NCBI GenBank assembly: GCA_000165345.1
Contig: CM000431.1
Location: forward strand, 672,001 to 736,000
Reading direction: 5' to 3'
Length of the DNA: 64,000 nucleotides
Part shown: one piece after another, positions 1 to 64,000 of the stretch
Position numbering within the stretch: position 1 is the stretch's first letter
Layout: each line of letters starts with the position of its first letter
Made by a program: the position numbers and the translations under genes
The notes under the pieces: model-generated
Databases searched by the model: none
What the model was told of the DNA's origin: nothing
Seen by the model: the letters and a program-made list of their open reading frames with translations, nothing else

Positions 1-2
1 TT

Positions 3-644
3 GATGTTACGAAATTAGCGTTTTTACAGGAAAATCCAGAAATATTATTATGCGGTACAGGGTATGGTGAAGTTCGTCTCTACGCTCCTCAATTACAGAG
101 ACGACCAATTATTAATTATGAAATTTGGGAAGAAAAATCATCAATAACAGAGCTAGAAATTATTAAAAACTGGGCAAAGTTAAAATCAAATAGAAATTCA
201 TATGGATCAGTAGTTGCTATTGGAAATAATAAAGGCTCTGTATTACTTTTAAAAATTACGGATACGCAAGTAGATATTTACAAAAGATCGAGTTTTCGTT
301 CAGAAAGCCGTGATTCTGCGTTAAATAAAAAAAAAATACTTCCATTAATTAGAGAATATGTCTCATTTAAAATTTCTACTGACAAATTTAAAAAAAATAA
401 GTTAAATAATATTAAAAGTAACCATAAAATAGAAATTTCAGCATTAGGGAATTTTAAGGGTATAATGGGAGGAATTACTACAATGAACAGCTTTAAATTA
501 AGCGATAAAGAACATAAGGAGAGCATATTCCTTGCAATTGGTGGCCCAGGGCGATATATTTATATATTTGAAGTTAAAAAAAGAAGATTAGTTAGAAAAA
601 TTTTTACTTCGCAAAAGATAGCATTTATTAAAATTTTAGAGTAG
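3..644 (+). CDS. partial CDS, 3' end only (N-terminus upstream of window): WD-repeat-like protein C-terminal region
   Basis: Frame 3 is open from the window edge to TAG at 642-644. It is absent from the ORF track because it has no in-window start. The translation (...GEVRLYAPQ...SVVAIGNNKGSVLLLKITD...LAIGGPGRYIYIFEV...) shows propeller-blade-like Gly/hydrophobic patterns. Family not assigned. Confidence 0.45.
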   Translation, partial: DVTKLAFLQENPEILLCGTGYGEVRLYAPQLQRRPIINYEIWEEKSSITELEIIKNWAKLKSNRNSYGSVVAIGNNKGSVLLLKITDTQVDIYKRSSFRSESRDSALNKKKILPLIREYVSFKISTDKFKKNKLNNIKSNHKIEISALGNFKGIMGGITTMNSFKLSDKEHKESIFLAIGGPGRYIYIFEVKKRRLVRKIFTSQKIAFIKILE

Positions 645-673
645 CCTTATAGTAACTTTATTCTTGATAGCTT

Positions 674-3600
674 CTAAATAATATTAATTTTCCCCTCAAC
701 CAATTTAAACTCCAAAAAATGGTGTTTTCTACCAAATAAGAATGTATAGAACTTTGTTAACAATCTTTGATACATATTCTCGGAAAAAAAATTCATATCA
801 CCGGAATCTAATATATTTCCGTTTGCTGAATTAAGATAATTTTGCATGTTATCACTAGAAATTTCATTTTCAATTTCCAATCTAATAGAATCGAAATTGG
901 TATAATAGAATTTGTCAAACATTTTTGAAAGAATTTTATAAGTGTATTTACTAGAAATATGAGAATACCTTAAAATATGGCTTTCTGAAGCAACCATTTC
1001 AGAAACAATATTCTGCGATTTTAAAGCAAAAAGCTGAGGAATTAAGTAGTTAATTAGTTTCTTTTTATATATCAACAATGTCCTGAGGAATACTCCAATA
1101 ATCGTCAATTCTTCAGTATCATAATACCTAATATTTAATACATTACATATACGTTTTCCAATATGAATAGAAGAATTATCTTTTTCTCTTTTAGTATTCA
1201 TTAATATTGGAAAGATTAAATTTGAAAATAGTCGAGTTCCCAAAAATAAATAGGAAGCGGAGTTTAAAATAATGTTGAGACAGCAAATTAGTTCAAGAGT
1301 AGTATAAGAAGAAGGCTTATAGTATTTGCTTGCCAAAATCTCTTTCATACGCACAGATGTAATACTATTTAATATATGCTTTTTGAATGACGAATTCAAG
1401 CCAATAAATAACTTCTTTTTATTAAGATCAAAGAATATTACTTTATCATTAAATTCTATCAATGTTTCACCAAAAACAAACCAGTATTTGAGAAATTGTC
1501 GCTCATCTGAGATACTTAAAATGAAAGATAGCATATTCAATGCAAATTCAGAAATAATTTTTTTATGTGAAATAGTGCACTCGAGTAATGGTTTATCATT
1601 ATCAGAATCCCTAATTTGCATGTTTTCATCAAATACTGAAATTTTAACTCTATCTAATACATAGGTATATTGTAATAGCAGATAAAGAATGTCACAAATA
1701 ATATGATTCAGTTTTTTTGAACAGTATTGATCAAATGCCAATTTAGAAATTCCATTCAAGCATTCGTAAAGGCTAGAGAAATTATTATCGATATTCATTT
1801 TAGCTGTCAAACTATTGATATTTGCGATCACTTTGTTAGTTAGGTTATTTAGTAGTGTAACATTAAATAGCTTTCTAGATACTAATTCAATTGAAAATAT
1901 TACTGAAAAATGGATGCTTTCCATATTGTACAAAATACCATTATATATCTTGTATAAAAAATCACAGAAATTACCGTCAACATTGGAAAATAAACTCGAA
2001 TTTTCCTTTTTAAATATTAATTTAATAAAATCAAAAAACTCCGTAGAGGTATTGTTACAAGATTCAATTACTTGATTTAAGTATAACATAATCGCCTCAA
2101 TTAAAAGCTCAAAAAAGTTGATTTTAAGTGGCCTTAAAATATTAAAAATTAGGATATTAATACTGTAATAATTTGAATCCATAAACAAATCTAAAATCAA
2201 TTTAAGAATTTGGTTATATGTAACAATTTGAAGTCCAATTTTATTTTCAAAATTAGGCAAATACAGTATAATTTTTGTTGTTAGTAATGAATTATTCAAA
2301 TACACAAATAATTTTTTTTGTTCATCGTATTGGCTATCTTTAGATAAATGATTAATAATTAGTGTGATAATATCCAATTTATGTTTATTATTTTGTAATT
2401 TTTCAACAAATTTAATAGTCAAATCTGCATCTTTCGATAAATTTTTCAGTAAATCATTTAAAATATGGGAAATACAACTACCATCAGATAAAATTAGGTT
2501 TTTATATGTTTTAACCGGAAATCTTTCATTCTTCAAAAAAATGTAATATAATAGCTCAAAAGAAAATATTGATATTAAATTCTGATTAATGGATTTCAGG
2601 AATTTTAATACTAACCAATAGTTGTTCCATATCTTTGAAAAATTTAATAGGTTGGTTATACTTTTTTCTTTAGCAATTATTTGTTTAATTAATAAAGCTT
2701 TATATTTTGGAAAAAGCTTAAATAGTTTTGTAAATTTTCTAAATTGATCATTTTTCACCAGTAAATGAATATCATTTATTTTTGCTTGATCAAACTTAAT
2801 AGTTAGAAATTTAAGAACAAGCAGATGTATTATTACAGCCACATGTCTTATACTTTCTTGTTCTAAACTTTGAGTGTAAATATATAATAGTGCTTTATAA
2901 CAATACATTGGATGATTTAAAAAAACTTTAATGTGATGTTCACTTATAACCGGTATCTTGTATTCGTAGTTAGTTATTAAATTTTCCGTTAAGTAGTAAA
3001 TTTCTAGATATGAAATTAAGTTGGTTTTTTTGCAAGAATTGTTTCGAATATAAATCCGCTCAATCATATGCAATAATGGTAAAATATCACTAAATGGTAA
3101 AATATCTAAAAACATTTTCCACCTTTTTAATGAAAAATCAGAATTAAATTTAATTAAGTAAATTGGAACCTTCTCTTCATATTCAAGTAACTTCGAAATA
3201 TTAACTTTTGTTGAAACAAGAGCTCGGACTTTATGAATAATTTGAATATAGCTGCGGATTGTTGAAACAATTGATAATAAAGATTTGATTGAACTTAAAC
3301 TTCTAGGTAGCAAATTTTTTATAGATAAAATAGAAATTAATGATAAGCAAATCAAAATTTTGGTTCTTTGATTAACATTCGCAGAATTAATAATTAATTT
3401 AGATTTATATCCATTATTAAAAAGCAAGTCAGCTGAACAATAAATAAGTAAATCGTATTTATTGAAATTATTGAAAACTAAATCAGGATATCTCAGATCT
3501 GATTTAATAAATTGATTATTGAAAAACAAGTCAAATATTGTATTTTCGTAGTTTGAATCTTTAACAGTGTAATAATAACTGCTTGAAAAACACTTTTCTA

Positions 3601-6037
3601 GATTGCTTTGAATCTTTTCTTCATTAAAGATTATATTCTTATCATATATTGGAGTGCTTTTATAATTCAATAAAAAACTTAAAAAATGTAATGGAGAGTT
3701 GGACAATAGTGTTTTTTCAATGATATTTAGCAAGGAACTATTTTCAGTAGATATTCCGTTCAAGAATTTACTATTTTTTATTAAGTAAAATGATATTTTA
3801 ATTGTTTCTTCGTCAATATATTCTTTGTTTGAAACAGAGTTGAATAAAATTTCAATTGCGAGATTTTGCGACCCATAAATTATTAGAGTTGTTATTTGGA
3901 GTTTAATTATGCTCTTCCAAATAAGATGATCCTCATTTATGCATACAAATTTTTTGATTATAAATTTAAGTTTATCCAAAATTAAAGAGTGCTTATTGAT
4001 AATTGCTAAAGAAGGATTAGAAAGAAATATATCCATAAGTATTTTTTCCTTGTTATTTTCAAAAATAATTGAATTTGGATGGTAATAACTGAATTCAAAA
4101 TTATTACACAAGTTTGGACATAGCTTTTCAAACTCAATTTTTGAACAGGCTCTAAATATTGGGTAAATTTCCGTTTCATTGGGAGAATATTTAACCAACT
4201 CATTAATTATATTAGAAATGAAAATATGTTCGCATATTAGTTTAAATTTAAAATCCATAGTTTCATTATTTAATACAATTTCTTTGTTCAATTTATTTAT
4301 AAATATTGTAAAATTATACAGAGGTGGTTCCAAATACTCGTAGATACGATTGAATAATTGTAAAAAAAGATCCATAAACTCACATTCATTCGTGGATGTG
4401 ATATATTGCTTAATTTGCTTCACTATATCTCCAGTAGATATTTCGATATTTAGGTTTTCTACGATCAACAATTTCTCTAATAAATAAAAAATTAAACCGA
4501 GTAAACTTCCTAAAGGGTAATTTGGAAGCCTTATTGAATCGGTTATTAAATTATATATTGATATTACTGTATTTAATAAATCAGTTGTATAAAATCTTGG
4601 AAGTTTGCTAATTAAGTTGATCAGGAAACATTCAGCATTTATTGGATTGTACAAAACCTTAAATATATCATAAATTGTAATTTCATGAATAACGCTTATT
4701 GGAATCTCTCTATATAAATCAATAAATAACTGATGTTTTTCAATAGACTCAATGGAAAAAAATATATTATTTAGCCAGTTTCTAAAGCTTTGAATAGATT
4801 GTGGGCCTTGATATAAAACTGAAACATTTTTGCAAAAGGGACAGCAAATATAATCAGATGGTATGAGACTATTATCAATTTTCAAAATTGATGAATTTAA
4901 CTTCTGAATAGTTAGATCCTTTTTAAGGTATTTAATTATTATTGAGCTCTTAGGGGTACATTCATAAACTTCGTCTATATATTCTTGTATCTCTAATGCA
5001 TTTACATTTAACAATGGCGAATCCCTACCATTAATGCATAACAAAATAAATTGAATTACTCTGATTGGACATGCAATGAATCTGTTCGTTAAATTGTTAG
5101 TTAGTTTACTATTTTTGACGAGTATTTTAGATATTTTACAAAATAAATCGATCGTAATATTATCCTTCTCATCAAATAAATAATTTATTACTGACTCTTC
5201 TAAAGGAACATGCGCATTCGAATATAAAGAACTTGTTAAATTATTCTCACATTTGTAAATAAAGTTAGCATCTTTATAATAAAATTGCTGAAAATATCCT
5301 GAATAGCAGTACTTTTGAACCAAAGGTTGGCATCTTAATATCTTTGTAGATTCAAAGCCATCTTTATTTAATTGCTTATCATAAAGAGAATTTAAATAAG
5401 AAATACAATAATAGCTTCCAAATAAACTTGAAAATAGCTTACTGAGTTCTGAATATGAAGAATCTGAAAACTGTTCTATTACCAACTTGAATCTATTTAT
5501 AGGTGAATTGATAATAAACTTTATAGGGTCCAATATTTTCTTACAAAATTTTATATTTCTTTCAAAGGCAATGCAATATTGCTCCAATATAGAATAGAAA
5601 GAATAAAGCACTATTATAGAGTCGAAATGAAAAATCAAATGTTTTTCTTGTAAATTATTTAGCAAAATACTTTGATCTGCGATTTCAAAACCTAAGTGCT
5701 CGATTATAAATGTTAAAAATGGCAATGCAAAATCACTAATATTTAATGTATTTTTTACTATATGAAAGCAGCGTTCAATAGACCATTGAGATATGCTTTC
5801 AATAGAGTCATGGAATGTATTCTGTTCATTACTAAATAAATGGTTGTCTTCATAACTATCTCCAATTTGTACATTTGTTGGCTTAGGTATTATATGCTTA
5901 TATTGATCGATATGAAGTGTTTCTGGAATAGAGTTTAGGATTAATTTCCAATATATTCTAAGTTCCGGGTCATTAAATAGTAAGGTTAAGTCATCAATTC
6001 GACATTCTGCTGCAGCTATCAATGCAACCTCCAACAT
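674..6037 (-). CDS. large hypothetical protein (1787 aa), probably alpha-helical repeat architecture; family not recognised
   Basis: Uninterrupted 5.4 kb ORF. The ATG is verified: revcomp of cat at 6035-6037. No catalytic motif recognised (no Sec7, kinase or peptidase signatures seen). Antisense ORFs inside it at 1326-1664, 1815-2075 and 2364-2546 are treated as spurious. Confidence 0.6.
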   Translation of the reverse strand: MLEVALIAAAECRIDDLTLLFNDPELRIYWKLILNSIPETLHIDQYKHIIPKPTNVQIGDSYEDNHLFSNEQNTFHDSIESISQWSIERCFHIVKNTLNISDFALPFLTFIIEHLGFEIADQSILLNNLQEKHLIFHFDSIIVLYSFYSILEQYCIAFERNIKFCKKILDPIKFIINSPINRFKLVIEQFSDSSYSELSKLFSSLFGSYYCISYLNSLYDKQLNKDGFESTKILRCQPLVQKYCYSGYFQQFYYKDANFIYKCENNLTSSLYSNAHVPLEESVINYLFDEKDNITIDLFCKISKILVKNSKLTNNLTNRFIACPIRVIQFILLCINGRDSPLLNVNALEIQEYIDEVYECTPKSSIIIKYLKKDLTIQKLNSSILKIDNSLIPSDYICCPFCKNVSVLYQGPQSIQSFRNWLNNIFFSIESIEKHQLFIDLYREIPISVIHEITIYDIFKVLYNPINAECFLINLISKLPRFYTTDLLNTVISIYNLITDSIRLPNYPLGSLLGLIFYLLEKLLIVENLNIEISTGDIVKQIKQYITSTNECEFMDLFLQLFNRIYEYLEPPLYNFTIFINKLNKEIVLNNETMDFKFKLICEHIFISNIINELVKYSPNETEIYPIFRACSKIEFEKLCPNLCNNFEFSYYHPNSIIFENNKEKILMDIFLSNPSLAIINKHSLILDKLKFIIKKFVCINEDHLIWKSIIKLQITTLIIYGSQNLAIEILFNSVSNKEYIDEETIKISFYLIKNSKFLNGISTENSSLLNIIEKTLLSNSPLHFLSFLLNYKSTPIYDKNIIFNEEKIQSNLEKCFSSSYYYTVKDSNYENTIFDLFFNNQFIKSDLRYPDLVFNNFNKYDLLIYCSADLLFNNGYKSKLIINSANVNQRTKILICLSLISILSIKNLLPRSLSSIKSLLSIVSTIRSYIQIIHKVRALVSTKVNISKLLEYEEKVPIYLIKFNSDFSLKRWKMFLDILPFSDILPLLHMIERIYIRNNSCKKTNLISYLEIYYLTENLITNYEYKIPVISEHHIKVFLNHPMYCYKALLYIYTQSLEQESIRHVAVIIHLLVLKFLTIKFDQAKINDIHLLVKNDQFRKFTKLFKLFPKYKALLIKQIIAKEKSITNLLNFSKIWNNYWLVLKFLKSINQNLISIFSFELLYYIFLKNERFPVKTYKNLILSDGSCISHILNDLLKNLSKDADLTIKFVEKLQNNKHKLDIITLIINHLSKDSQYDEQKKLFVYLNNSLLTTKIILYLPNFENKIGLQIVTYNQILKLILDLFMDSNYYSINILIFNILRPLKINFFELLIEAIMLYLNQVIESCNNTSTEFFDFIKLIFKKENSSLFSNVDGNFCDFLYKIYNGILYNMESIHFSVIFSIELVSRKLFNVTLLNNLTNKVIANINSLTAKMNIDNNFSSLYECLNGISKLAFDQYCSKKLNHIICDILYLLLQYTYVLDRVKISVFDENMQIRDSDNDKPLLECTISHKKIISEFALNMLSFILSISDERQFLKYWFVFGETLIEFNDKVIFFDLNKKKLFIGLNSSFKKHILNSITSVRMKEILASKYYKPSSYTTLELICCLNIILNSASYLFLGTRLFSNLIFPILMNTKREKDNSSIHIGKRICNVLNIRYYDTEELTIIGVFLRTLLIYKKKLINYLIPQLFALKSQNIVSEMVASESHILRYSHISSKYTYKILSKMFDKFYYTNFDSIRLEIENEISSDNMQNYLNSANGNILDSGDMNFFSENMYQRLLTKFYTFLFGRKHHFLEFKLVEGKINII

Positions 6038-6203
6038 TTTATATTGATTTAATTGAGTTCAATAGTGGGGGTATTTGAGAAAGCATTAAACCGCATAATG
6101 CAATTCGAATCGTCGGAAATAATATATAATTATCGCTTTTACCGCCAACTAAGTTTGACAATTTACCAATAAATTCCTAGAGGCACTAAGAACAATTATA
6201 AGT

Positions 6204-6815
6204 ATGGTTGTTCATACTGAAATAATTCAAACAAGCAATCTAGACTTAGCAAAACAGATTTTATCAGAGGAACACGAGATTTCGGGTGAGATTTTTTGGT
6301 CTTTGCTGTTTTGGAAAATGCCAGAGTTATTTTTTTTATCAGTTTCAAAATCAACGCAAATTTCAAAGGAACAGCTTTCTAATTCATTGAACAAAATTAT
6401 ATTAAATGATTTCAGAGATGCATTCAACTCAATTATAATAATTTTGGCAAAACTTACTGATTTAATAGAGATACAAACTATCTTGCCTAATGAGTCTAAC
6501 TCATTAAATAATACTTCTATTCCAAATCTAACAGAAGTCATATTTCTATACACTACTATTATCTACACCATATTCCCATACTTTAATGAAGAGATATCTC
6601 TTATAGAATCTCAGGGAATTCAACTTCTTCCGCTGCTTAGTAAAGCTAAAAAAACAGTAAACAAATTCAGCTTGATTTACAAAGATCTCGATAGAATAAT
6701 TGAAAAGATCAGCCAGATTCATGAAATCAAACGTGGACTACTTAAGGGGGTCCTTAGTGGAATTGCAAACCAAATTACGCAGGTACCTATAATTAAGCAA
6801 CTAACATTTGAATAA
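6204..6815 (+). CDS. hypothetical protein (203 aa)
   Basis: ATG at 6204 and a TAA stop. It is divergent from the 674-6037 gene with a 166 bp spacer. The overlapping antisense ORF 6227-6553 is judged spurious. No family recognised. Confidence 0.4.
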   Translation: MVVHTEIIQTSNLDLAKQILSEEHEISGEIFWSLLFWKMPELFFLSVSKSTQISKEQLSNSLNKIILNDFRDAFNSIIIILAKLTDLIEIQTILPNESNSLNNTSIPNLTEVIFLYTTIIYTIFPYFNEEISLIESQGIQLLPLLSKAKKTVNKFSLIYKDLDRIIEKISQIHEIKRGLLKGVLSGIANQITQVPIIKQLTFE

Positions 6816-6875
6816 TATTAGTGATTATTACGTGTTTATAAGCATTAATAATTCTATTAAATTTGTTTGCATTAG

Positions 6876-7442
6876 CTACTTGTTATTTATTTCTTCTTGA
6901 GATTCCTTTACGCATTTCTGTACCATTTTATAGTATTCTAATTTGTTCTCAATATAAAGTTGTGCAGCTTCTGCATTTGCAGGAGAATTAGGGTTCGGGT
7001 CATTTAATAAGGATTGAATACAGGTAAGAATCGAGCATACATCAAGAACAGGGCTCCAGTGCTGTTGCAAAATATCTAGGCATATATTTCCATTGTTATA
7101 TATATTCGGATGGAAAACTCTTGTCACGAATCTTATCTTAGGAGCTTTATTGGGGTATTCTTCAGTAAATCTAATATCAAGTTTGAATATTCCACCTTCC
7201 CATACTGTTCCCTCAGGTCTATAATAATTAATTCATGATAAAATATCTAAAGTTGAGAAACTAACCCAAAAATTACCGCATCCCAATGTAACATCTCATC
7301 GTCAATAGGTGTTCCGCAGATACCATGCGGTGGATTATTTGAAAGTTTTGCGAAGTCTCTTAGAAGCCTACGTTTCTATCAAGTATAAAGTGAAAAATAG
7401 TTAATTAAATATAATAAATAAACCTACGGCTTGAAAAGACAT
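6876..7442 (-). CDS. UBC2: ubiquitin-conjugating enzyme E2, RAD6/UBC2 family (UBE2A/B orthologue); 3 exons
   Basis: Exons on the minus strand are 7428-7442 (MSFQA), 7266-7375 ([11 protein letters not shown]...WDAVIFG) and 6876-7218 ([57 protein letters not shown]...[16 protein letters not shown]...). Introns are 7376-7427 (52 nt, GTAGGT...TAG) and 7219-7265 (47 nt, GTTAGT...TAG). Reading phase is conserved across exons, total 155 aa. HPN and the active-site Cys context match RAD6 closely. The track shows only the last exon. Confidence 0.85.
7219..7265 (-). other. intron 2 of RAD6/UBC2 (47 nt, GTTAGT...TAG)
   Basis: Joins ...WDAVIFG to [13 protein letters not shown]..., which matches RAD6 (AVIFGPEGTPFEDGTFKL). 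Confidence 0.7.
7376..7427 (-). other. intron 1 of RAD6/UBC2 (52 nt, GTAGGT...TAG)
   Basis: Joins MSFQA to KRRLLRDF. The phase-0 boundary matches the RAD6 N-terminus MST-PA-RRRLMRDF. Confidence 0.6.
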
Positions 7443-7507
7443 ATTTTATCACAAATTTATTACTAATAATTCCGCGGCTCTGTAACAGTTTTCATATTTT
7501 CATAAAA

Positions 7508-8029
7508 ATGGATTCACTCTTTTCAAGAATAAATATTATCTTTTGCTCATTTGTAATTTCTTTGGCATGCTGTGCAGTTGGGAACTTTGCATCTTCATTT
7601 ATTTACAAAGAACTCCCAATAGGAGATACTGAATTACACTCCATACTTGACTTAGGAATTAGCCCATACTTAAGGAATGATCAAGCAAATATTGCGCTCA
7701 ACATTAATACAAACCTTTCTAATTCTCTGAACTGGAATACAAACCAAATCTTCACATTTATATATGTAAGCTATAAAAATAAACACCAAAATAATTACGT
7801 AACAGTTTGGGATGATATTTTTTCAAAAAAAAAAAACAAAACAAGTTTTTCAATGAAAGGAGTGATAAATAAATATCCAATTAGGGATATCGGGAGAAAC
7901 CTTAGAAGCAAAAGTATAAATCTTAATATCGCATTCTGCTACATGCCAATTGTGGGTAGCATTAAATATCACCATTTAAAAGTGTCGACTGAAAAAAAAT
8001 TGCCAGTGAATTATTTTCAATATAAATGA
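7508..8029 (+). CDS. SPCS3: signal peptidase complex subunit 3 (SPC22/23, SPCS3)
   Basis: 173 aa with an N-terminal TM helix (MDSLFSRINIIFCSFVISLACCAV). Aligns along its length with SPCS3 (..NWNTNQIFTFIYVSY..NYVTVWDDIF...NLNIAFCYMPIVG). The ATG at 7508 is verified. Confidence 0.8.
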   Translation: MDSLFSRINIIFCSFVISLACCAVGNFASSFIYKELPIGDTELHSILDLGISPYLRNDQANIALNINTNLSNSLNWNTNQIFTFIYVSYKNKHQNNYVTVWDDIFSKKKNKTSFSMKGVINKYPIRDIGRNLRSKSINLNIAFCYMPIVGSIKYHHLKVSTEKKLPVNYFQYK

Positions 8030-8104
8030 TTGTATTAACAATAAATAGTCAATATTACTTCTAAATTACAAAACTTATCAATAATTTCCTAGGCTATTAA
8101 GTGG

Positions 8105-10000
8105 TTATTTTTTAGTAAATACTTTGATTTCTTTCTTGAAAAAATAGATTGAAGCTGATAAAATAAAAATATAGAACATATTTTTCAATTTTAGTACTGG
8201 GGAAACTAACTGGAAGAAAGAAGGCTCATCAGAACTATTAAAAAGGCAATTCTTGTATAGGTTATCGTTGTTATAATTTGAACAAATTTGAGGTAGTCTA
8301 CTCCAGTAAATTTCCTCTTCAAAAACTTTTTGATAAACGTTGGTTAATGTTTTGAGAATAGAAAACCTATCACCGTCAAAATCTATCAGTAAAAATTCTG
8401 AAGCAGCTACGTTGCGTGAAAGCTCCAAAAAGCCTTTAATCTTAGACATGCTAGGAATTCCCCTAACTTTGCTCAATAGAGCAACTTGAACAGGCTGGAT
8501 AAATAATTCTCCAATATCTTCGTCGGCCTCACTATCAATCATATTACTTGCATTTCCAGAATTCCTTCTAATATTGATATATTTTTGACGAGAAATATCT
8601 AGCGCTCTAACAATTTCTTGATTTTGAGCCATTCCATCTAATCTATCATGTATAATAACTAAACAAATTATTCTATTTAAACTGTTAGACTCGCATAGAT
8701 TCTTAGCATTACTGCTATCAATAAAAGGTACATAAATCTGTTGCGTATAAAGCAGCGACTGTTCTAGTTTCTGTACTAAGGAGGTGGGCCTATTGATAAA
8801 GTTAAATAATTGATCATCTATTTGCCTGGTTTGCAAAACATCTTCATTTGAAAAGCCCCCAAGTGGAATGATAATCTCTGGAGTTAAGTCTGAATCCTTA
8901 AATATGTGCGGAAGCGCAATTAAGTATGGTTTATCATATTCTATTCCCCATTTATAAAGTATGCTATTTTTTTTGTTATTTTGATAATATGCTAACTCGA
9001 AAGTTGAGCTCCATCTTAATGCAAATGAACGAATTAATAATGTTGGTGAAGGTTTGTTAGAAAGAATTAATATTTTTGGCCTATACAAATTATTCTTTTT
9101 TAACCATCCAGTTAACGATTTCTCTGAATTTAATAGACCCAAAGTCATCGGAAAAGAGTTGGAGAGAAATTCCAAGAAAGATTCTAAACTTGGATCATAA
9201 ATTTTGGAATACATTTCGTATTGGTATCCACTTGTGATAATAAAAATTGCAGGAAATACCTTTACGCTTAATGGTAGTTTTTTAAGTAATGAATTTTCTT
9301 TTTTGGCGTGAATTCTTCCAAATTTGTAATATTTCCCCATTTCTTCAATAGATTCCTCCCAAATAGAAGAAAAATGGTGACAAAGTTCATCATGATCCGT
9401 ATAAACCTGTATAACCCATGAATTAGTTTTCTGAAGCATTACCAAGTTGTCAAAGTTATCGGATGTTAAGGTAACTGCAGCTGAAGGAATTATCTCAATC
9501 TCACCGCCTTGAGTAGTATCGTAAACTTGTCTTTTTTCATTATCACCCAGTATTTCATATGCTTTCGAAATATCTCTAAACTTCTCCAAGCACGGTTCAC
9601 AATCTGGATTTTTGTCAGGATGCCATACCAAGCTAAGCTTTCTGAATGCCTTTCTGATTTCTAAGTTAGATGATTTCTTTGTTACCCCCAAAACTTCGTA
9701 GTAATTCTTTTGGTTTTCATTTTTGTTTAGCTTCCCACTAATGCTGTAAAATTCTTCCCCTGCTCTTAAAATAATTGTGGAGATCAAAATACAAAGAATT
9801 AACAATAATATAGATAGATTTATTATTGTCTCCTTAAGTTCCGCCCATTTGAAACTTTGAAGGTAACTCAGTAAAGAATTTTGTGATGATTGAAACTTTT
9901 TCAAGTTATTCTCTGTGGTGCCATTAGTGTTCCCAAAATTAGCATTTCTCTGCAGTACAGAATTTAATTCTTGCTTATTGCTGCTTTTTTTTTTACCCAT
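8105..10000 (-). CDS. DnaJ (J-domain) protein with TM segment and thioredoxin-like domain, DNAJC16/ERdj8-like
   Basis: 631 aa. TM helix ILLLILCILISTIIL, then a J domain with HPD motif (NYYEVLGVTKKSSNLEIRKAFRKLSLVWHPDKNPD), then a thioredoxin-like region. ATG verified at 9998-10000. Confidence 0.7.
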   Translation of the reverse strand: MGKKKSSNKQELNSVLQRNANFGNTNGTTENNLKKFQSSQNSLLSYLQSFKWAELKETIINLSILLLILCILISTIILRAGEEFYSISGKLNKNENQKNYYEVLGVTKKSSNLEIRKAFRKLSLVWHPDKNPDCEPCLEKFRDISKAYEILGDNEKRQVYDTTQGGEIEIIPSAAVTLTSDNFDNLVMLQKTNSWVIQVYTDHDELCHHFSSIWEESIEEMGKYYKFGRIHAKKENSLLKKLPLSVKVFPAIFIITSGYQYEMYSKIYDPSLESFLEFLSNSFPMTLGLLNSEKSLTGWLKKNNLYRPKILILSNKPSPTLLIRSFALRWSSTFELAYYQNNKKNSILYKWGIEYDKPYLIALPHIFKDSDLTPEIIIPLGGFSNEDVLQTRQIDDQLFNFINRPTSLVQKLEQSLLYTQQIYVPFIDSSNAKNLCESNSLNRIICLVIIHDRLDGMAQNQEIVRALDISRQKYINIRRNSGNASNMIDSEADEDIGELFIQPVQVALLSKVRGIPSMSKIKGFLELSRNVAASEFLLIDFDGDRFSILKTLTNVYQKVFEEEIYWSRLPQICSNYNNDNLYKNCLFNSSDEPSFFQLVSPVLKLKNMFYIFILSASIYFFKKEIKVFTKK

Positions 10001-10065
10001 TTTTGAAAAAAAAAACTTTCACAAGACGATAAATACTAATACCGCAAGATAATTTATTTTCAAAA

Positions 10066-10783
10066 ATGGAGGAAAATAATCAAATATCGCTTTCCCTTTT
10101 AACTTTTTTAAGATATGAGTATTTAAATTATTGTATAAACAAATCATCTGAATTAATTTCAGATGAAAAGAATTTTCAGACTGTAAAACACTCTAAAAAA
10201 CTGTCAATAAGTGGATTACAAGTTTGCAAAGACTCACTAATAAGAGAACTTTCTATGTCAACTCTCGAAGAATCTGGATTTTATTTGGGAATTAGATTAG
10301 TTGAAAGGTTAGTGACACGGTTATTCACTGCGCAGCAACACATACTTTAGATTATCAGTATTCCGCCACAGAATTTATGATCAAAAAGAAATAATTAAAT
10401 TTATTTGCAAAGACTTATGGAACTTCATATTTCTCAAACAAGCAGATAGGCTCAAGACAAACAGAAGAGTAAGTTAATATTCTAATTAATGTTTTGAAAC
10501 ACGTTTTCAGGGTGGTTACGCAATATTAGATAACGAGTTAATATGGCTTTCAAAACTGCCAAGCTCGATTAGCGCAAACTCTAGAAAAGTGCAATTTGAA
10601 CCAGCAATCAACGTCATTATTGTATGTGGAATTATCAGAGGAGCATTACAGCATTTAGGGCTTACGTGCTCAGTAGCAGCAGAAGTCAGCAAGATTCCTT
10701 CTTGTAAGTTATTGTCGCGTATATTTTATTTTAATTCAGTTTTAGGCACGTTTCAAATACGTGTATATGCCCCATCAAGGTAA
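10066..10783 (+). CDS. TRAPP complex subunit, Bet3-family fold (best resembles Trs31/TRAPPC5); 3-4 exons
   Basis: Exon 1 is 10066-10307 (ends ...GFYLGIRLVER). Exon 2 is 10372-10468 (RIYDQKEIIKFICKDLWNFIFLKQADRLKTNRR). Exon 3 runs from 10511 (GGYAILDNELIWLSKLP...NVIIVCGIIRGALQHLGL...). A candidate in-frame 42 nt intron lies at 10704-10745, with the last exon 10746-10783 (..TFQIRVYAPSR*). Donors are GTTAGT at 10308 and GTAAGTT at 10469 and 10704. The track shows only fragments at 10066-10350 and 10589-10783. Confidence 0.7.
10308..10371 (+). other. intron 1 of TRAPP subunit gene (64 nt, GTTAGT...CAG). Two alternative in-frame upstream acceptors at 10334/10335 and 10349/10350
   Basis: Exon 1 must end before the in-frame TAG at 10348-10350. 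The only good donor is GTTAGT at 10308. The three downstream AGs (10335, 10350, 10371) are all in frame with exon 2. The 10371 acceptor gives the best length match to TRAPPC5. Confidence 0.5.
10469..10510 (+). other. intron 2 of TRAPP subunit gene (42 nt, GTAAGTT...TTTTCAG)
   Basis: Exon 2 ends in phase 0 at 10468. Exon 3 starts at 10511 and continues the Bet3-family alignment. Confidence 0.6.
10704..10745 (+). other. candidate in-frame 42 nt intron or retained intron near the 3' end of the TRAPP subunit gene
   Basis: GTAAGTT donor identical to the intron 2 donor, with a TTTTAG acceptor. Length is a multiple of 3, so the spliced and unspliced forms both end at the same stop (10781-10783). 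The spliced form (..EVSKIPSCTFQIRVY..) fits the TRAPPC5 C-terminus better. Confidence 0.4.
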
Positions 10784-10857
10784 AATAGTAAGAAAATATT
10801 CAAATTTACTCTTTGTAAAATATTGTGTAATATTACATTAATTGCAATTCATATGCC

Positions 10858-10888
10858 CCACATTTTCATGTGGAAGGTGTGTGGCGCC
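10858..10888. promoter_or_regulatory. inverted repeat CCACAT-TTTC-ATGTGG followed by an E2F-like GC box TGGCGCC, about 125 nt upstream of the CENP-C-like ATG
   Basis: Read directly: ccacattttcatgtgg (10858-10873) and tggcgcc (10882-10888) in otherwise AT-rich spacer. Confidence 0.25.
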
Positions 10889-11008
10889 ATTCAACGAGCG
10901 GTTAACAAAAATTTATACTAACAAATTAATTATTTCTTGATTCAATAGAGAAATAATGATATATTTTTTAAATAAATTACTCATTGATACACAAGATTGT
11001 ACGTTTCA

Positions 11009-13633
11009 ATGCGTATAGCTGGAATAAAGAGTAACTCAATTACGCCTTTGAGGCAGCCATTTGAAACATTTGTTACAGGGAATGATGGAACGTATAAGAG
11101 TATTGATAGATGGAGGTCAAAATATTACTCTTCCAACGATGATTATTTGTCTCCAACGTTCTTGGATGACTCTTGCTCGTTATCATCATCTCCAATATTT
11201 CATGATGAAACTCCAAATACCACCATAGGTACGCCGGTTACCTCTCCGCGTAAAAAGAGTAGTAGTACAAGAAAAGTCAGAGTTTCAATTGACTCTGTTC
11301 TCACTAATTCTAATGAAAATACACCTACAAACAACCTAAATTATAAAAGGCCACCTTCAATTGGTACTCCAATACTCACCCCTCCATCAGCAAAAACTGC
11401 TGTTCATGACAATGAGGGATTTTTGATACCTGACCTACCAGGGACATCAAGGACGAGGAATTTTAGGAGCAGTCACCGGAACGATATCTCAAGAAGCTGT
11501 AATAACTACTCATCTGCAGATCCCGTTCACATTACAATGCCGCCAAGACTAGGACTGCCATCACAAACTCCATTGAATATGAAAGACCAATATAGAAAGT
11601 CCCCTCTTCCTGTTGTATCAGCAAACTTGGATTACAGAACGGTTTACATGGGTGACAAACTGGCAGCAAGGGCAAAAGATTTAAGGAGGAATTATACTGT
11701 ATCTCTTCGTGAAGCTTCTCCCTTTTTTCGTAATAATTATGAGTATGATCATTCTTATTCAGAAAACCCTACGATTCATGAGGATGACCTTATTTTGCAT
11801 CGCGGGGAAATACTTAGAAACAAATACTCAAAGTTACACAGGGCTCGGCCCAGTACAAACTGTGTGGCTAGTGATCAAAGGAGTAGATCGCTTTCTTCTT
11901 ATTACTCAGAAAGCGCATCTAGAAAAAATTTCTCTCCAGGATATAGAAGTAACTCCCTATATAATAACTATCGCCACTCGATTTTCGGGAATTTTAGGTG
12001 GAATAACAAGAGACGAAGATTAGGAAGCTATATTGCCAGCCAAAATGATATCTTACAACAACATATTCAAATAATCGACAAATCTTTAGATAGATCATCC
12101 AATGGTGATTTTGCTCTTTTTGAAGGTGGAATGCTTGACTCTCCAGATAGTAATAAAAATTGCACGCATGAATCAAGCAGTCCGATAAAAAGTAGATATA
12201 TCAATTCACAAGAACTTAACTTTAATTTAGAAAAAAGTTCAGTAAAAGCCATCTCAAGTCCAAGCAATGAGGTTAAATCAAGTAATATAAACTCTCGTGA
12301 AGCAAACAACTCGGAGGCCATAAACTACACAACGGACAATATGAAGAACTTAGAAGTGCCTTCCGATTCGGGAAAGCTTACTTTCAAACATTTTGACTCA
12401 AATGAGCCAGACGATCCTGCACAACCCAATGATCAAGATGTTTCATTTAATTCAGTTTTTGGCTCTTCGCAAGCCAACGAATATGGAGAATCTGACATTC
12501 AAGACCTATCTGTTGTTGTAATGAGTAGTTCATCAAAAAAGTGTTTACCCTCTGCAATTTCAAATTCAAGTTTGGATGAAATTGTGCCACATCCGATTCC
12601 CAACTCGTCTGAAATATCCAATAGAGATATATATGGAGCACCAAATGAAATTGAATCATTTACCAATGACGATAGTCACTCTAATGAGAATAAGCCTGAA
12701 AAAAGTAAAAATGTAAAAAACAAAAGGACCAGAGCTGACAGCCAAAAAAAACACGCTAGAGGTAAGACAATAAATAGAAGGCGTCACATTGACTATCATA
12801 TACCGATAGATCAAGTCAAACCACCACCTGGAATAGGTACAAAACCATTGTCTGATGAGCCTTCAAACTTTGAGAACTCATCCAGAAGATATCCCAAGAG
12901 ACTCAGGACAGCTCCGCTTAAATGGTACCTGGGTGAAAGGCTGGAATACCATCGAGATGAAAAGAACGAACTTGGCTACACAATTGCCGCTATACACAAG
13001 GTTGCAAACCCAAAGATGCTTCCTAATGAGCGTGGGAGTATCCATCCCAACAGTGATATTTCTACATACCCAGCTTCTTGCAAACCTAATACTGATGAAC
13101 TTGAATTTCACAAAAAAAGTAACCGTGACGTTTGTTCCGACAAATCAAAACCTAGAGCTGAGAATACAAATATATCAAAGAAGGTCAAGTCTAAAGTAAA
13201 GCGTGTTTCTGGAAACGATCAAGAAAAAAAATCTAATGCTGTTATTCTTAAAGATTATGAAACAAATGAAGAATTTTCAATGATATCTGTATTTGACAGA
13301 AATACTCTATGCTGGGCTGATGTTGAGTACACTGCAGGTAAACCATATAGTGTTGCTCTTTCTTTTATATCTAGTCAAGCAACTTGCTGTGAAATATGCC
13401 TTCCTCCTCTAACTGAGAAAGGGCTCGATGAAAGTCAAGATAATTACATACTAGGGCATGTATATATGGCCCCGGATAGTAAATCTTTACAAATAATGAT
13501 AAGTGATAACAATGTTTACAACATTGGTGTTGGAGACTGGTTCCTAATACCTGACAATACGAACTACAATTTCAGCAATACTTCTGATCATTCAGAAATT
13601 TATATTTCTTTGTATGTTATTAAGGATAGTTAG
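11009..13633 (+). CDS. CENPC: centromere protein C (CENP-C/Mif2) homologue
   Basis: The first ATG is at 11009; the track start at 10997 is a TTG. A long Ser/Asn-rich low-complexity N-terminal region is followed by a CENP-C motif (SSRRYPKRLRTAPLKWYLGERLEY, cf. RRS-R-(V/T)APL-YW-E-I-Y). A C-terminal cupin-like dimerisation domain follows (ILKDYETNEEFSMISVFDRN...GHVYMAPDSKSLQIMISDNNVYNIGVGDWFLIP). Confidence 0.75.
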   Translation: MRIAGIKSNSITPLRQPFETFVTGNDGTYKSIDRWRSKYYSSNDDYLSPTFLDDSCSLSSSPIFHDETPNTTIGTPVTSPRKKSSSTRKVRVSIDSVLTNSNENTPTNNLNYKRPPSIGTPILTPPSAKTAVHDNEGFLIPDLPGTSRTRNFRSSHRNDISRSCNNYSSADPVHITMPPRLGLPSQTPLNMKDQYRKSPLPVVSANLDYRTVYMGDKLAARAKDLRRNYTVSLREASPFFRNNYEYDHSYSENPTIHEDDLILHRGEILRNKYSKLHRARPSTNCVASDQRSRSLSSYYSESASRKNFSPGYRSNSLYNNYRHSIFGNFRWNNKRRRLGSYIASQNDILQQHIQIIDKSLDRSSNGDFALFEGGMLDSPDSNKNCTHESSSPIKSRYINSQELNFNLEKSSVKAISSPSNEVKSSNINSREANNSEAINYTTDNMKNLEVPSDSGKLTFKHFDSNEPDDPAQPNDQDVSFNSVFGSSQANEYGESDIQDLSVVVMSSSSKKCLPSAISNSSLDEIVPHPIPNSSEISNRDIYGAPNEIESFTNDDSHSNENKPEKSKNVKNKRTRADSQKKHARGKTINRRRHIDYHIPIDQVKPPPGIGTKPLSDEPSNFENSSRRYPKRLRTAPLKWYLGERLEYHRDEKNELGYTIAAIHKVANPKMLPNERGSIHPNSDISTYPASCKPNTDELEFHKKSNRDVCSDKSKPRAENTNISKKVKSKVKRVSGNDQEKKSNAVILKDYETNEEFSMISVFDRNTLCWADVEYTAGKPYSVALSFISSQATCCEICLPPLTEKGLDESQDNYILGHVYMAPDSKSLQIMISDNNVYNIGVGDWFLIPDNTNYNFSNTSDHSEIYISLYVIKDS

Positions 13634-13656
13634 TTATGATAATTTATCTTTTCCCT

Positions 13657-15034
13657 CTATATCCACGTTCTTCTGAGTATTTTACTTGGTAAATAAGTAT
13701 TCACCAAATAATCACTAGAAATTGATTGGAATGCTTCTAATTCGCATTTATAATTATGTTCATACATCAGTTTGCATTGCCGACAAAGTATCTCACATTC
13801 CTATTTGTGTTAATTGTTACTTGTACTTAATGTTCGTGCTTACCTTTATTGCTGGATCTTCTATTAGTGATTTCAAGGTGGATCTATCTTTTTCGGATAG
13901 AATAACCCTTGTCTACAAAAAATTAACTTAACTTTTATAGCATTATAACTTACATCGGATGGAATGAGTTCTGTATCTTCAAAATGTATTCCCAAATAAT
14001 ATATACTTGGACAAGCTAAAATATATAAAACAAAATTATGGAGTAAAGTTTATTGTCATACCTGCCAATTGTGATTCAAAATTGCTTGAACCTCGTACGT
14101 ATGTTAGGTATATATTGATGCCATGTGGATCAAAGTCCCCTAAATATAAAGCCTATCAGAACTTATAAGAGGTAATAAAAATAAGTGAGAACTTACTGTA
14201 ATTCCAGATTTACATATAATGTCGGAGACTAATTTCCTAGTTGAAATATCTGGAAAGCCTTTACCTACTTTGAATTATTTATAATAAAAACATTTTTTTA
14301 CATACCCGTAATTACCAAACAAGGAATCCTATTATAAATCTCTCTCTCCATTAAATACTGAAATATCGAAGCCTTTTCAATAACTAATAAATATTTCACA
14401 TTTGTCTTTATTATATATTTACTGTCATTTGGATCAAATATATCTGTGATCGTTGCTCCTGACACTCCAAGTTCTTCAACGTCTAAAAAATCTGAATTCT
14501 AAGAATAATTTGAAAATATAAAAATGTGAACCCTTACTTTATAAATTAGTTTTATTCTTCCGCCAATCATTCCTTTTGGAGAAGGGAATAATCCAAATGA
14601 TATTCTTGGTATCTGCAGGATTTCTGAAAAGTCTAAATTTCAGGTTTATTAATTATCATTATTTTGTTTACTTACTTTGCACTATTCTATTTACTTGGGA
14701 TTGACTCTATAAAGGGTGATTTATTATAAATATTTGTAGTTTAGTACTTACCTTAAAAAGCCAACTATTATGATAGTATAACTCTCTTAATGTTAATTTT
14801 CTACCTCTTTTCTGTGCACTATGTAAAACGTTCGCAATTGAAGTAACTAATTAAATTGTTTAAGTAAATTATTTAAAAAACCAACTTACTCTTTGCAATA
14901 TTAATTACATCATTTTTTCTTCTTGATGAGCCAATAATATATTGATCGCATTGTAAAGATTCAATCCAATTTAGTGTATTAAAAGATGTAGATTTCCCCA
15001 AATTAAATAAAACAATATCTTCAATAAAATTCAT
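13657..15034 (-). CDS. SPO11: Spo11 / topoisomerase VI subunit A-like meiotic DSB transesterase; 10 exons, 9 short introns
   Basis: Exons on the minus strand: 14890-15034, 14752-14804, 14676-14706 (31 nt micro-exon), 14538-14632, 14306-14498, 14197-14264, 14062-14152, 13954-14015, 13844-13912, 13657-13800. The total is 951 nt (316 aa). Introns are 39-85 nt with GTAAGT, GTATGT, GTAAGG or GTAAGC donors and AG acceptors. Phase is consistent throughout. The protein carries the catalytic-Tyr motif (RKLTLRELYYHNSWLF), a 5Y-CAP/WHD segment (ISFGLFPSPKGMIGG), a Toprim region with Glu (LLVIEKASIFQYL), ITGKGFPDISTRKLV, a DxD motif (ALYLGDFDPHGINIY), then LGIHFEDTELIPSD and a C-terminal KCELEAF...YLPSKI. 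The ORF track has no call here. Confidence 0.8.
14676..14706 (-). other. 31 nt micro-exon (exon 3) of Spo11
   Basis: Encodes SQSQVNRIVQ(N). Flanked by a 45 nt intron (14707-14751) and a 43 nt intron (14633-14675). It is required to keep the frame between the RELYY exon and the SPKGMIGG exon. Confidence 0.55.
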
Positions 15035-15214
15035 TTATACTTCATTAAGCAAAAGCAACAAAATAAATAATTTACCTCCCTTCTAAATAGTTGTATATTT
15101 ATAAGTATTTCAATATAATTTTTTTCCTGGTTATTTTTTTATCTTGAAAATCTAATAATTTTTTAAATTACCGCAATAAAGAAAACATTTATTATTAAAT
15201 TGTACCACATTATA

Positions 15215-18200
15215 ATGGTAAAAATAACGAATGATGAAAATGAAAGGACGATTATATTGAATAATAAAAATGAAGAAAGCTTTATCCATTCATTCAAAAG
15301 ACTTAATGTAATAAAAACAGCAAGATATTCTCTTTTATTTTTTTTACCAAAAAATCTATATGATCAATTTAACAATGTTGCAAATATTTACTTTTTGGCA
15401 ATAGGTATTATGCAAATGGTACCTTCAATATCATCATCTGGTGGAATCCCTACAATAGCTCTTCCTTTAATATGTATGTTATGTTTTTCTGCGGCGCAAG
15501 CAGCATATGAAGATTGGAAAAGACATAAAGCAGACTCAGAAATAAACAACCTTCCTACGTATGCATATGATCCAATTAAAGGTAATTTTGCAGTCACAAA
15601 ATGGGGTGATTTGAAGAACGGAGATCTTGTAATTGTTAAAAATAGAGAAATTTTTCCTGCTGATATGGTATTACTTGCCTCTAGTCAAAATGATAATCGA
15701 GTGTTTGTCGAGACTGCCTCAATGGACGGTGAAACAAACCTAAAGCTTCGAGAAAGCCCTAGAATTCTTTTTAATAATGGAGTTAGAAATATTAGTGATA
15801 TCCTTACTATTTCAAAAGGTATAATGTATTGTGGGGAGCCAAATGATCACCCAAAAAAGATACATATAAATTCAAAATTTGTGTTGAAAAATTCTAAGGA
15901 CGATGAAAAAGAACTCAATTTTTCGTGTAATTCATCAAATATGTTATTACGTGGGTGTAAGCTAAGAAACACCTCATGGGCACTTGGCGTTGTGGCATAC
16001 ACTGCTCATGAAACGAAAATTTATCAAAGCAGTTTTAGATCAGCCCCACATAAAATGAGTAATGTACAATCTTTATATAACCAAGTAACTATTGCATCAT
16101 TCATCTTCTTGTTGTTTATTTGCCTTTCTTTTGGAATTATTGTAGCTTGCATTGATTACTTTGGAGGACCAGAATTGTCGAAAAAGTTTATTCCAATTGG
16201 GAAAATGGAGCCCAACGAAAGTGTGATTAAAACTTCAATAATTACTTTTTTTACCTGGATTATTGTTCTTGCAAATCTAATACCTATTGGAATGTTTTTT
16301 TATTTAGTAATATCCAAAGTTTCACAAGCAATAATCATTGCTTCAGATTCTAGATTAACAAGTCAAAACTCTACTGTTGTAAGGAATTCAGATTTAAATG
16401 ACGAGCTAGGTCAGGTATCTTATATTTGTACTGACAAAACAGGAACATTAACAAGGAATTACATGGAATTCAAAACTGTTTGTATTAACGGAAACGTATA
16501 TGGAGGTAACCATCACGAAATGAGGCAAGATACAGATCAATTGAGTATTGAACACACAGAAAAACAAAAAATAACTCCGCATGTTGACATGGAAGATGAA
16601 TTACTGAGAAAAAACTTAAAAGAAGGAAATAAGGAAGAGATAGAAATACTATTGAATTTTGCTCTAAACCATACAGTATTAATACAAGAAAATGAGGTTG
16701 ATTTAGATGAACCACCTCTCTATTCGGCAAGTTCAACTGATGAGGAAGCGCTTGTATTAGCTTCCCACCACTTTGGAATATCACTAGTTTCCCAAAACTG
16801 CTCAAAAAGTACAATTAAATTTTCTGGGATAGGAACTAACCAAACTTCTGTTGAGTTTGAAACATTGCTAAGATTTGAATTTGACCACGCAAGAAAAATA
16901 AGTTCAGTATTGGTAAAATTCCCAAAAAAAATCTTTAGTTACGAGTCAAATGATTCAGATGGTTATAGGTATATCCTATTTTCTAAAGGATCGGAATCTG
17001 CAATAAAAGAATGTTGTGTTAATCAAGAAAGTTTGGATATTGCTAATGAAACATTTGAATATGCAACAGAATTTGCTAGTAATGGCTATAGGACACTGTG
17101 TTTTGCAAAAAAAGAACTTAGTGAAAATGAAGTTATTGATATTTTAAATAACTTTAAACATGACAATAAAATTCATTTAGAAGAAGTTAGAACATTCTTT
17201 GAAAGCAACTTGACTCTACAGGGGTGTTCCGGAATTGAAGATATCTTACAGCACCGTGCCCAGGAAACGATTGAGTCACTGATTGCTTCAGGTATCAAAG
17301 TTTGGATGCTTACCGGCGATCGACAAGAAACTGCAATAAACATTGCAGTTAGGGTTGGAATCATTTCAGATGAAATGGAAGTTATTATTTTTGATGAAAA
17401 TAAACTTGAATCATTTTCAAATAATTTAATTAAAGAATTTCCCGATAGATCAAGTTTTTTGAATAGAGAAAATGGCTCATTCAATTTCTCAAATGTAGTA
17501 TTAGTCATTGATTCCAAAATATTGGAAAAGGCCCTAGTAATTGATGAAGCTAAATTTGCAAAAATTGCAACAAAATGTTCATCTGTAGTTTGTTCTAGAG
17601 TTACACCTCAACAAAAAGCACAAGTTGTCAAGTTAATTCAGGAATTTACAAAGCAAAGAGTATTAGCAATTGGTGATGGCGGAAATGACTGTACTATGTT
17701 ACAAACTGCAAATGTTGGTGTTGGCATCCATGGTTCAGAAGGCATGCAAGCTTATAATGTATCTGATTTTGGTATTTCCCAATTCTGTCATCTTCAACCT
17801 TTGGTTCTTATACACGGAAGGCTCTGTTACAGAAGAACATCTATTTTGGTGCTATATAACCTTTACAAATGTTTTACTCTAAATATTGTGAGTGTTTATT
17901 TTGGTTTTGCATCGCTTTTCACAGGGTCTAAATTGTTTTTTGAATTACTATTCCAGTTATATAACTTTCTATATACTTCAGTACCTCCCATAATTTTTGC
18001 AACATTTGATTCAGATATTCCAATTACATTACCATATGATTATCACGAGCCACTTTATTTATTAGGCATAACCAAGCCATTCTTTTCATTAAAAATATTT
18101 GGGATTTGGTCCATGAATGCTGTTTTCCATGCAGCGGTATCATTGTTCATTCCTTACTTTATTTTGGGAGGCAACAATCCAATATCAAATGATGGATACG

Positions 18201-18751
18201 TTCCAGATTTTTGGACTACAGGGCTAGCCGTTTATACCAATGTTGTAATTGTTGTAAATACCAAGATATTACTCGAAGCATTTACTTCATGGAGTCTTGT
18301 TTTATTTTCAATAATAATATGTGCCTTTCTATTTTTTCTATCAATTTTGTGTTTCCCCTACATTTTCCATATACCAGAATTGGAATTAGCAGCTAAAAGG
18401 GCAATCATTACCCCAATGTTCGTCATTACAATTGTTATATCAATTACAGTTACTATTTCACTAGATTGGATATTAAAAATATATAAAAGAAGCTTATACC
18501 CTGAAATATCTCACTTGTTGCAGAATAAGTGGTATAAAATATACAAAAAAAAATATGAATCTCACAGGCAACTTCTTCTGAAACACTTATCACTTAATTG
18601 GCTCGAGTCCATGAGAAGATTAAAAAGAAAGAAATCGGCAGAAGTTGAACAAATTCAAATAAGGAAAAAATCATCTGATATAATTGGATATGCATTCAAC
18701 TATCCAGATGTTAACGTGAGTCAGCTGTTTCTATCAAATAAAACAATATAA
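15215..18751 (+). CDS. phospholipid-transporting P4-type ATPase (aminophospholipid flippase)
   Basis: 1178 aa from the first ATG at 15215; the track start at 15200 is a TTG. Phosphorylation motif ICTDKTGTLTRN and hinge GDGGNDCTMLQTANVGVGI. The TM segments and N-terminal flippase-type motifs (LLFFLPKNLYDQF) are as expected for a P4-ATPase. Confidence 0.9.
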   Translation: MVKITNDENERTIILNNKNEESFIHSFKRLNVIKTARYSLLFFLPKNLYDQFNNVANIYFLAIGIMQMVPSISSSGGIPTIALPLICMLCFSAAQAAYEDWKRHKADSEINNLPTYAYDPIKGNFAVTKWGDLKNGDLVIVKNREIFPADMVLLASSQNDNRVFVETASMDGETNLKLRESPRILFNNGVRNISDILTISKGIMYCGEPNDHPKKIHINSKFVLKNSKDDEKELNFSCNSSNMLLRGCKLRNTSWALGVVAYTAHETKIYQSSFRSAPHKMSNVQSLYNQVTIASFIFLLFICLSFGIIVACIDYFGGPELSKKFIPIGKMEPNESVIKTSIITFFTWIIVLANLIPIGMFFYLVISKVSQAIIIASDSRLTSQNSTVVRNSDLNDELGQVSYICTDKTGTLTRNYMEFKTVCINGNVYGGNHHEMRQDTDQLSIEHTEKQKITPHVDMEDELLRKNLKEGNKEEIEILLNFALNHTVLIQENEVDLDEPPLYSASSTDEEALVLASHHFGISLVSQNCSKSTIKFSGIGTNQTSVEFETLLRFEFDHARKISSVLVKFPKKIFSYESNDSDGYRYILFSKGSESAIKECCVNQESLDIANETFEYATEFASNGYRTLCFAKKELSENEVIDILNNFKHDNKIHLEEVRTFFESNLTLQGCSGIEDILQHRAQETIESLIASGIKVWMLTGDRQETAINIAVRVGIISDEMEVIIFDENKLESFSNNLIKEFPDRSSFLNRENGSFNFSNVVLVIDSKILEKALVIDEAKFAKIATKCSSVVCSRVTPQQKAQVVKLIQEFTKQRVLAIGDGGNDCTMLQTANVGVGIHGSEGMQAYNVSDFGISQFCHLQPLVLIHGRLCYRRTSILVLYNLYKCFTLNIVSVYFGFASLFTGSKLFFELLFQLYNFLYTSVPPIIFATFDSDIPITLPYDYHEPLYLLGITKPFFSLKIFGIWSMNAVFHAAVSLFIPYFILGGNNPISNDGYVPDFWTTGLAVYTNVVIVVNTKILLEAFTSWSLVLFSIIICAFLFFLSILCFPYIFHIPELELAAKRAIITPMFVITIVISITVTISLDWILKIYKRSLYPEISHLLQNKWYKIYKKKYESHRQLLLKHLSLNWLESMRRLKRKKSAEVEQIQIRKKSSDIIGYAFNYPDVNVSQLFLSNKTI

Positions 18752-18776
18752 ATTTATTTGTTATTGAAATTTTTAA

Positions 18777-20405
18777 TTAATCAAACGAATGAGTGTTACC
18801 TCTTGAATAAGTATTCCCCAATAGATATTCTTTATCAAATTCATTCTTAATAAACTTAGATTTATCAATCACTTTTCTTTCTTGCTTGAAATAATCATTC
18901 GTTGCCTTACCTTCTAAGTAGTTCTTTAAAATGCTTTCACCTCCTAAACCCCAAACTTCAATATCTGCGACGCTGAATTTATTGATTTCTGTTGTTGATT
19001 CATCGCTCTCTCCAGAATATGGAGTACCTAATAATAAACAACTATTTCTTTTACCAGAATTATTACTAGGTTGATAAAGCATTCCAATATTGTACGTAAG
19101 ATCGCTTTTCAAACAAGTTCCAGTGCCTAGTGTAGAGTCCAGCCATAATCTGGAGTACTCTGGCTCTCCCCCAAACCCTATTCCTTTCGGAGAAAAATCA
19201 TATCTTGTATTAATATACATAAAATTTCTACCTTTGCCAGACTGTCCAATTATAGAAAACATTGGTCTAAGAGATGTTAAAAAACACGTTTCATCTCCAC
19301 AATATTTTCCGTTGCCTTCTTTCCAATCTCCAGTGCAAACTGAACCAAATATACAATTGTCAGTGGTCTTAATCAATAATAAAACATTAGATGAATATCC
19401 TTCTATTAGTGATACTAGCCTATTCAAGCTTAATCCATGTTTCCAACTAGCATATAGCAAATTCCATGGTTGAAAAAGTGTTAAACATTCTCCGCTTGAC
19501 GCATCACCAAAATACTGGCATCGTAAAATGCAGCAGTGTTCAGTTGAGAGCACACGGCTATTATCGTCAATCCAGCGGCTTAACTTAAAGAGGTCTAGCG
19601 AAGAAATGCATCCACCATTTTGGGAATCATTGTGACAATCTTTTTGCCTATTGCAATTGTTATCATTATTTTTGTTGTATTCATCTTGAATTAAGTTTAT
19701 ACCTTCCATAAAAGAGTTTTGAACATTGTTCGGATGTGAAATCATGTCGAAATGAACTCGAATTGATAGTTTCATAAAAAAAGCAAAAAGAGGGAGGTAT
19801 TCCTGAATAAAATCTGAAATTAAACCAACGGATGATTGTTTTGAGCAATTAATCATCTTTTTTTTGTAATACTCTTTAACAATAAATTCAAAGTCCAAGT
19901 ATGATGTAAGAGAGATCAAATGTTGATCAATATTGTTTGGTTTCAAAGATAAAATAGAAGATTTTGAATCACATAGAAGGAAACTTATCTCAAAATAAAC
20001 AATAGAAAATATTACTCTAAGCGCATCCAATTCATCTGATATATTTGATGTTACATATTCAGAAACTTTGTTGATTATTCCTTTCTTGTTACAATACAAA
20101 ATAGAATCCACGCATTTAACAAAATCAGTTAAATTTACTTTTCCAAAATCATCTTCGCAGCAAAAAGAAAAAAAACCCAGATAAAATCTTCTAAGAATTG
20201 CAGGAAACCGATTCTCTATTAAATTTAGATCTATTCTAAAGTCTTTTTTTATACTTTCGAAATTCAAGTCATTAATTCCAAATAAATTACCTATTTTTTT
20301 CAGCTCTGCCTGATCCAGATTACACCAGGAATAGTTATTACACACACCACCACTTTTACTGTTTTCAAGTAATTTATTTTCTTCAGTACTTTTAATATTG
20401 CCCAT
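18777..20405 (-). CDS. TLDc-domain protein (OXR1/NCOA7-like) with N-terminal myristoylation consensus
   Basis: 542 aa. N-terminus is MGNIKS (MGxxxS). A C-terminal TLDc domain (LLYASWKHGLSLNRLVSLIEGYSSNVLLLIKTTDNCIFGSVCTGDWKEG...GIGFGGEPEYSRLWLDSTLGTGTC...). ATG verified. Confidence 0.75.
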   Translation of the reverse strand: MGNIKSTEENKLLENSKSGGVCNNYSWCNLDQAELKKIGNLFGINDLNFESIKKDFRIDLNLIENRFPAILRRFYLGFFSFCCEDDFGKVNLTDFVKCVDSILYCNKKGIINKVSEYVTSNISDELDALRVIFSIVYFEISFLLCDSKSSILSLKPNNIDQHLISLTSYLDFEFIVKEYYKKKMINCSKQSSVGLISDFIQEYLPLFAFFMKLSIRVHFDMISHPNNVQNSFMEGINLIQDEYNKNNDNNCNRQKDCHNDSQNGGCISSLDLFKLSRWIDDNSRVLSTEHCCILRCQYFGDASSGECLTLFQPWNLLYASWKHGLSLNRLVSLIEGYSSNVLLLIKTTDNCIFGSVCTGDWKEGNGKYCGDETCFLTSLRPMFSIIGQSGKGRNFMYINTRYDFSPKGIGFGGEPEYSRLWLDSTLGTGTCLKSDLTYNIGMLYQPSNNSGKRNSCLLLGTPYSGESDESTTEINKFSVADIEVWGLGGESILKNYLEGKATNDYFKQERKVIDKSKFIKNEFDKEYLLGNTYSRGNTHSFD

Positions 20406-20451
20406 AATAAGCGATATTAGGTGGGTTTTGCAGTTCTAGTTAATTTTCAAC

Positions 20452-20462
20452 CAACTAGCGCC
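20452..20462 (+). promoter_or_regulatory. CAACTAGCGCC motif, copy 1, 78 nt upstream of the ATG at 20540
   Basis: An identical 11-mer recurs at 37531-37541. Both copies are in divergent promoters about 58-78 nt upstream of a plus-strand ATG. Confidence 0.3.
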
Positions 20463-20539
20463 TGTATGTTAGACATGCTCGAACGTAATCAAATAATTAT
20501 TACATAGCATGCTATATATTGAATCAAAAATAAATTTCG

Positions 20540-21775
20540 ATGAGGAATAACTTCATCGATGAAGATATATTTAAAACTGATGATATCAGCTCACTAATTG
20601 GTAGTGAAACACTACTAAATAGCTCATGCGTAGTTATCCAAAATGTTGACTATACCCCTTTGCAAGCATCCTTAATTCACAATAGCATAAAAATAAGAGA
20701 TTTTATATTAAAACAGAATAGTATTGATATTAATATTCAAAACTCCAAAGGAGAAAATGTGTTGATTACTGCAATCGTAAATAAAGCACCCTTGACTTTT
20801 ATTAAAGAATTGTTTAGAAGAAATATCGACATTTGTTTACCTAAGGACTCTAAATTTTCAAGTATTATTGATTTTGCAGACCCAAGTTGGGAAGGTTATT
20901 CAGAGTTAAAACATATGCTCCAAAGAAGAAAATCGTATAATTTCAATTATAGGAAGCAAAATTCTGAAAAACAAATCGAAAATAAATCTAACGATGTTGA
21001 AAAAAAAGAAACTGAGCAATCTGATTATTCTATTAATACTATTCAATTTGGCAGTGAACTAGCTGAAGTTGAAAAAAAAAACGGCCCTGATAACAATATA
21101 TTTGATTTAAAAAGGCCAAACACTATGAATATTGATGACAAAAATCTTAATACTATCGCGGACCAATTAGAAATTGTGGAAGGCAATAATGCATTGGAAC
21201 CTATTAATCAAATTACTAACAAAAAAAATACAAGTCGGAGTATTTCTAAATCTATATTTATTCCAAAAAGCGTAATTAAGCCGAATGCGCATAGCTCTAC
21301 AAGTGAATCAAAAAAAGATACTAAATTAAAAAATGACACACAGGAAAGTAGTTCTTTAAAACATGAGACAGAAATTTCTTTGGAACCTTTGGAGGCTGAA
21401 AAGAAAGGCGAAGAAAATAAGAGAAATATAGTCCAAATGAAAAACTCAACTACAAATGACGAAGATAATGGAATAATTAATAACAAAGACAAATTAAGAA
21501 GTGATGGAAACAAATCTTCAGAGATTATTTCAGAAAAGATGTGTAATATTAAACCATCCGGAAAAAATACAGAACCTGAATTCACTATAAAAAAAACGAA
21601 AAATCAAGATTTCAATTGCGATCAAAGAGGCGGAGATTATTGTAAGTATATCGGTGTTGACGATGAATATATGTCGCTAATTGATCAACAACTTAACGAA
21701 TCAATCGAAACTTCGAAAAAGCTTTTTTCATGTGCTTGTTGTGCGGGAATTAGACCTTGGAAATCAGAAACCTAA
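20540..21775 (+). CDS. hypothetical protein (411 aa). Possible ankyrin-like N-terminal repeats and a C-terminal Cys-rich tail
   Basis: ATG verified. The N-terminal segments have ankyrin-like periodicity (NSKGENVLITAIVNKAPLTFIKELFRRNIDI). The C-terminus is ...CDQRGGDYCKY...FSCACCAGIRPWKSET. The middle is Lys/Glu/Asn-rich low complexity. The antisense ORF 21208-21585 is spurious. Confidence 0.45.
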   Translation: MRNNFIDEDIFKTDDISSLIGSETLLNSSCVVIQNVDYTPLQASLIHNSIKIRDFILKQNSIDINIQNSKGENVLITAIVNKAPLTFIKELFRRNIDICLPKDSKFSSIIDFADPSWEGYSELKHMLQRRKSYNFNYRKQNSEKQIENKSNDVEKKETEQSDYSINTIQFGSELAEVEKKNGPDNNIFDLKRPNTMNIDDKNLNTIADQLEIVEGNNALEPINQITNKKNTSRSISKSIFIPKSVIKPNAHSSTSESKKDTKLKNDTQESSSLKHETEISLEPLEAEKKGEENKRNIVQMKNSTTNDEDNGIINNKDKLRSDGNKSSEIISEKMCNIKPSGKNTEPEFTIKKTKNQDFNCDQRGGDYCKYIGVDDEYMSLIDQQLNESIETSKKLFSCACCAGIRPWKSET

Positions 21776-21979
21776 TAAAATTGGAATGTGTTGTAGAGTT
21801 GTAGAATATAACTCAAATAGTTATTTTGAACTGATATTTGATATTAACATTATAATTTTCATGAATTAGTGATTTTTGTTTAGTTTTTTTTCTCTAATGC
21901 AAATGCGCTCGTACAAATAGTTTAATATTCTATTCGTGATATATATTTCTAAAACAAAATAAAATTCTTTAATTTGCAC

Positions 21980-23488
21980 ATGGATTATACTCAAAGAAAT
22001 TTAGAAAAGACGGTTTTAGATAATCACCATATTTGTTTAAATTTAAAGCGAAAAAATAAATTAACTTCGGAAAACAAAGACCATATTTATTATGAATTAC
22101 TTGAAAATAAATATATTAACCCATATTTAGATCAGATTGATTATAGTAAAATTTTTAAACGATTTTTTTCTCAGAAAGATGCGATCGAATATTATGATTC
22201 CATAAACTCTCATTTTGGCCAAATAGAAAACTCAGACGATTCTAGAATATTACCCATTGGAGTTTTCGCTGAAGAAACTACCATAAATGGGAGCAGAAAT
22301 TATATTGTTAGTTCTTATGAATCAATCTGGAACTATATTTCTTCACTATGTAAGTATGAAAGACATGTTTATGAAGTAATACTTGCTAACCAGCCTTGTT
22401 GGCTTTACTTCGATATTGAATATAATAAAAGCCAATATAATTTAGATGATAACCGAATATTGATTGATTTTACAAGTCATCTTAAATTGTGGATTAAATT
22501 GCTATTTGGATACTCAATTGACAAAAAAGATATCATTTACCTCTGTTCAAGTAACGCTGATAAGTTTTCATATCATATCATAATAAAAAGGATCGATATG
22601 GTTCAAAATTTTTCGACATTATTCAAAGATAATATATCGATGAAAATTTTTGTAACCCATTTTATTTCTTTTTTGAATAAAAATAATGTTTTACTTGATG
22701 AATTTGATCACTTTAATCTTCAGAATATAATTGACACAGGAGTCTACACTCGAAATCGGTGTTTTAGAATGCTTTATTCTTCAAAGTTCGGAAAGAAGAG
22801 CATCTTACAAATTGACGAGATGAATACTAGTTTTGTGCTTACAGAGATTTTGCCAATAAAACTATTTCGGTCAATGATTACATTTTTAAATACTCGCACT
22901 TTTTCAAAATCAAACTTTATTTCTAGAATAAATGTAATTAACCAGCTTTGCTTCAACTTAGAGAAGTTCTGTCTTCCAAAAATTTGTGGAATAAACGAAA
23001 TTTCATTTAATGAATACAAAAGTAATGAAAATACAAAATTCATTCCTAGGCATTTAGTAAAGCTAACAGAATACGTAATTTTATTCTGGAACAAGTTATC
23101 TGAAGAGCTTCAAAATAACCCTGAATTGATGCTTAGTAATCTTGAAGAAAGTAAATTAATAGATTACTGTTTGAAAAAAATTAATTTTGATTTTGATGAT
23201 AAAATTTCAATTAGAATTCAAATGTTTATAAGTACCACAATGTATTTTAAAGAAAAAGAATTAATCATTATTTCAGTTTCAAAACTCAATAAGTTATGTT
23301 TCAATATTGAAAGAGAGCATATTTCAAATGGAATAAAATTAATTATTGACTTCTACAATAAGCGGTTTTATCAAAAATGTTTTGATCCTGACTGTATAAA
23401 TTTTAAATCAAGATCATTTACGGTTCCAGAAAGTTTAATTAATTATTCATATGATATACTTGAACTATCTGAGATGATTAAATTTTAA
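21980..23488 (+). CDS. PRIMPOL: primase-polymerase PrimPol (archaeo-eukaryotic primase superfamily with UL52-type zinc finger)
   Basis: The first ATG is at 21980; the track start at 21974 is a TTG. AEP motif I is YEVILANQPCWLYFDIEYNK (human YEVIPENAVCKLYFDLEFNK). Motif III is DTGVYTRNRCFRMLYSSKFGK (human DLGVYTRNRNFRLYKSSKIGK). The C-terminal Zn-finger region is KRFYQKCFDPDCINFKSRSF (human WYQKCHDPVCKAKNFKS). Confidence 0.85.
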   Translation: MDYTQRNLEKTVLDNHHICLNLKRKNKLTSENKDHIYYELLENKYINPYLDQIDYSKIFKRFFSQKDAIEYYDSINSHFGQIENSDDSRILPIGVFAEETTINGSRNYIVSSYESIWNYISSLCKYERHVYEVILANQPCWLYFDIEYNKSQYNLDDNRILIDFTSHLKLWIKLLFGYSIDKKDIIYLCSSNADKFSYHIIIKRIDMVQNFSTLFKDNISMKIFVTHFISFLNKNNVLLDEFDHFNLQNIIDTGVYTRNRCFRMLYSSKFGKKSILQIDEMNTSFVLTEILPIKLFRSMITFLNTRTFSKSNFISRINVINQLCFNLEKFCLPKICGINEISFNEYKSNENTKFIPRHLVKLTEYVILFWNKLSEELQNNPELMLSNLEESKLIDYCLKKINFDFDDKISIRIQMFISTTMYFKEKELIIISVSKLNKLCFNIEREHISNGIKLIIDFYNKRFYQKCFDPDCINFKSRSFTVPESLINYSYDILELSEMIKF

Positions 23489-23521
23489 TTTTTGTATTTA
23501 AATATTGTAATAATCAATAAA

Positions 23522-26452
23522 ATGGAGTTTTCAACTGAAGATTCCTCTCTCATTTGTGAAAATTGCAGAGGAGACCGAGTATATATTGATACAAATACTG
23601 GTGAATATTTTTGTGAGGATTGTGGGATCCAGCAACAGGAAATTAGAGAACTAGAAAGAGATATTGACGATGTGTACTTTGAAATATCAAACGGGCCAGA
23701 TGGTAGAAGAAGCAATGTTAGGCGTGCGAGCCAGTCAACTGAAAAGCTATCAAATAAAGAAAATAATATTGAAAGCTTAAAAGATGATGATACATTATAT
23801 GACCAGACCCTGAACAATATTTCTAACAAGAAGCAAACATATTTTGATAAATGGTTCAATAAAAAACCAAAAATAGTTAAAAATTCTGACTTCTTAATTG
23901 GAGTACAGCTAATTGTTCAAAACATTATTAAAGATATGATCGAAAGACGTCAAATAAAAAACGATGTTCTAAAAACTTCAAAAAGTATTTGGTTTTCATT
24001 TTTGGAATATTTATGCAAAAACAGAATTTCAATTAGAGCATTTTTTGCAGATCTAAGATGTTCTGTACTCAAGGTACCATTTAATGAAACAGCTTCTAAT
24101 TCAAATATAAATAATATTCAGACTAAAAATCTCAAAATTCCCAATATTGAAAGAAAAGTTTATGAAAATGAAAATACTATATTATATGATTTGCTACATA
24201 ATTTATTTGGATTAGATAGGGTTGAATACTTATCAAAAATTTGCGATGGAATAATCAGATACTGTAATTCAACTAATGCACGTAAAAGAATGAGCAACAA
24301 TGCTAGAACAGATGAAAGTTCTGGTGGAAATGTGTTGGAGGAATGGGAAATCTCTGCAAGAAAACTTCAACAATTAGCAAATGTAAGAAATATTCCATAT
24401 TCAAATTGGTATGGAGAATCAAATATTCCTAGGTCAGAATTAATTAAATCTGTTATTGACATGATTTATGAGTATGACTTTCTAGAAAGTTATTTCAGTA
24501 GAATAAGCAAAAGCATATCTGATGAAAATGGACATATTAATCAGTCTAGATTTAATGAATGGATCAACTTCCATGTCATTTTTTTAATGAACAACAGAAA
24601 AATAAATCAAGATTATATTTCAATTTCAAACTATTTAGAATTACCTACAAATGAGTTTCAGAATCGTAGAGACTTAGAGTTTCAGCTCTACAAAGTACGT
24701 ATTATACATTTACTGTTATATAAAATATTGGGTAAATGCTTAATTAGAGTATTTCATAATTCATCGCTCTCTGATTATTCTCCAATATTTGAGTTTATTG
24801 GAAACATTGAATCCCAAAATCTTAGAAAAAGAAGTTTGCCTAAAGATTGTTTTAAAAATTTATCTTTGGAATGCCCAAAAATAGACTATAGTTTTATATT
24901 GTGTATTATTTGGATTTCATTGTTGAAGAGTGGTTATCAAGTTACATCTTTTGACATTATTGAATGGGTAAAAGTTGGAAAAATAGATATATTTAAATCT
25001 GAAAACGCAATTCCAAAATGGCTTAAAGATGCAGGCTTCAAATGGGATAACGATATTAATTCTATTACTCAAACTAGATCAATTACGCAAGTTTCGAAAA
25101 TTCCAAGTCCTGCAGATCTTGAAAGAGTGATCAATTTTTTTTCAATGTCAATTAATTTGGTTATTCCGCCTTTTAATGTTCCAATCATGATTCACAGAAT
25201 TTTGTCAAACTGTAATTTGTTTGGAAATAGAGGAGGAATTTCAATACAGCCTCTTTGTATCCGTCTTTGGGAATTTTTATTCAAAGAAGGCAATATTATC
25301 AAATTTTTTAGTAAACTGACAATTGTACCATCCATCATAATTGTTATTGCAAGATCAATTTGGCCAATTTTCGTATATCATCCTATACCTAATCCAAAAT
25401 ATATATTAGAAAACTTACATTTCCATAATGAATTATCAAAATCTAATGTATCTGCTACTATAGAATCGCTTAATCTTGACTTTGGGTTTGATGTAAAACT
25501 ATCATCTTGGATCTTAAAAACTAGAGAAAATCAATCTTTGTTGGAAGAAAAAATCCGTTTCTATTCAATCCTCAATGGCATTGAATGGAGTGGGATTTTT
25601 GCAATTAATTGGCTTTATAATTACCTATCAAATATGTCTGCGCCATCCATAAATGTAAATGATATATTTAGAAACTCCGATACAAAGAGTCCAGAATTTA
25701 TTATTGAAAAAAAAGGAAGGCCAACAATAAATTTAAGAGGTGATTTCTTTAACTCTATAAGAAAAAAAAGGCAAGGTATAAAAAAAAAGATTGGGAAAAG
25801 CAATTGGTCAGGAATTACGCCTTCAGAACCAAAAAATTGTGAATTCTATTCGTTTGACAAAAAAAAAATTAGTATATTTTCTAGATACTTACCTTCTAAT
25901 AGAGAAATATTCCACTCTATGTTGTTTAAATATGTGAACAAGGTGAATATATTTTTTGATCATGATATTTTACAATCATGGGATTTATTTGATGACGACG
26001 AAAAGGTTCAACTTGTTAGTAATTGGGGAAAAATCTTATTAACGAGTAAAGAAACTGAGAACTCTAGCATTCTTAAGGGTATCATTGAATACAACTTTCC
26101 TTCGGTTGTATGTTCGTTATTCCCAGTATTAATAAACAATAATTTCTTGAAGAACGAAGGTAGCTGTTTCAACAGCATTGAATCTATTATCAATCATATC
26201 TTCAATTTGAAACTTGATTTCTTAAAAAAATTATTCCAAGAACCCGGGATTTTTACTTTTATTGTTCCGCCTTTGCCTCAGTTTATTCACTCCAGACAAA
26301 TGCACACTAATTCTGAGGCATCTTTACCAACGCCTTATTCTATTTTGTTGTTGCAATTAGCTAAAATAACTGGAGAAAACTATTTAAATATTCACAATTG
26401 TGCTATTAAAATTGAAGAAATATTACGAGAAAGGCTTGTAAAAGGAAGGTAA
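23522..26452 (+). CDS. protein with N-terminal TFIIB-type zinc ribbon (candidate Rrn7/TAF1B- or Brf-like initiation factor); otherwise unassigned
   Basis: 976 aa from the ATG at 23522; the track start at 23492 is a TTG. It starts only 33 nt after the PrimPol stop. The N-terminus has CENCRGDRVYIDTNTGEYFCEDCG (a C-x2-C...C-x2-C ribbon). The rest is not recognisable. Confidence 0.5.
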   Translation: MEFSTEDSSLICENCRGDRVYIDTNTGEYFCEDCGIQQQEIRELERDIDDVYFEISNGPDGRRSNVRRASQSTEKLSNKENNIESLKDDDTLYDQTLNNISNKKQTYFDKWFNKKPKIVKNSDFLIGVQLIVQNIIKDMIERRQIKNDVLKTSKSIWFSFLEYLCKNRISIRAFFADLRCSVLKVPFNETASNSNINNIQTKNLKIPNIERKVYENENTILYDLLHNLFGLDRVEYLSKICDGIIRYCNSTNARKRMSNNARTDESSGGNVLEEWEISARKLQQLANVRNIPYSNWYGESNIPRSELIKSVIDMIYEYDFLESYFSRISKSISDENGHINQSRFNEWINFHVIFLMNNRKINQDYISISNYLELPTNEFQNRRDLEFQLYKVRIIHLLLYKILGKCLIRVFHNSSLSDYSPIFEFIGNIESQNLRKRSLPKDCFKNLSLECPKIDYSFILCIIWISLLKSGYQVTSFDIIEWVKVGKIDIFKSENAIPKWLKDAGFKWDNDINSITQTRSITQVSKIPSPADLERVINFFSMSINLVIPPFNVPIMIHRILSNCNLFGNRGGISIQPLCIRLWEFLFKEGNIIKFFSKLTIVPSIIIVIARSIWPIFVYHPIPNPKYILENLHFHNELSKSNVSATIESLNLDFGFDVKLSSWILKTRENQSLLEEKIRFYSILNGIEWSGIFAINWLYNYLSNMSAPSINVNDIFRNSDTKSPEFIIEKKGRPTINLRGDFFNSIRKKRQGIKKKIGKSNWSGITPSEPKNCEFYSFDKKKISIFSRYLPSNREIFHSMLFKYVNKVNIFFDHDILQSWDLFDDDEKVQLVSNWGKILLTSKETENSSILKGIIEYNFPSVVCSLFPVLINNNFLKNEGSCFNSIESIINHIFNLKLDFLKKLFQEPGIFTFIVPPLPQFIHSRQMHTNSEASLPTPYSILLLQLAKITGENYLNIHNCAIKIEEILRERLVKGR

Positions 26453-26462
26453 TTTCTGGATT

Positions 26463-29400
26463 TCAATATGATTGATGCCACGCCTTTCCAAGCCCCTTAC
26501 CTCTGAAAACCTGCTTATTCATTGACTTTCCTAAAATTTGCTTAAGAACCTTACACTTACTCATAACTTTTTGTAAATCATGTTTCAGATGTATGTATGA
26601 CTCACTAATTTTATTTATTGAATTACTTCTAATATTCAATGCTCCATTTGAAGTAGCTGTGCTTTCCAAGTAATCTAATATAGTTACAATTTCAATTATT
26701 GATAATTTTACTTTGTGAGATGATGAACTTAATGTCCCTTCACAAAATGCATTTAAATCAAGAGCCCCAATTGCATTGGCATCAACCAAAAAATCTAAAT
26801 ATGAAACTGAAAAGTCAATGCTGTAAGGTGGGCCACAAAATTCTGACAACTTTATTGTAAAATCTCTAATTAAGGTTTTATCTAGATATTTAATCCCAAC
26901 TTTACTCATATAGGCAAGTACTGCTCCGTATAATCCACCCCCAATCAGGTAAACAAAAAAGTCAATGATCCAACGCCTTTTTTCAGACTTCGTTGAGGCT
27001 AAAGAGTTAATTGTACAGACGCTAATTGAAGTTTGATCTTGTAAACCGTGTTCTAAACATAGTCTGAGAAGGTGGAAAACACAGATCCTTTTCTTTGGGT
27101 GCCATTGAGTAATATGCTTAATAATTACAACCATCGAAGAAGAAAGAGTAATTAGTGGACTACTTCCATTCATTCCTGAAAAAAGAAAAATTTCGATATA
27201 CCTCAATACAGCACTGGCCCCAATCGGTGTAGTAATCAAATGATCTAGGTATGCCCACTTTAGCTCATCTTTTATTAAATTATCATGAATTATATTGTAA
27301 ATTCTAAATAACTCCTTCCTAGCTCTATTTTTAAATCGATCACATAAATCTCTTATATTTTGAAATTGCTCCTTCATTTTTTTCGCTTTATTTTTTGGTA
27401 ATAATCGTAGTGACCCTAAAATCTTCTGAGTATGAACGTTTCGGTAAATACATGAATCAATTGTACTCTTACATCCAATTGTAGAATCCGTTTGTTTTTT
27501 GGATTCTACTGGTATTGAACTTGCATTCCTAGTATTGGTAGTTGTGTTTTTTATTTTATTTGGAAGCCAATAGTGGTTTTTTTCTTTATTCATAGAACTA
27601 TTCGATTCTGAAATAGAATCAATTGAATTTGATGACTCTGAAGAAATAAAATCTGAAAGTGTGTCAACATTGTATTTTATCCTCTCATCGCACTCAAATT
27701 CATCTTCAGAATTACTCCAGATATCTTGAATTGAATTATTAACATGAGAATTAACTTCTTTTTTAACAATATTCCACTCCTTTTGTTCTTCTAAAAATAA
27801 AAGCAATTCATATGGTGAATAGACAGATAATAGCAGAAGTAAATCAATTGTTTTGCTCTGCTCTTCAGGAGTTAACCAAATGCTTTGGTTTACAAGAATA
27901 TCAATTAGTGTGTCTAATAATGCGCTTTCTCTCAACGCATCCATTGGTGGGCGTTCAGGACCTATTTTCAATCTTTGAATTTCATCTGAGCCAGGGATAT
28001 CACCCATTCTACTTACAGATGGCATGTCAAATATTGTTTCATTGTAAGAATTGATGTCGCAATTAGAATTTTTTGTATCATATTTTTGTGAGCCATAAGT
28101 ATTATTTTCGGAATCGCTGGAACAATCGCTGATTTTCCTTTGAAAGGTTTCTGATGGATCAATATATGGGTCCTGATTTTTATTCAGACAATTCGTCTGT
28201 AGAAAACTCTCTAAAGAGCAGTTTCTTGGAGAAACATTCAATTCTAAGTCTCTAAGAGAAAATTGCAAAGATCCCAAAGATGCCCATTCTTTGGTGTTGG
28301 CAGAAATTTCATTTTGGGCGGAGTTAAATCTTTCGTTTGAGTTTTTTTTAATAGATACATTTGAATATTTTTTTTCTGAATCTATTTCGTTGTCTTTGGT
28401 ATTTTTAATTCTTTTTCTTTCATAAAGGAGCATTTGCAAAGATTCAAACCTGTCAATTATTCCGCTTAGCATATCATAAAGTGAAGAAATTTGATTTGGA
28501 TTCATTGAAAATTTAATAGCTGACTCAAAACCTCCTAATCCACCGTTAGCTGATCCTTTTTCTTCCATTGTAGATATGTCCATCTTGAAAATCGTTTTAC
28601 ACAATTTGAATAATTCAGGAAAATTTGTCAAGTTTGTAAACAAAAGATTTAACTGAGCGACTCTTGGTTCTTTCAATGTGACTCTTACATAGTGATAAAG
28701 CATTTGGCTCAACCTTCGACATCCCGAATAGTCGCCCCTCCAAACAATCATGTAGTGCAGTAATGCTTGTGCATAAAAATATGCATTTTCTGATTGGCTT
28801 AATGTGGAGCAAATTTCTTGAATGATGTTAGAAGTATAATAATCGCTTGAATTATTTTTCCCATCAATAGAATACAAAGGGTTATTGATTGTTCCACTGA
28901 GTGGTAATAAATTTGTACCTTGTAGCGCTGCCTCTATTGTTTCATCAGTTAATAAAAAGTCTGCAAGCAATTCCGTTACGTTTTTAGTAAATACACTAAA
29001 GTTACTTGTTGAAGAGAAGTTCATTTTTTTTGGCAAACAGTCGATATTTGGATTTGTCTTAGAGAAGTTATGTAAGTCTTGTAAGAAAGCCAATAGAAAT
29101 TCCGACTTTCTATTCCTTGCGAACAGCTTTTGAATAGAATTTACAACCGCAGGATGTTTCATCAAACTCCAATAACAAGGAGGTGGTTGCCAGCCGCCTT
29201 GCCCAAGTAGATCTCTATTATTGTCCATATATTTCCTTAAAGTTTCTGTATTAAAATACCTTTCAATGAGCATTGCCATTGGTTCGACCATATTTTCCGA
29301 AAATAAAGTTTTGTTAGAATTACTTCTTCCGGTTTTCTGTGTTTTTACTTTTTTTTTACTGTTAATTTTAGATTGGATTGGCGTAATATAATTAATACCT

Positions 29401-29753
29401 ATATTGTCACCATTGTTAAATGAATCTGATTTATAGTCCAAAATATCTATCCATTCAGACAAAATCTGGCACATAGGTGCATAGCCTATGTAATTTTGCA
29501 CTATTAAACTAAGACATTCAGCAATTAACTTTTGTATGTTAAAGGAAGAATCTTGTTGGCTGTCTTGAAAAGGACGTACTTCAGACGATTTATTATTTTC
29601 TGAAAATGATTTAAATGAGATATATGTTTGAATGCTTTCTATTATATCATCGTCCATAATAGAGTCTAGTGCACAAATATTCTTTTTTGCATTTTCATAC
29701 TCTTCTTTTGATATACCCTCCCCAATTAGTTTGAAATTTTCTGATATACTCAT
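26463..29753 (-). CDS. large hypothetical protein (1096 aa)
   Basis: ATG verified at 29751-29753. No recognised domain. Its stop lies 10 nt from the stop of the 23522-26452 gene (convergent). The antisense ORFs 27812-28054 and 28885-29133 are spurious. Confidence 0.55.
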   Translation of the reverse strand: MSISENFKLIGEGISKEEYENAKKNICALDSIMDDDIIESIQTYISFKSFSENNKSSEVRPFQDSQQDSSFNIQKLIAECLSLIVQNYIGYAPMCQILSEWIDILDYKSDSFNNGDNIGINYITPIQSKINSKKKVKTQKTGRSNSNKTLFSENMVEPMAMLIERYFNTETLRKYMDNNRDLLGQGGWQPPPCYWSLMKHPAVVNSIQKLFARNRKSEFLLAFLQDLHNFSKTNPNIDCLPKKMNFSSTSNFSVFTKNVTELLADFLLTDETIEAALQGTNLLPLSGTINNPLYSIDGKNNSSDYYTSNIIQEICSTLSQSENAYFYAQALLHYMIVWRGDYSGCRRLSQMLYHYVRVTLKEPRVAQLNLLFTNLTNFPELFKLCKTIFKMDISTMEEKGSANGGLGGFESAIKFSMNPNQISSLYDMLSGIIDRFESLQMLLYERKRIKNTKDNEIDSEKKYSNVSIKKNSNERFNSAQNEISANTKEWASLGSLQFSLRDLELNVSPRNCSLESFLQTNCLNKNQDPYIDPSETFQRKISDCSSDSENNTYGSQKYDTKNSNCDINSYNETIFDMPSVSRMGDIPGSDEIQRLKIGPERPPMDALRESALLDTLIDILVNQSIWLTPEEQSKTIDLLLLLSVYSPYELLLFLEEQKEWNIVKKEVNSHVNNSIQDIWSNSEDEFECDERIKYNVDTLSDFISSESSNSIDSISESNSSMNKEKNHYWLPNKIKNTTTNTRNASSIPVESKKQTDSTIGCKSTIDSCIYRNVHTQKILGSLRLLPKNKAKKMKEQFQNIRDLCDRFKNRARKELFRIYNIIHDNLIKDELKWAYLDHLITTPIGASAVLRYIEIFLFSGMNGSSPLITLSSSMVVIIKHITQWHPKKRICVFHLLRLCLEHGLQDQTSISVCTINSLASTKSEKRRWIIDFFVYLIGGGLYGAVLAYMSKVGIKYLDKTLIRDFTIKLSEFCGPPYSIDFSVSYLDFLVDANAIGALDLNAFCEGTLSSSSHKVKLSIIEIVTILDYLESTATSNGALNIRSNSINKISESYIHLKHDLQKVMSKCKVLKQILGKSMNKQVFRGKGLGKAWHQSY

Positions 29754-29910
29754 GTATTGTTCTTAAGAATTTCATTTCTCCAATTGAATTGTCTTAATTT
29801 CCATTAAAATAAAGTTCTCCCCTCCAACAAATAACCTCCCGGCAATAATGAAAAATTGTCAATATGAAATAAAATAGTTTTTGGTTACTTAATAATCAAA
29901 TGTGGTATAA

Positions 29911-32466
29911 ATGGAAATGGACTTGATCCCAACAAATATTAGTTTTAATCCATTTAGAATTGAATCTTTAATTGACGATCATACTGCGGTTTCATTATAT
30001 AGAGGTATTTATGAATGTCTTGAATTAATTAAATGCGGAGAAACTCACAAATTAAGTTTTGAATTTTTATATAGAACATGTTATAGACTTACAATAAACA
30101 ATTATGGTGGGATGCTCTATTGCGGTGTTTTGGATTTTATTGTAGAGATGTTAGAAAAAGAAAGAAAAGACGAAACTTTAGATGAAATTGTGAATTTTTG
30201 GAAAACTTTTGAAATAACAATGGATACTTTACATGATGTCTTAATGTATTTAGAGAAGAATTTTATTATTTCAAATACGAAGGTTCCTATTAAAACTGCT
30301 GGTATGTCAATTTTCTTGAAATATTATCTTCTTTCAAGCAATAGGATTGTAAATGTTATCAATAACGTACTTGAACAATTGAATTATATTAGAAAATCAA
30401 AAAAATTAGATATAAATTTTTCAAAAGAAATTAGATTTATTGTCGAACAAATATTGAGTCTTCCTTCAATTGAAGTAAATATTAAGAGTTTACCAGAAGA
30501 TATAGTTGATACGATCAGGTTTAATGAAGTCTGCTGTCAAAGTACAATTATAGAAGATGACGAGCTCATTTCATTAAAGTCAAAAATCCCACTAATTAAC
30601 CGTGCTTACGATAATAAAATACTCATCTTTACGTATAAATTTAATCACAAAGCACCAGAATTTAACTGGAGAGATTTTGCCATTTTCAATCAATTCTTTA
30701 TGCCATACTTTTTAGCCAAATCTAGGGAATATCATGAAAAAGAATTTGAAATTTCTCATAGTTTGGATAAAGATTCAATTTCGCAAATAAGAAATTATTT
30801 GAGTAAATGTGAACAAAACTATATGTTCGAAAAAATGATTGTTGAAAATTGTCTAGTTTTTCAAGTTTGGGAAGAGCTTATTAAAGAAATGGATAAGGTT
30901 TGGATACACCCTTTTTTTGAAAGATTTTCAAGTATTAATTTGTTCGAGTTTTTTTTGATTGGAGCCAAAAACGATCTACAACAGTTATTTAGGATTTTAA
31001 GTCGTGTACCAGAATGTCTAGAACAATTAAAGAATTCTCTTAAGCAATTTTTTTCGATAAGATTAGACAAAATATTCCCTGTTGATGAGGTGTTTATTAA
31101 TGATGGATTTAAAAAATTTATTGACGAAGTTCATCTGTTTAAGTGTAGAAGTGAATTTATTTTTATAGAATGCTTTAAAAATAATAGTATGTTTAATCAA
31201 GTTTTAAGTGTTTCTTTTGAAGACTTTTTTCTCAATAGAAACGCAACGACAACAATTAATTTGATAGTGAATGGATTCGACATTGTACTTAGATCTTTGT
31301 ACAATGATAACAAAATTGATGAAAATAACAAACATCTAGATACTCTATTTTGGTTATTCAAATATGTTTCTAATAAGAGTTTGTTTGAAATCAAGTACAG
31401 AACTCTTCTGTGTAAGAGATTAATGGAATTTGATGTAAATAAAAGAAATATAGAGCACAACATAATAATAAAATTAAGAGGAGAATGCGGTCATGGGTAT
31501 ACATTAAAACTTGAAGGCATTCTAGCAGATATGATACAATCAGAGATTTTAAATATGGAGTTTCAACAAATTAATAATGAGATTTCTGTTCTTTCAAATA
31601 CTATTATTAATTACAAAGTAATAACCCCGAACTTTTGGATAACTCATCCATATATTAACTTTTCTTTCCTAAATAATCTTAATTGCAAACTAGATAACTT
31701 TACACAATTTTTTTATTCAAAATATGAAAGAAGAAAACTTCAGTGGCATCTTGGAGAAGGTAGTGCAATTATTAATGTTAATCTTAAAAGCCGATTTAAT
31801 AAAAGTTTTACTATTGAATGTTCGACCATTCAAATGTTTATATTAGATATTTTTAATACATTTGACTTTATTTCTTTTGAGGAAATGCAGAAGATTATCG
31901 GATGTAGTGATATAAATCTATTAAAACACAACTTATTGTGCCTTGTTTTTGAAAATGAACCTTTATTGAATATTATTCCGATAACGAGGTGGAAAGAGAT
32001 AACAATAAACAACAAGAACTTAAATGAAAATAAAGGAATAATTGGAGTCACAGAACTCAACATTTGCCCAAAAGAACATTTTCCTACAAACACGAACTCA
32101 TTAATAGCTTCAGTTTCTCTTACCGACATTATTTGCATTAATAACGATGCAAATGTAAAAGATAATTCTATTATCAAATATAATTATGACTCTCTAGATC
32201 TTAATTATGAAATTAAACAAAATTTTGACTCCGAAGGTTCTTCGATACGAGATAAAGGTTATATTATTGATTCAATTATAGTCCGAAATCTAAAGAAAAA
32301 TAAGACCCTTCATATTGATGATATTACCAGGAGGGTGATTAATCATAATGATGTACTGCTACATGGAAGCACTGAGCTTATTGTTGAGAGACTAGAAATG
32401 CTCTGTCAAAAAGAGTTTGTTTCTAAAGATTTATTTTCGCAAAACCTATATAGCTACGTTCCATGA
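29911..32466 (+). CDS. cullin family protein
   Basis: 851 aa. C-terminal cullin-homology and neddylation winged-helix region (...IVRNLKKNKTLHIDDITRRVINHNDVLLHGSTELIVERLEMLCQKEFVSKD...). N-terminal helical repeats. ATG verified. Confidence 0.8.
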   Translation: MEMDLIPTNISFNPFRIESLIDDHTAVSLYRGIYECLELIKCGETHKLSFEFLYRTCYRLTINNYGGMLYCGVLDFIVEMLEKERKDETLDEIVNFWKTFEITMDTLHDVLMYLEKNFIISNTKVPIKTAGMSIFLKYYLLSSNRIVNVINNVLEQLNYIRKSKKLDINFSKEIRFIVEQILSLPSIEVNIKSLPEDIVDTIRFNEVCCQSTIIEDDELISLKSKIPLINRAYDNKILIFTYKFNHKAPEFNWRDFAIFNQFFMPYFLAKSREYHEKEFEISHSLDKDSISQIRNYLSKCEQNYMFEKMIVENCLVFQVWEELIKEMDKVWIHPFFERFSSINLFEFFLIGAKNDLQQLFRILSRVPECLEQLKNSLKQFFSIRLDKIFPVDEVFINDGFKKFIDEVHLFKCRSEFIFIECFKNNSMFNQVLSVSFEDFFLNRNATTTINLIVNGFDIVLRSLYNDNKIDENNKHLDTLFWLFKYVSNKSLFEIKYRTLLCKRLMEFDVNKRNIEHNIIIKLRGECGHGYTLKLEGILADMIQSEILNMEFQQINNEISVLSNTIINYKVITPNFWITHPYINFSFLNNLNCKLDNFTQFFYSKYERRKLQWHLGEGSAIINVNLKSRFNKSFTIECSTIQMFILDIFNTFDFISFEEMQKIIGCSDINLLKHNLLCLVFENEPLLNIIPITRWKEITINNKNLNENKGIIGVTELNICPKEHFPTNTNSLIASVSLTDIICINNDANVKDNSIIKYNYDSLDLNYEIKQNFDSEGSSIRDKGYIIDSIIVRNLKKNKTLHIDDITRRVINHNDVLLHGSTELIVERLEMLCQKEFVSKDLFSQNLYSYVP

Positions 32467-32479
32467 ATAAAGATAACAA

Positions 32480-33070
32480 TTAACAAATATTTTCAGTGAG
32501 CTGTGACTTTCTTGCAAGTCTTCGTTCTTTTTTTCTCACAAATTTCATCTTTTTTGCAATAATTTGCTCTTCAGACAAGTTAGAGCTTTTTCGCCTCTTA
32601 TTTTTTCTATTTGATTGTTTGTTGGGAGTCAAGCCAGAGCTTAATGCATTTTTAGGGTTAATCTCATCTATAATTTTATCTCCATCTGTCAAATTATGAA
32701 GAATATTGAATTTTTCTCTTATTTTCCTTGCATCTTCCTGTTTTTTTTGCCATTTTTCTACCATATTTAGATGTTGTTTAGATTTGATATGCTTATCAAG
32801 ATCAGACTCATTAATAATTATTTTTTTGGGACAGAGAATGCATTTAAATTTCCCAATAAAGTCATATTCAACGGAATCAATGCTTTCAGTTTTTATATCT
32901 TCATTTTTCAATAGAGAATCTGAATGTTCTTCAACGTTCTTTGGGGATTCATCTGAAAAGTCATCTCCATAAACTTTATTTATTTGTTTTTCAATATTTT
33001 CACGTAAATATTTACAATTTAATGAGTTTGAAAGCAAATCTGACGAAAATAATGCAACTCTCTTATACAT
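32480..33070 (-). CDS. U1-type/C2H2 zinc-finger protein (ZNF593/Bud20- or Rei1-like), basic C-terminal tail
   Basis: 196 aa. FKCILCPKKIIINESDLDKHIKSKQH is a matrin/U1-type C2H2 finger. Lys/Arg-rich C-terminus. ATG verified. Confidence 0.5.
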   Translation of the reverse strand: MYKRVALFSSDLLSNSLNCKYLRENIEKQINKVYGDDFSDESPKNVEEHSDSLLKNEDIKTESIDSVEYDFIGKFKCILCPKKIIINESDLDKHIKSKQHLNMVEKWQKKQEDARKIREKFNILHNLTDGDKIIDEINPKNALSSGLTPNKQSNRKNKRRKSSNLSEEQIIAKKMKFVRKKERRLARKSQLTENIC

Positions 33071-33140
33071 TATATCTATTTTGACAACTAATTTAAATAT
33101 TTGTAAAGCGCCGCTTTTATTAAAAAAAATTATTTTTAAT

Positions 33141-33875
33141 CTAATTATCTAATATTGATGAGGCACGATCACTAAGTTTTTGATAAATACGAAGCTCTTT
33201 TAAAATAGATAATATTTTTGTTATAGAAAAATTATCTTTCTCAAATTCGTTTTCCAAAGATTTAATACAATTATCGATCTTAAATTTGTTCTTTTTTGAT
33301 ATTTCATCAAAGTCTGTAATATTAAAATCGGCATTCGAAATTTCCATAATTTTGTCATCTATCTCAAATATCTGTTCTAATAAACTTGAGTTTACTGGAA
33401 TTGTATCCATTATATTTATTAAACTATCTCTTGTCATGCCACTCTTCAAAGATATCAATAATAGAGCTCTTTCAAATGGATCGTTCACAGTGTTATATTG
33501 TTTTATGATATGAATAGAAATATTTTCGTTTACATTGTTACTTACATCAGGATGCAACTTTCTCATTAGTTCTTTATAACTTAAATCAACACTTTTTTTG
33601 TTAATTGAAAATTTATTTTCAAGACCAAATAACTGGAATGCATTCATATTTAAAATTCCAGATAAATTTTCCTCATTTAATAGTTTAAAAGTTTTTCTCA
33701 TATCTGAATAATTGCTTTTATCTCTCAAATATCGATTCGTTTTAAAATTTGAATTTATCAGTAGATAAGAGCATGGGAATTGCTTAAAATAAGAAACTAA
33801 AATTTTGTAATTTGGAGCTAACTTTGATATTAAACGTGAAACCAAAAGTTTTTCATTGCTAATATTAAAGATCAT
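33141..33875 (-). CDS. HSCB: Fe-S cluster co-chaperone HscB/Jac1 (J-type)
   Basis: 244 aa. J domain with HPD (NAFQLFGLENKFSINKKSVDLSYKELMRKLHPDVS). C-terminal helical HscB domain aligning with human HSCB (LLEQIFEIDDKIMEI...KILSILKELRIYQKLSDR). Confidence 0.8.
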   Translation of the reverse strand: MIFNISNEKLLVSRLISKLAPNYKILVSYFKQFPCSYLLINSNFKTNRYLRDKSNYSDMRKTFKLLNEENLSGILNMNAFQLFGLENKFSINKKSVDLSYKELMRKLHPDVSNNVNENISIHIIKQYNTVNDPFERALLLISLKSGMTRDSLINIMDTIPVNSSLLEQIFEIDDKIMEISNADFNITDFDEISKKNKFKIDNCIKSLENEFEKDNFSITKILSILKELRIYQKLSDRASSILDN

Positions 33876-33908
33876 TAATCAATTCTAATTAGAATAAACA
33901 AATTCAAC

Positions 33909-33915
33909 TTGGCGG
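33909..33915. promoter_or_regulatory. E2F-like GC box TTGGCGG in the 89 bp divergent spacer between HscB and POP1
   Basis: cttggcggtagccgac is the only GC-rich island in this spacer. Confidence 0.2.
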
Positions 33916-33964
33916 TAGCCGACAATTAAGTCAAAAGTCTAATTAAATAATAATTGAGTTAATA

Positions 33965-36436
33965 ATGAACTCAAGGTTTGAATACCAGCTAAATCCATTA
34001 ACACTTACTTCTAGTAAAAATTCATTACCTCAAATTGTCAATGTTCCCCATCTATCTAGTGGCCGGAAGGATGAAATTTGTAGATATGTAAATTTCATTA
34101 AGAAAAGTAACTCTACAAAACGATGTTTTCAAAGACTTCCACCCGCAATTAGGCGTAGGTCAATGTCATATAATGTTTATAGAGCACCAAGGAAAATCAG
34201 GCCAACTCTTTTCTACGAAATGGCCAAAGCGCCTCCAAGGATTTCAAGAAAGAGAAGAAAAGAAAGGAAAAAGCTACCTTGGATCAGACGAAACCTTTTA
34301 CTTAGAGCGATTAATCGGGAAAATTTTTGTGGAAAAGAAATTCTCCCATTTAATATAAGGAATTCAAGTGATTTAAGCACTGCCTTCCGCAAAAAAGGAC
34401 AAAGAAGTACAAAACTGCCATTTAATCAGTTTAAGTGGATGGAATCGCATTTGTATCATTCAAAAAGATTCAAAATGTGCGATGCCTTTGGATACAAATT
34501 GCCAATATGCTCAACCTCAAAAAGAAACCGAAAAATTTATAGAGCATTTAAACATGAATTTGTTGTTCACGATTCATCATATTTACAGCTATTTGAATTA
34601 AATGGTGTTATAGAGGATATTTCTATATTATTTAAGCTTTGTAATTTTAATGTTGACTTTTTATTTAGCAATGATTATTTTAATACCAGCTATCGCGGAG
34701 GTGGATTCCTTTTTAAGCTAAAGGACAATATACTGGATAAAATGTCTATAAATACATTATTTCCTGAGAAAACGCATTTTTATTCTTGGGAAAGAATTGC
34801 TCCTATTGAGTTTTTATGGTCTCCATTCTGTAAAAATTGCGGATACAGTAAATCTCTTTGGGTTTGGATACATCCTATTGCTTCTCATCAACAATTTTTT
34901 TATTGGGAAAAATGCATTGAGATATTTGGTCTAGATGTTTGCATAAACCTAGTAGAAGATGTAAATAGATTTGAGTTTAGAGGCCCAAAATCTTTGAATT
35001 TTATTGAGTCATTTAGATTAAAACGTCCCCTTTCTCAAATTGAAAAATTTGTGGCTGAACAAGATTTTGTGAATAGTATTCACATTAAAGTACCACTAAC
35101 ATACAGTTCAAATAAATTACCTAATGAGGTTTTTAAGTCAAATAAATATCCAGCTTTAAAAGATAATTTTATGGGATGCTCACTTTTTTGCAAGAAATAT
35201 AGAGAAGCCATTCGAAGCCAATTTTTTTCTTCAAAAAATTTATTATATAACAAGCAAACAACAAAATGTGAAAAATATCACTCACCATTGATCAATATTC
35301 TAAATTACAGAAGTAGAAAGAGAAAGAATATAAAAACCCTTCTTTCAAACATTATGGAGAGGAACGAAAAGTTTAACTCTTCCTTAGGGTCCAATTCAAG
35401 TAGAAAAAGAGTACAACAGAAATTCGTTGTTTCAAAAGCGTTAATTATTATTCATCAAGGTTCAAACTTTGGTTTTGATCTTGTTTTTCCGCGTGGATTA
35501 AATTCATCATTGATATTAAGATATATGCACTTTTATTCTGCCCAAATTATTGGGATTGGAGAGAGAAGAAAACTATTTACTCAATTTGGAATTCCAATGT
35601 TTCCATTTGATTTCATTGAAACTTTAAGTAACCAAAAATTACAAATTTCTAACCCAATTTATACTGAATCAAAAGAGTTATTCGAGGAGTTATCTAATGA
35701 GGTAGTTAATTTCTCAAACTTTTTAAAAACTCCACCAAGTAAAAGGATAAACTATTTTTTTAATAAAATTGAGTTCCCTTTTCTGATCAATTGGAATAAA
35801 ATATTGAATTATTCATGTGAAGAATTTGTTACATTTCAAAATAACTTCTTAACACTTAATCAAATTGTTTCAACCTCAACTGCCAATAATCCGGATAAAA
35901 TTACAGAAGTTGAAAATTACAATATATTTGTTGCTAGGGTTGGATACAGAGGAACTAGAAAAGAGTATAAAAATGTATCTTCTTATATTCTAGAAAACCC
36001 AATAATGAAGCTAAGAACTTTAGTGCTAGTAAAAATTACATCACCACGTAAAATAAATCATAAAGCGCATATTTACATGTGTAACAAAGATGATATCAAA
36101 GAGATTAAAAGGAAAAATTATTTGACTGAAGAGCCTAATAAATATGGAAAGATTTCTTTGAAAGAAAATGCAACAAATCAACCTGAATTTTTCAATTTTA
36201 GAAACCCTGGTTTTTCCACCTTGAGGAAACTTGTGGGCATTGTTACAAGCGGAGGATACTCCATGCTTTTGAGAAAAGGAATAGGAATAGGCTATATTTC
36301 GCTTTTCTCATTTGATGAATCTTGTCTAGAACAAAACAAAGAATCATTTTTCTGGATTAGAGATCGCTGCCTTAGATATACTCCTGTTAATGTAGAAAAA
36401 TACAGTGCAACAAATCTTCATTTCAATATTTATTAA
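33965..36436 (+). CDS. POP1: RNase P/MRP protein subunit POP1
   Basis: 823 aa. N-terminal POP1 motifs (LPPAIRRRSMSYNVYRAPRKIRP; ESHLYHSKRFKM, cf. ETHIWHAKRFHM) and the downstream POPLD region. Confidence 0.7.
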   Translation: MNSRFEYQLNPLTLTSSKNSLPQIVNVPHLSSGRKDEICRYVNFIKKSNSTKRCFQRLPPAIRRRSMSYNVYRAPRKIRPTLFYEMAKAPPRISRKRRKERKKLPWIRRNLLLRAINRENFCGKEILPFNIRNSSDLSTAFRKKGQRSTKLPFNQFKWMESHLYHSKRFKMCDAFGYKLPICSTSKRNRKIYRAFKHEFVVHDSSYLQLFELNGVIEDISILFKLCNFNVDFLFSNDYFNTSYRGGGFLFKLKDNILDKMSINTLFPEKTHFYSWERIAPIEFLWSPFCKNCGYSKSLWVWIHPIASHQQFFYWEKCIEIFGLDVCINLVEDVNRFEFRGPKSLNFIESFRLKRPLSQIEKFVAEQDFVNSIHIKVPLTYSSNKLPNEVFKSNKYPALKDNFMGCSLFCKKYREAIRSQFFSSKNLLYNKQTTKCEKYHSPLINILNYRSRKRKNIKTLLSNIMERNEKFNSSLGSNSSRKRVQQKFVVSKALIIIHQGSNFGFDLVFPRGLNSSLILRYMHFYSAQIIGIGERRKLFTQFGIPMFPFDFIETLSNQKLQISNPIYTESKELFEELSNEVVNFSNFLKTPPSKRINYFFNKIEFPFLINWNKILNYSCEEFVTFQNNFLTLNQIVSTSTANNPDKITEVENYNIFVARVGYRGTRKEYKNVSSYILENPIMKLRTLVLVKITSPRKINHKAHIYMCNKDDIKEIKRKNYLTEEPNKYGKISLKENATNQPEFFNFRNPGFSTLRKLVGIVTSGGYSMLLRKGIGIGYISLFSFDESCLEQNKESFFWIRDRCLRYTPVNVEKYSATNLHFNIY

Positions 36437-36437
36437 G

Positions 36438-37322
36438 TTATAGTAGTTTAATTTTAGGTTTTCTTTTCATTGACGAAACTTTTGATAACAATAATTTTGG
36501 GGATTTAGTAGATATTAAGTACGCTTTGGAACCAGAAGTTTCAGATGATTTACTTTCTTCTTTACACTCTAAGAAATGTCTCGGAAGGCTAATGATATAG
36601 CTTTTTGTATATTCCTTTGGTAAATTTGATGAATAGTCTCTAACATATTTGTATAACTTATTTTCAATTTTATTATAAAGTGAGAACCTTGTCGTGGGAT
36701 GATTCCAACCTTCGTCCAATTCAAGAATGGTGTCCATGCCCTCTTCCTGAGAATCAAGCATCACTTGGAATGTTGAGCAGTAATTCATATCTAAAGGTAT
36801 AATGTCTAGTATCGATACAGCTGTAACATTTTGTTTTATTGGATGCATTAGTTTTACTACTTGATCATCAGTTTCTATTGTACCCCTCTCCATACAAACA
36901 GACTGACTGGTAATATCGCATTCATTTGCTTTAGTGCCATAATAAACTCCAATTATTTCTTCATCTATTATTGCCAAATCATCTGACGATATATGATTTT
37001 TACGAGAGGGATTTTCAACCGCATCTTCGGCTTTAATTGAATCATTTGAAAAGCCTGCATTATGTCTAGGGATCATATTTATTTGCAAATTGTGTGTAAA
37101 TTCATATAGAGTTGTAAGGTATTCTTGAATACTGGCTTGGCTAATTGGAAAATTAATATATTCAGGTTCAGATGATAAAAAAGGTAGTTTAATTAAGCCC
37201 GAAAAAAACTCATGTTTGTATGGGAACGGCATATTAGAGTCTGATAAATTTGCAGATGAAACCTGAAGACTCTTACGAAAATAATCTGCAACATTATGAT
37301 TTAGCTTGCTTCTTAATTGCAT
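36438..37322 (-). CDS. hypothetical protein (294 aa)
   Basis: ATG verified at 37320-37322. Its stop codon (36438-36440) is 1 nt from the POP1 stop (36434-36436). No family recognised. The antisense ORF 36569-36757 is spurious. Confidence 0.45.
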   Translation of the reverse strand: MQLRSKLNHNVADYFRKSLQVSSANLSDSNMPFPYKHEFFSGLIKLPFLSSEPEYINFPISQASIQEYLTTLYEFTHNLQINMIPRHNAGFSNDSIKAEDAVENPSRKNHISSDDLAIIDEEIIGVYYGTKANECDITSQSVCMERGTIETDDQVVKLMHPIKQNVTAVSILDIIPLDMNYCSTFQVMLDSQEEGMDTILELDEGWNHPTTRFSLYNKIENKLYKYVRDYSSNLPKEYTKSYIISLPRHFLECKEESKSSETSGSKAYLISTKSPKLLLSKVSSMKRKPKIKLL

Positions 37323-37530
37323 TTGAAAAAGAAAATGAGTTATAAAAAAAAAATATAAATTTTGGCTCCAGAAATATGCGCCTTAATAAGTTTAATCATG
37401 TAATGATTGACATTTCTATAAATCAAATCCAAACAAAATAATTATTCGGATCTTTGTCAATTTATCTCTGAAAATATTTTATTAAAACGTGCAAACAATC
37501 AATTTCAGTTCAAGAATAATACAGGATATG

Positions 37531-37541
37531 CAACTAGCGCC
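37531..37541 (+). promoter_or_regulatory. CAACTAGCGCC motif, copy 2, 58 nt upstream of the ATG at 37599
   Basis: Identical to 20452-20462. Confidence 0.3.
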
Positions 37542-37598
37542 CGAATATATTTTTATATAAAAAAACACGCTACGCAAAACGACAAATTAATCTTCTAC

Positions 37599-38252
37599 AT
37601 GAAAAAAAATAACAAGTCAACATACCAAAAAACTAGAAAACTTGACAATTACTGTAATGTTTGCGAAAAAGGATTTATCAACAATGAAAAACATGTACAA
37701 CATATTTTAAATTTTCATGTCACTTGCAGTGAAGAAAATTGTAACTACTCTGCACCAAAAGAAATAATGCACTATCATAAACTAAAACATATTAATAATA
37801 ATGAAGGTAATAGCATTACAGAATCAACTGAAGAGATCGAAAAATGGTTAATTTGTAGGAAAATGAAGTTCCCTAGACCTGTATGTTCAAAGAACCATTC
37901 GATTAAAAGTCAAGATTCAAATGAGATTCTGCAAGATAATAAAAAAAAATGTCAAAGTACTCAAATTTCTGCATTGGAACATTATATAAGGATAAATATG
38001 AGTAATCAGTTACCGTTTTCCCGTTCTAAAAAGCTAAACAAGCCTTTAAATAAAAAGAATATTAATTATAATTCTAACTTAAAGGTACATAAAAATAAAA
38101 TGTATGGGGAAGCCTTTCCAGAAAACAAAAAAATACAGAAATCTCTTTTATTTAGACTATTTAAAAGTGAGATTCATATATATGAAAAGAAAATGATATC
38201 CGCCATTAATCACATATTAGAACGTTCTCATTTCAAAAATCTGTTGAATTAA
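37599..38252 (+). CDS. zinc-finger protein, NUFIP1/Rsa1-like (box C/D snoRNP assembly factor) candidate
   Basis: 217 aa. C2H2-like finger (CNVCEKGF...HVQHILNFH) followed by TEEIEKWLICRKMKFPRP, which resembles the NUFIP1-domain EEI-KW-ERR-FPT signature. Basic C-terminus. Confidence 0.5.
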   Translation: MKKNNKSTYQKTRKLDNYCNVCEKGFINNEKHVQHILNFHVTCSEENCNYSAPKEIMHYHKLKHINNNEGNSITESTEEIEKWLICRKMKFPRPVCSKNHSIKSQDSNEILQDNKKKCQSTQISALEHYIRINMSNQLPFSRSKKLNKPLNKKNINYNSNLKVHKNKMYGEAFPENKKIQKSLLFRLFKSEIHIYEKKMISAINHILERSHFKNLLN

Positions 38253-38305
38253 CGTTGAATCAAATATAATTGCTTTATTATTATTTATAAACGCTTTATT
38301 ATTAT

Positions 38306-38599
38306 TTATAAACTTCTTAAAATTAATGACGTCCTTCCACTGCTTATAATATCATCATCCTTCTTATGATTATCGGATAATTTCCTATTCACAGCTTTCT
38401 TATTCTTTTTAAATTTCTTTCTTTCAATCGCTTTACTAATAATGTTTTTTTTATCAACTTTAATTTTATCCTTTTTTGAATTAAGGAGAGATACCTCTAC
38501 TAGACTTTCATTCTTGAAATTAATAGTTGTATCTATCCACGATTCTATGTTCAAATCTTCATCTAGAGAATTTCTAAAAGTTATTTCGGAAAGATCCAT
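38306..38599 (-). CDS. small Lys-rich protein (97 aa), unassigned
   Basis: ATG verified. Highly basic (KKDKIKVDKKN...KKFKKNKKAVNRK). Could be a nucleolar or ribosome-biogenesis small protein. Weakly supported as a real gene. Confidence 0.3.
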   Translation of the reverse strand: MDLSEITFRNSLDEDLNIESWIDTTINFKNESLVEVSLLNSKKDKIKVDKKNIISKAIERKKFKKNKKAVNRKLSDNHKKDDDIISSGRTSLILRSL

Positions 38600-38783
38600 T
38601 TATAGATATTTTCTATATAATTAATAAATTATCCCGCGGCAAAATATTTGAAATAATCGAGTTACAGAATGAATACTAAATATAAAATTTATAACATCAA
38701 AATAGAAATTTAGGTGTACTAAGATATGGATTTGTTGTATAAATAATCTAAGGTAAACCTTATATTTATTATATCAAATTGTT

Positions 38784-39893
38784 TCAGTTGTCAATACTGA
38801 AAAACTGTCCGTTATTCACTTGTGTTGCAATTTTAGTTTCAAGCGCTAGTGTCCTAAACATGCTTGCAATATTATCATGTGGATTACCATTATTTATTCC
38901 GAATGGTGAATAGCTTCCTGTTGAATGTATGTTTCTATCCTCCTCACTAATGCTTTGGGTTCCTATTGTCTGCATCCCTAAACTTGGAAAACTACTTGCA
39001 ACTGAGTTTATTTTGCTTTGTGAAGATCTTTTCAAGTCTTGAAGAGCAACTTTTTTTCCTCTTCGTCCAATATTTGGCATTTCATTTGCATTTAATAAGG
39101 ATTCAGAAAACAACCAAGAAATGGCACGCCTAACCTCTATTAAATTTTGTGAAAGAAATTTTATAGAGGAAACTTTAGAACACCACTTAATATGATATTC
39201 AGCATGAGGGCCACAATAAAGTACCACTCCAAGAAAATTTGACAACTTTTTTTTTGATATTTCTTCAGCCAATCTCTCATTCAGAGCTACATCTGCAGAC
39301 GTAACAATCAACCTTTTACAACCATCCAGTTCATTGTTAACATCTAACAACTCCTTACAATTATCTGCAATGAAAACATACGCTCCAAGCGCCTCTACTT
39401 CTTCTTTGAAATTTTTTGCAACATTAATCCCTAAATTTGCTCTTAAAAATAATACAATCGACTTTACTTTGCTTTTAACTTTCACTTCACTATTGTGGAA
39501 ATAATTTGTAACAAAATTGGAATTAATTAATGAAGGCAGAAAATTATCTTTATTATAATAATCATGGCAAGTGTACTCAGCATCATTTACATGATTCATT
39601 CCGTTTATATTTGTGTTAATATTTGATGGTATGCATTCTTCAAAATATTTAGTGTTTTCTACACTATTGAAGTTAACCCAATTATTGATTCCATTAATTT
39701 CGTTTTTTTTGTTTAAAATAGATGAAATATCTTCGTTGTTGTATGTATTATCACTATAATAGTAACAATAACTCTCAAAATCAAGGTCGACTGTATTTCC
39801 TGTGGGTAGAGATAGTGCCAACGTTTCATTTTCCGAAATGCCCTGGCTAAATGAGTTTAAATTAATTAGTTTTTCAATATTAAAACCTGACAT
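38784..39893 (-). CDS. hypothetical protein (369 aa) with C-terminal alpha/beta domain of unassigned family
   Basis: ATG verified. Asn/Tyr-rich N-terminal half. The C-terminal 150 aa has an alternating beta-strand/helix pattern (VKSIVLFLRANLGINVAKNF...KRLIVTSADVALNERLAEEI...). Confidence 0.5.
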   Translation of the reverse strand: MSGFNIEKLINLNSFSQGISENETLALSLPTGNTVDLDFESYCYYYSDNTYNNEDISSILNKKNEINGINNWVNFNSVENTKYFEECIPSNINTNINGMNHVNDAEYTCHDYYNKDNFLPSLINSNFVTNYFHNSEVKVKSKVKSIVLFLRANLGINVAKNFKEEVEALGAYVFIADNCKELLDVNNELDGCKRLIVTSADVALNERLAEEISKKKLSNFLGVVLYCGPHAEYHIKWCSKVSSIKFLSQNLIEVRRAISWLFSESLLNANEMPNIGRRGKKVALQDLKRSSQSKINSVASSFPSLGMQTIGTQSISEEDRNIHSTGSYSPFGINNGNPHDNIASMFRTLALETKIATQVNNGQFFSIDN

Positions 39894-39978
39894 ATCTTTA
39901 TTCTTCTGACTTATCTTTGTTATTAATATTAATTATTGAAGGTTTTTCGTATAGAAAGTTATGCAACTTTAAAAGTAT

Positions 39979-40003
39979 TGCATGCGAAATTTTGGTGCAT
40001 GCA
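39979..40003. promoter_or_regulatory. paired TGCATGC / TGCATGCA palindromic motifs 86-110 nt upstream of the ATG at 39893 on the minus strand
   Basis: tgcatgcgaaattttggtgcatgca. TGCATGCA is a known apicomplexan cis-element. Confidence 0.3.
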
Positions 40004-40148
40004 CGCACATGCCAGGTCAAATACACTTTTTTCAGAAGTTAGAAATTAGTATAACTTTTTGGAAATGTTTATAACTCGTAATTGACAAATATCATATAAA
40101 CCTAAATCCTCCGTTCACCCCACTCCAGGTTTATAATGAAAACAATCA

Positions 40149-42149
40149 TTATTTCGGTGTTTGTGTATTAATTCCTTGTGTCGCGGAGCTAGAGATATTT
40201 GAACTAGATATTGAAGATTGTTTGTCCTCAAAACTATCAAAATGTGAATCAAATGAGCTACAGCTGCAGGTTTCGGAATATTCATCGCTTTCATCACTTA
40301 ATATTGGACGGCTCCCGAGCCTGAACCAAGGTAAAATTGCCTTATTAATCATTGTTTGTAAACTTTTTACATTATCAAATTCCCCAGAAACAGATTGATC
40401 CAGTACCACATCTTCACACTTTTCAAAATTGTTAGGTTGATATATCATCAAAATCAACGGAATTATATATTTTCTTATTATGATTTGGAATGCAGAAATA
40501 GGATCATTTCCGCAGGAAGATGCTTCTCCGCAATAAAGCAATATTTCTTTAAATTCCCAATAGTCCAAACCTTTCGGATTAGTAATGACTGCAGAGTAGC
40601 ATCTTTCTAATTGAATTGGAGTAATATATTCCTCAAAATTCCCTCCTAGTAAACCAGAATCATTCATTAAATTGTAAAATTGACGATAAGAAAGTCTGTC
40701 ACTATTGGGCCCAGAGTAATAAACAAAGATCCTATATAATTTCTTATCATCCTCTTGATTAATGCTTGTAAGCGCTACTAAAATTTCTGATTCTGGGTCT
40801 GAAATTTTTTGAATTTTTTTTTTTTGAAGGTTTTTCTTCTCGCTTTTTTTTAAATCTTGTTGATTTAGCTCTTCCAGCTCGGGTTTTACAACAATCTCCT
40901 GAAGTCTTAGCTGATCTTGTATATTATAAACATTTAAATAATCAAATACTTGATTTTGATGTTCTTCATTGGAAGGATCATCTAATTCTCTCTGGATGTT
41001 AGTTAAATTTAACTCTTGTTCTATGTCACAATAGCAACTAGCATCTGCTACAGAAAAAGTTGCATCAACTGCTACACTATTTAAACTTTGTTCTATTTGG
41101 ATAGAGCTATCCCTTAATTCAGCCTTTATCTGTATATCTTTATCTTTTCTTTGCATTGTTGGATCATTTACTTGAATGGATCTTTCAGACCTAATCAACT
41201 TATTCGAAATTATATCAGCATAATCACAACTAAGTAAAAAAGAAACTACTAAATTCAATTTTTCATCTTCAGTTGCCCCGATCGATCTGAATTTAAATTG
41301 AGAAAAGCGATGCAAGAGCTTGAGAAATAAATTATATTCTATTTGTCTCTCCTCACTTGGTAAATTCTCTTGGCTTGAAGGAAACATCCTACCCAAAATA
41401 TCAATAGGCTTGCTTTTATGATAAAGCTTACTTAAATGAAGCATGCTTGCAAATTGCTTACACTTTAGATAGACTGAGTTATTTGAAAAGTAGTAAAATA
41501 AACTCTCTAGATCCATATTTAATTTACATGGAACAGAAATAATAACTTCATTATTATCATCTTTAGATACCTTAATTAAATTCGATCTTAAGTAGATGTC
41601 ATTTTTGACTTCCTTTTCTAAGTTTTGATTTTCAATATTAAATAAATTATTTTTATCTGCATTTTCTTCACTTAATTGTATTTTTTTTTCTCCAAGTACC
41701 TTGAAATCTTCCGAGTCCTTATTTTTTCTAATATTAAAATCTTCACTATCTACCTTATTTTTCGCATTAGAATCAATATTTGATGGAACAATACTTTGGT
41801 CATCTGATCTATCTAATAATGAAAATTTCCCTAATTCACTCGTAGGATTGTTTTTATTCGTTAAACAATTTGAATTATATTTAGTTGTAATATTTGATTT
41901 TGTGGTATTAACAGAATTCGAGTTTAAACATTTTGAATTAACCTTACTAATACTTGATTTTTCGCAACTATTTAAACTAATTTGTTTGTTTATTATTTTA
42001 GATCTCGAATTATTTACCTTAATATCAAGATTTTTTATTTTTAGATTTGGTTTGTTGCTGTCAGGAGTTTCTGAACCAAGTTTAGATGAATGGCCATTGG
42101 ACAAGAATAATGAAGAATAAAGAGAAGACTTCAAATTATTTGCGTTCAT
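40149..42149 (-). CDS. hypothetical protein (666 aa) with an internal duplicated segment
   Basis: The first ATG is at 42147-42149; the track start at 42218 is a GTG. Two similar segments are present: LFYYFSNNSVYLKCKQFASMLHLSKL and IFVYYSGPNSDRLSYRQFYNLMNDSGL. Ser-rich C-terminal tail. No confident family. Confidence 0.5.
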   Translation of the reverse strand: MNANNLKSSLYSSLFLSNGHSSKLGSETPDSNKPNLKIKNLDIKVNNSRSKIINKQISLNSCEKSSISKVNSKCLNSNSVNTTKSNITTKYNSNCLTNKNNPTSELGKFSLLDRSDDQSIVPSNIDSNAKNKVDSEDFNIRKNKDSEDFKVLGEKKIQLSEENADKNNLFNIENQNLEKEVKNDIYLRSNLIKVSKDDNNEVIISVPCKLNMDLESLFYYFSNNSVYLKCKQFASMLHLSKLYHKSKPIDILGRMFPSSQENLPSEERQIEYNLFLKLLHRFSQFKFRSIGATEDEKLNLVVSFLLSCDYADIISNKLIRSERSIQVNDPTMQRKDKDIQIKAELRDSSIQIEQSLNSVAVDATFSVADASCYCDIEQELNLTNIQRELDDPSNEEHQNQVFDYLNVYNIQDQLRLQEIVVKPELEELNQQDLKKSEKKNLQKKKIQKISDPESEILVALTSINQEDDKKLYRIFVYYSGPNSDRLSYRQFYNLMNDSGLLGGNFEEYITPIQLERCYSAVITNPKGLDYWEFKEILLYCGEASSCGNDPISAFQIIIRKYIIPLILMIYQPNNFEKCEDVVLDQSVSGEFDNVKSLQTMINKAILPWFRLGSRPILSDESDEYSETCSCSSFDSHFDSFEDKQSSISSSNISSSATQGINTQTPK

Positions 42150-42363
42150 TTGAACAATTAATCCATTTGTTTTTTTCTTAAAATAAATTTGCACACAGCT
42201 CAAGGGCACACAATCCACAATTAATGAAAAAACATTTTAAAACAATTTAAAATCTAAAACTTATGTTTACAAAACTTTTGTAAATCAATTTATTGACTTT
42301 TCAATGTTCAACTATTATATTACTTATTAGATTGTGTTTACAGAGAATTTAAGTTAATATTAT

Positions 42364-44697
42364 CTAGAATTCAATTTTTTCTAATAATTTTTCTCTGTCA
42401 ATTGAACCTTTAAATGTTTTTGGTATATTTGTCTCTATAATTTTGTATGGAATATATGATTTTGGTATGTTAGAATAATTAAGCTCATTCCTTATAAAAT
42501 GTTCAAAATTTTCACTATTCTCGAAGGGTTCATAAATGAATATTATTTTATCATCTTCTGAAATTTTATCATCCTTATTACTGATAACAGTAGAAAAAAA
42601 ATTTTTGGGAAATTTTTTTTTGTTTAAATTCCTTAGAGTACTTACAATTCTATCATTAATTTCTTCAGAACTGTATTTTACGCCTCCAATTTTAATAATT
42701 GAAGAAGAGCGAGATAACCAAAATAAAAATATATTATCTACAAAAATATTATCTTTACAGCATGCGCAAGAATTTAGTTTTTCTTCAATAATTATATTTG
42801 GATCTTTATTGATGTGGGCTACCTGCCTTTCTTCACCTAATATGTACACGGTTGATGGCTCTGAATTTGTATTAATTTTCTCAGCAGTCCAGTAACCTTG
42901 ATCTCCTAATCCAAGATACCAAGGATGATTGTCGCAAATAAATAACATCTTACGACATTTTTGCGTGCTAAAGCCAATTTTATTAATTCTATTTACTATT
43001 TCTCTTGTAATTAATACATTCTCGTGATTAATGTAACCACTCATTATAGTTTTCCCACGGCAAATAATGTGACCAACTTCAAATTCGTTCGTTGGAATAA
43101 GAAAGTTATCTGCATTAATGTCTATTGACTTTACAACAAAAACTTCTGCGAATGGTTGTATAGATCTGCCAATAAAGTACCCATTTTTCTTTTTTGTTTT
43201 AGAATTAATTTCATTGATATTACTTGTGATTTTTAAAGCTGCGTTTAGCAGAGAATGATCCATTAATAAATCAGTTCCGCACAACTGTAAACATGTTTCC
43301 GTTGATCCAAATCTAATTCTTGGAATTTTTCCATTAAATAATTTTTTAAATTCATTTATTAAATCATTTGATACAGCCGATGAGCCAAAAAAAAAACTAA
43401 CTGATGGATGAGATAAATTAGTCAATATTTCATTTCTATCTTCAAAGTAATTATTTTCAATCATTGACGAGAAATATTCGAAGTGTTTTGGAACTAATGG
43501 GACAATCATATTGAAGTTATTACCGTAGCTATTTATTGAGATTTTGATTGTTTCGTTCAATATTTGCCAGTAAACTTTAGAATATTTATGAATTAATATC
43601 AACTTTGATGAGCTCCTAATGCAGTATTCAGTAAAACAAGTACTGTTTACATGATGTAATGGGTTTGTAATAACAAATATAGACTTTATGTTATTGTTAT
43701 TATTACATAAAACACTTAAAGTACTAATCATTCCCGAATAATTACCAAAAGTTAGCTTTGCCCCTTTAGGTCTTCCCGTTGATCCAGACGTAAATACAAT
43801 ATTTCTAACCTTTGAATAAATTTCTGGCCCTGATATGCCCATCTTTTTTCCCACATTAGTTATATTATTCGTTTCATTTCCTGAATAGACGCCCTCAATG
43901 TTACCTAGAGACTGATTAATTTTAGAATTTTGGACTTTTTTTGATGTATTCGTATACTCATTAGCCTTATCAATTTTGACTTGATTTGTTTCAAAAAAGT
44001 TTTCTAAATAATTTTCAGAATAAGAATAAATTTTCTGAGAATCATTAGTCAATTCATTGTTTGGAAAATTATTCAAATATAAGTTTTGATTTGTTAAATT
44101 CGAAAATAAAACCTGATCTGAAGGTAGAAGAAAGATCTTTTTGTCATATTTGGTTGAAAAATTGCTCGATACTTCATCAATAAATGATTTAGGAATATCA
44201 ACATCAAATAGTAGAATTTGGCAATCAGCAACAGATAATTTATATGAGATAATTTCTGGATTATCAACTGCGTAATTTAAAAAAACAGGTATGAAGGTGT
44301 TATTATTATAGCATACTTCTCTAAATATTAAGTCTTCTATTTTATTTCCATCCCATAAGGTACCCACTTTAATTGTATTTATGCTACAACTATCATTTTC
44401 TTTAATTTGGTTCAAATCTACAAATTGATTGAGCTTAATGGTCATAAAATATTGAAAATATTCAAACGAATCTTTTAAAATAGAAATTTTCTCAGGTCTT
44501 TCACCGTTTTTCCTCCAATATTCAATACTGAACTCCTCTTTTGTTTGGTCACATATGTTCTTTTCTGAGTTATAAAATATTGAGCTGTACTCAAAACTTA
44601 CATATTTTTTTTTGGTTTCTGTCGTATTTAGAACCTTCATTTTCATTTTAATAAAATTTATGTTTAAATTGACGGTGAACAACAAAAATACGCACAT
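42364..44697 (-). CDS. AMP-dependent synthetase/ligase (acyl-CoA synthetase-like adenylate-forming enzyme)
   Basis: 777 aa. AMP-binding signature TSGSTGRPKGAKLTFGN with downstream adenylation-core motifs. ATG verified at 44695-44697. Confidence 0.8.
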   Translation of the reverse strand: MCVFLLFTVNLNINFIKMKMKVLNTTETKKKYVSFEYSSIFYNSEKNICDQTKEEFSIEYWRKNGERPEKISILKDSFEYFQYFMTIKLNQFVDLNQIKENDSCSINTIKVGTLWDGNKIEDLIFREVCYNNNTFIPVFLNYAVDNPEIISYKLSVADCQILLFDVDIPKSFIDEVSSNFSTKYDKKIFLLPSDQVLFSNLTNQNLYLNNFPNNELTNDSQKIYSYSENYLENFFETNQVKIDKANEYTNTSKKVQNSKINQSLGNIEGVYSGNETNNITNVGKKMGISGPEIYSKVRNIVFTSGSTGRPKGAKLTFGNYSGMISTLSVLCNNNNNIKSIFVITNPLHHVNSTCFTEYCIRSSSKLILIHKYSKVYWQILNETIKISINSYGNNFNMIVPLVPKHFEYFSSMIENNYFEDRNEILTNLSHPSVSFFFGSSAVSNDLINEFKKLFNGKIPRIRFGSTETCLQLCGTDLLMDHSLLNAALKITSNINEINSKTKKKNGYFIGRSIQPFAEVFVVKSIDINADNFLIPTNEFEVGHIICRGKTIMSGYINHENVLITREIVNRINKIGFSTQKCRKMLFICDNHPWYLGLGDQGYWTAEKINTNSEPSTVYILGEERQVAHINKDPNIIIEEKLNSCACCKDNIFVDNIFLFWLSRSSSIIKIGGVKYSSEEINDRIVSTLRNLNKKKFPKNFFSTVISNKDDKISEDDKIIFIYEPFENSENFEHFIRNELNYSNIPKSYIPYKIIETNIPKTFKGSIDREKLLEKIEF

Positions 44698-44758
44698 GGA
44701 AAAAATAATAAAGTAAATTTTATAAAATCGGAAACGAATAAGTAATAAATATTAGGTT

Positions 44759-45517
44759 TTATTCATTGATGTAATTGTCAACGATTTCTTGTGCTTCTGG
44801 TGTGATTTCGCTTTTCATAAGCGAATCTTCAAGAACTCTTAATTGTTTAATGTCATTACATAGAGAAATTGCTATTTTTATATTGTTCAATTGAGTATGA
44901 TTCGGCTTATTAATTGGCAAATTTATTATAGTATTTATTTTTGAGGTTGAAACATTATTCATAATTTTTATGGAGTTATCTTCGAAATTTTTGAAAGAGT
45001 ATTGAACTAATAAGTCCTTACCGATACTATTAGTTTCGAAAAATAACTCAGATGCGTTCCTATCTACTTTATTGATCTTTTGGAAATCCAGATAAATTAA
45101 ATTAGGAAGCATCCCTATTAAAATTGTTTTGTAATTAGGAATTTTTGTAATTGGATTATTAACCAACGATAATCTTTTCAAATTCCTAAGAAAGAATATT
45201 GCTGATATTGACTCGATATTTTTAATTTGATTATTTGTTAATACCAAACTCTCGAGATTTGGTAAACTCTTAGTGAATCCAGACTCTATATATTCTATTT
45301 CATTATTGCACGCAATAAAAGTCGACAGTCTATTTAAATTCGAAATATAGCTAAGAGATGAAATTGAGTTATCGCTTAAGTCAATGCATTCAAATTGATC
45401 TTTTAGTATTCCAGTATTATCAAATGCCTTGATTTTTGAGTTTCTAATATTAAATGAATACGATTCGTTTATCTTATTTAGAAAAATAGTTGACAGTTGA
45501 GTCAACAAGGTATCCAT
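44759..45517 (-). CDS. U2 snRNP protein A-prime (U2A'/Lea1), leucine-rich repeat
   Basis: 252 aa. LRR units aligning with human SNRPA1 (FECIDLSDNSISSL...LESLVLTNNQIKNIESI...LKRLSLVNNPITKIPNYKTILIGMLPNLIYLDFQKINKVDR). Confidence 0.8.
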   Translation of the reverse strand: MDTLLTQLSTIFLNKINESYSFNIRNSKIKAFDNTGILKDQFECIDLSDNSISSLSYISNLNRLSTFIACNNEIEYIESGFTKSLPNLESLVLTNNQIKNIESISAIFFLRNLKRLSLVNNPITKIPNYKTILIGMLPNLIYLDFQKINKVDRNASELFFETNSIGKDLLVQYSFKNFEDNSIKIMNNVSTSKINTIINLPINKPNHTQLNNIKIAISLCNDIKQLRVLEDSLMKSEITPEAQEIVDNYINE

Positions 45518-45589
45518 TATTAATAAATATGTTTAAAATGCTGGGATCTTATTTGAAGAAATTGTATATGAACCATTTTTTGTTATAAA

Positions 45590-45598
45590 TTTTCGCGC
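45590..45598. promoter_or_regulatory. canonical E2F-type site TTTTCGCGC in the divergent U2A'/PRP8 promoter
   Basis: aaattttcgcgcttcaag. It lies 73 nt upstream of the U2A' ATG (minus strand) and 175 nt upstream of the PRP8 ATG. Confidence 0.3.
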
Positions 45599-45772
45599 TT
45601 CAAGTCATTAGCTGGGTCTAAAGTTAAATTCCAAAAAAACTAACTTTCAAAGCCAAGTATTGTGTACTCTAAAATTAAAAGGGTATTTTTAATTGTTTAC
45701 ATTATTTTGTATTTTATGTAACTAATCAGCTTATAAGATAAATGTTTCTAACTTATTTAGACGACCCAAAGT

Positions 45773-48700
45773 ATGGATTTCAATAACGCCCTTCAAAATG
45801 AACAAGCAAGCCAGATAAATTTGGGAATAAAGCACTTAAATTGGTCGAAGCTAAATGAAGCCCGATATTGCAGACGCTCAAAAGTTAATGGAAATCAGAT
45901 TGTGAGAAAATCTAAATTACCACCTGAACATTTAAGGAAACTAATTAATATTCATGGCGATATGTCATCGAGAAAGTTTCAGAATGAGAAGAGAGTCTAT
46001 TTAGGTGCGCTAAAATATATCCCTCATTCAATTTTTAAGTTGTTAGAAAACATACCAATGCCTTGGGAAAGAGTAAAGTATGTAGATTGTTTGTATCATA
46101 CTACAGGCGCAATAACTTTTGTAAATGAAATACCATGGGTTATTGAACCTATCTATATTGCTCAGTGGTCTACAATGTGGACGATGATGAGAAGGGAAAA
46201 GCGTGATAGGAAACATTTTAAAAGGATTCGTTTTCCACCCTTCGATGATGAAGAGCCCCCGATAGATTATTGCGAAAATATCTTAGGTGTTGAACCACTT
46301 GATTCTATACAGATAGTTTTGGATGGTGAAGAAGATATTTCTGTTTATGATTGGTTTTATTTAGATTCAAAACAACAATTTAAGTATTTTCATAAAAAGG
46401 GGAATTATAAAAAACATCAGTGGCATTTAACATTTGAACAACTTGGGACTCTTTATAGATTATCCATGCAAATATTGCCAATCTTATTAGAAAATAACTC
46501 TTATTATTTATTTAATAAAGATGCATTTTTTACTGCGAAAGCACTAAACATTGCAATTCCAGGAGGGCCTAAATTTGAGCCACTAAATAGTACTTCATTT
46601 GATGAGGATGAAGATTGGAATGAATTTAACGATCTTAACCGAGTAATTTTCAGGTCGATTACAAGATCTGAATATAAAATAGCCTTTCCGCATTTTTATA
46701 ACTCATTACCTAAATTTGTTTCTACATCAGTCTATCATTACATAGTTAATATATTTACAAAGCCGGAAAACCCGAATTCTCCAATATTCGAGTTCAATGA
46801 ATATTACCATCCAATTTCTCCAAATAACTCCTTGTTGGAAAATATTTACCAAATCGTTGACGAGGAAATACATAATATTAAAATTCACTTTAGCCCTTTT
46901 TTCCACGAATATAGCCTTGAGACAAGTTCCACAACAAATGGAATTTTATTATTTTGGTCTCCATTTCCATTTAATGTTAGATCAAACCCAAGAAGAAGAA
47001 GTTATGACATTTCTTTATTAAAAGAATGGTATAAGTATAACAATATTTCTTCTGAGCAGCCAGTTAAGATCCGTATTTCACAACAAAAATTATTAAAAAA
47101 CTGGATATTAAACTCTTTGCATAATAAGGTTGCAAAGAACTGTAAAAGACGTAATTTTTTAAAAATATTACAAAATACAAAATTCTTTCAATCTACTGAA
47201 ATGGACTGGGTTGAGGTCGGGCTTCAGGTATGCAAACAAGGATATAATATGCTAAATTTACTAATTCATAGAAAGAACCTAACGTATTTGCATTTAGACT
47301 ACAATTTTAATCTAAAACCAATTAAAACATTAACTACTAAAGAAAGGAAAAAAAGTAGGTTTGGAAATGCTTTTCATCTTTGTAGAGAGGTATTAAGGTT
47401 AACAAAGTTAGTTGTTGATTGCCACGTACAGTATAGACTAGGGAATATTGATGCGTTCCAACTTGCAGATGGGCTACAATATATTTTTAATCATGTTGGA
47501 CAACTTACTGGGATATATCGATATAAATATCGAATTATGAGACAAGTTAGAATGTGCAAAGATATAAAACATATTGTCTATTATAGATTTAATACTGGTT
47601 CGGTGGGCAAAGGTCCCGGAGTTGGATTCTGGGAACCAAGTTGGAGAATTTGGATATTTTTTCTTCGTGGAATAATACCAATTCTTGAACGTTGGATTGG
47701 TAATTTATTATCTAGGCAATTTACAGGACGTCAGAATTCCAATCCATATAGATCTATTAGCAAGCAAAGAGTTGAAAGTCACTTTGATCTTGAGTTGAGA
47801 GCTTCCGTAATGCATGATATACTTGATATGATGCCTGAGCAACTTCGATCTAGTAAAGCACGCCCAATATTGCAACATTTGAGTGAATCATGGCGATGCT
47901 GGAAGGCAAATCTTCCTTGGAAAGTACATGGAATGCCACCCGCAGTAGAAAATATTATTTTGAGATATGTAAAATTAAAAGCAGATTGGTGGACAAATTC
48001 AGCTTATTTTAATAGAGAAAGGATTCGAAGAGGGGCAACTGTTGATAAAACTGTTGTAAAAAAAAATTTAGGTAGATTAACAAGATTATACATTAAGGCA
48101 GAACAAGAAAGACAAATAAGCTATCTAAAGGATGGTCCTTATATATCTAGCGAAGAAGCTGTTGCAATTTATACTACTGCAGTTCATTGGCTGGAGAGTC
48201 GTAGATTTATTCATATTCCATTTCCTCCATTAAATTATAAACATGACACGAAACTACTTATTTTAGCATTAGAACGCCTAAAAGAAGTATATAGCGTAAA
48301 ATCAAGGCTTAATCGTTCACAACGTGAAGAGTTGACATTAATTGAAAATGCTTATGATAATCCACACGAAACTCTAGCCAGAATAAAAAGACATTTATTA
48401 ACTCAAAGAACATTTAAAGAAACAAATATTGAGTTTATGGACTTATATTCTCATTTAATACCTGTTTATGAAATCGATCCATTGGAAAAAATTACTGACA
48501 CATATTTAGACCAGTATTTATGGTATGAATCTGACAACAGAAAACTGTTTCCGAATTGGGTAAAGCCATCGGATAATGAACCGCCTCCACTGCTTGTATA
48601 TAAACTATGTAATGGAATAAATAATCTTGACGGATTTTGGAAGTTTGATGATGATTCAGTTGGTCTTTTGGTTGAGACTCAATTTGAACAAATCATGGAA

Positions 48701-51700
48701 AAAATTGACTTAACTTTGCTAAATAGACTTTTAAGATTAATTACCGATCACAATATTGCTGACTATATCACAAGCAAAAATAATATTAATGTAACATATA
48801 AAGATATGAATTATTTGAACTCTTATGGAATTATTCGTGGTTTACAATTCTCTTCATTTGTTTGCCAGTATTATCTCTTGATTGTTGATTTGCTATTACT
48901 TGGATTGACTCGAGCAAATCAAATTGCAGGCTCGCCAAGTCATCCTAATGAGTTTTTAAAGTATTCAGATAAAAAGATAGAGCTATCTCATCCAATTAGA
49001 TTGTATTGCAGATTTGTTGATAAGTTATACATAATTATTAAACTTAGTAAACAAGAAATAAAAGAAATAGTTCAACGATACTTATCTGAAAACCCAGATT
49101 TTAGCAATAATCAAAATTTAATAGGATATAATAACAAGAAATGTTGGCCAAGAGAATGCCGCATGAGACTAGTTAAAAATGACGTAATTATAGGCAAAAG
49201 TGTCTATTGGGAGCTATCTAATCGACTTCCAAAGAGTATAACTACATTAGAATGGGAAAGATCATTTGTTTCAGTATATTCGAAAAGTAACCCAAATCTA
49301 TTATTTTCATTGGCTGGATTTTCAGTGAGAATACTTCCCACTTGCAGGATAGGAAAAAGAACTTTTGAAGCAAGCAATACATCTTTTATTGGTAATGAAG
49401 ATTCCCAATATTATACAAGAGAAAGTACATGGCAATTGAGTAATAATTTGACAAAGGAAATTACATCTTATGTCTTTTTAATGGTAGACGAGTCAGAAAT
49501 TAGAAATTTTGAAAATAGAGTTAGGCAGATTCTAATTACTTCAGGATCTGCAACATTTACTAAAATTGCGAACAAGTGGAATACGTGCTTGATTGGTCTA
49601 ATGACATATTTTAGAGAGGCAGTTATTTATACTGAAAAATTATTGGACTTACTTGTAAGGTGCGAAAACAAAATCCAAACTAGAATAAAAATAGGTCTTA
49701 ATTCAAAAATGCCAACAAGATTTCCGCCTGTAGTTTTCTATACACCTAAAGAACTTGGAGGACTTGGTATGCTATCAATGGGGCATATATTAATTCCACA
49801 AAGTGATTTACGCTTTACTAGACAAACTGATTTAGGAACAATTTCACATTTCAGAGCTGGAATGACTCATGACCAAGATGAGCATATACCAAATTTGTAT
49901 CGCTATATTCAAACATGGGAAAGCGAATTTATAGAATCTCAACGTGTCTGGCTAGAATATTCACTTAAAAGGCAGCAAGCTCAGTTGCAAAATAAGAGGC
50001 TCACACTAGAAGATATAGAAGATAGTTGGGATAAAGGAATTCCAAGGATAAATACTTTATTTCAAAAAGATAGGCATACTCTTGCTTATGATAAAGGTTG
50101 GAGAATTAGACAGATTTTTAGGCAGTTCCAGATATTAAGAAATAATCCTTTCTGGTGGACTCACCAGAAACATGACGGTAAGTTATGGAACTTAAGTAAC
50201 TATAGAACCGATATGATACAGGCATTGGGAGGGGTTGAAAGCATTTTAGAACATACATTATTTAAAGGCACATACTTTTCAACCTGGGAAGGACTTTTCT
50301 GGGAAAAATCATCGGGCTTTGAAGAGAGCATGAAATATAAAAAACTTACAAATGCACAAAGAAGTGGATTAAATCAAATTCCAAACCGTAGATTTACTTT
50401 GTGGTGGAGTCCTACAATTAATCGCGCAAACGTCTATATTGGTTTCCAAGTACAACTGGATTTAACCGGCATTTTTATGCATGGAAAACTTCCAACATTG
50501 AAGATTTCATTGATCCAGATTTTTAGGGCCCATTTATGGCAAAAAATACACGAGTCAATCGTGATGGATATTTGCCAGGTTTTAGATAATGAAGTTGATG
50601 CACTAGGGATTGAAATGGTACAAAAAGAAGCCATTCATCCTAGAAAAAGTTATAAAATGAATTCTTCTTGTGCGGATATTTTGTTATTATCATCTTATAA
50701 ATGGGTAGCAACGAATCCATCTCTTTTACTGGACAAAAAAGATGACATTTCTTCTAATTCATTAATTAACACTAATAAATTTTGGATCGATATTCAGTTG
50801 AGATGGGGGGATTATGATTCACATGATATTGAAAGGTATTGCCGTGCAAAGTTTCTCGATTATACTAGCGATGCAATGTCAATTTACCCTTCTCCTACAG
50901 GAGTATTGATTGCAGTTGACCTAGCTTATAACCTTTATTCTGCATATGGAAATTGGATTCCAGGTCTTAAGGAATTAATTCAGAAAGCTATGGCAAAAAT
51001 TATGAAATCAAATCCTGCATTGTATGTTTTAAGGGAAAGAATAAGGAAAGGACTTCAGCTATATTGCTCTGAGCCTACTGAACCATATTTAAATAGCCAA
51101 AATTATAATGAACTGTTTAGCAACCAGACTACTTGGTTTGTAGATGATACAAATGTATATAGAGTTTCAATACATAAAACATTTGAAGGGAACCTAACTA
51201 CAAAACCAGTAAATGGCTGTATATTGATACTTAACCCATGCAATGGAAAGCTATTTATGAAAGTAATACACACCTCTGTTTGGGCTGGCCAAAAAAGACT
51301 TTCACAATTAGCCAAATGGAAGACGGCAGAAGAAGTTGTTGCGCTTATCCGCTCTTTACCTATTGAGGAACAACCAAAACAGGTAATAGTTACAAGAAAG
51401 GGTATGCTAGATCCTCTAGAAGTTCACTTACTTGATTTTCCCAATATTGTCATTAAAGGTTCAGATCTAAGCCTTCCGTTTCAGGCACTCCTCAAGATAG
51501 AAAAATTTGGAGATTTAGTACTTAAGTCAACACAACCATCAATGGTACTATTTTCCCTATATGATGATTGGCTTAAAACAATTTCTCCATTTACAGCATT
51601 TAGCAGATTAGTATTAATTTTAAGGTCAATGCATATTAACCCCGAAAGAACAAAGGTGATTCTTAAACCAAATAAAAATATTATTACAATGCATAATCAT

Positions 51701-52912
51701 ATTTGGCCATCATTAACAGATGAAGAATGGGCTAATGTCGAAGTTGCAATGAAAGACATAATATTGGATGATTACTCCAAAAAGAACAATGTACATATAT
51801 CTGCACTGACACAGAGCGAAATACGAGATATTATATTAGGAATGGAAATAACTCCTCCTTCAATTCAAAGACAACAAATTGCAGAAATCGAGAGACAAGT
51901 TAAGGATCTTGCGAACAAAACGACTGAATGTTCGGATATTACTAGTTTAACTACTAAAACGGTCAACGTTCATGGGCAGGAAATTGTAGTCACGACTCAA
52001 ACACAATATGAACAGAAGACTTTCTCTTCGAAAACCGACTGGAGAGCAAGAGCTTTAGCTTCAACGACTTTAAGCTTAAGAAGCGATAATATTTATATTT
52101 TATCTGATGATTCAATTCTTAACATTTCAAATAACTCGATTATCCCATATATTATCCCAAAAAATTTATTGAAAACATTTATTGAAATTTCAGATTTAAG
52201 GACGCAGATTGGAGCATTTATGTATGGTAAAAAAATCGTTGAATCGATCGGGAAAGGAAAATGCTATTCCGAAAATAGTTGTGAAATGGAAACTGTTATT
52301 GAGATAAGATGTTTAGTATTAGCTCCTCAACATGGCAATCAAAACTCTATTAATATGACTGACATTCTGCCCAAAAACCCGGAAATTTCAGACTTAGAAT
52401 TTATTGGATTAATAAAAACCAAAGTCCAAGAAGAGTTTTCTATAGCTATATCTGATATTGATTACTTATGGAGGATTTCTCAAAATAATTTGGATGTTCA
52501 AGTAGACAATATCGCGATGGTTAGCTGCAGCTTTACCCCAGGATCCACTACCCTTTCTGCAATTAAATTAGATCATGACTGTATTGATTGGTATAAAAAT
52601 AACATTGAAAATAAGGACTTGAACTATGAAACTTTTAAAACTTGTTCATCAGATTATACAGAAAAAATCAAGCTGATACTTTCGGAAACTTATAATGGAT
52701 TCTTTCTAATTCCGGAAGATGGCGTATGGAGCTACAATTCCATGGTGGTTAAGTACAATTATTCCTCTAAATGTTCATATATAGTGGACAAGCCTAATGC
52801 ATTTTATGATGAGGTTCATAGACCACAACATTTTTTGCAATTTGCATATTTAGAAAACATAGATGATTTTGATGAATGCGGACTATTGGAAATAGATGAA
52901 ATTTTTGAATAA
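45773..52912 (+). CDS. PRP8: pre-mRNA-processing-splicing factor 8 (PRP8), intronless
   Basis: 2379 aa single ORF with ATG verified. Conserved along the whole length ([17 protein letters not shown]..., RT-like, RNase H-like and Jab1/MPN regions). The length is typical, so there is no intein insertion. Confidence 0.97.
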
Positions 52913-52929
52913 TTTTTTAATTATTATAA

Positions 52930-52963
52930 TTTTTTTTTTTTTTTTTGCAATAATTTTTTTTTT
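52930..52963. repeat. homopolymer tract: T17 (52930-52946) and T10 (52954-52963) just 3' of the PRP8 stop
   Basis: Read directly in the sequence. Confidence 0.6.
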
Positions 52964-53142
52964 CCGCTCCTATGAGTCATTTCATGCAACCTCGTATAAT
53001 TAACCACCCCACTTTCACTTGACCTTAAATGCCTCTTTATTAAACTAAAACTTTGAAAATATGATTAAAACTTGAAAATTGAGCCTATAGTATGGAATAA
53101 ATAATTGATGGTTTATTTATTTTTATTGAATTAAGTTGAAAG

Positions 53143-55041
53143 ATGCAGCAGATTCCTACCATACTAAAGAATTCAAAGTCTTGGTCAAATTCAACACAGA
53201 GATCTGAATATAACAAACATTCTAATAATTGGGTAGATTTTAATCTCAATGTTGAAAAACTGAATAATTGTTCGAATTCGAATTTTATTTACAAGTTTTT
53301 AAATACAGATCTTTCTAGGAACTATCATGGAAATTTGAATCATGCTGGATCAGAAAGATATCGGACAAAAAACGAAGGGGTAATTCAAAATTCATTGATA
53401 AAAGAAAATAAAGTTTCAAGACAAAAATTAGTCAATTCAAGGCCAGTTGAAATTGAATGCAAAACTTTACTTCCTAATTTATTTTCTGTGAATGGGCAAA
53501 AACATATTCCTTTTGACATTAATTTAAATCGATTTGATACTTTTGAAACTGAGAGTAAAAATTCTCATAAAAGCAAACCACAAATAATTAATAGGAAATT
53601 AGGAAACGATTTGAATTATTATAACACAAAAATTATTAACTCAAATCATTGCCCGAAGCTTGTACCAATAGCTTGTAATAATCTATTTCGTGCAACTTCT
53701 TTTTTAGAAGTCAAGCCAAATTTCAATAATTGCAACAATAACTCAAGTTTTTTGAGAAAAAATTCAAGTTTCATATCAGAGAATTATAGAAACAACGGTA
53801 TAAAATCGAATGTCAATGTGTCTTGTATTCAAGAAAAAAATTACAGTTCAAGTAATCTAACTAATAGTCAACAAAAAATTATTTATTCAGCAAATCAAGA
53901 AAATTCTTCGATATTGTTGAATAGCAAATCAAAAAATCTAAAAATGCCAAATTATTTCAGTTCTAAACTCTTTATAAGAAATCTTCCAAAAGTTTCAATT
54001 AATAATTTAAGTTCAAAGCCAATTTACCAAATAGATGGTCTTGAATCCAGTGATAATGGAATGGAAGTAAACTTGACGAGTATAAAGATGTTTTCAATAC
54101 TTGGATTTGGGTCAACCAGTTTAGTTTATTCAGCAGTTTGGAGAGGGACTGAAGTTGCCGTAAAAATATTGGGTAACTATGCAAAAAGTATTAAATCATC
54201 CGATTGTAATCACTTAAATCTAAGTATTAATAAAGCAATTAAACACATGGAAATTACCAAAAAGGATTGCCAACGTTACTTAGAATTTAGAAATGAGATT
54301 AGAATCATGAATCTGTTACGTCATCCAAATATTGTACAGTATATGGGAGGCAATATTAGTTCAAATCCGCCATTTTTGATATGTGAATTTTGCTCTGGAG
54401 GCACTCTTTTTAACTTATTACATGGAGACTCAAAAAAATGTTTAGGATCGAACAGTTTTTCTTTTTCTGGACCATCTGTTAACTTATCTTTGTACCAAAG
54501 AATAAAAATTCTGCAGGATATTGCTCGAGGGATTCATTTTTTGCACTCAGCAAATCCACCAATAATTCACAGGGATATTAAGTCACTAAATATTTTCTTA
54601 TCATTGCCAATTAAATCTAATGCTGACGTCCCAATTGCTAAAGTTGGAGATTTTGGCCTCTGTCAGCAATTATTCTCAGACAAAGGTTTTATAAATGGAT
54701 CTGGAAATTTGGTTGGTACATACCAATGGATGGCACCTGAGGTGTTAACAAGCCAAATCTACAACGAACATATAGATGTATATAGCTTTGGAATGATCAT
54801 GTATGAAGTTCTCTCAAACAGGACACCTTTTTTCGAATTAGGAGTTGATGTAAACCCAGAAATATTGGCTGATGAAATCATCAAAGGTATTAGACCTACA
54901 TTAAAGTATATAGTTAACGATGTACCTATCGAAATAAAAAACATAATGATTCGATGCTGGGACCCGCAACCTTCCAAGAGAGGGACGATGCTTGTAATAA
55001 TTAATGAATTACAGCATTTTATGGAAAAAATAGGGAATTAA
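53143..55041 (+). CDS. protein kinase, TKL/tyrosine-kinase-like catalytic domain with Asn-rich N-terminal extension
   Basis: 632 aa. Gly loop LGFGSTSLVYSAVWRGTEVAVK. Catalytic loop HRDIKSLNIFL. DFG motif VGDFGLC. APE motif YQWMAPEVL. The first 300 aa are low-complexity. Confidence 0.85.
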   Translation: MQQIPTILKNSKSWSNSTQRSEYNKHSNNWVDFNLNVEKLNNCSNSNFIYKFLNTDLSRNYHGNLNHAGSERYRTKNEGVIQNSLIKENKVSRQKLVNSRPVEIECKTLLPNLFSVNGQKHIPFDINLNRFDTFETESKNSHKSKPQIINRKLGNDLNYYNTKIINSNHCPKLVPIACNNLFRATSFLEVKPNFNNCNNNSSFLRKNSSFISENYRNNGIKSNVNVSCIQEKNYSSSNLTNSQQKIIYSANQENSSILLNSKSKNLKMPNYFSSKLFIRNLPKVSINNLSSKPIYQIDGLESSDNGMEVNLTSIKMFSILGFGSTSLVYSAVWRGTEVAVKILGNYAKSIKSSDCNHLNLSINKAIKHMEITKKDCQRYLEFRNEIRIMNLLRHPNIVQYMGGNISSNPPFLICEFCSGGTLFNLLHGDSKKCLGSNSFSFSGPSVNLSLYQRIKILQDIARGIHFLHSANPPIIHRDIKSLNIFLSLPIKSNADVPIAKVGDFGLCQQLFSDKGFINGSGNLVGTYQWMAPEVLTSQIYNEHIDVYSFGMIMYEVLSNRTPFFELGVDVNPEILADEIIKGIRPTLKYIVNDVPIEIKNIMIRCWDPQPSKRGTMLVIINELQHFMEKIGN

Positions 55042-55090
55042 CTACGAGGAAAACTAATAAACTCGAGTTAACATTGGTTGGTTTAAAGAG

Positions 55091-55759
55091 TTAAAATGAA
55101 ACTATTTTTTCTAATTTCCTACTTAGATTAAGAATTGCTTGTTTATTCGTAGAAATGACATTTTCATTCAAACATTTAGATTTTAGAATAACTAGTATAT
55201 GGTCATTGGAATTATAATTAAAATTTATATCTTTGAATTCGGTTTGAACAAAAATCACCACCTCATCTGCTTTGAGAGGGTTAAAAGTACACAAATAACA
55301 GCTGATATAAAGCGTGTTGTAAAGCGTAGGGGGTGTTGAATTTAAAGAACCAATATTCAAATGCTGCATAATCTCCAATATTGATTTAGATGAAAAACAT
55401 TCAACCACTTTATTGACCTGTATAGTCGCTTTTTTATCTTTATCGCTTGTTAAAGCCATTTCCAAACTATTAGTTGTGGGTTCAATAATTGGTGTTTGGT
55501 ACGAAATGTTGACTAAGTCTTTGCTTTCTGTAGGATAAATATACTGTAATATACGAGCTTCTGCTTCAGTGTGTTTTTGCGCCTTTGTAAAGTCTAATTT
55601 TCTAGAAAAACAATGCGACTCCATAACATTAGGACACCATGTGTTCTCACGCCACTTAACAAGCTTAACTTCTACGCATAAGGATTTCAACAGGTCAAGA
55701 AGGTCCTCAAGTTGATTAATATTGACTCTACCTACTTTACTACATTCGATATAACTCAT
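55091..55759 (-). CDS. hypothetical protein (222 aa)
   Basis: The first ATG is at 55757-55759; the track start at 55777 is a TTG. No family recognised. Confidence 0.45.
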   Translation of the reverse strand: MSYIECSKVGRVNINQLEDLLDLLKSLCVEVKLVKWRENTWCPNVMESHCFSRKLDFTKAQKHTEAEARILQYIYPTESKDLVNISYQTPIIEPTTNSLEMALTSDKDKKATIQVNKVVECFSSKSILEIMQHLNIGSLNSTPPTLYNTLYISCYLCTFNPLKADEVVIFVQTEFKDINFNYNSNDHILVILKSKCLNENVISTNKQAILNLSRKLEKIVSF

Positions 55760-55869
55760 TTGTTTATCTAATAGCAATAGATTATTAAAACATTTAAGGC
55801 AGCGCGGTAATTCAAATTAAGCTTACATTCAAACTTTGGTTCCAAAGTTTTAATTTAAAACATGAAATA

Positions 55870-56916
55870 ATGAATTTTGGAAGGACAATTTATTTTTCGA
55901 TCAGTTCATTCTTCAGAGAAATGACACAAAAGTTTCTCAGCGCTGAAGAAGAAATTTTTATGCTAAAAAATAAATTTGCACCAGAAGAAAAAAAATACTT
56001 CTTAAAAGAATTTCACGATATTATACTATTCACATACAGGAATGAATTTAAAAATATTATCATAACTAGAAATACAGTACAACTAACAAAAAATTATTCA
56101 AAAAATATAAACTCTGATGTCGGGTGGGGATGCATGTATAGAGTGACCCAAATGTCGATTGCTCACGGTATATGCCAATTTATGAAGAGGTTTCTGGGCA
56201 ATTTAAATATCGAAAAAATTTTGAATAACTTTCAAGATAATGAAAGTGCAAAATTTTCAATTCATAATATGGTAAATATTGGTCTGAGTGAATTCGGAAT
56301 TGATCCTACATCTTGGATTGGACCAACAACATCATCAATGATCGCAAATAAGCTAATAAATGATAATAGAAGCATTATATCTAATATTCAGATTGCGAGT
56401 ATTACCTACGTAGAAGGCACTATTTATAGGGATCAAGCGGTTAAACACTTTTCAGAAGTGGGTTCAGATAGCTGTACTTTTGTATGGCTTTGCATGAAGT
56501 TGGGTACGTCCAAATTCAATATTAACTCATATAAGAAAACAGTAATTTCAATGAGTAATGTCTCACAGTTCATATGTATTATGGGAGGTAATAATTATTC
56601 GTCAGGGGCTTTATTAATTGTTGCATTTAGCAATTCCTTTTTGTATTGCTTAGATCCGCATATTAAAGTACTTCCATCATTTTCCGATAAAAACTTTATT
56701 AGGGATGACTTTATTCAAAAAGTTCCGACAAGGATTTATTGGGGGGAACTGAATTCATCTTTATCCATGGTTTATATTTGCCGAAACCTTGAAGATTTTG
56801 ATGATTTGTGCAGCAATTTAACTAGAATTAATTCTGATTTATTTGAAGTTATAAATAATTGTGATTTTGAAGTAAAGAGTATAAATGAATTAGATTCTGG
56901 TTTTTTAGTAGTATAA
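55870..56916 (+). CDS. ATG4: autophagy cysteine protease ATG4 (peptidase C54)
   Basis: 348 aa. FTYRNEF, the catalytic Cys motif SDVGWGCMYRVTQM and the downstream DPH (CLDPHIKV) of the catalytic triad. Confidence 0.8.
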   Translation: MNFGRTIYFSISSFFREMTQKFLSAEEEIFMLKNKFAPEEKKYFLKEFHDIILFTYRNEFKNIIITRNTVQLTKNYSKNINSDVGWGCMYRVTQMSIAHGICQFMKRFLGNLNIEKILNNFQDNESAKFSIHNMVNIGLSEFGIDPTSWIGPTTSSMIANKLINDNRSIISNIQIASITYVEGTIYRDQAVKHFSEVGSDSCTFVWLCMKLGTSKFNINSYKKTVISMSNVSQFICIMGGNNYSSGALLIVAFSNSFLYCLDPHIKVLPSFSDKNFIRDDFIQKVPTRIYWGELNSSLSMVYICRNLEDFDDLCSNLTRINSDLFEVINNCDFEVKSINELDSGFLVV

Positions 56917-56934
56917 TACCTTAAATTGCCAGCT

Positions 56935-58209
56935 TTAAAAAATGGGGATTGAACCTATTATTTCCAGATTAGTTATCAAATAGGGGTATTCCAGACCAGG
57001 AACATTGGCATTTGGATGAGGAGTTACTTTGATTGAATATTGTAACTCTTTGATATCGTCTATGGAACCGGAAATTATTCTTCCATTAGAGTCTTGCAAG
57101 CAATTAATTTGTTGCGTTTTAAATGTAAACATAAATTCCGGTTGATTTGTTTGTATTTTACAATCCTTAAAAGAAAACATTAAATCTGAGATTTCTGCTC
57201 CTATCAGCTCTACATTTCCTAATTGAAGAATTTTTGTATTTAAGCAAAGCCCCATCTTTTTAAGTTTTTCAATGTTTGAGCAAAGTTGTCTATATGCTAC
57301 ATCCCCACAATGCAATCTCAGCTTGTGCTCGTCGCATTTAAGATATGATTCCATGAATTTTGGGAGAATGTATTCTTCAAAAAATGACATAAAGTCAGTT
57401 AATTTAAAATTTGGATTGATTGCCTTCATTTCTTTAACGACTTTAGATATTTTATTTCCATTATATATAGTTTTAAAATATTCACTTTCAAATATATTTT
57501 TCAATAATAACATATCCTTAAGTTTTACGCCGAGCCTGTTCCGTAAAGAATAATTGTGTAGCACAACAGAATTTTCTACTATTGGAACTATAGTTTTGCC
57601 TTCAATATTCTTATTTATAATTTTCTTATTGCTAGTTTTAATTTCACTGTTACTTTCTTTATTACAATCTGACTTCCAACTCGAAAGCTCTCTTTCTATC
57701 ACATTCCTATTGGTTTCATCATAGAATAAAACTTTTATTATTTCTATGTGCCTTGAAAAAAGGTTACTTGAAAGGAATCGAGAGAAAATTGAAGAAATTT
57801 TAGCTGTAAAAAATTTAATATGGGATAAAAATCTATTAATTTTATACAATTCTGCAATATTTATGAAATAAACCGAAGAATAGAAATTTATAAATGGTAA
57901 ATTACTGTAAAACTTGAAATATAAATTATCAAATTTTTTCTTCAAAAGTGCAATATCATCCTGTAGTATTTTGTCACTCTTAATTTCATTTTTTAATTGT
58001 GAAACAAATTTATTAAAATATGAATTAAATGTTGAATAACATCTTCGTTTTCTAAAATTTAAATTATTAAGTTGAGTGAAATGCATATAATATTTGTTGC
58101 TCTGATAAAACAAGAAAATATTTCTGCATATAGAAATATCCTGTCGAAGGTTGTATCTCAAGCTATTTATGCAAACTTTTGTTAAGGCATTGCTACTAAG
58201 CCCTTCCAT
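56935..58209 (-). CDS. hypothetical protein (424 aa)
   Basis: ATG verified. Its stop is 18 nt from the ATG4 stop. No family recognised. The antisense ORF 57272-57553 is spurious. Confidence 0.5.
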   Translation of the reverse strand: MEGLSSNALTKVCINSLRYNLRQDISICRNIFLFYQSNKYYMHFTQLNNLNFRKRRCYSTFNSYFNKFVSQLKNEIKSDKILQDDIALLKKKFDNLYFKFYSNLPFINFYSSVYFINIAELYKINRFLSHIKFFTAKISSIFSRFLSSNLFSRHIEIIKVLFYDETNRNVIERELSSWKSDCNKESNSEIKTSNKKIINKNIEGKTIVPIVENSVVLHNYSLRNRLGVKLKDMLLLKNIFESEYFKTIYNGNKISKVVKEMKAINPNFKLTDFMSFFEEYILPKFMESYLKCDEHKLRLHCGDVAYRQLCSNIEKLKKMGLCLNTKILQLGNVELIGAEISDLMFSFKDCKIQTNQPEFMFTFKTQQINCLQDSNGRIISGSIDDIKELQYSIKVTPHPNANVPGLEYPYLITNLEIIGSIPIF

Positions 58210-58394
58210 TAATAAATATTAATGTCTAAAATATATGAAGTATTACAAATAAATCTAAGAACATTAATTTTTTTGGATTGATTTCATTGAAATATAATAA
58301 GATAAATTTCAACCTGAGCATTAATTTAAAAACTAAATAAATATACCGCTGTGTATAATGAGCTTGTAAAGAAATACCTTATTTTTTTTTTTTA

Positions 58395-59792
58395 ATGAAA
58401 AGAAAAGATAAAAATGAAATTATAAATACGAATTACATTGCAAGTAAGCCTTGGTTAGCTGAGGAGGTTAATAATAGACTAAAAGAAAGAGACAATATCT
58501 TTAATGTTTGTGAAGATGAGTTTGAAAGTAATAAATGGTTTCAATTAATGAACAAATTTTCTAAATATGGAGAAATAACTAGAGGGAACAAAATAAAATT
58601 ATTTGAAAATAGCCGGGATTCATACTTGTCGATGATTGAAAGTATCGATTCAGCGAAAAAGAGAGTATGGTTTGAAACATATATCTTTGAGGAATGCGAA
58701 ACTGGAGAAAAATTTGTTGATTCGTTTTGTGAAGCATCACAAAGAGGATGCGAAGTTATTTTACTACTAGACGCTTTTGGTAGCTCTAAATTCCCGAAAA
58801 GATGGGAACAAAAGTTACTAAAAAATAATGTGAAGGTTATATGGTTTAATCCCATTTCTCAAATTTTTAAGGATACCTTTTTATTCAGGAATCACAGAAA
58901 GTTATTAATTGCTGATGAAAAGGCATATTGCGGATCAATTAATATTACTAACCGAATTAATGATTCATCGTTGAATGACGAAGCTAATATCAAAAATTAC
59001 AACATAATTTGTAACTCGGCGTATAAAAAACTAATTTTTTTATTTAAACAAGTAATTTATTCAATTTCACCAATAAAGGTTAATAAGCTTTGTTTCTACG
59101 ATGTACACGCGGAGATAGAAGGCCCTGCAACTTACGATCTCGGAAAAGTTTTTATCGACTCACTCAAAGAATCTAAATGTGGACAAATTCCAATAATATT
59201 CCAGAGACCGAAGGAAATCAAGAATGGCACTATATTACAGGTACTATACAGTAATACAAGAAGGCAGCATAGAGGAATTCAAAATGTTTTAAATATTGCA
59301 ACAAAAAATTCAAATAGTTATATTTATCTCACAACTTCTTATTTTTTTCCTCCAAGTTTTCTACGTAGAGCCATTCAAACTGCAATTAATAATAATGTAA
59401 AAGTTTCGATGTTGTTATCAGGTAGATCCGATATTCCAGGAGATACAATTGCAACAAAGTATTTAATCAAAAGGTTTATTCAAAACAATGTAAGATTTTT
59501 TTTTACAAGAAATATTCACTGTCACGCTAAATACATTACAATAGATGGGATATGGTCATCTTTTGGAAGTTTTAACTGGGACGGGTTTTCTGCGAATCGA
59601 AATTTGGAAGTTTCTGTAGCGTCATTCGATTCAAAGATTGCAAGCCAGTTAATGAAAATGCACTCAAAAATGACGCATTCATTTCAAAGTACAGAACAAA
59701 CAATAAATCAATGGAATGAGCAGTCTAGGCTCACCAGAGTTTGCTCAAAAGCTGCATATATGCTTATCAAATTTGTAAATAAGTATTTGTAA
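58395..59792 (+). CDS. phospholipase D superfamily protein with two HKD motifs; bacterial-type (PLD-type) cardiolipin synthase-like
   Basis: 465 aa. HKD motif 1 is HRKLLIADEKAYCGSINITNR. HKD motif 2 is HAKYITIDGIWSSFGSFNWD. The size and spacing are typical of Cls-type enzymes. Confidence 0.8.
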   Translation: MKRKDKNEIINTNYIASKPWLAEEVNNRLKERDNIFNVCEDEFESNKWFQLMNKFSKYGEITRGNKIKLFENSRDSYLSMIESIDSAKKRVWFETYIFEECETGEKFVDSFCEASQRGCEVILLLDAFGSSKFPKRWEQKLLKNNVKVIWFNPISQIFKDTFLFRNHRKLLIADEKAYCGSINITNRINDSSLNDEANIKNYNIICNSAYKKLIFLFKQVIYSISPIKVNKLCFYDVHAEIEGPATYDLGKVFIDSLKESKCGQIPIIFQRPKEIKNGTILQVLYSNTRRQHRGIQNVLNIATKNSNSYIYLTTSYFFPPSFLRRAIQTAINNNVKVSMLLSGRSDIPGDTIATKYLIKRFIQNNVRFFFTRNIHCHAKYITIDGIWSSFGSFNWDGFSANRNLEVSVASFDSKIASQLMKMHSKMTHSFQSTEQTINQWNEQSRLTRVCSKAAYMLIKFVNKYL

Positions 59793-59820
59793 CAATATTT
59801 TACAAACTTCAACTGTTATA

Positions 59821-59844
59821 TTTTTGCGCGCATAAAATTGCGCC
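59821..59844. promoter_or_regulatory. GC boxes TTTTTGCGCGC and ATTGCGCC (E2F-like) 55-78 nt upstream of the KRR1 ATG
   Basis: tttttgcgcgcataaaattgcgccatttggg, in AT-rich spacer. Confidence 0.3.
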
Positions 59845-59898
59845 ATTTGGGAGGTCATATTTTACATTACCAATAATTTTAGGTTTAGTATTAATTGA

Positions 59899-60975
59899 AT
59901 GTTAGAGATGAGTGTAGGTACTCCAATGGAAAATCAAGAGATTATTTCTAAAAAAAGAAGGTATAGAAAGGATAAGCCGTGGGATACCGATGATATTGAT
60001 CACTGGAACGTTCCTAAATTAACACCTGAAGATAATCCTCATGGACTTTTAGAAGAAAGTAGTTTTGCAGTGCTATTTCCAAAATATCGTGAAAAATATT
60101 TACGTGATATTTGGCCAGATATACGTAATGCCCTGAAAGCCCATCATATTAAATGCGAGCTTGATTTAGTAGAAGGATCTATTACTGTAAGAACGACAGG
60201 CAAGACTTGGGACCCGTTTATTATTATACGCGCTAGAGATATGGTAAAGCTCTTATCAAGAAGCGTACCATTTCACCAAGCAGTTCGAATTCTAGGTGAG
60301 GGGGAGGATGATAACAATCTTGGCTGTGACATAATAAAAATCGGGCATAGGAATAAGGAGAAGATGGTTAAAAGACGTCAGAGACTAGTAGGCCCAAATG
60401 GATCTACATTAAAAGCTATTGAATTGCTAACAAATTGCTACGTGTTAGTTCAAGGTCAAACAGTTAGTGTAATTGGGTCATATAAAAGCTTAAAGCTCGT
60501 GCGCCGAATAGTAGAAGATTGTATGAATAATATACACCCAGTCTACCATATCAAAGAACTCATGATAAAGAGAGAATTAGAAAAAGATGAAAGATTAAGA
60601 GGAGAAAATTGGGATCGGTTTTTACCAAAATTTAAAAACAAATGTGTAAAGAGGAAGGTGAAGAAACAAATTAAAAAGAAAAACAAGTCAATATTCCCAC
60701 CTGAGCCTACTCCTAGAAAAGAAGATATGTTACTCGAAACTGGTGAGTACTTTTATAGTGAATTGGAAAGAAAAGCTAAACAAATTAAAGAAAGAATATC
60801 TGAGCAAAAAGAGAAAAAAAATGAAAAACATATGGAAAGAGAAAAGATGTATATTCCTCCGAATGAAAAATTGTTTTTAAAAAATAAAACAAGTAACCAA
60901 AACGAAATTAATTATAAAACTTTTGGGCAGAATTCCGAGAAATACAAGAATAATTTATCAAATTTTGTTGTTTAG
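59899..60975 (+). CDS. KRR1: KRR1 small-subunit processome component (KH domain)
   Basis: 358 aa. Near-collinear with KRR1 ([16 protein letters not shown]...[12 protein letters not shown]...[45 protein letters not shown]...). Confidence 0.9.
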
Positions 60976-60981
60976 ATTGGA

Positions 60982-63900
60982 CTAGGACTTCAACTGATCA
61001 ATTAATTCTTGAACAATATTTGTTGACTTATACTTTTTGCTCAATTTGATAATTACTTCTTTAATGTAATTATATATTTCTTTTTTACTTAATTCGTGGT
61101 TGTTTGCTCGATTCTCTAACAAACTAATTTGCTCTACTATTGCAGATTCAGATTTAACCTGCCCAGATAGAAACTTAATGATTAGTGGAATAATAGCTTC
61201 AATTTTATAGAACTCGATGCATCTTCTAATTATTCTAACTGACTCTGTACTATATATATTTTTGTATTTATTAACGATAAACTCATATACTTGTGTAGCC
61301 TTAATTGACTCCATTAAGTATATTTCCTCTACCTGAGATTTTCTCTTGAAATCAATTAGTTCATCCAATTGAGCTCCAATTTCAAAAAAAAGTTTTGAAT
61401 TATTTGTTTTAATTAATTCATTTGAAAGAGCTGAAGCCAATATGTTTGAATTTGTTGAATATATTAAATAAGGAAGCATATTGAAGCTATCTTTTTTATC
61501 AATTATTACTTTTATTATTTTTTCCCTGTTCATAGAAAATAATGCATAATGCAAATCTACCGGATTCACGTATGAAAATAGTAATTCAATTATTGCAACA
61601 TCAAATATACTATTGACTTCATAAATGTCAAAGTTCTTATCACGCATAATCGACGAGAGCTTACATCTTTTCTCTAGACTATTTATTTTATTATTTTCAG
61701 AAATATCCTTGATCAAATTTGTGAAAAATGATAAAATATTATTTATCAATCTTCGATCATTTTCCTTAGAAAAAGAATTCAAGCTTTCAATTAACTTTTT
61801 TAAATTTAGAATAGAGTTGATTAGCTCAATTATTGCATTTAATAGTTCAAACACTTCAATGAAGGGGATGACTGGGCATGTATTAAATATCTTAGAAAGA
61901 ATGGGGATAATAAATCGTTTATTTGGTAAATTATAAAGCAAGTTGTTATTGTAAACGCATTCTTTTTTATCTTTTCCATTTTGTGCATATTTATTAATTA
62001 GGTTTGAAATGTACTCAACCGTATTTTTGAGTAAAAATATCGGATCTAAAACTAACAAATTCCATACATCAATGATTGATTTATTAATTTTAACTTTATA
62101 TATATATCCGCTAATATATGCTGCAAAAATTAAATTGCTGAATATTTTTACATCATTTTCGTCAAAAAGCTGCAAATATAAATTTTTTATTGTGTTTGAA
62201 AATAGGTTTGAATCGTAGATTCCAAAATCTAAACAAAGTTTTGTGATTAAATATAATATTTGGTTTAATTTCTTATCAACACTTTGACATCGAGTATTAG
62301 AGCTGAGATATAAAGCGTTTGAATATTCATTCTCTTTACCGACTATACATCTTACCTTTCTTTTTCTATTTTCATCTTTAAGAAATTCAGCATCTTTTGT
62401 ATCTTCAATTTGGTCAAGGTGTATCTGATTTGGCTTTAACAATTTATAGGAATCCTTTCTATTATTAAACTCCCTCCAAAGAGATCTGGCCAATCCAACC
62501 TTTTCAGATAAATAAAACTTGCTAAAATCTTGTGGAATGTGCAATTCATTAAAGTAAATCATATAGTAATTGTGAAGCCATATAACTTGCAGATCATCAT
62601 ACTTTGGGTATCTCTTTTGAATGTTTTTGATAGAGGCAATTTGAAATAGAGTTTTTAAAGCATTGCACTTAGTTGAATAGCTATAATTCGATGAGTTTTT
62701 AAACGAAATAGATAACAAAAGTATTATTGCATCGTTCAAAGATATTCCTCCGCAAATGAATGAGATCCTATCAATATAGGTGCAGTCATAAACCTTTGAG
62801 TTGAGTGATTGTATTCTGTACCAGTGATCAAATCCTGTAATTATTCCAGAACTTTCAATATCTTTAAAAATATCTTTTATAGTTGGAAATTTATTTTTTA
62901 AAGCTTCATAAGGCGTTTCAAATGGCTTGCTTAAGAGATTCTTAATTATTCTCACTCTGATTTTTCTTATATCAGAAGAATATACGCTTGATATTTCATC
63001 AATAAAAAAATTAAAATTTTCTTTCAGCGTAAAATTTGAAGAGCCAGGAGATTTTTCTATAGAATTTTTCCTACTAAAACTATAAATTTCTCGTTCTGGT
63101 TTAGGATCAATACAAAAAGATTGACAAACTGATTCCTGTAATTTGTTCCTAAATTTCCAGTAAATTCCTTCTGAAATAAGCGGTGTAAGATAGTAGTATA
63201 AAGAACTGATGAAAATATTAATGTCATTTGTCTCTTCTATAAGTTTTGAAAAAATGATGTCTAATTTATGTTTTTTTAAAATAAGCTTTGATGAAATTAG
63301 GCTTTTTTTTGATTTTAAGTAGTTTTCAATATTTATGATGACTTCGTTAAATCTGTTATATAATAAGAATTCCATGTTTATGATTGGATACCCTTTCTTT
63401 AATTCGACTCTTGCAATTGATCCTGATTTTCTTTCGCACCACTCTATTAATTTAATCTTTGTTTTTGAAAGGGGAATCTCGTCGATAACAAGTAAAACTA
63501 TTGCAATGCCAGCTTCCAAATCAACTGAAGCAATTGATTCAATATATCTCAATAAAATTTTGTCACTCTCCACTAGTTTAAAGCAATATTCTTGAAATTC
63601 ATTTGATTCCGTTTTTAATAAATTATTTTCCGATAGATATTTATACTTTCTGCACAATACAATATTCCAGACAAATTGAATATCAATTGATATATTCTTT
63701 ATGCCCAAATATTCTGACATTTTCTTTATCTTATATATAGTCTCGTCATTTATTTCATATTTTAATGCATTTATCGGATGTTTAATGAGATAATGGAAAG
63801 GAATTCTATATTTATTAGATTCCACTTTAAAATTAACTTTTTTACCCAACTCAATATTTCCATTAATACGCTCGGCTTCATTTTTAATGAATAGTTTTTC

Positions 63901-64000
63901 ATCTTTATCTGCAGGGCAAACTCTTTTATAAGTTGATAGTATTTTGAGAACTTCTAGTTTAGAAATTGTGGAAATATTTTTATGGTTTTGATTTTCAACA
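60982..64000 (-). CDS. partial CDS, 5' end beyond window: large hypothetical protein (at least 1006 aa)
   Basis: The track start at 63849 is a TTG. The same frame stays open through 64000, so the N-terminus is outside the window. The stop is only 6 nt from the KRR1 stop. No family recognised. Confidence 0.55.
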   Translation of the reverse strand, partial: VENQNHKNISTISKLEVLKILSTYKRVCPADKDEKLFIKNEAERINGNIELGKKVNFKVESNKYRIPFHYLIKHPINALKYEINDETIYKIKKMSEYLGIKNISIDIQFVWNIVLCRKYKYLSENNLLKTESNEFQEYCFKLVESDKILLRYIESIASVDLEAGIAIVLLVIDEIPLSKTKIKLIEWCERKSGSIARVELKKGYPIINMEFLLYNRFNEVIINIENYLKSKKSLISSKLILKKHKLDIIFSKLIEETNDINIFISSLYYYLTPLISEGIYWKFRNKLQESVCQSFCIDPKPEREIYSFSRKNSIEKSPGSSNFTLKENFNFFIDEISSVYSSDIRKIRVRIIKNLLSKPFETPYEALKNKFPTIKDIFKDIESSGIITGFDHWYRIQSLNSKVYDCTYIDRISFICGGISLNDAIILLLSISFKNSSNYSYSTKCNALKTLFQIASIKNIQKRYPKYDDLQVIWLHNYYMIYFNELHIPQDFSKFYLSEKVGLARSLWREFNNRKDSYKLLKPNQIHLDQIEDTKDAEFLKDENRKRKVRCIVGKENEYSNALYLSSNTRCQSVDKKLNQILYLITKLCLDFGIYDSNLFSNTIKNLYLQLFDENDVKIFSNLIFAAYISGYIYKVKINKSIIDVWNLLVLDPIFLLKNTVEYISNLINKYAQNGKDKKECVYNNNLLYNLPNKRFIIPILSKIFNTCPVIPFIEVFELLNAIIELINSILNLKKLIESLNSFSKENDRRLINNILSFFTNLIKDISENNKINSLEKRCKLSSIMRDKNFDIYEVNSIFDVAIIELLFSYVNPVDLHYALFSMNREKIIKVIIDKKDSFNMLPYLIYSTNSNILASALSNELIKTNNSKLFFEIGAQLDELIDFKRKSQVEEIYLMESIKATQVYEFIVNKYKNIYSTESVRIIRRCIEFYKIEAIIPLIIKFLSGQVKSESAIVEQISLLENRANNHELSKKEIYNYIKEVIIKLSKKYKSTNIVQELIDQLKS

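Follow-up and report, generated by a model that had tools for sequence, protein, structure and literature searches.

The stretch of DNA analysed here (hereafter the window, 64 kb long, to which all coordinates refer) is an exact match to C. parvum IOWA-ATCC CP044420.1:675,045-739,044, and 94% of it is genic. Seven pairs of convergent genes with nearly abutting stop codons had been listed in it by the first-pass annotation, whose gene names are borne out by Pfam matches and whose stop-to-stop distances all turned out to be exact when the open reading frames were called mechanically and the junctions read directly. With the plus-strand gene named first and the minus-strand gene second, these pairs are the CENP-C-like gene (11009-13633) and the multi-intron Spo11 gene (13657-15034), separated by 23 nt (13634..13656); a P4-ATPase (15215-18751) and a TLDc gene (18777-20405), separated by 25 nt (18752..18776); a Zn-ribbon/Rrn7-like gene (23522-26452) and a TH1-domain gene of 1096 aa (26463-29753), separated by 10 nt (26453..26462); a Cullin (29911-32466) and a C2H2/JAZ zinc-finger gene (32480-33070), separated by 13 nt (32467..32479); POP1 (33965-36436) and a 294-aa gene (36438-37322), separated by the single nucleotide 36437; ATG4 (55870-56916) and a 424-aa Tim44 (56935-58209), separated by 18 nt (56917..56934); and KRR1 (59899-60975) and a 2691-aa KNTC1-like gene (60982 to beyond 64000), separated by 6 nt (60976..60981). 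Each of these pairs is correct, but the list is incomplete, as the window holds five more convergent junctions. Two of them lie within the range covered by that annotation, namely a protein kinase (53143-55041) facing a 222-aa gene (55091-55759) across 49 nt (55042..55090), and a 217-aa gene (37599-38252) facing a 97-aa gene (38306-38599) across 53 nt (38253..38305). The other three are located upstream: a 436-aa gene (ending at 644) and a 1787-aa gene (674-6037), 29 nt apart (645..673); a 203-aa gene (6204-6815) and a ubiquitin-conjugating enzyme gene (6876-7442), 60 nt apart (6816..6875); and SPC22 (7508-8029) and a DnaJ/thioredoxin gene (8105-10000), 75 nt apart (8030..8104). For the seven pairs, public gene models made independently for three C. 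parvum assemblies place the gene ends at the same positions, apart from one Spo11 call discussed below.

The length of the spacers in the window depends on the orientation of the flanking genes. Convergent gaps measure 1-75 nt (median 24, n=12), compared with 65-276 nt for divergent gaps (median 157, n=11) and 33-255 nt for tandem gaps (median 194, n=10), and the difference between the convergent and all other gaps exceeds chance (Mann-Whitney p = 4.6e-6). Gaps of 25 nt or less are found at 7/12 convergent junctions and at none of the 21 divergent or tandem ones (Fisher p = 1.9e-4). The seven pairs are thus not a special class; they form the short end of a trait that is common to all convergent junctions of the window. 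These spacing figures, as well as the cross-species comparison and the constraint test described below, are local measurements made on one 64-kb window.

Tight convergent spacing is kept in four other intestinal species (chipmunk genotype I, C. canis, C. felis and C. bovis) at the orthologous junctions that were checked, two to eight per species. The CENP-C-like/Spo11 gap is 23 nt in chipmunk genotype I and 101 nt in C. muris; that between P4-ATPase and TLDc is 26 and 254 nt, respectively; and the Zn-ribbon/1096-aa gap is 10 nt in chipmunk genotype I, 32 nt in C. felis, 17 nt in C. bovis and 90 nt in C. muris. Orthologous Cullin/C2H2 gaps measure 13, 18 and 20 nt (13 nt in C. parvum), the ATG4/Tim44 gap is 18 nt in chipmunk genotype I and 16 nt in C. 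canis (with the stops extended by homology), and the KRR1/KNTC1-like gap is 6 nt in both of these species. POP1 and the 294-aa gene are separated by 2 nt in chipmunk genotype I and 1 nt in C. felis, while in C. bovis the two genes overlap by 4 nt, in the sequence TTAA. Among the additional junctions, the kinase/222-aa gap is 49 nt in chipmunk genotype I and 11 nt in C. canis, and a gap of 29 nt separates the 217-aa and 97-aa genes in chipmunk genotype I. All three C. muris spacers (90, 101 and 254 nt) carry poly(A) hexamers on both strands. Every type of neighbour is equally syntenic at these loci, so the conservation of the pairs across the genus cannot by itself separate an arrangement that is tolerated from one that is used.

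Where the transcripts end was approached by means of a hexamer of the published type, A[AG]TAAA, with cleavage assumed to occur 10-30 nt downstream. Among the 14 ends of the seven pairs, only those of P4-ATPase and Spo11 have a hexamer placed for cleavage inside the spacer (at -14 and -29, respectively). At another six, the position of the first usable hexamer would put cleavage 2-200 nt into the partner gene, i.e. predicted cleavage falls beyond the spacer at 6/8 ends that have a hexamer, the measured stop-to-stop distances being 1-25 nt. At the remaining six, A[AG]TAAA does not occur within 200 nt, which makes the hexamer model a weak predictor in C. parvum. Individual signals take several forms. 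In P4-ATPase, AATAAA precedes the end of the stop codon by 14 nt, and its partner TLDc has a hexamer at +19; in Cullin, the stop codon TGA is followed by ATAAA, which creates an AATAAA overlapping the stop that is kept in chipmunk genotype I; and the AATAAA at +4 of the 294-aa gene is supplied by the reverse complement of the last codons of POP1 (ATT TAT TAA).

The first-pass annotation had described overlap of the 3' UTRs as obligatory. Overlap is a reasonable expectation, since gaps of 1, 6 and 10 nt leave no room for two 3' UTRs; the scarcity of hexamers suited to cleavage within the spacer and the literature point the same way. Passages of papers on C. parvum, including an annotation source, describe UTRs as overlapping extensively, whichever the coding strand (PMC12179316, bioRxiv 10.1101/2025.01.17.633476), and neighbouring genes as being fused by overlapping reads (PMC7840661; PMC8744675). 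From the hexamer positions combined with such published statements we infer where the real poly(A) sites lie, and on this basis the mRNAs of the seven pairs very likely overlap tail to tail. "Obligatory" is nevertheless too strong a word, because cleavage at or near the stop codon has a precedent in Giardia and because hexamers do occur near stops in Cryptosporidium; as they are enriched around stops, the overlaps may span only tens of nucleotides. A search for six of these gene names in the supplement of a C. parvum lncRNA study found none of them.

The extreme form of this argument is that termination is tight, with signals lying in the last codons or over the stop and cleavage occurring a few nucleotides from it, so that the transcripts would overlap barely or not at all. 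A[AG]TAAA is enriched 2.4-fold between -20 and +39 of the stops (75 ends, five species; p = 2e-4), and the convergent ends of C. parvum have seven matches in the 0 to +19 bin, i.e. 14.6 per kb against a background of ~3 per kb. Signals concentrated so close to the stops would be compatible with UTRs of very small length and hardly any overlap, the hexamers of P4-ATPase and Spo11 permit cleavage within the spacer, and of the 34 ends in the window, three (Cullin, the 411-aa gene and the LRR gene) carry a hexamer that lies across the stop. Giardia, whose genome is also compact, has dual stop/poly(A) signals and a median UTR of 11 nt, and in diplomonads, as in our window, hexamers are enriched at or over the stops in a minority of genes (PMC9014877). 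However, no more than those 3/34 ends of the window show such an overlap with the stop, and the Giardia hexamer, AGURAA, is depleted from ORFs (PMC9014877), while in the window no depletion of A[AG]TAAA was found on the coding sense strand (3.10 per kb, compared with 3.13 per kb on the antisense strand and 5.7 per kb in intergenic DNA). Moreover, gaps of 1, 6 and 10 nt are too small for two UTRs of even ~10 nt each, the POP1 pair of C. bovis has no spacer at all, 12/14 ends lack a suitably placed hexamer, and extensive UTR overlap is what the published RNA-seq and Iso-Seq work describes in the passages cited above. We therefore regard such tight termination as unlikely.

Convergent genes with overlapping 3' regions are known to undergo transcriptional interference in S. 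cerevisiae and RNAi/cohesin-linked termination in S. pombe, although convergent spacers in yeasts typically measure hundreds of base pairs, compared with 1-75 nt in the window. As in the yeasts, the convergent genes studied here have a common 3' region, in which collision of polymerases (PMC7840661) or formation of duplexes may be envisaged, and the first-pass annotation had suggested that the overlap could couple the expression of the partners, and had named small RNAs from the overlap zones as something to look for. In its functional version, this proposal holds that the overlap is kept by selection, and that, through collisions or RNA duplexes, the partners exclude each other or are co-regulated; Spo11, acting in the female stage, against the CENP-C-like gene could serve as an example. 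Spo11 is indeed expressed preferentially in females (PMC6877471), the arrangement and spacing are conserved in the intestinal species, C. parvum antisense RNAs are reported to show more negative correlations with downstream mRNAs (PMC7840661), and Theileria pairs overlapping on opposite strands are described as having a higher conservation of synteny (PMC4761415). At the loci studied here, however, synteny does not distinguish convergent pairs from other neighbours, and in C. muris the pairs are retained although their stops are 90-254 nt apart, hence the pairing is independent of near-abutment. A comparison of C. parvum with chipmunk genotype I detected no synonymous constraint specific to convergent ends: over the last 10 codons, convergent and tandem genes have the same synonymous identity (0.82, compared with 0.76 in gene bodies), although with 125 synonymous sites for convergent and 66 for tandem genes in this stretch the test has low power. 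The convergent spacers evolve in an approximately neutral manner (67% identity, against 70.5% at 4-fold sites). Dicer and Argonaute genes are reported to be absent from Cryptosporidium, and small RNA sequencing of C. parvum revealed no miRNAs (PMC9465071), which renders a small-RNA route unlikely; the S. pombe mechanism likewise requires RNAi, which Cryptosporidium reportedly lacks (PMC9465071). Coupling of the convergent partners is thus unsupported, and we consider it quite improbable that the overlap is maintained for this purpose.

A structured bidirectional terminator in the form of a hairpin was also considered and rejected, as no stable inverted repeat is typical of the junctions. Ten of them were folded, and no hairpin stood out (z-scores from -0.69 to +2.14), apart from the kinase/222-aa junction, which is spanned by an inverted repeat with z = -2.66. 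This general lack of structure also counts against a regulatory role of the junctions. No matches to Rfam were found anywhere in the window.

The possibility that the small gaps are an artefact of annotation, with terminal introns missed, stops mis-called and true gaps larger, is effectively refuted and retains hardly any probability: although Spo11 has many small introns and its public calls differ (271 aa versus 201 + 56 aa), and although the public models of POP1 from C. bovis and of Tim44 from chipmunk genotype I and C. canis are shorter than homology indicates, at all 14 ends the alignment with chipmunk genotype I covers 46-100 C-terminal residues, reaches the last one and is directly followed by a stop. 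Alignments of the last 100 residues mostly reach the final residue also in C. felis, C. bovis, C. canis and C. muris, and the amino-acid identity of the last 10 codons (0.80) is about the same as that of the gene body (0.82). The terminal exon of Spo11 (ending at 13657) holds the end of the Toprim match, which covers the Pfam profile in full (1-170 of 170), and the public call that ends at 13714 breaks off in the same open frame, where there is no stop codon. Mis-called stops had been named by the first-pass annotation itself as a possible refutation, and this objection fails.

Near-abutting convergent genes are an already known feature of the compacted C. parvum genome. The papers on the IOWA-ATCC and T2T (CpBGF) annotation, on lncRNAs and on polycistrons, which deal with the same organism and assembly, attribute to compactness, in the passages concerned, the frequent overlap of UTRs on both strands and the fusion of neighbours by short reads (PMC12179316, PMC7840661, PMC8744675, bioRxiv 10.1101/2025.01.17.633476). 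The orientation-resolved spacing and the description of individual pairs given here are absent from those passages. A rule of intergenic length, 5'5' > 5'3' > 3'3', has been described for Theileria and fungi, where tail-to-tail spacers, not needing a promoter, are the shortest class, as they are in the window; the same passage gives 126-203 bp for 3'3' spacers of Theileria (the measure being unspecified), compared with the median of 24 nt found here (PMC4761415). Contrary to the 5'5' > 5'3' part of the rule, the divergent spacers of the window (157 nt) are not longer than the tandem ones (194 nt). Among other eukaryotes with compacted genomes, microsporidia and nucleomorphs are reported to express overlapping genes (Williams et al. 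2005, as cited in PMC6009652). These lineages resemble C. parvum in having very short spacers and mRNAs that run into opposite neighbours, with a raised antisense signal and no dedicated regulation, but differ from our window in that the overlaps often extend across whole neighbouring genes.

Most probably, the near-abutting stops reflect the ordinary tail-to-tail architecture of a compacted genome, and the overlap is a tolerated by-product rather than a regulatory device. No promoter is required between convergent genes, and deletion would therefore have taken away nearly all of the DNA between their stops. Signals for cleavage and polyadenylation would be short and degenerate, rich in A and U (A(A/G)UAAA, for instance), and most ends would draw them from the spacer, from their own last codons, or from the strand antisense to the AT-rich 3' coding sequence of the neighbour. 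The resulting mRNAs would overlap tail to tail over some tens of nucleotides, perhaps up to a few hundred, and C. parvum would tolerate this consequence of compaction without putting it to regulatory use.

In the window, the stop codons of seven convergent gene pairs had been placed 1-25 nt apart in the first-pass annotation, and mechanical delineation of ORFs, together with direct reading of each junction, reproduced all seven distances exactly. The stop codon of the forward-strand gene ends, and that of its reverse-strand partner starts, at positions 13633 and 13657 for the CENP-C-like gene and Spo11 (gap of 23 nt), 18751 and 18777 for the P4-ATPase and TLDc genes (25 nt), 26452 and 26463 for the Zn-ribbon (Rrn7-like) gene and a gene for a 1096-aa TH1-domain protein (10 nt), 32466 and 32480 for the cullin and C2H2 genes (13 nt), 36436 and 36438 for POP1 and a 294-aa gene (1 nt), 56916 and 56935 for ATG4 and the 424-aa Tim44 gene (18 nt), and 60975 and 60982 for KRR1 and a 2691-aa KNTC1-like gene (6 nt). 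Pfam bore out the gene names and added identities for two previously unnamed partners, and public gene calls for three C. parvum assemblies place the gene ends identically. Short spacing characterises all convergent junctions in the window, of which the seven pairs are merely the short end: the 12 convergent junctions range from 1 to 75 nt (median 24 nt), the 11 divergent ones from 65 to 276 nt (median 157 nt) and the 10 tandem ones from 33 to 255 nt (median 194 nt). The short convergent spacing is strongly non-random and statistically solid, both when convergent gaps are compared with all others in the window (Mann-Whitney p = 4.6e-6) and when gaps of at most 25 nt are counted (7 of 12 convergent vs 0 of 21 other junctions; Fisher p = 1.9e-4).

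The window has a G+C content of ~30%, with long ORFs packed on both strands, and contains no tRNA genes and no Rfam matches. According to public gene models it comprises 34 genes and is 94% genic, vs ~77% coding in one account of the whole C. parvum genome (PMC8744675). Its counterpart is CP044420.1:675,045-739,044, which exhibited zero mismatches over 35,887 bases compared one by one. An exact match to the protein encoded by the KRR1 ORF was found on chromosome-scale C. parvum records, and published work identifies assembly GCA_015245375.1 as C. parvum IOWA-ATCC. The mean intergenic distance in the window is ~111 nt, vs a published value of 504 bp (PMC7840661), and in 23 of the 33 pairs of adjacent genes the strand changes from one gene to the next (two-sided binomial p = 0.035). 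The divergent pairs UQ_con/SPC22 (7443-7507) and DnaJ/TRAPP (10001-10065) are each separated by 65 nt from start to start, a space into which a promoter and a 5' UTR for each gene would hardly fit.

A separate peculiarity concerns two tandem ORFs, a PrimPol-like one of 502 aa (21980-23488) and an Rrn7/TFIIB-like one of 976 aa (23522-26452), which share the same reading frame and are separated by one TAA and 11 sense codons (33 nt; 23486-23524), with an AATAAA adjoining the downstream ATG. The layout is identical in chipmunk genotype I, the C. muris counterpart shows additional stops and a gap of 83 nt, and a C. felis record contains a 1452-aa annotated product with both domains. Possible explanations are stop-codon readthrough, a bicistronic transcript such as has been reported in C. 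parvum, and mere chance.

Orthologues of POP1, TLDc and Tim44 were used to compare the loci in other Cryptosporidium species, with stops placed by homology, and gene order and orientation were found to be conserved throughout. At the CENP-C-like/Spo11 junction the gap is 23 nt in both C. parvum and chipmunk genotype I and 101 nt in C. muris; for P4-ATPase/TLDc the respective values are 25, 26 and 254 nt. The Zn-ribbon/TH1 gap is 10 nt in C. parvum and chipmunk genotype I, 32 nt in C. felis, 17 nt in C. bovis and 90 nt in C. muris, and the cullin/C2H2 gap is 13 nt in the first two, 18 nt in C. felis and 20 nt in C. bovis. POP1 and its partner are 1 nt apart in C. parvum and C. felis and 2 nt apart in chipmunk genotype I, while in C. 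bovis (12499-12502 of the orthologous locus L017) their stops interlock in the palindrome TTAA, resulting in a 4-nt gene overlap (gap of -4); the public C. bovis POP1 model stops at 12426, and homology to C. parvum continues to ...HFKIY, followed by a stop. ATG4 and Tim44 are separated by 18 nt in C. parvum and chipmunk genotype I and by 16 nt in C. canis, and the KRR1/KNTC1-like gap is 6 nt in all three. Public Tim44 models of chipmunk genotype I (403 aa; locus L019, 10001-11278) and C. canis (354 aa; locus L021, 10001-11251) are shorter than the homology-extended ORFs, so the annotated ATG4 gaps of 41 and 156 nt overestimate the true 18 and 16 nt. The kinase/222-aa junction measures 49 nt in C. 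parvum and chipmunk genotype I and 11 nt in C. canis. The C. muris spacers of 90, 254 and 101 nt (locus L020, 1118-1209, 11605-11860 and 17557-17659) separate the same convergent pairs and all carry A[AG]TAAA on both strands; even in this gastric species, the 3' ends predicted for the two partners cross within the spacer. Near-abutment is thus common to the intestinal species, and the comparison suggests that it arose in the intestinal lineage, the contrast between the clades being drawn at three junctions only.

For Cryptosporidium, A(A/G)TAAA has been published as the poly(A) motif. Among 75 gene ends of five species this hexamer is 2.4-fold enriched between -20 and +39 of the stop codon (p = 2e-4), which indicates that 3' UTRs may often be short; our literature search returned no figure for 3' UTR length in C. 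parvum. At each of the 14 gene ends of these pairs, cleavage was assumed to occur 10-30 nt past the hexamer, a spacing typical of eukaryotic 3'-end processing in general. Predicted cleavage could fall within the spacer for only two ends, those of P4-ATPase and Spo11; at six of the 14 the first usable hexamer predicts cleavage 2-200 nt into the partner gene, and at six no hexamer is present within 200 nt. Hexamer density in coding sequence is 3.10 per kb in sense and 3.13 per kb in antisense orientation, and an AT-rich neighbouring gene readily provides poly(A)-type signals on its antisense strand. For instance, the terminal codons of POP1, ATT TAT TAA, present an AATAAA to the partner strand 4 nt past the partner's stop, and this antisense motif is kept in chipmunk genotype I and C. 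bovis.

The first-pass annotation regarded 3' UTR overlap as obligatory with such gaps unless termination is unusually tight. Judged from stop positions and predicted signals, overlap of the partner mRNAs is very likely, though not strictly forced for spacers of 18-25 nt, and the overlaps may be short. Very tight termination, the alternative to overlap, has a precedent in Giardia (PMC9014877).

The further proposal, that overlap couples the expression of the partners, found no support in sequence evolution, structure or known RNA machinery. In a codon-by-codon comparison of 27 window genes with their chipmunk genotype I counterparts (13,157 synonymous codon sites), synonymous identity is slightly raised in the last 10 codons (0.82 vs 0.76 in gene bodies; marginal significance), with no rise upstream of them. 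Extra constraint over the partner's presumed UTR was not found, as the value is 0.82 for convergent and tandem 3' neighbours alike, and the context of termination or poly(A) addition could account for the rise. Conserved elements in convergent spacers were not found either: identity between the two genomes is 67% there, close to the 70.5% of 4-fold degenerate sites, and 77% in divergent and tandem spacers. The suggested small-RNA route is unlikely, since Dicer and Argonaute are reported to be absent, and C. parvum small-RNA libraries to have yielded no miRNAs (PMC9465071). The supplement of a lncRNA paper makes no mention of KRR1, POP1, Spo11, cullin, Tim44 or PRP8. A hairpin or bidirectional terminator is ruled out by the folding of 101-nt segments centred on ten junctions, whose z-scores are near zero (-0.69 to +2.14, with one exception), in a window devoid of Rfam families and tRNAs. 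The exception, the kinase/222-aa junction (55016-55116), contains an inverted repeat (GGAAAAAAUAG ... CUAUUUUUUCU; MFE -18.1 kcal/mol, z = -2.66), whose arms are both situated in coding ends and persist in chipmunk genotype I; it may be due to chance.

Mis-called stops or missed terminal introns, which would have undone the observation, are ruled out by C-terminal homology in five species and by the Toprim profile of Spo11. In chipmunk genotype I the alignment of the C-terminal 46-100 residues extends to the very last one, with a stop directly after it, at 14 of 14 gene ends, which is mostly also true in C. felis, C. bovis, C. canis and C. muris; amino-acid identity is 0.80 in the last 10 codons and 0.82 in the gene body. 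By this homology, the stops of the seven pairs are real. Spo11 (13657-15034, reverse strand) is the sole intron-rich gene among the pairs, being interrupted by some nine tiny introns where the surrounding region has few. Public C. parvum calls for it are at odds (271 aa vs 201 + 56 aa), the shorter one terminating without a stop codon within the same open reading frame. An exon model assembled by hand from three-frame translation comprises 326 aa and fully covers both Pfam domains, matching Toprim over profile positions 1-170 of 170 and extending into the terminal exon, whose end lies at 13657; the orthologues in chipmunk genotype I and C. muris have 330-331 aa. The public C. parvum models probably miss exons.

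Near-abutting convergent genes are an already described outcome of genome compaction in C. parvum, for which reads spanning adjacent genes were noted in a Genome Research paper (PMC8744675). Tail-to-tail spacers are likewise described as the shortest class in Theileria and fungi (PMC4761415), and for reduced genomes it is accepted that neighbours of opposite orientation can be expected to overlap in their transcription (PMC6009652). It is conceivable, but in our opinion improbable, that in the intestinal lineage convergent spacers collapsed from a C. muris-like ~100-250 nt, with hexamers on both strands, to 25 nt or less (and to a 4-nt overlap in C. bovis), that the 3' coding sequence of one gene came to double as the polyadenylation/termination region of its partner, as the POP1 ATT TAT TAA might, and that such dual coding could be selected and could lead partners expressed at different stages, e.g. 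Spo11 and the CENP-C-like gene, to interfere with each other independently of RNAi.

The relevance is chiefly practical: in C. parvum, short-read expression values, antisense or lncRNA calls, and 3'-end knock-in or knock-out designs must all allow for the end of a gene being its neighbour's 3' UTR. Tagging or replacement of a C-terminus or 3' UTR at these junctions would disturb the partner. For the biology of the parasite, the junctions raise no new question and provide a small local measure of the extent of compaction, with a hint that near-abutment is specific to the intestinal species.

What the first reader, a model, noticed from the sequence alone, without database searches (positions are those of the whole stretch)
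13657..15034. Ten-exon Spo11 gene hidden in a region the ORF track shows as empty
The 1.4 kb between CENP-C and the P4-ATPase has no ORF of 60 aa or more. It is dense in minus-strand GTAAGT/GTATGT donors and AG acceptors. Splicing nine 39-85 nt introns, including a 31 nt micro-exon, yields a 316-aa protein with every Spo11/Top6A landmark: catalytic Tyr in RELYY, SPKGMIGG, the Toprim Glu in VIEKASIF, ITGKGFPDISTRKLV and the DxD in GDFDPHG. The N-terminal region before the catalytic Tyr is only about 60 aa, so an upstream exon or an unusually short N-terminus is possible. A core meiotic gene with this many introns contrasts with the otherwise intron-poor neighbourhood. It implies a meiosis-capable organism.
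Basis: partly seen in the sequence, partly recalled or inferred. Interest (0 to 1): 0.6.

Follow-up and report, generated by a model that had tools for sequence, protein, structure and literature searches.

The report
Ten-exon Cryptosporidium SPO11-2 gene (cgd3_2720)
The apparently empty 1.4 kb holds a real, already catalogued ten-exon Spo11-family gene of the parasite Cryptosporidium parvum; it is unusual only for its nine tiny introns in an intron-poor genome and for being mis-annotated in most public C. parvum records.

Summary
On the minus strand, 15034-13657, nine GT..AG introns join ten exons into one open frame. The product matches both Spo11/Top6A Pfam domains (Toprim 1.6e-44 over the full profile; TP6A_N 5.8e-16).

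The protein is 330 aa, not 316, and the introns are 39-46 nt, not 39-85. No further 5' exon is needed.

The window is Cryptosporidium parvum chromosome 3 and the gene is cgd3_2720. All nine intron positions, including the 31-nt micro-exon, recur in C. andersoni and in chipmunk genotype I. dN/dS is 0.16.

A tree, clade HMM scores and the RELYY motif place it in the SPO11-2 paralogue clade, not true topo VI-A. Published RNA-seq shows about 20-fold higher expression in female gametes, alongside the second paralogue cgd8_1350.

The full 330-aa model already exists for C. hominis, and by matching identity (0.964) in the 2015 C. parvum re-annotation. The C. parvum protein records I retrieved, all from NCBI/GenBank, are truncated, split or exon-skipping.

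Verdict: real, correctly read, already known, low novelty.

The parts
13657..15034 (-). Whole coding region of the C. parvum SPO11-2 gene (cgd3_2720): 10 exons, 9 introns, 330 aa plus TAG
   Evidence: Spliced model. Pfam TOP6A-Spo11_Toprim 1.6e-44 and TP6A_N 5.8e-16. Gap-free alignment with the 330-aa C. hominis product, 318/330 identical.
14890..15034 (-). Exon 1 (145 nt), ATG at 15034-15032; short N-terminal helix region
   Evidence: In-frame TAA at 15037-15035. Same start Met in the full-length orthologues aligned.
14847..14889 (-). Intron 1, 43 nt, GTAAGT..AG, phase 1; position shared with the T. gondii orthologue
14752..14846 (-). Exon 2 (95 nt): winged-helix segment with R69 and the catalytic Tyr motif RELYY (Y73 codon 14775-14773)
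   Evidence: Y73 invariant in alignments A1 and A3. Codon coordinates. Aligns with the Tyr motif of archaeal Top6A.
14707..14751 (-). Intron 2, 45 nt, GTAAGT..AG
   Evidence: Position conserved in C. andersoni and chipmunk genotype I.
14676..14706 (-). Exon 3, 31-nt micro-exon (SQSQVNRIVQ)
   Evidence: 31 nt in C. parvum, chipmunk genotype I and C. andersoni.
14633..14675 (-). Intron 3, 43 nt, GTAAGT..AG
   Evidence: The 43-nt option is the one that keeps the product collinear with the orthologues.
14538..14632 (-). Exon 4 (95 nt), SPKGMIGG
14499..14537 (-). Intron 4, 39 nt, GTAAGG..AG
14306..14498 (-). Exon 5 (193 nt): start of the Toprim domain, catalytic Glu E163 in VIEKASIF (codon 14378-14376)
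   Evidence: E163 invariant. Coordinates.
14265..14305 (-). Intron 5, 41 nt, GTATGT..AG; splits the Gly187 codon and creates ITGKGFPD
14197..14264 (-). Exon 6 (68 nt), GKGFPDISTRKLV
14153..14196 (-). Intron 6, 44 nt, GTAAGT..AG, phase 0; position shared with T. gondii
14062..14152 (-). Exon 7 (91 nt): metal-binding DxD (D215 14137-14135, D217 14131-14129) in GDFDPHG
   Evidence: D215 is invariant in both alignments; D217 is invariant in A1 and at least 90% conserved in A3. Coordinates.
14016..14061 (-). Intron 7, 46 nt, GTATGA..AG
13954..14015 (-). Exon 8 (62 nt)
13913..13953 (-). Intron 8, 41 nt, GTAAGT..AG
13844..13912 (-). Exon 9 (69 nt)
13801..13843 (-). Intron 9, 43 nt, GTAAGC..AG
   Evidence: The 1999-era partial model XP_001388116 reads into this intron.
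13657..13800 (-). Exon 10 (144 nt including TAG at 13659-13657), C-terminal helices
15035..15214 (.). 180-bp intergenic region shared with the divergently transcribed P4-ATPase (ATG at 15215, + strand); presumed bidirectional promoter, no further Spo11 exon
   Evidence: Same head-to-head arrangement in C. andersoni and chipmunk genotype I.

Best explanation
This is the Cryptosporidium parvum gene cgd3_2720. It is the SPO11-2 paralogue of the Spo11/topoisomerase VI-A family, encoded in ten exons separated by nine near-minimal (39-46 nt) spliceosomal introns.

The 330-aa product has a winged-helix domain carrying the catalytic tyrosine (Y73 in RELYY). It also has a Toprim domain with the metal-binding E163 and D215-x-D217.

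Inferred mechanism: after fertilisation it makes programmed meiotic DNA double-strand breaks by a topoisomerase-like transesterification. It probably acts together with the second paralogue (cgd8_1350, presumed SPO11-1) and the apicomplexan topo VIB-like subunit, as the SPO11-1/SPO11-2 pair does in plants.

Shown here:
- gene structure
- family and domain membership
- conservation of intron positions
- purifying selection

Taken from published data: female-gamete-biased transcription. Inferred only: catalytic activity, the partners, and the reason the introns were retained.

The most economical explanation for the intron richness is passive retention of ancestral introns. A briefly and weakly expressed gene would escape cDNA-mediated intron loss. 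At least two intron positions are shared with Toxoplasma.
For: - Spliced product: Pfam TOP6A-Spo11_Toprim 1.6e-44 (positions 1-170 of 170) and TP6A_N 5.8e-16.
- PDB sequence hits are only Top6A and yeast Spo11.
- An AlphaFold model of the 86%-identical orthologue finds only Top6A/Spo11 chains at E <= 0.001.
- Species: the deposited C. parvum fragments match the model residue for residue, apart from segments where those records are mis-spliced.
- Exon lengths are 145/95/31/95/193/68/91/62/69/144 in C. parvum and chipmunk genotype I, and 142/95/31/95/199/68/91/62/69/144 in C. andersoni. C. andersoni is 52% identical at the protein level and its introns are 58-95 nt.
- Exon nucleotide identity is 0.886 against 0.760 for introns, and dN/dS is 0.156.
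- SPO11-2 assignment:
  - In an NJ tree the apicomplexan clade is sister to a clade that is 28/31 DxN-motif and includes a plant sequence. It is separated from animal SPO11 in 78 of 100 bootstraps.
  - Clade HMM scores are 277 bits against 243 and 251.
  - RELYY (T. gondii TQRELFY) matches the SPO11-2 motif RELFY rather than the SPO11-1 motif RDI[FY]Y in Fig. S1 of PMC11302465.
  - That paper finds one SPO11-1, one SPO11-2 and no topo VI in Apicomplexa, including Cryptosporidium.
- Expression of cgd3_2720: mean log2 1.64 in asexual stages against 5.98 and 5.65 in sorted females, logFC 4.34. It rises at 48 h in culture (PMC6877471 supplements).
- cgd3_2720 shares an orthologue group with cgd8_1350, annotated 'Spo11/DNA topoisomerase 6 subunit A'.
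Against: - I examined no junction-spanning reads. Splice sites rest on comparative evidence and on annotations made by others.
- The SPO11-2 placement has only moderate NJ support. The internal branches are short and no maximum-likelihood tree was run.
- I never retrieved the second Cryptosporidium paralogue, so assignment by elimination is indirect.
- The protein keeps DFD, not the DxN of plant SPO11-2.
- In Plasmodium, SPO11-2 is reported as essential in asexual stages (PMC11302465). A non-meiotic role for this paralogue therefore cannot be excluded.
- The link between cgd3_2720 and this locus is inferred from three things: gene order (TRAPP cgd3_2700, cupin protein cgd3_2710), orthologue-group membership, and the 0.964 identity match. 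It was not read from a coordinate table.
Confidence: 0.85

Rival explanations
1. It is the A subunit of a genuine type IIB topoisomerase (topo VI, SPO11-3-like). On this view it decatenates or relaxes DNA during the parasite's multiple rounds of nuclear division, and is not a meiotic break-maker. This is what the database name 'topoisomerase VIA' suggests.
For: - Public names for the orthologues are 'topoisomerase VIA' or 'DNA topoisomerase (ATP-hydrolyzing)'.
- The best PDB sequence and fold matches are archaeal Top6A rather than yeast Spo11.
- Decatenation activity has been reported for a P. falciparum Spo11 paralogue together with its B subunit (cited in PMC11302465 and PMC9261774).
Against: - The phylogeny in PMC11302465 finds no SPO11-3, TOP6B, RHL1 or BIN4 in Apicomplexa, including Cryptosporidium.
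- My tree and HMM scores favour the SPO11-2 clade.
- Transcription is nearly off in asexual, replicating stages and on in females.
- The better match to archaeal Top6A is expected anyway, because yeast Spo11 is highly divergent.
Confidence: 0.07
2. The nine conserved mini-introns are functional. On this view stage-specific splicing, or intron retention in asexual stages, gates production of an active DNA-breaking enzyme until meiosis, as in the regulated meiotic splicing of yeasts.
For: - Ten exons is the maximum reported for C. parvum, where about 90% of genes have no intron (PMC4637869).
- All nine positions and the 31-nt micro-exon are kept across the genus although intron sequences diverge.
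- Every intron blocks the reading frame, by a stop codon or a frameshift, if it is retained.
Against: - There are no data on retained-intron transcripts.
- Transcript abundance itself changes about 20-fold between stages, which is enough for regulation.
- The neighbouring housekeeping-type TRAPP gene also has three 42-43-nt introns, so short introns are not special to this gene.
- Conservation of intron position is the neutral expectation once the rate of intron loss is low.
Confidence: 0.08
3. It is a decaying pseudogene or a chance concatenation of short ORFs.
For: - There is no long ORF.
- Several public C. parvum models are partial or split.
Against: - dN/dS is 0.156.
- The frame stays intact with identical exon phases in three species.
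- All catalytic residues are retained.
- The Pfam E-value is 1e-44.
- Expression is regulated.
Confidence: 0.005

Closest known systems
C. hominis UdeA01 CHUDEA3_2720 (CUV05184.1, 330 aa) and the 2015 re-annotated C. parvum cgd3_2720
   Same: Orthologous or the same gene. The product has the same 330-aa length and is collinear without gaps, with 318/330 residues identical. That equals the 0.964 identity tabulated for CHUDEA3_2720 versus cgd3_2720.
   Different: Nothing substantive. The exact C. parvum 330-aa sequence is simply absent from the 15-billion-protein collection searched.
Plant SPO11-2 (for example the Arabidopsis thaliana SPO11-2 clade)
   Same: It shares the clade in the NJ tree and in HMM scoring, the RELxY catalytic motif and the Toprim EK motif. 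It is also co-expressed with a second SPO11 paralogue, which suggests a heterodimer.
   Different: It keeps a canonical DxD (DFD) where plant SPO11-2 has DxN. It is about 50 residues shorter at the N-terminus (330 against about 383 aa for the plant clade member P0050).
Archaeal topoisomerase VI A subunit (1d3y, 2q2e, 2zbk)
   Same: Winged-helix plus Toprim fold and the same catalytic residues. These are the best sequence and fold matches in the PDB.
   Different: No canonical TOP6B partner is reported in Apicomplexa (PMC11302465). Expression is restricted to the sexual stage. The gene lies in a eukaryotic SPO11 clade.
Plasmodium SPO11-2 (PF3D7_1027600 family; P. ovale P0027 is the nearest Plasmodium sequence here)
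   Same: Same apicomplexan orthologue clade.
   Different: Plasmodium SPO11-2 is reported as essential in asexual blood stages (PMC11302465). The C. parvum gene is almost silent in asexual stages and induced in females.

Membership tests
Spo11/topoisomerase VI-A family (Pfam TP6A_N + TOP6A-Spo11_Toprim) | N-terminal winged-helix (CAP-like) domain matching TP6A_N above the gathering score | tested here: met
   58.5 bits against a cut-off of 26, residues 46-104.
Spo11/topoisomerase VI-A family (Pfam TP6A_N + TOP6A-Spo11_Toprim) | Full-length Toprim domain | tested here: met
   152.4 bits against a cut-off of 24.1, profile positions 1-170 of 170.
Spo11/topoisomerase VI-A family (Pfam TP6A_N + TOP6A-Spo11_Toprim) | Catalytic Tyr in the R-[DE]-x-[FY]-Y motif, Toprim Glu and DxD metal site | tested here: met
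   R69, Y73, E163 and D215 are invariant or at least 90% conserved in both alignments. D217 is invariant in A1 and at least 90% conserved in A3. They align with the archaeal Top6A motifs.
Spo11/topoisomerase VI-A family (Pfam TP6A_N + TOP6A-Spo11_Toprim) | Three-dimensional fold of Top6A/Spo11 | tested here: met
   AlphaFold2 model of the 86%-identical chipmunk genotype I orthologue (pLDDT 73.7). The ten Foldseek PDB matches at E <= 0.001 are all Top6A or Spo11. This is a proxy, not the C. parvum sequence itself.
Spo11/topoisomerase VI-A family (Pfam TP6A_N + TOP6A-Spo11_Toprim) | DNA cleavage with a covalent 5'-phosphotyrosyl intermediate | not testable with these tools
   Needs biochemistry or Spo11-oligo mapping.
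SPO11-2 paralogue clade | Phylogenetic placement with plant and protist SPO11-2, apart from SPO11-1 and SPO11-3/topo VI-A | tested here: met
   In the NJ tree the gene groups with the DxN clade and excludes named animal and metamonad SPO11 in 78 of 100 bootstraps. HMM scores are 277 bits against 243 and 251. Support is moderate and no ML tree was run.
SPO11-2 paralogue clade | DxN substitution in the metal-binding motif (always in plants, sometimes in protists, per PMC11302465) | tested here: not met
   The C. parvum motif is DFD. This feature is not obligatory for protist SPO11-2.
SPO11-2 paralogue clade | A second, SPO11-1 paralogue in the same genome | tested here: inconclusive
   cgd8_1350 is listed in the same orthologue group, and Cryptosporidium is tabulated with 2 SPO11 genes. 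I never retrieved or placed its sequence.
True topoisomerase VI (A2B2) | Canonical TOP6B partner with H2TH and a long transducer helix, plus RHL1 and BIN4 in eukaryotes | not tested
   Reported absent in Apicomplexa, with C. ubiquitum as the Cryptosporidium representative, by PMC11302465. Not re-examined here.
Meiosis-specific gene | Expression restricted to sexual or meiotic stages | tested here: met
   From published data only: logFC 4.34 for female versus asexual, and induction at 48 h (PMC6877471 supplements).

The most novel reading that the evidence does not exclude
The genus-wide retention of nine frame-blocking mini-introns and a 31-nt micro-exon in SPO11-2 would be functional. This gene has the maximum exon count reported for a genome in which about 90% of genes have lost all introns. 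Splicing efficiency, or intron retention in asexual stages, would then act as a safety gate that stops a DNA-breaking enzyme being made outside meiosis. Once made, the enzyme would work as a plant-like SPO11-1/SPO11-2 heterodimer.
Probability: 0.08. Interest if true: 0.55.

Novelty: already known. Interest (0 to 1): 0.2.

Why it matters
It matters mainly for annotation. The C. parvum protein records I retrieved for this locus are a 235-aa partial, 201 + 56 aa, 239 + 56 aa, and a 271-aa exon-skipping model. They include those from the long-read IOWA-ATCC and BGF assemblies. All but the 271-aa model lack the catalytic tyrosine, either entirely or because they are split into two genes; the 271-aa model keeps the tyrosine but drops conserved segments. 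The exact 330-aa product is not in the 15-billion-protein collection searched. Anyone surveying meiotic genes or planning a Y73F or knockout experiment in C. parvum should use the ten-exon model.

There are two smaller biological points. First, the gene sits at the upper limit of exon number for this genome. Second, this SPO11-2 paralogue is female-induced together with the other paralogue, unlike the reported asexual-stage essentiality of Plasmodium SPO11-2. That fits a plant-like two-paralogue break machine.

Tried and rejected
- **Alternative splice sites.** I enumerated alternatives for introns 3, 5, 6 and 9. I rejected them because only the chosen set gives ITGKGFPD and a gap-free alignment with the three independent 330/331-aa orthologues.
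- Orthologues P0001, P0009 and P0012 served as proxies.
- **Word-indexed profile search.** It reached no further than coccidia plus two probable contaminant sequences in insect assemblies, so it did not help paralogue assignment.
- **Literature search for cgd3_27xx identifiers in main texts.** It found nothing; the identifiers were found only in supplements.
- **Second paralogue.** I did not retrieve cgd8_1350. The last word-indexed search was judged unlikely to surface it among thousands of SPO11-1 hits.
- **Pseudogene and chance-ORF readings.** Rejected on dN/dS and conservation.
- **Neighbouring 878-aa ORF.** Pfam did not confirm it as CENP-C at the curated threshold.

Full report
**1. What is in the sequence**

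On the minus strand between 15034 and 13657 no reading frame stays open for more than 55 codons. The three frames nevertheless carry a chain of short open segments.

Consensus donors are concentrated here. Five of the 20 minus-strand GTAAGT sites in the 64-kb window fall in these 1.4 kb (Poisson P about 9e-5).

I enumerated GT..AG introns that keep the frame. Ambiguous acceptors were resolved by conservation. The resulting model has ten exons:
- 15034-14890
- 14846-14752
- 14706-14676
- 14632-14538
- 14498-14306
- 14264-14197
- 14152-14062
- 14015-13954
- 13912-13844
- 13800-13657

The nine introns are 43, 45, 43, 39, 41, 44, 46, 41 and 43 nt long, with 15-30% G+C. The product is 330 aa. Every intron would block the frame, by a stop codon or a frameshift, if it were retained.

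**2.

Both numbers are reproduced exactly if intron 1 runs 85 nt to the AG at 14806-14805. That choice removes ITSIANVLHSAQKRG. This segment is conserved in all full-length orthologues and forms the start of the Pfam TP6A_N match.

No extra 5' exon is needed:
- A TAA lies directly in frame upstream of the ATG.
- Only 180 bp separate that ATG from the start codon of the divergent P4-ATPase at 15215.
- The full-length Cryptosporidium orthologues aligned begin at the same Met.

**3. Family membership**

- The spliced protein matches TOP6A-Spo11_Toprim at 1.6e-44 over the whole profile, and TP6A_N at 5.8e-16.
- Its only PDB sequence relatives are archaeal Top6A chains and yeast Spo11.
- The tools would not accept the spliced sequence. 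An AlphaFold2 model of the 86%-identical chipmunk genotype I orthologue (pLDDT 73.7) therefore served as a proxy.
- That model finds only Top6A and Spo11 chains at E <= 0.001 in the PDB.
- R69, Y73, E163, D215 and D217 are invariant or nearly so among the orthologues.

**4. Organism and locus**

The closest database proteins are all from Cryptosporidium. The C. parvum fragments match my model residue for residue, apart from segments where those records are mis-spliced. The window is therefore C. parvum chromosome 3.

The flanking genes fit the published order:
- A TRAPP subunit at 10066-10783 corresponds to cgd3_2700.
- An 878-aa protein with a weak C-terminal cupin/CENP-C_C signal corresponds to cgd3_2710, 'RmlC-like jelly roll'.
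- This gene follows as cgd3_2720.
- The P4-ATPase comes next.

The supplements of PMC6877471 list cgd3_2720 as 'unspecified product'. They place it in the same orthologue group as cgd8_1350, 'Spo11/DNA topoisomerase 6 subunit A'.

**5. Comparative support for the splice sites**

I mapped the annotated products of C. andersoni (331 aa, 52% identical) and of chipmunk genotype I (330 aa) back onto their own genomic loci.

| Species | Exon lengths (nt) | Intron lengths (nt) |
|---|---|---|
| C. parvum | 145/95/31/95/193/68/91/62/69/144 | 39-46 |
| Chipmunk genotype I | 145/95/31/95/193/68/91/62/69/144 | 40-46 |
| C. andersoni | 142/95/31/95/199/68/91/62/69/144 | 58-95 |

All nine positions and phases, and the 31-nt micro-exon, are thus conserved across the deepest split in the genus.

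- Between C. parvum and chipmunk genotype I, exons are 88.6% identical and introns 76.0%. Several introns differ in length, and dN/dS is 0.156.
- The head-to-head arrangement with the P4-ATPase is also conserved.
- The T. gondii orthologue has seven introns. Two of them (C. parvum introns 1 and 6) share exact position and phase, and a third lies within one nucleotide of intron 3.
- At least part of the intron set is therefore ancestral.

**6. Which paralogue**

PMC11302465 shows that Apicomplexa, including Cryptosporidium, have two SPO11 paralogues (SPO11-1 and SPO11-2) and a topo VIB-like protein, but no true topo VI.

I ran a full HMMER search with a profile of three orthologues and built an NJ tree of 132 relatives.
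- The Cryptosporidium/Toxoplasma/Plasmodium/Babesia group is sister to a 31-member clade.
- In that clade 28 members carry DxN, the motif that paper gives as the hallmark of plant SPO11-2. It contains a plant (Cuscuta, 383 aa), Cyanophora and Gefionella.
- Human, spider, louse and Blattamonas SPO11 fall in the other large clade.
- The grouping appears in 78 of 100 bootstraps.
- HMMs built from each clade score the C. parvum protein at 277 bits (SPO11-2) against 243 and 251.
- RELYY (T. gondii TQRELFY) matches the RELFY motif of SPO11-2 rather than the RDI[FY]Y of SPO11-1.

I therefore call the gene SPO11-2 with moderate confidence. It keeps a canonical DFD metal site.

**7. Expression, from published data**

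| Sample (PMC6877471 supplements) | log2 expression of cgd3_2720 |
|---|---|
| Sorted asexual stages | mean 1.64 |
| Two sorted female groups | means 5.98 and 5.65 (logFC 4.34) |
| Three further sample groups in a second table | about 2.6, 3.5 and 6.0 |

I take the second table to be the paper's sporozoite, 24 h and 48 h culture samples, although I did not read its column headers. cgd8_1350 behaves similarly, with logFC 3.5.

This fits a meiotic role and a two-paralogue enzyme. It contrasts with the asexual-stage essentiality reported for Plasmodium SPO11-2.

**8. How unusual, and how new**

PMC4637869 reports that about 90% of C. parvum genes lack introns. Intron-containing genes have 2-10 exons, with a mean of 2.6, and mean intron length is 99 nt. 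This gene therefore sits at the reported maximum exon number and has introns shorter than average.

The structure is not new, however:
- The C. hominis UdeA01 product CUV05184.1 is 330 aa and is 318/330 identical to my model without gaps.
- That ratio is exactly the 0.964 tabulated for CHUDEA3_2720 versus cgd3_2720 in the supplement of that paper.
- This implies that the 2015 re-annotation of C. parvum already held the same product.

What remains deficient are the C. parvum records in NCBI:
- XP_001388116: 235 aa, partial
- QOY42624 + QOY42625: 201 + 56 aa
- WRK31509 + WRK31510: 239 + 56 aa
- KAL5369623: 271 aa, skipping exons

The exact 330-aa sequence is absent from the 15-billion-protein collection.

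**9. Verdict**

The finding is an already known gene.

The only open idea with some novelty is that the conserved frame-blocking mini-introns serve stage-specific control. I found no evidence for it. The neighbouring TRAPP gene also carries three 42-43-nt introns.

Noticed in passing
window 10066-10783 (+): A four-exon TRAPP-subunit gene with three introns of 43, 42 and 42 nt. They lie at 10308-10350, 10469-10510 and 10704-10745. The spliced 196-aa product hits Pfam TRAPP at 1.2e-33 over nearly the whole profile. It is probably cgd3_2700. The neighbourhood of the Spo11 gene is therefore not uniformly intron-free.
   Followed up: yes
Its last 277 residues give only a sub-threshold CENP-C_C (cupin) match: E 2.7e-4, 21.6 bits against a cut-off of 29. 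Published tables call the corresponding gene (cgd3_2710) 'RmlC-like jelly roll fold' and show it about 4-fold higher in females.
   Followed up: partly
L003 2001-3437 (T. gondii orthologue): The T. gondii SPO11-2 orthologue is modelled with seven introns of only 53-65 nt in a 1.4-kb gene. From my own background knowledge this is short for Toxoplasma introns; I did not check it here. The gene may be compact and rich in mini-introns across coccidia, or the model may be purely computational.
   Followed up: no
P0034 (Hylaeus volcanicus) and P0026 (Ephemera danica) proteins: Two 'insect' SPO11-like proteins are closer to the apicomplexan SPO11-2 group than to animal SPO11. P0034 clusters next to that group in my tree. 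P0026 was recovered only as a hit of the Cryptosporidium/Toxoplasma profile. They are probably parasite (for example gregarine) contamination in those insect assemblies.
   Followed up: no
window 15035-15214: Only 180 bp separate the start codons of the female-induced SPO11-2 gene and the divergent P4-ATPase. The spacing is similar (185 bp) in chipmunk genotype I but 514 bp in C. andersoni. This is a very compact bidirectional promoter for two genes that may have different stage profiles.
   Followed up: no
window 8105-10000 (-) and 18777-20405 (-): The flanking ORFs encode a DnaJ-plus-thioredoxin-domain protein (631 aa) and a TLDc-domain protein (542 aa). Both are intronless.
   Followed up: partly
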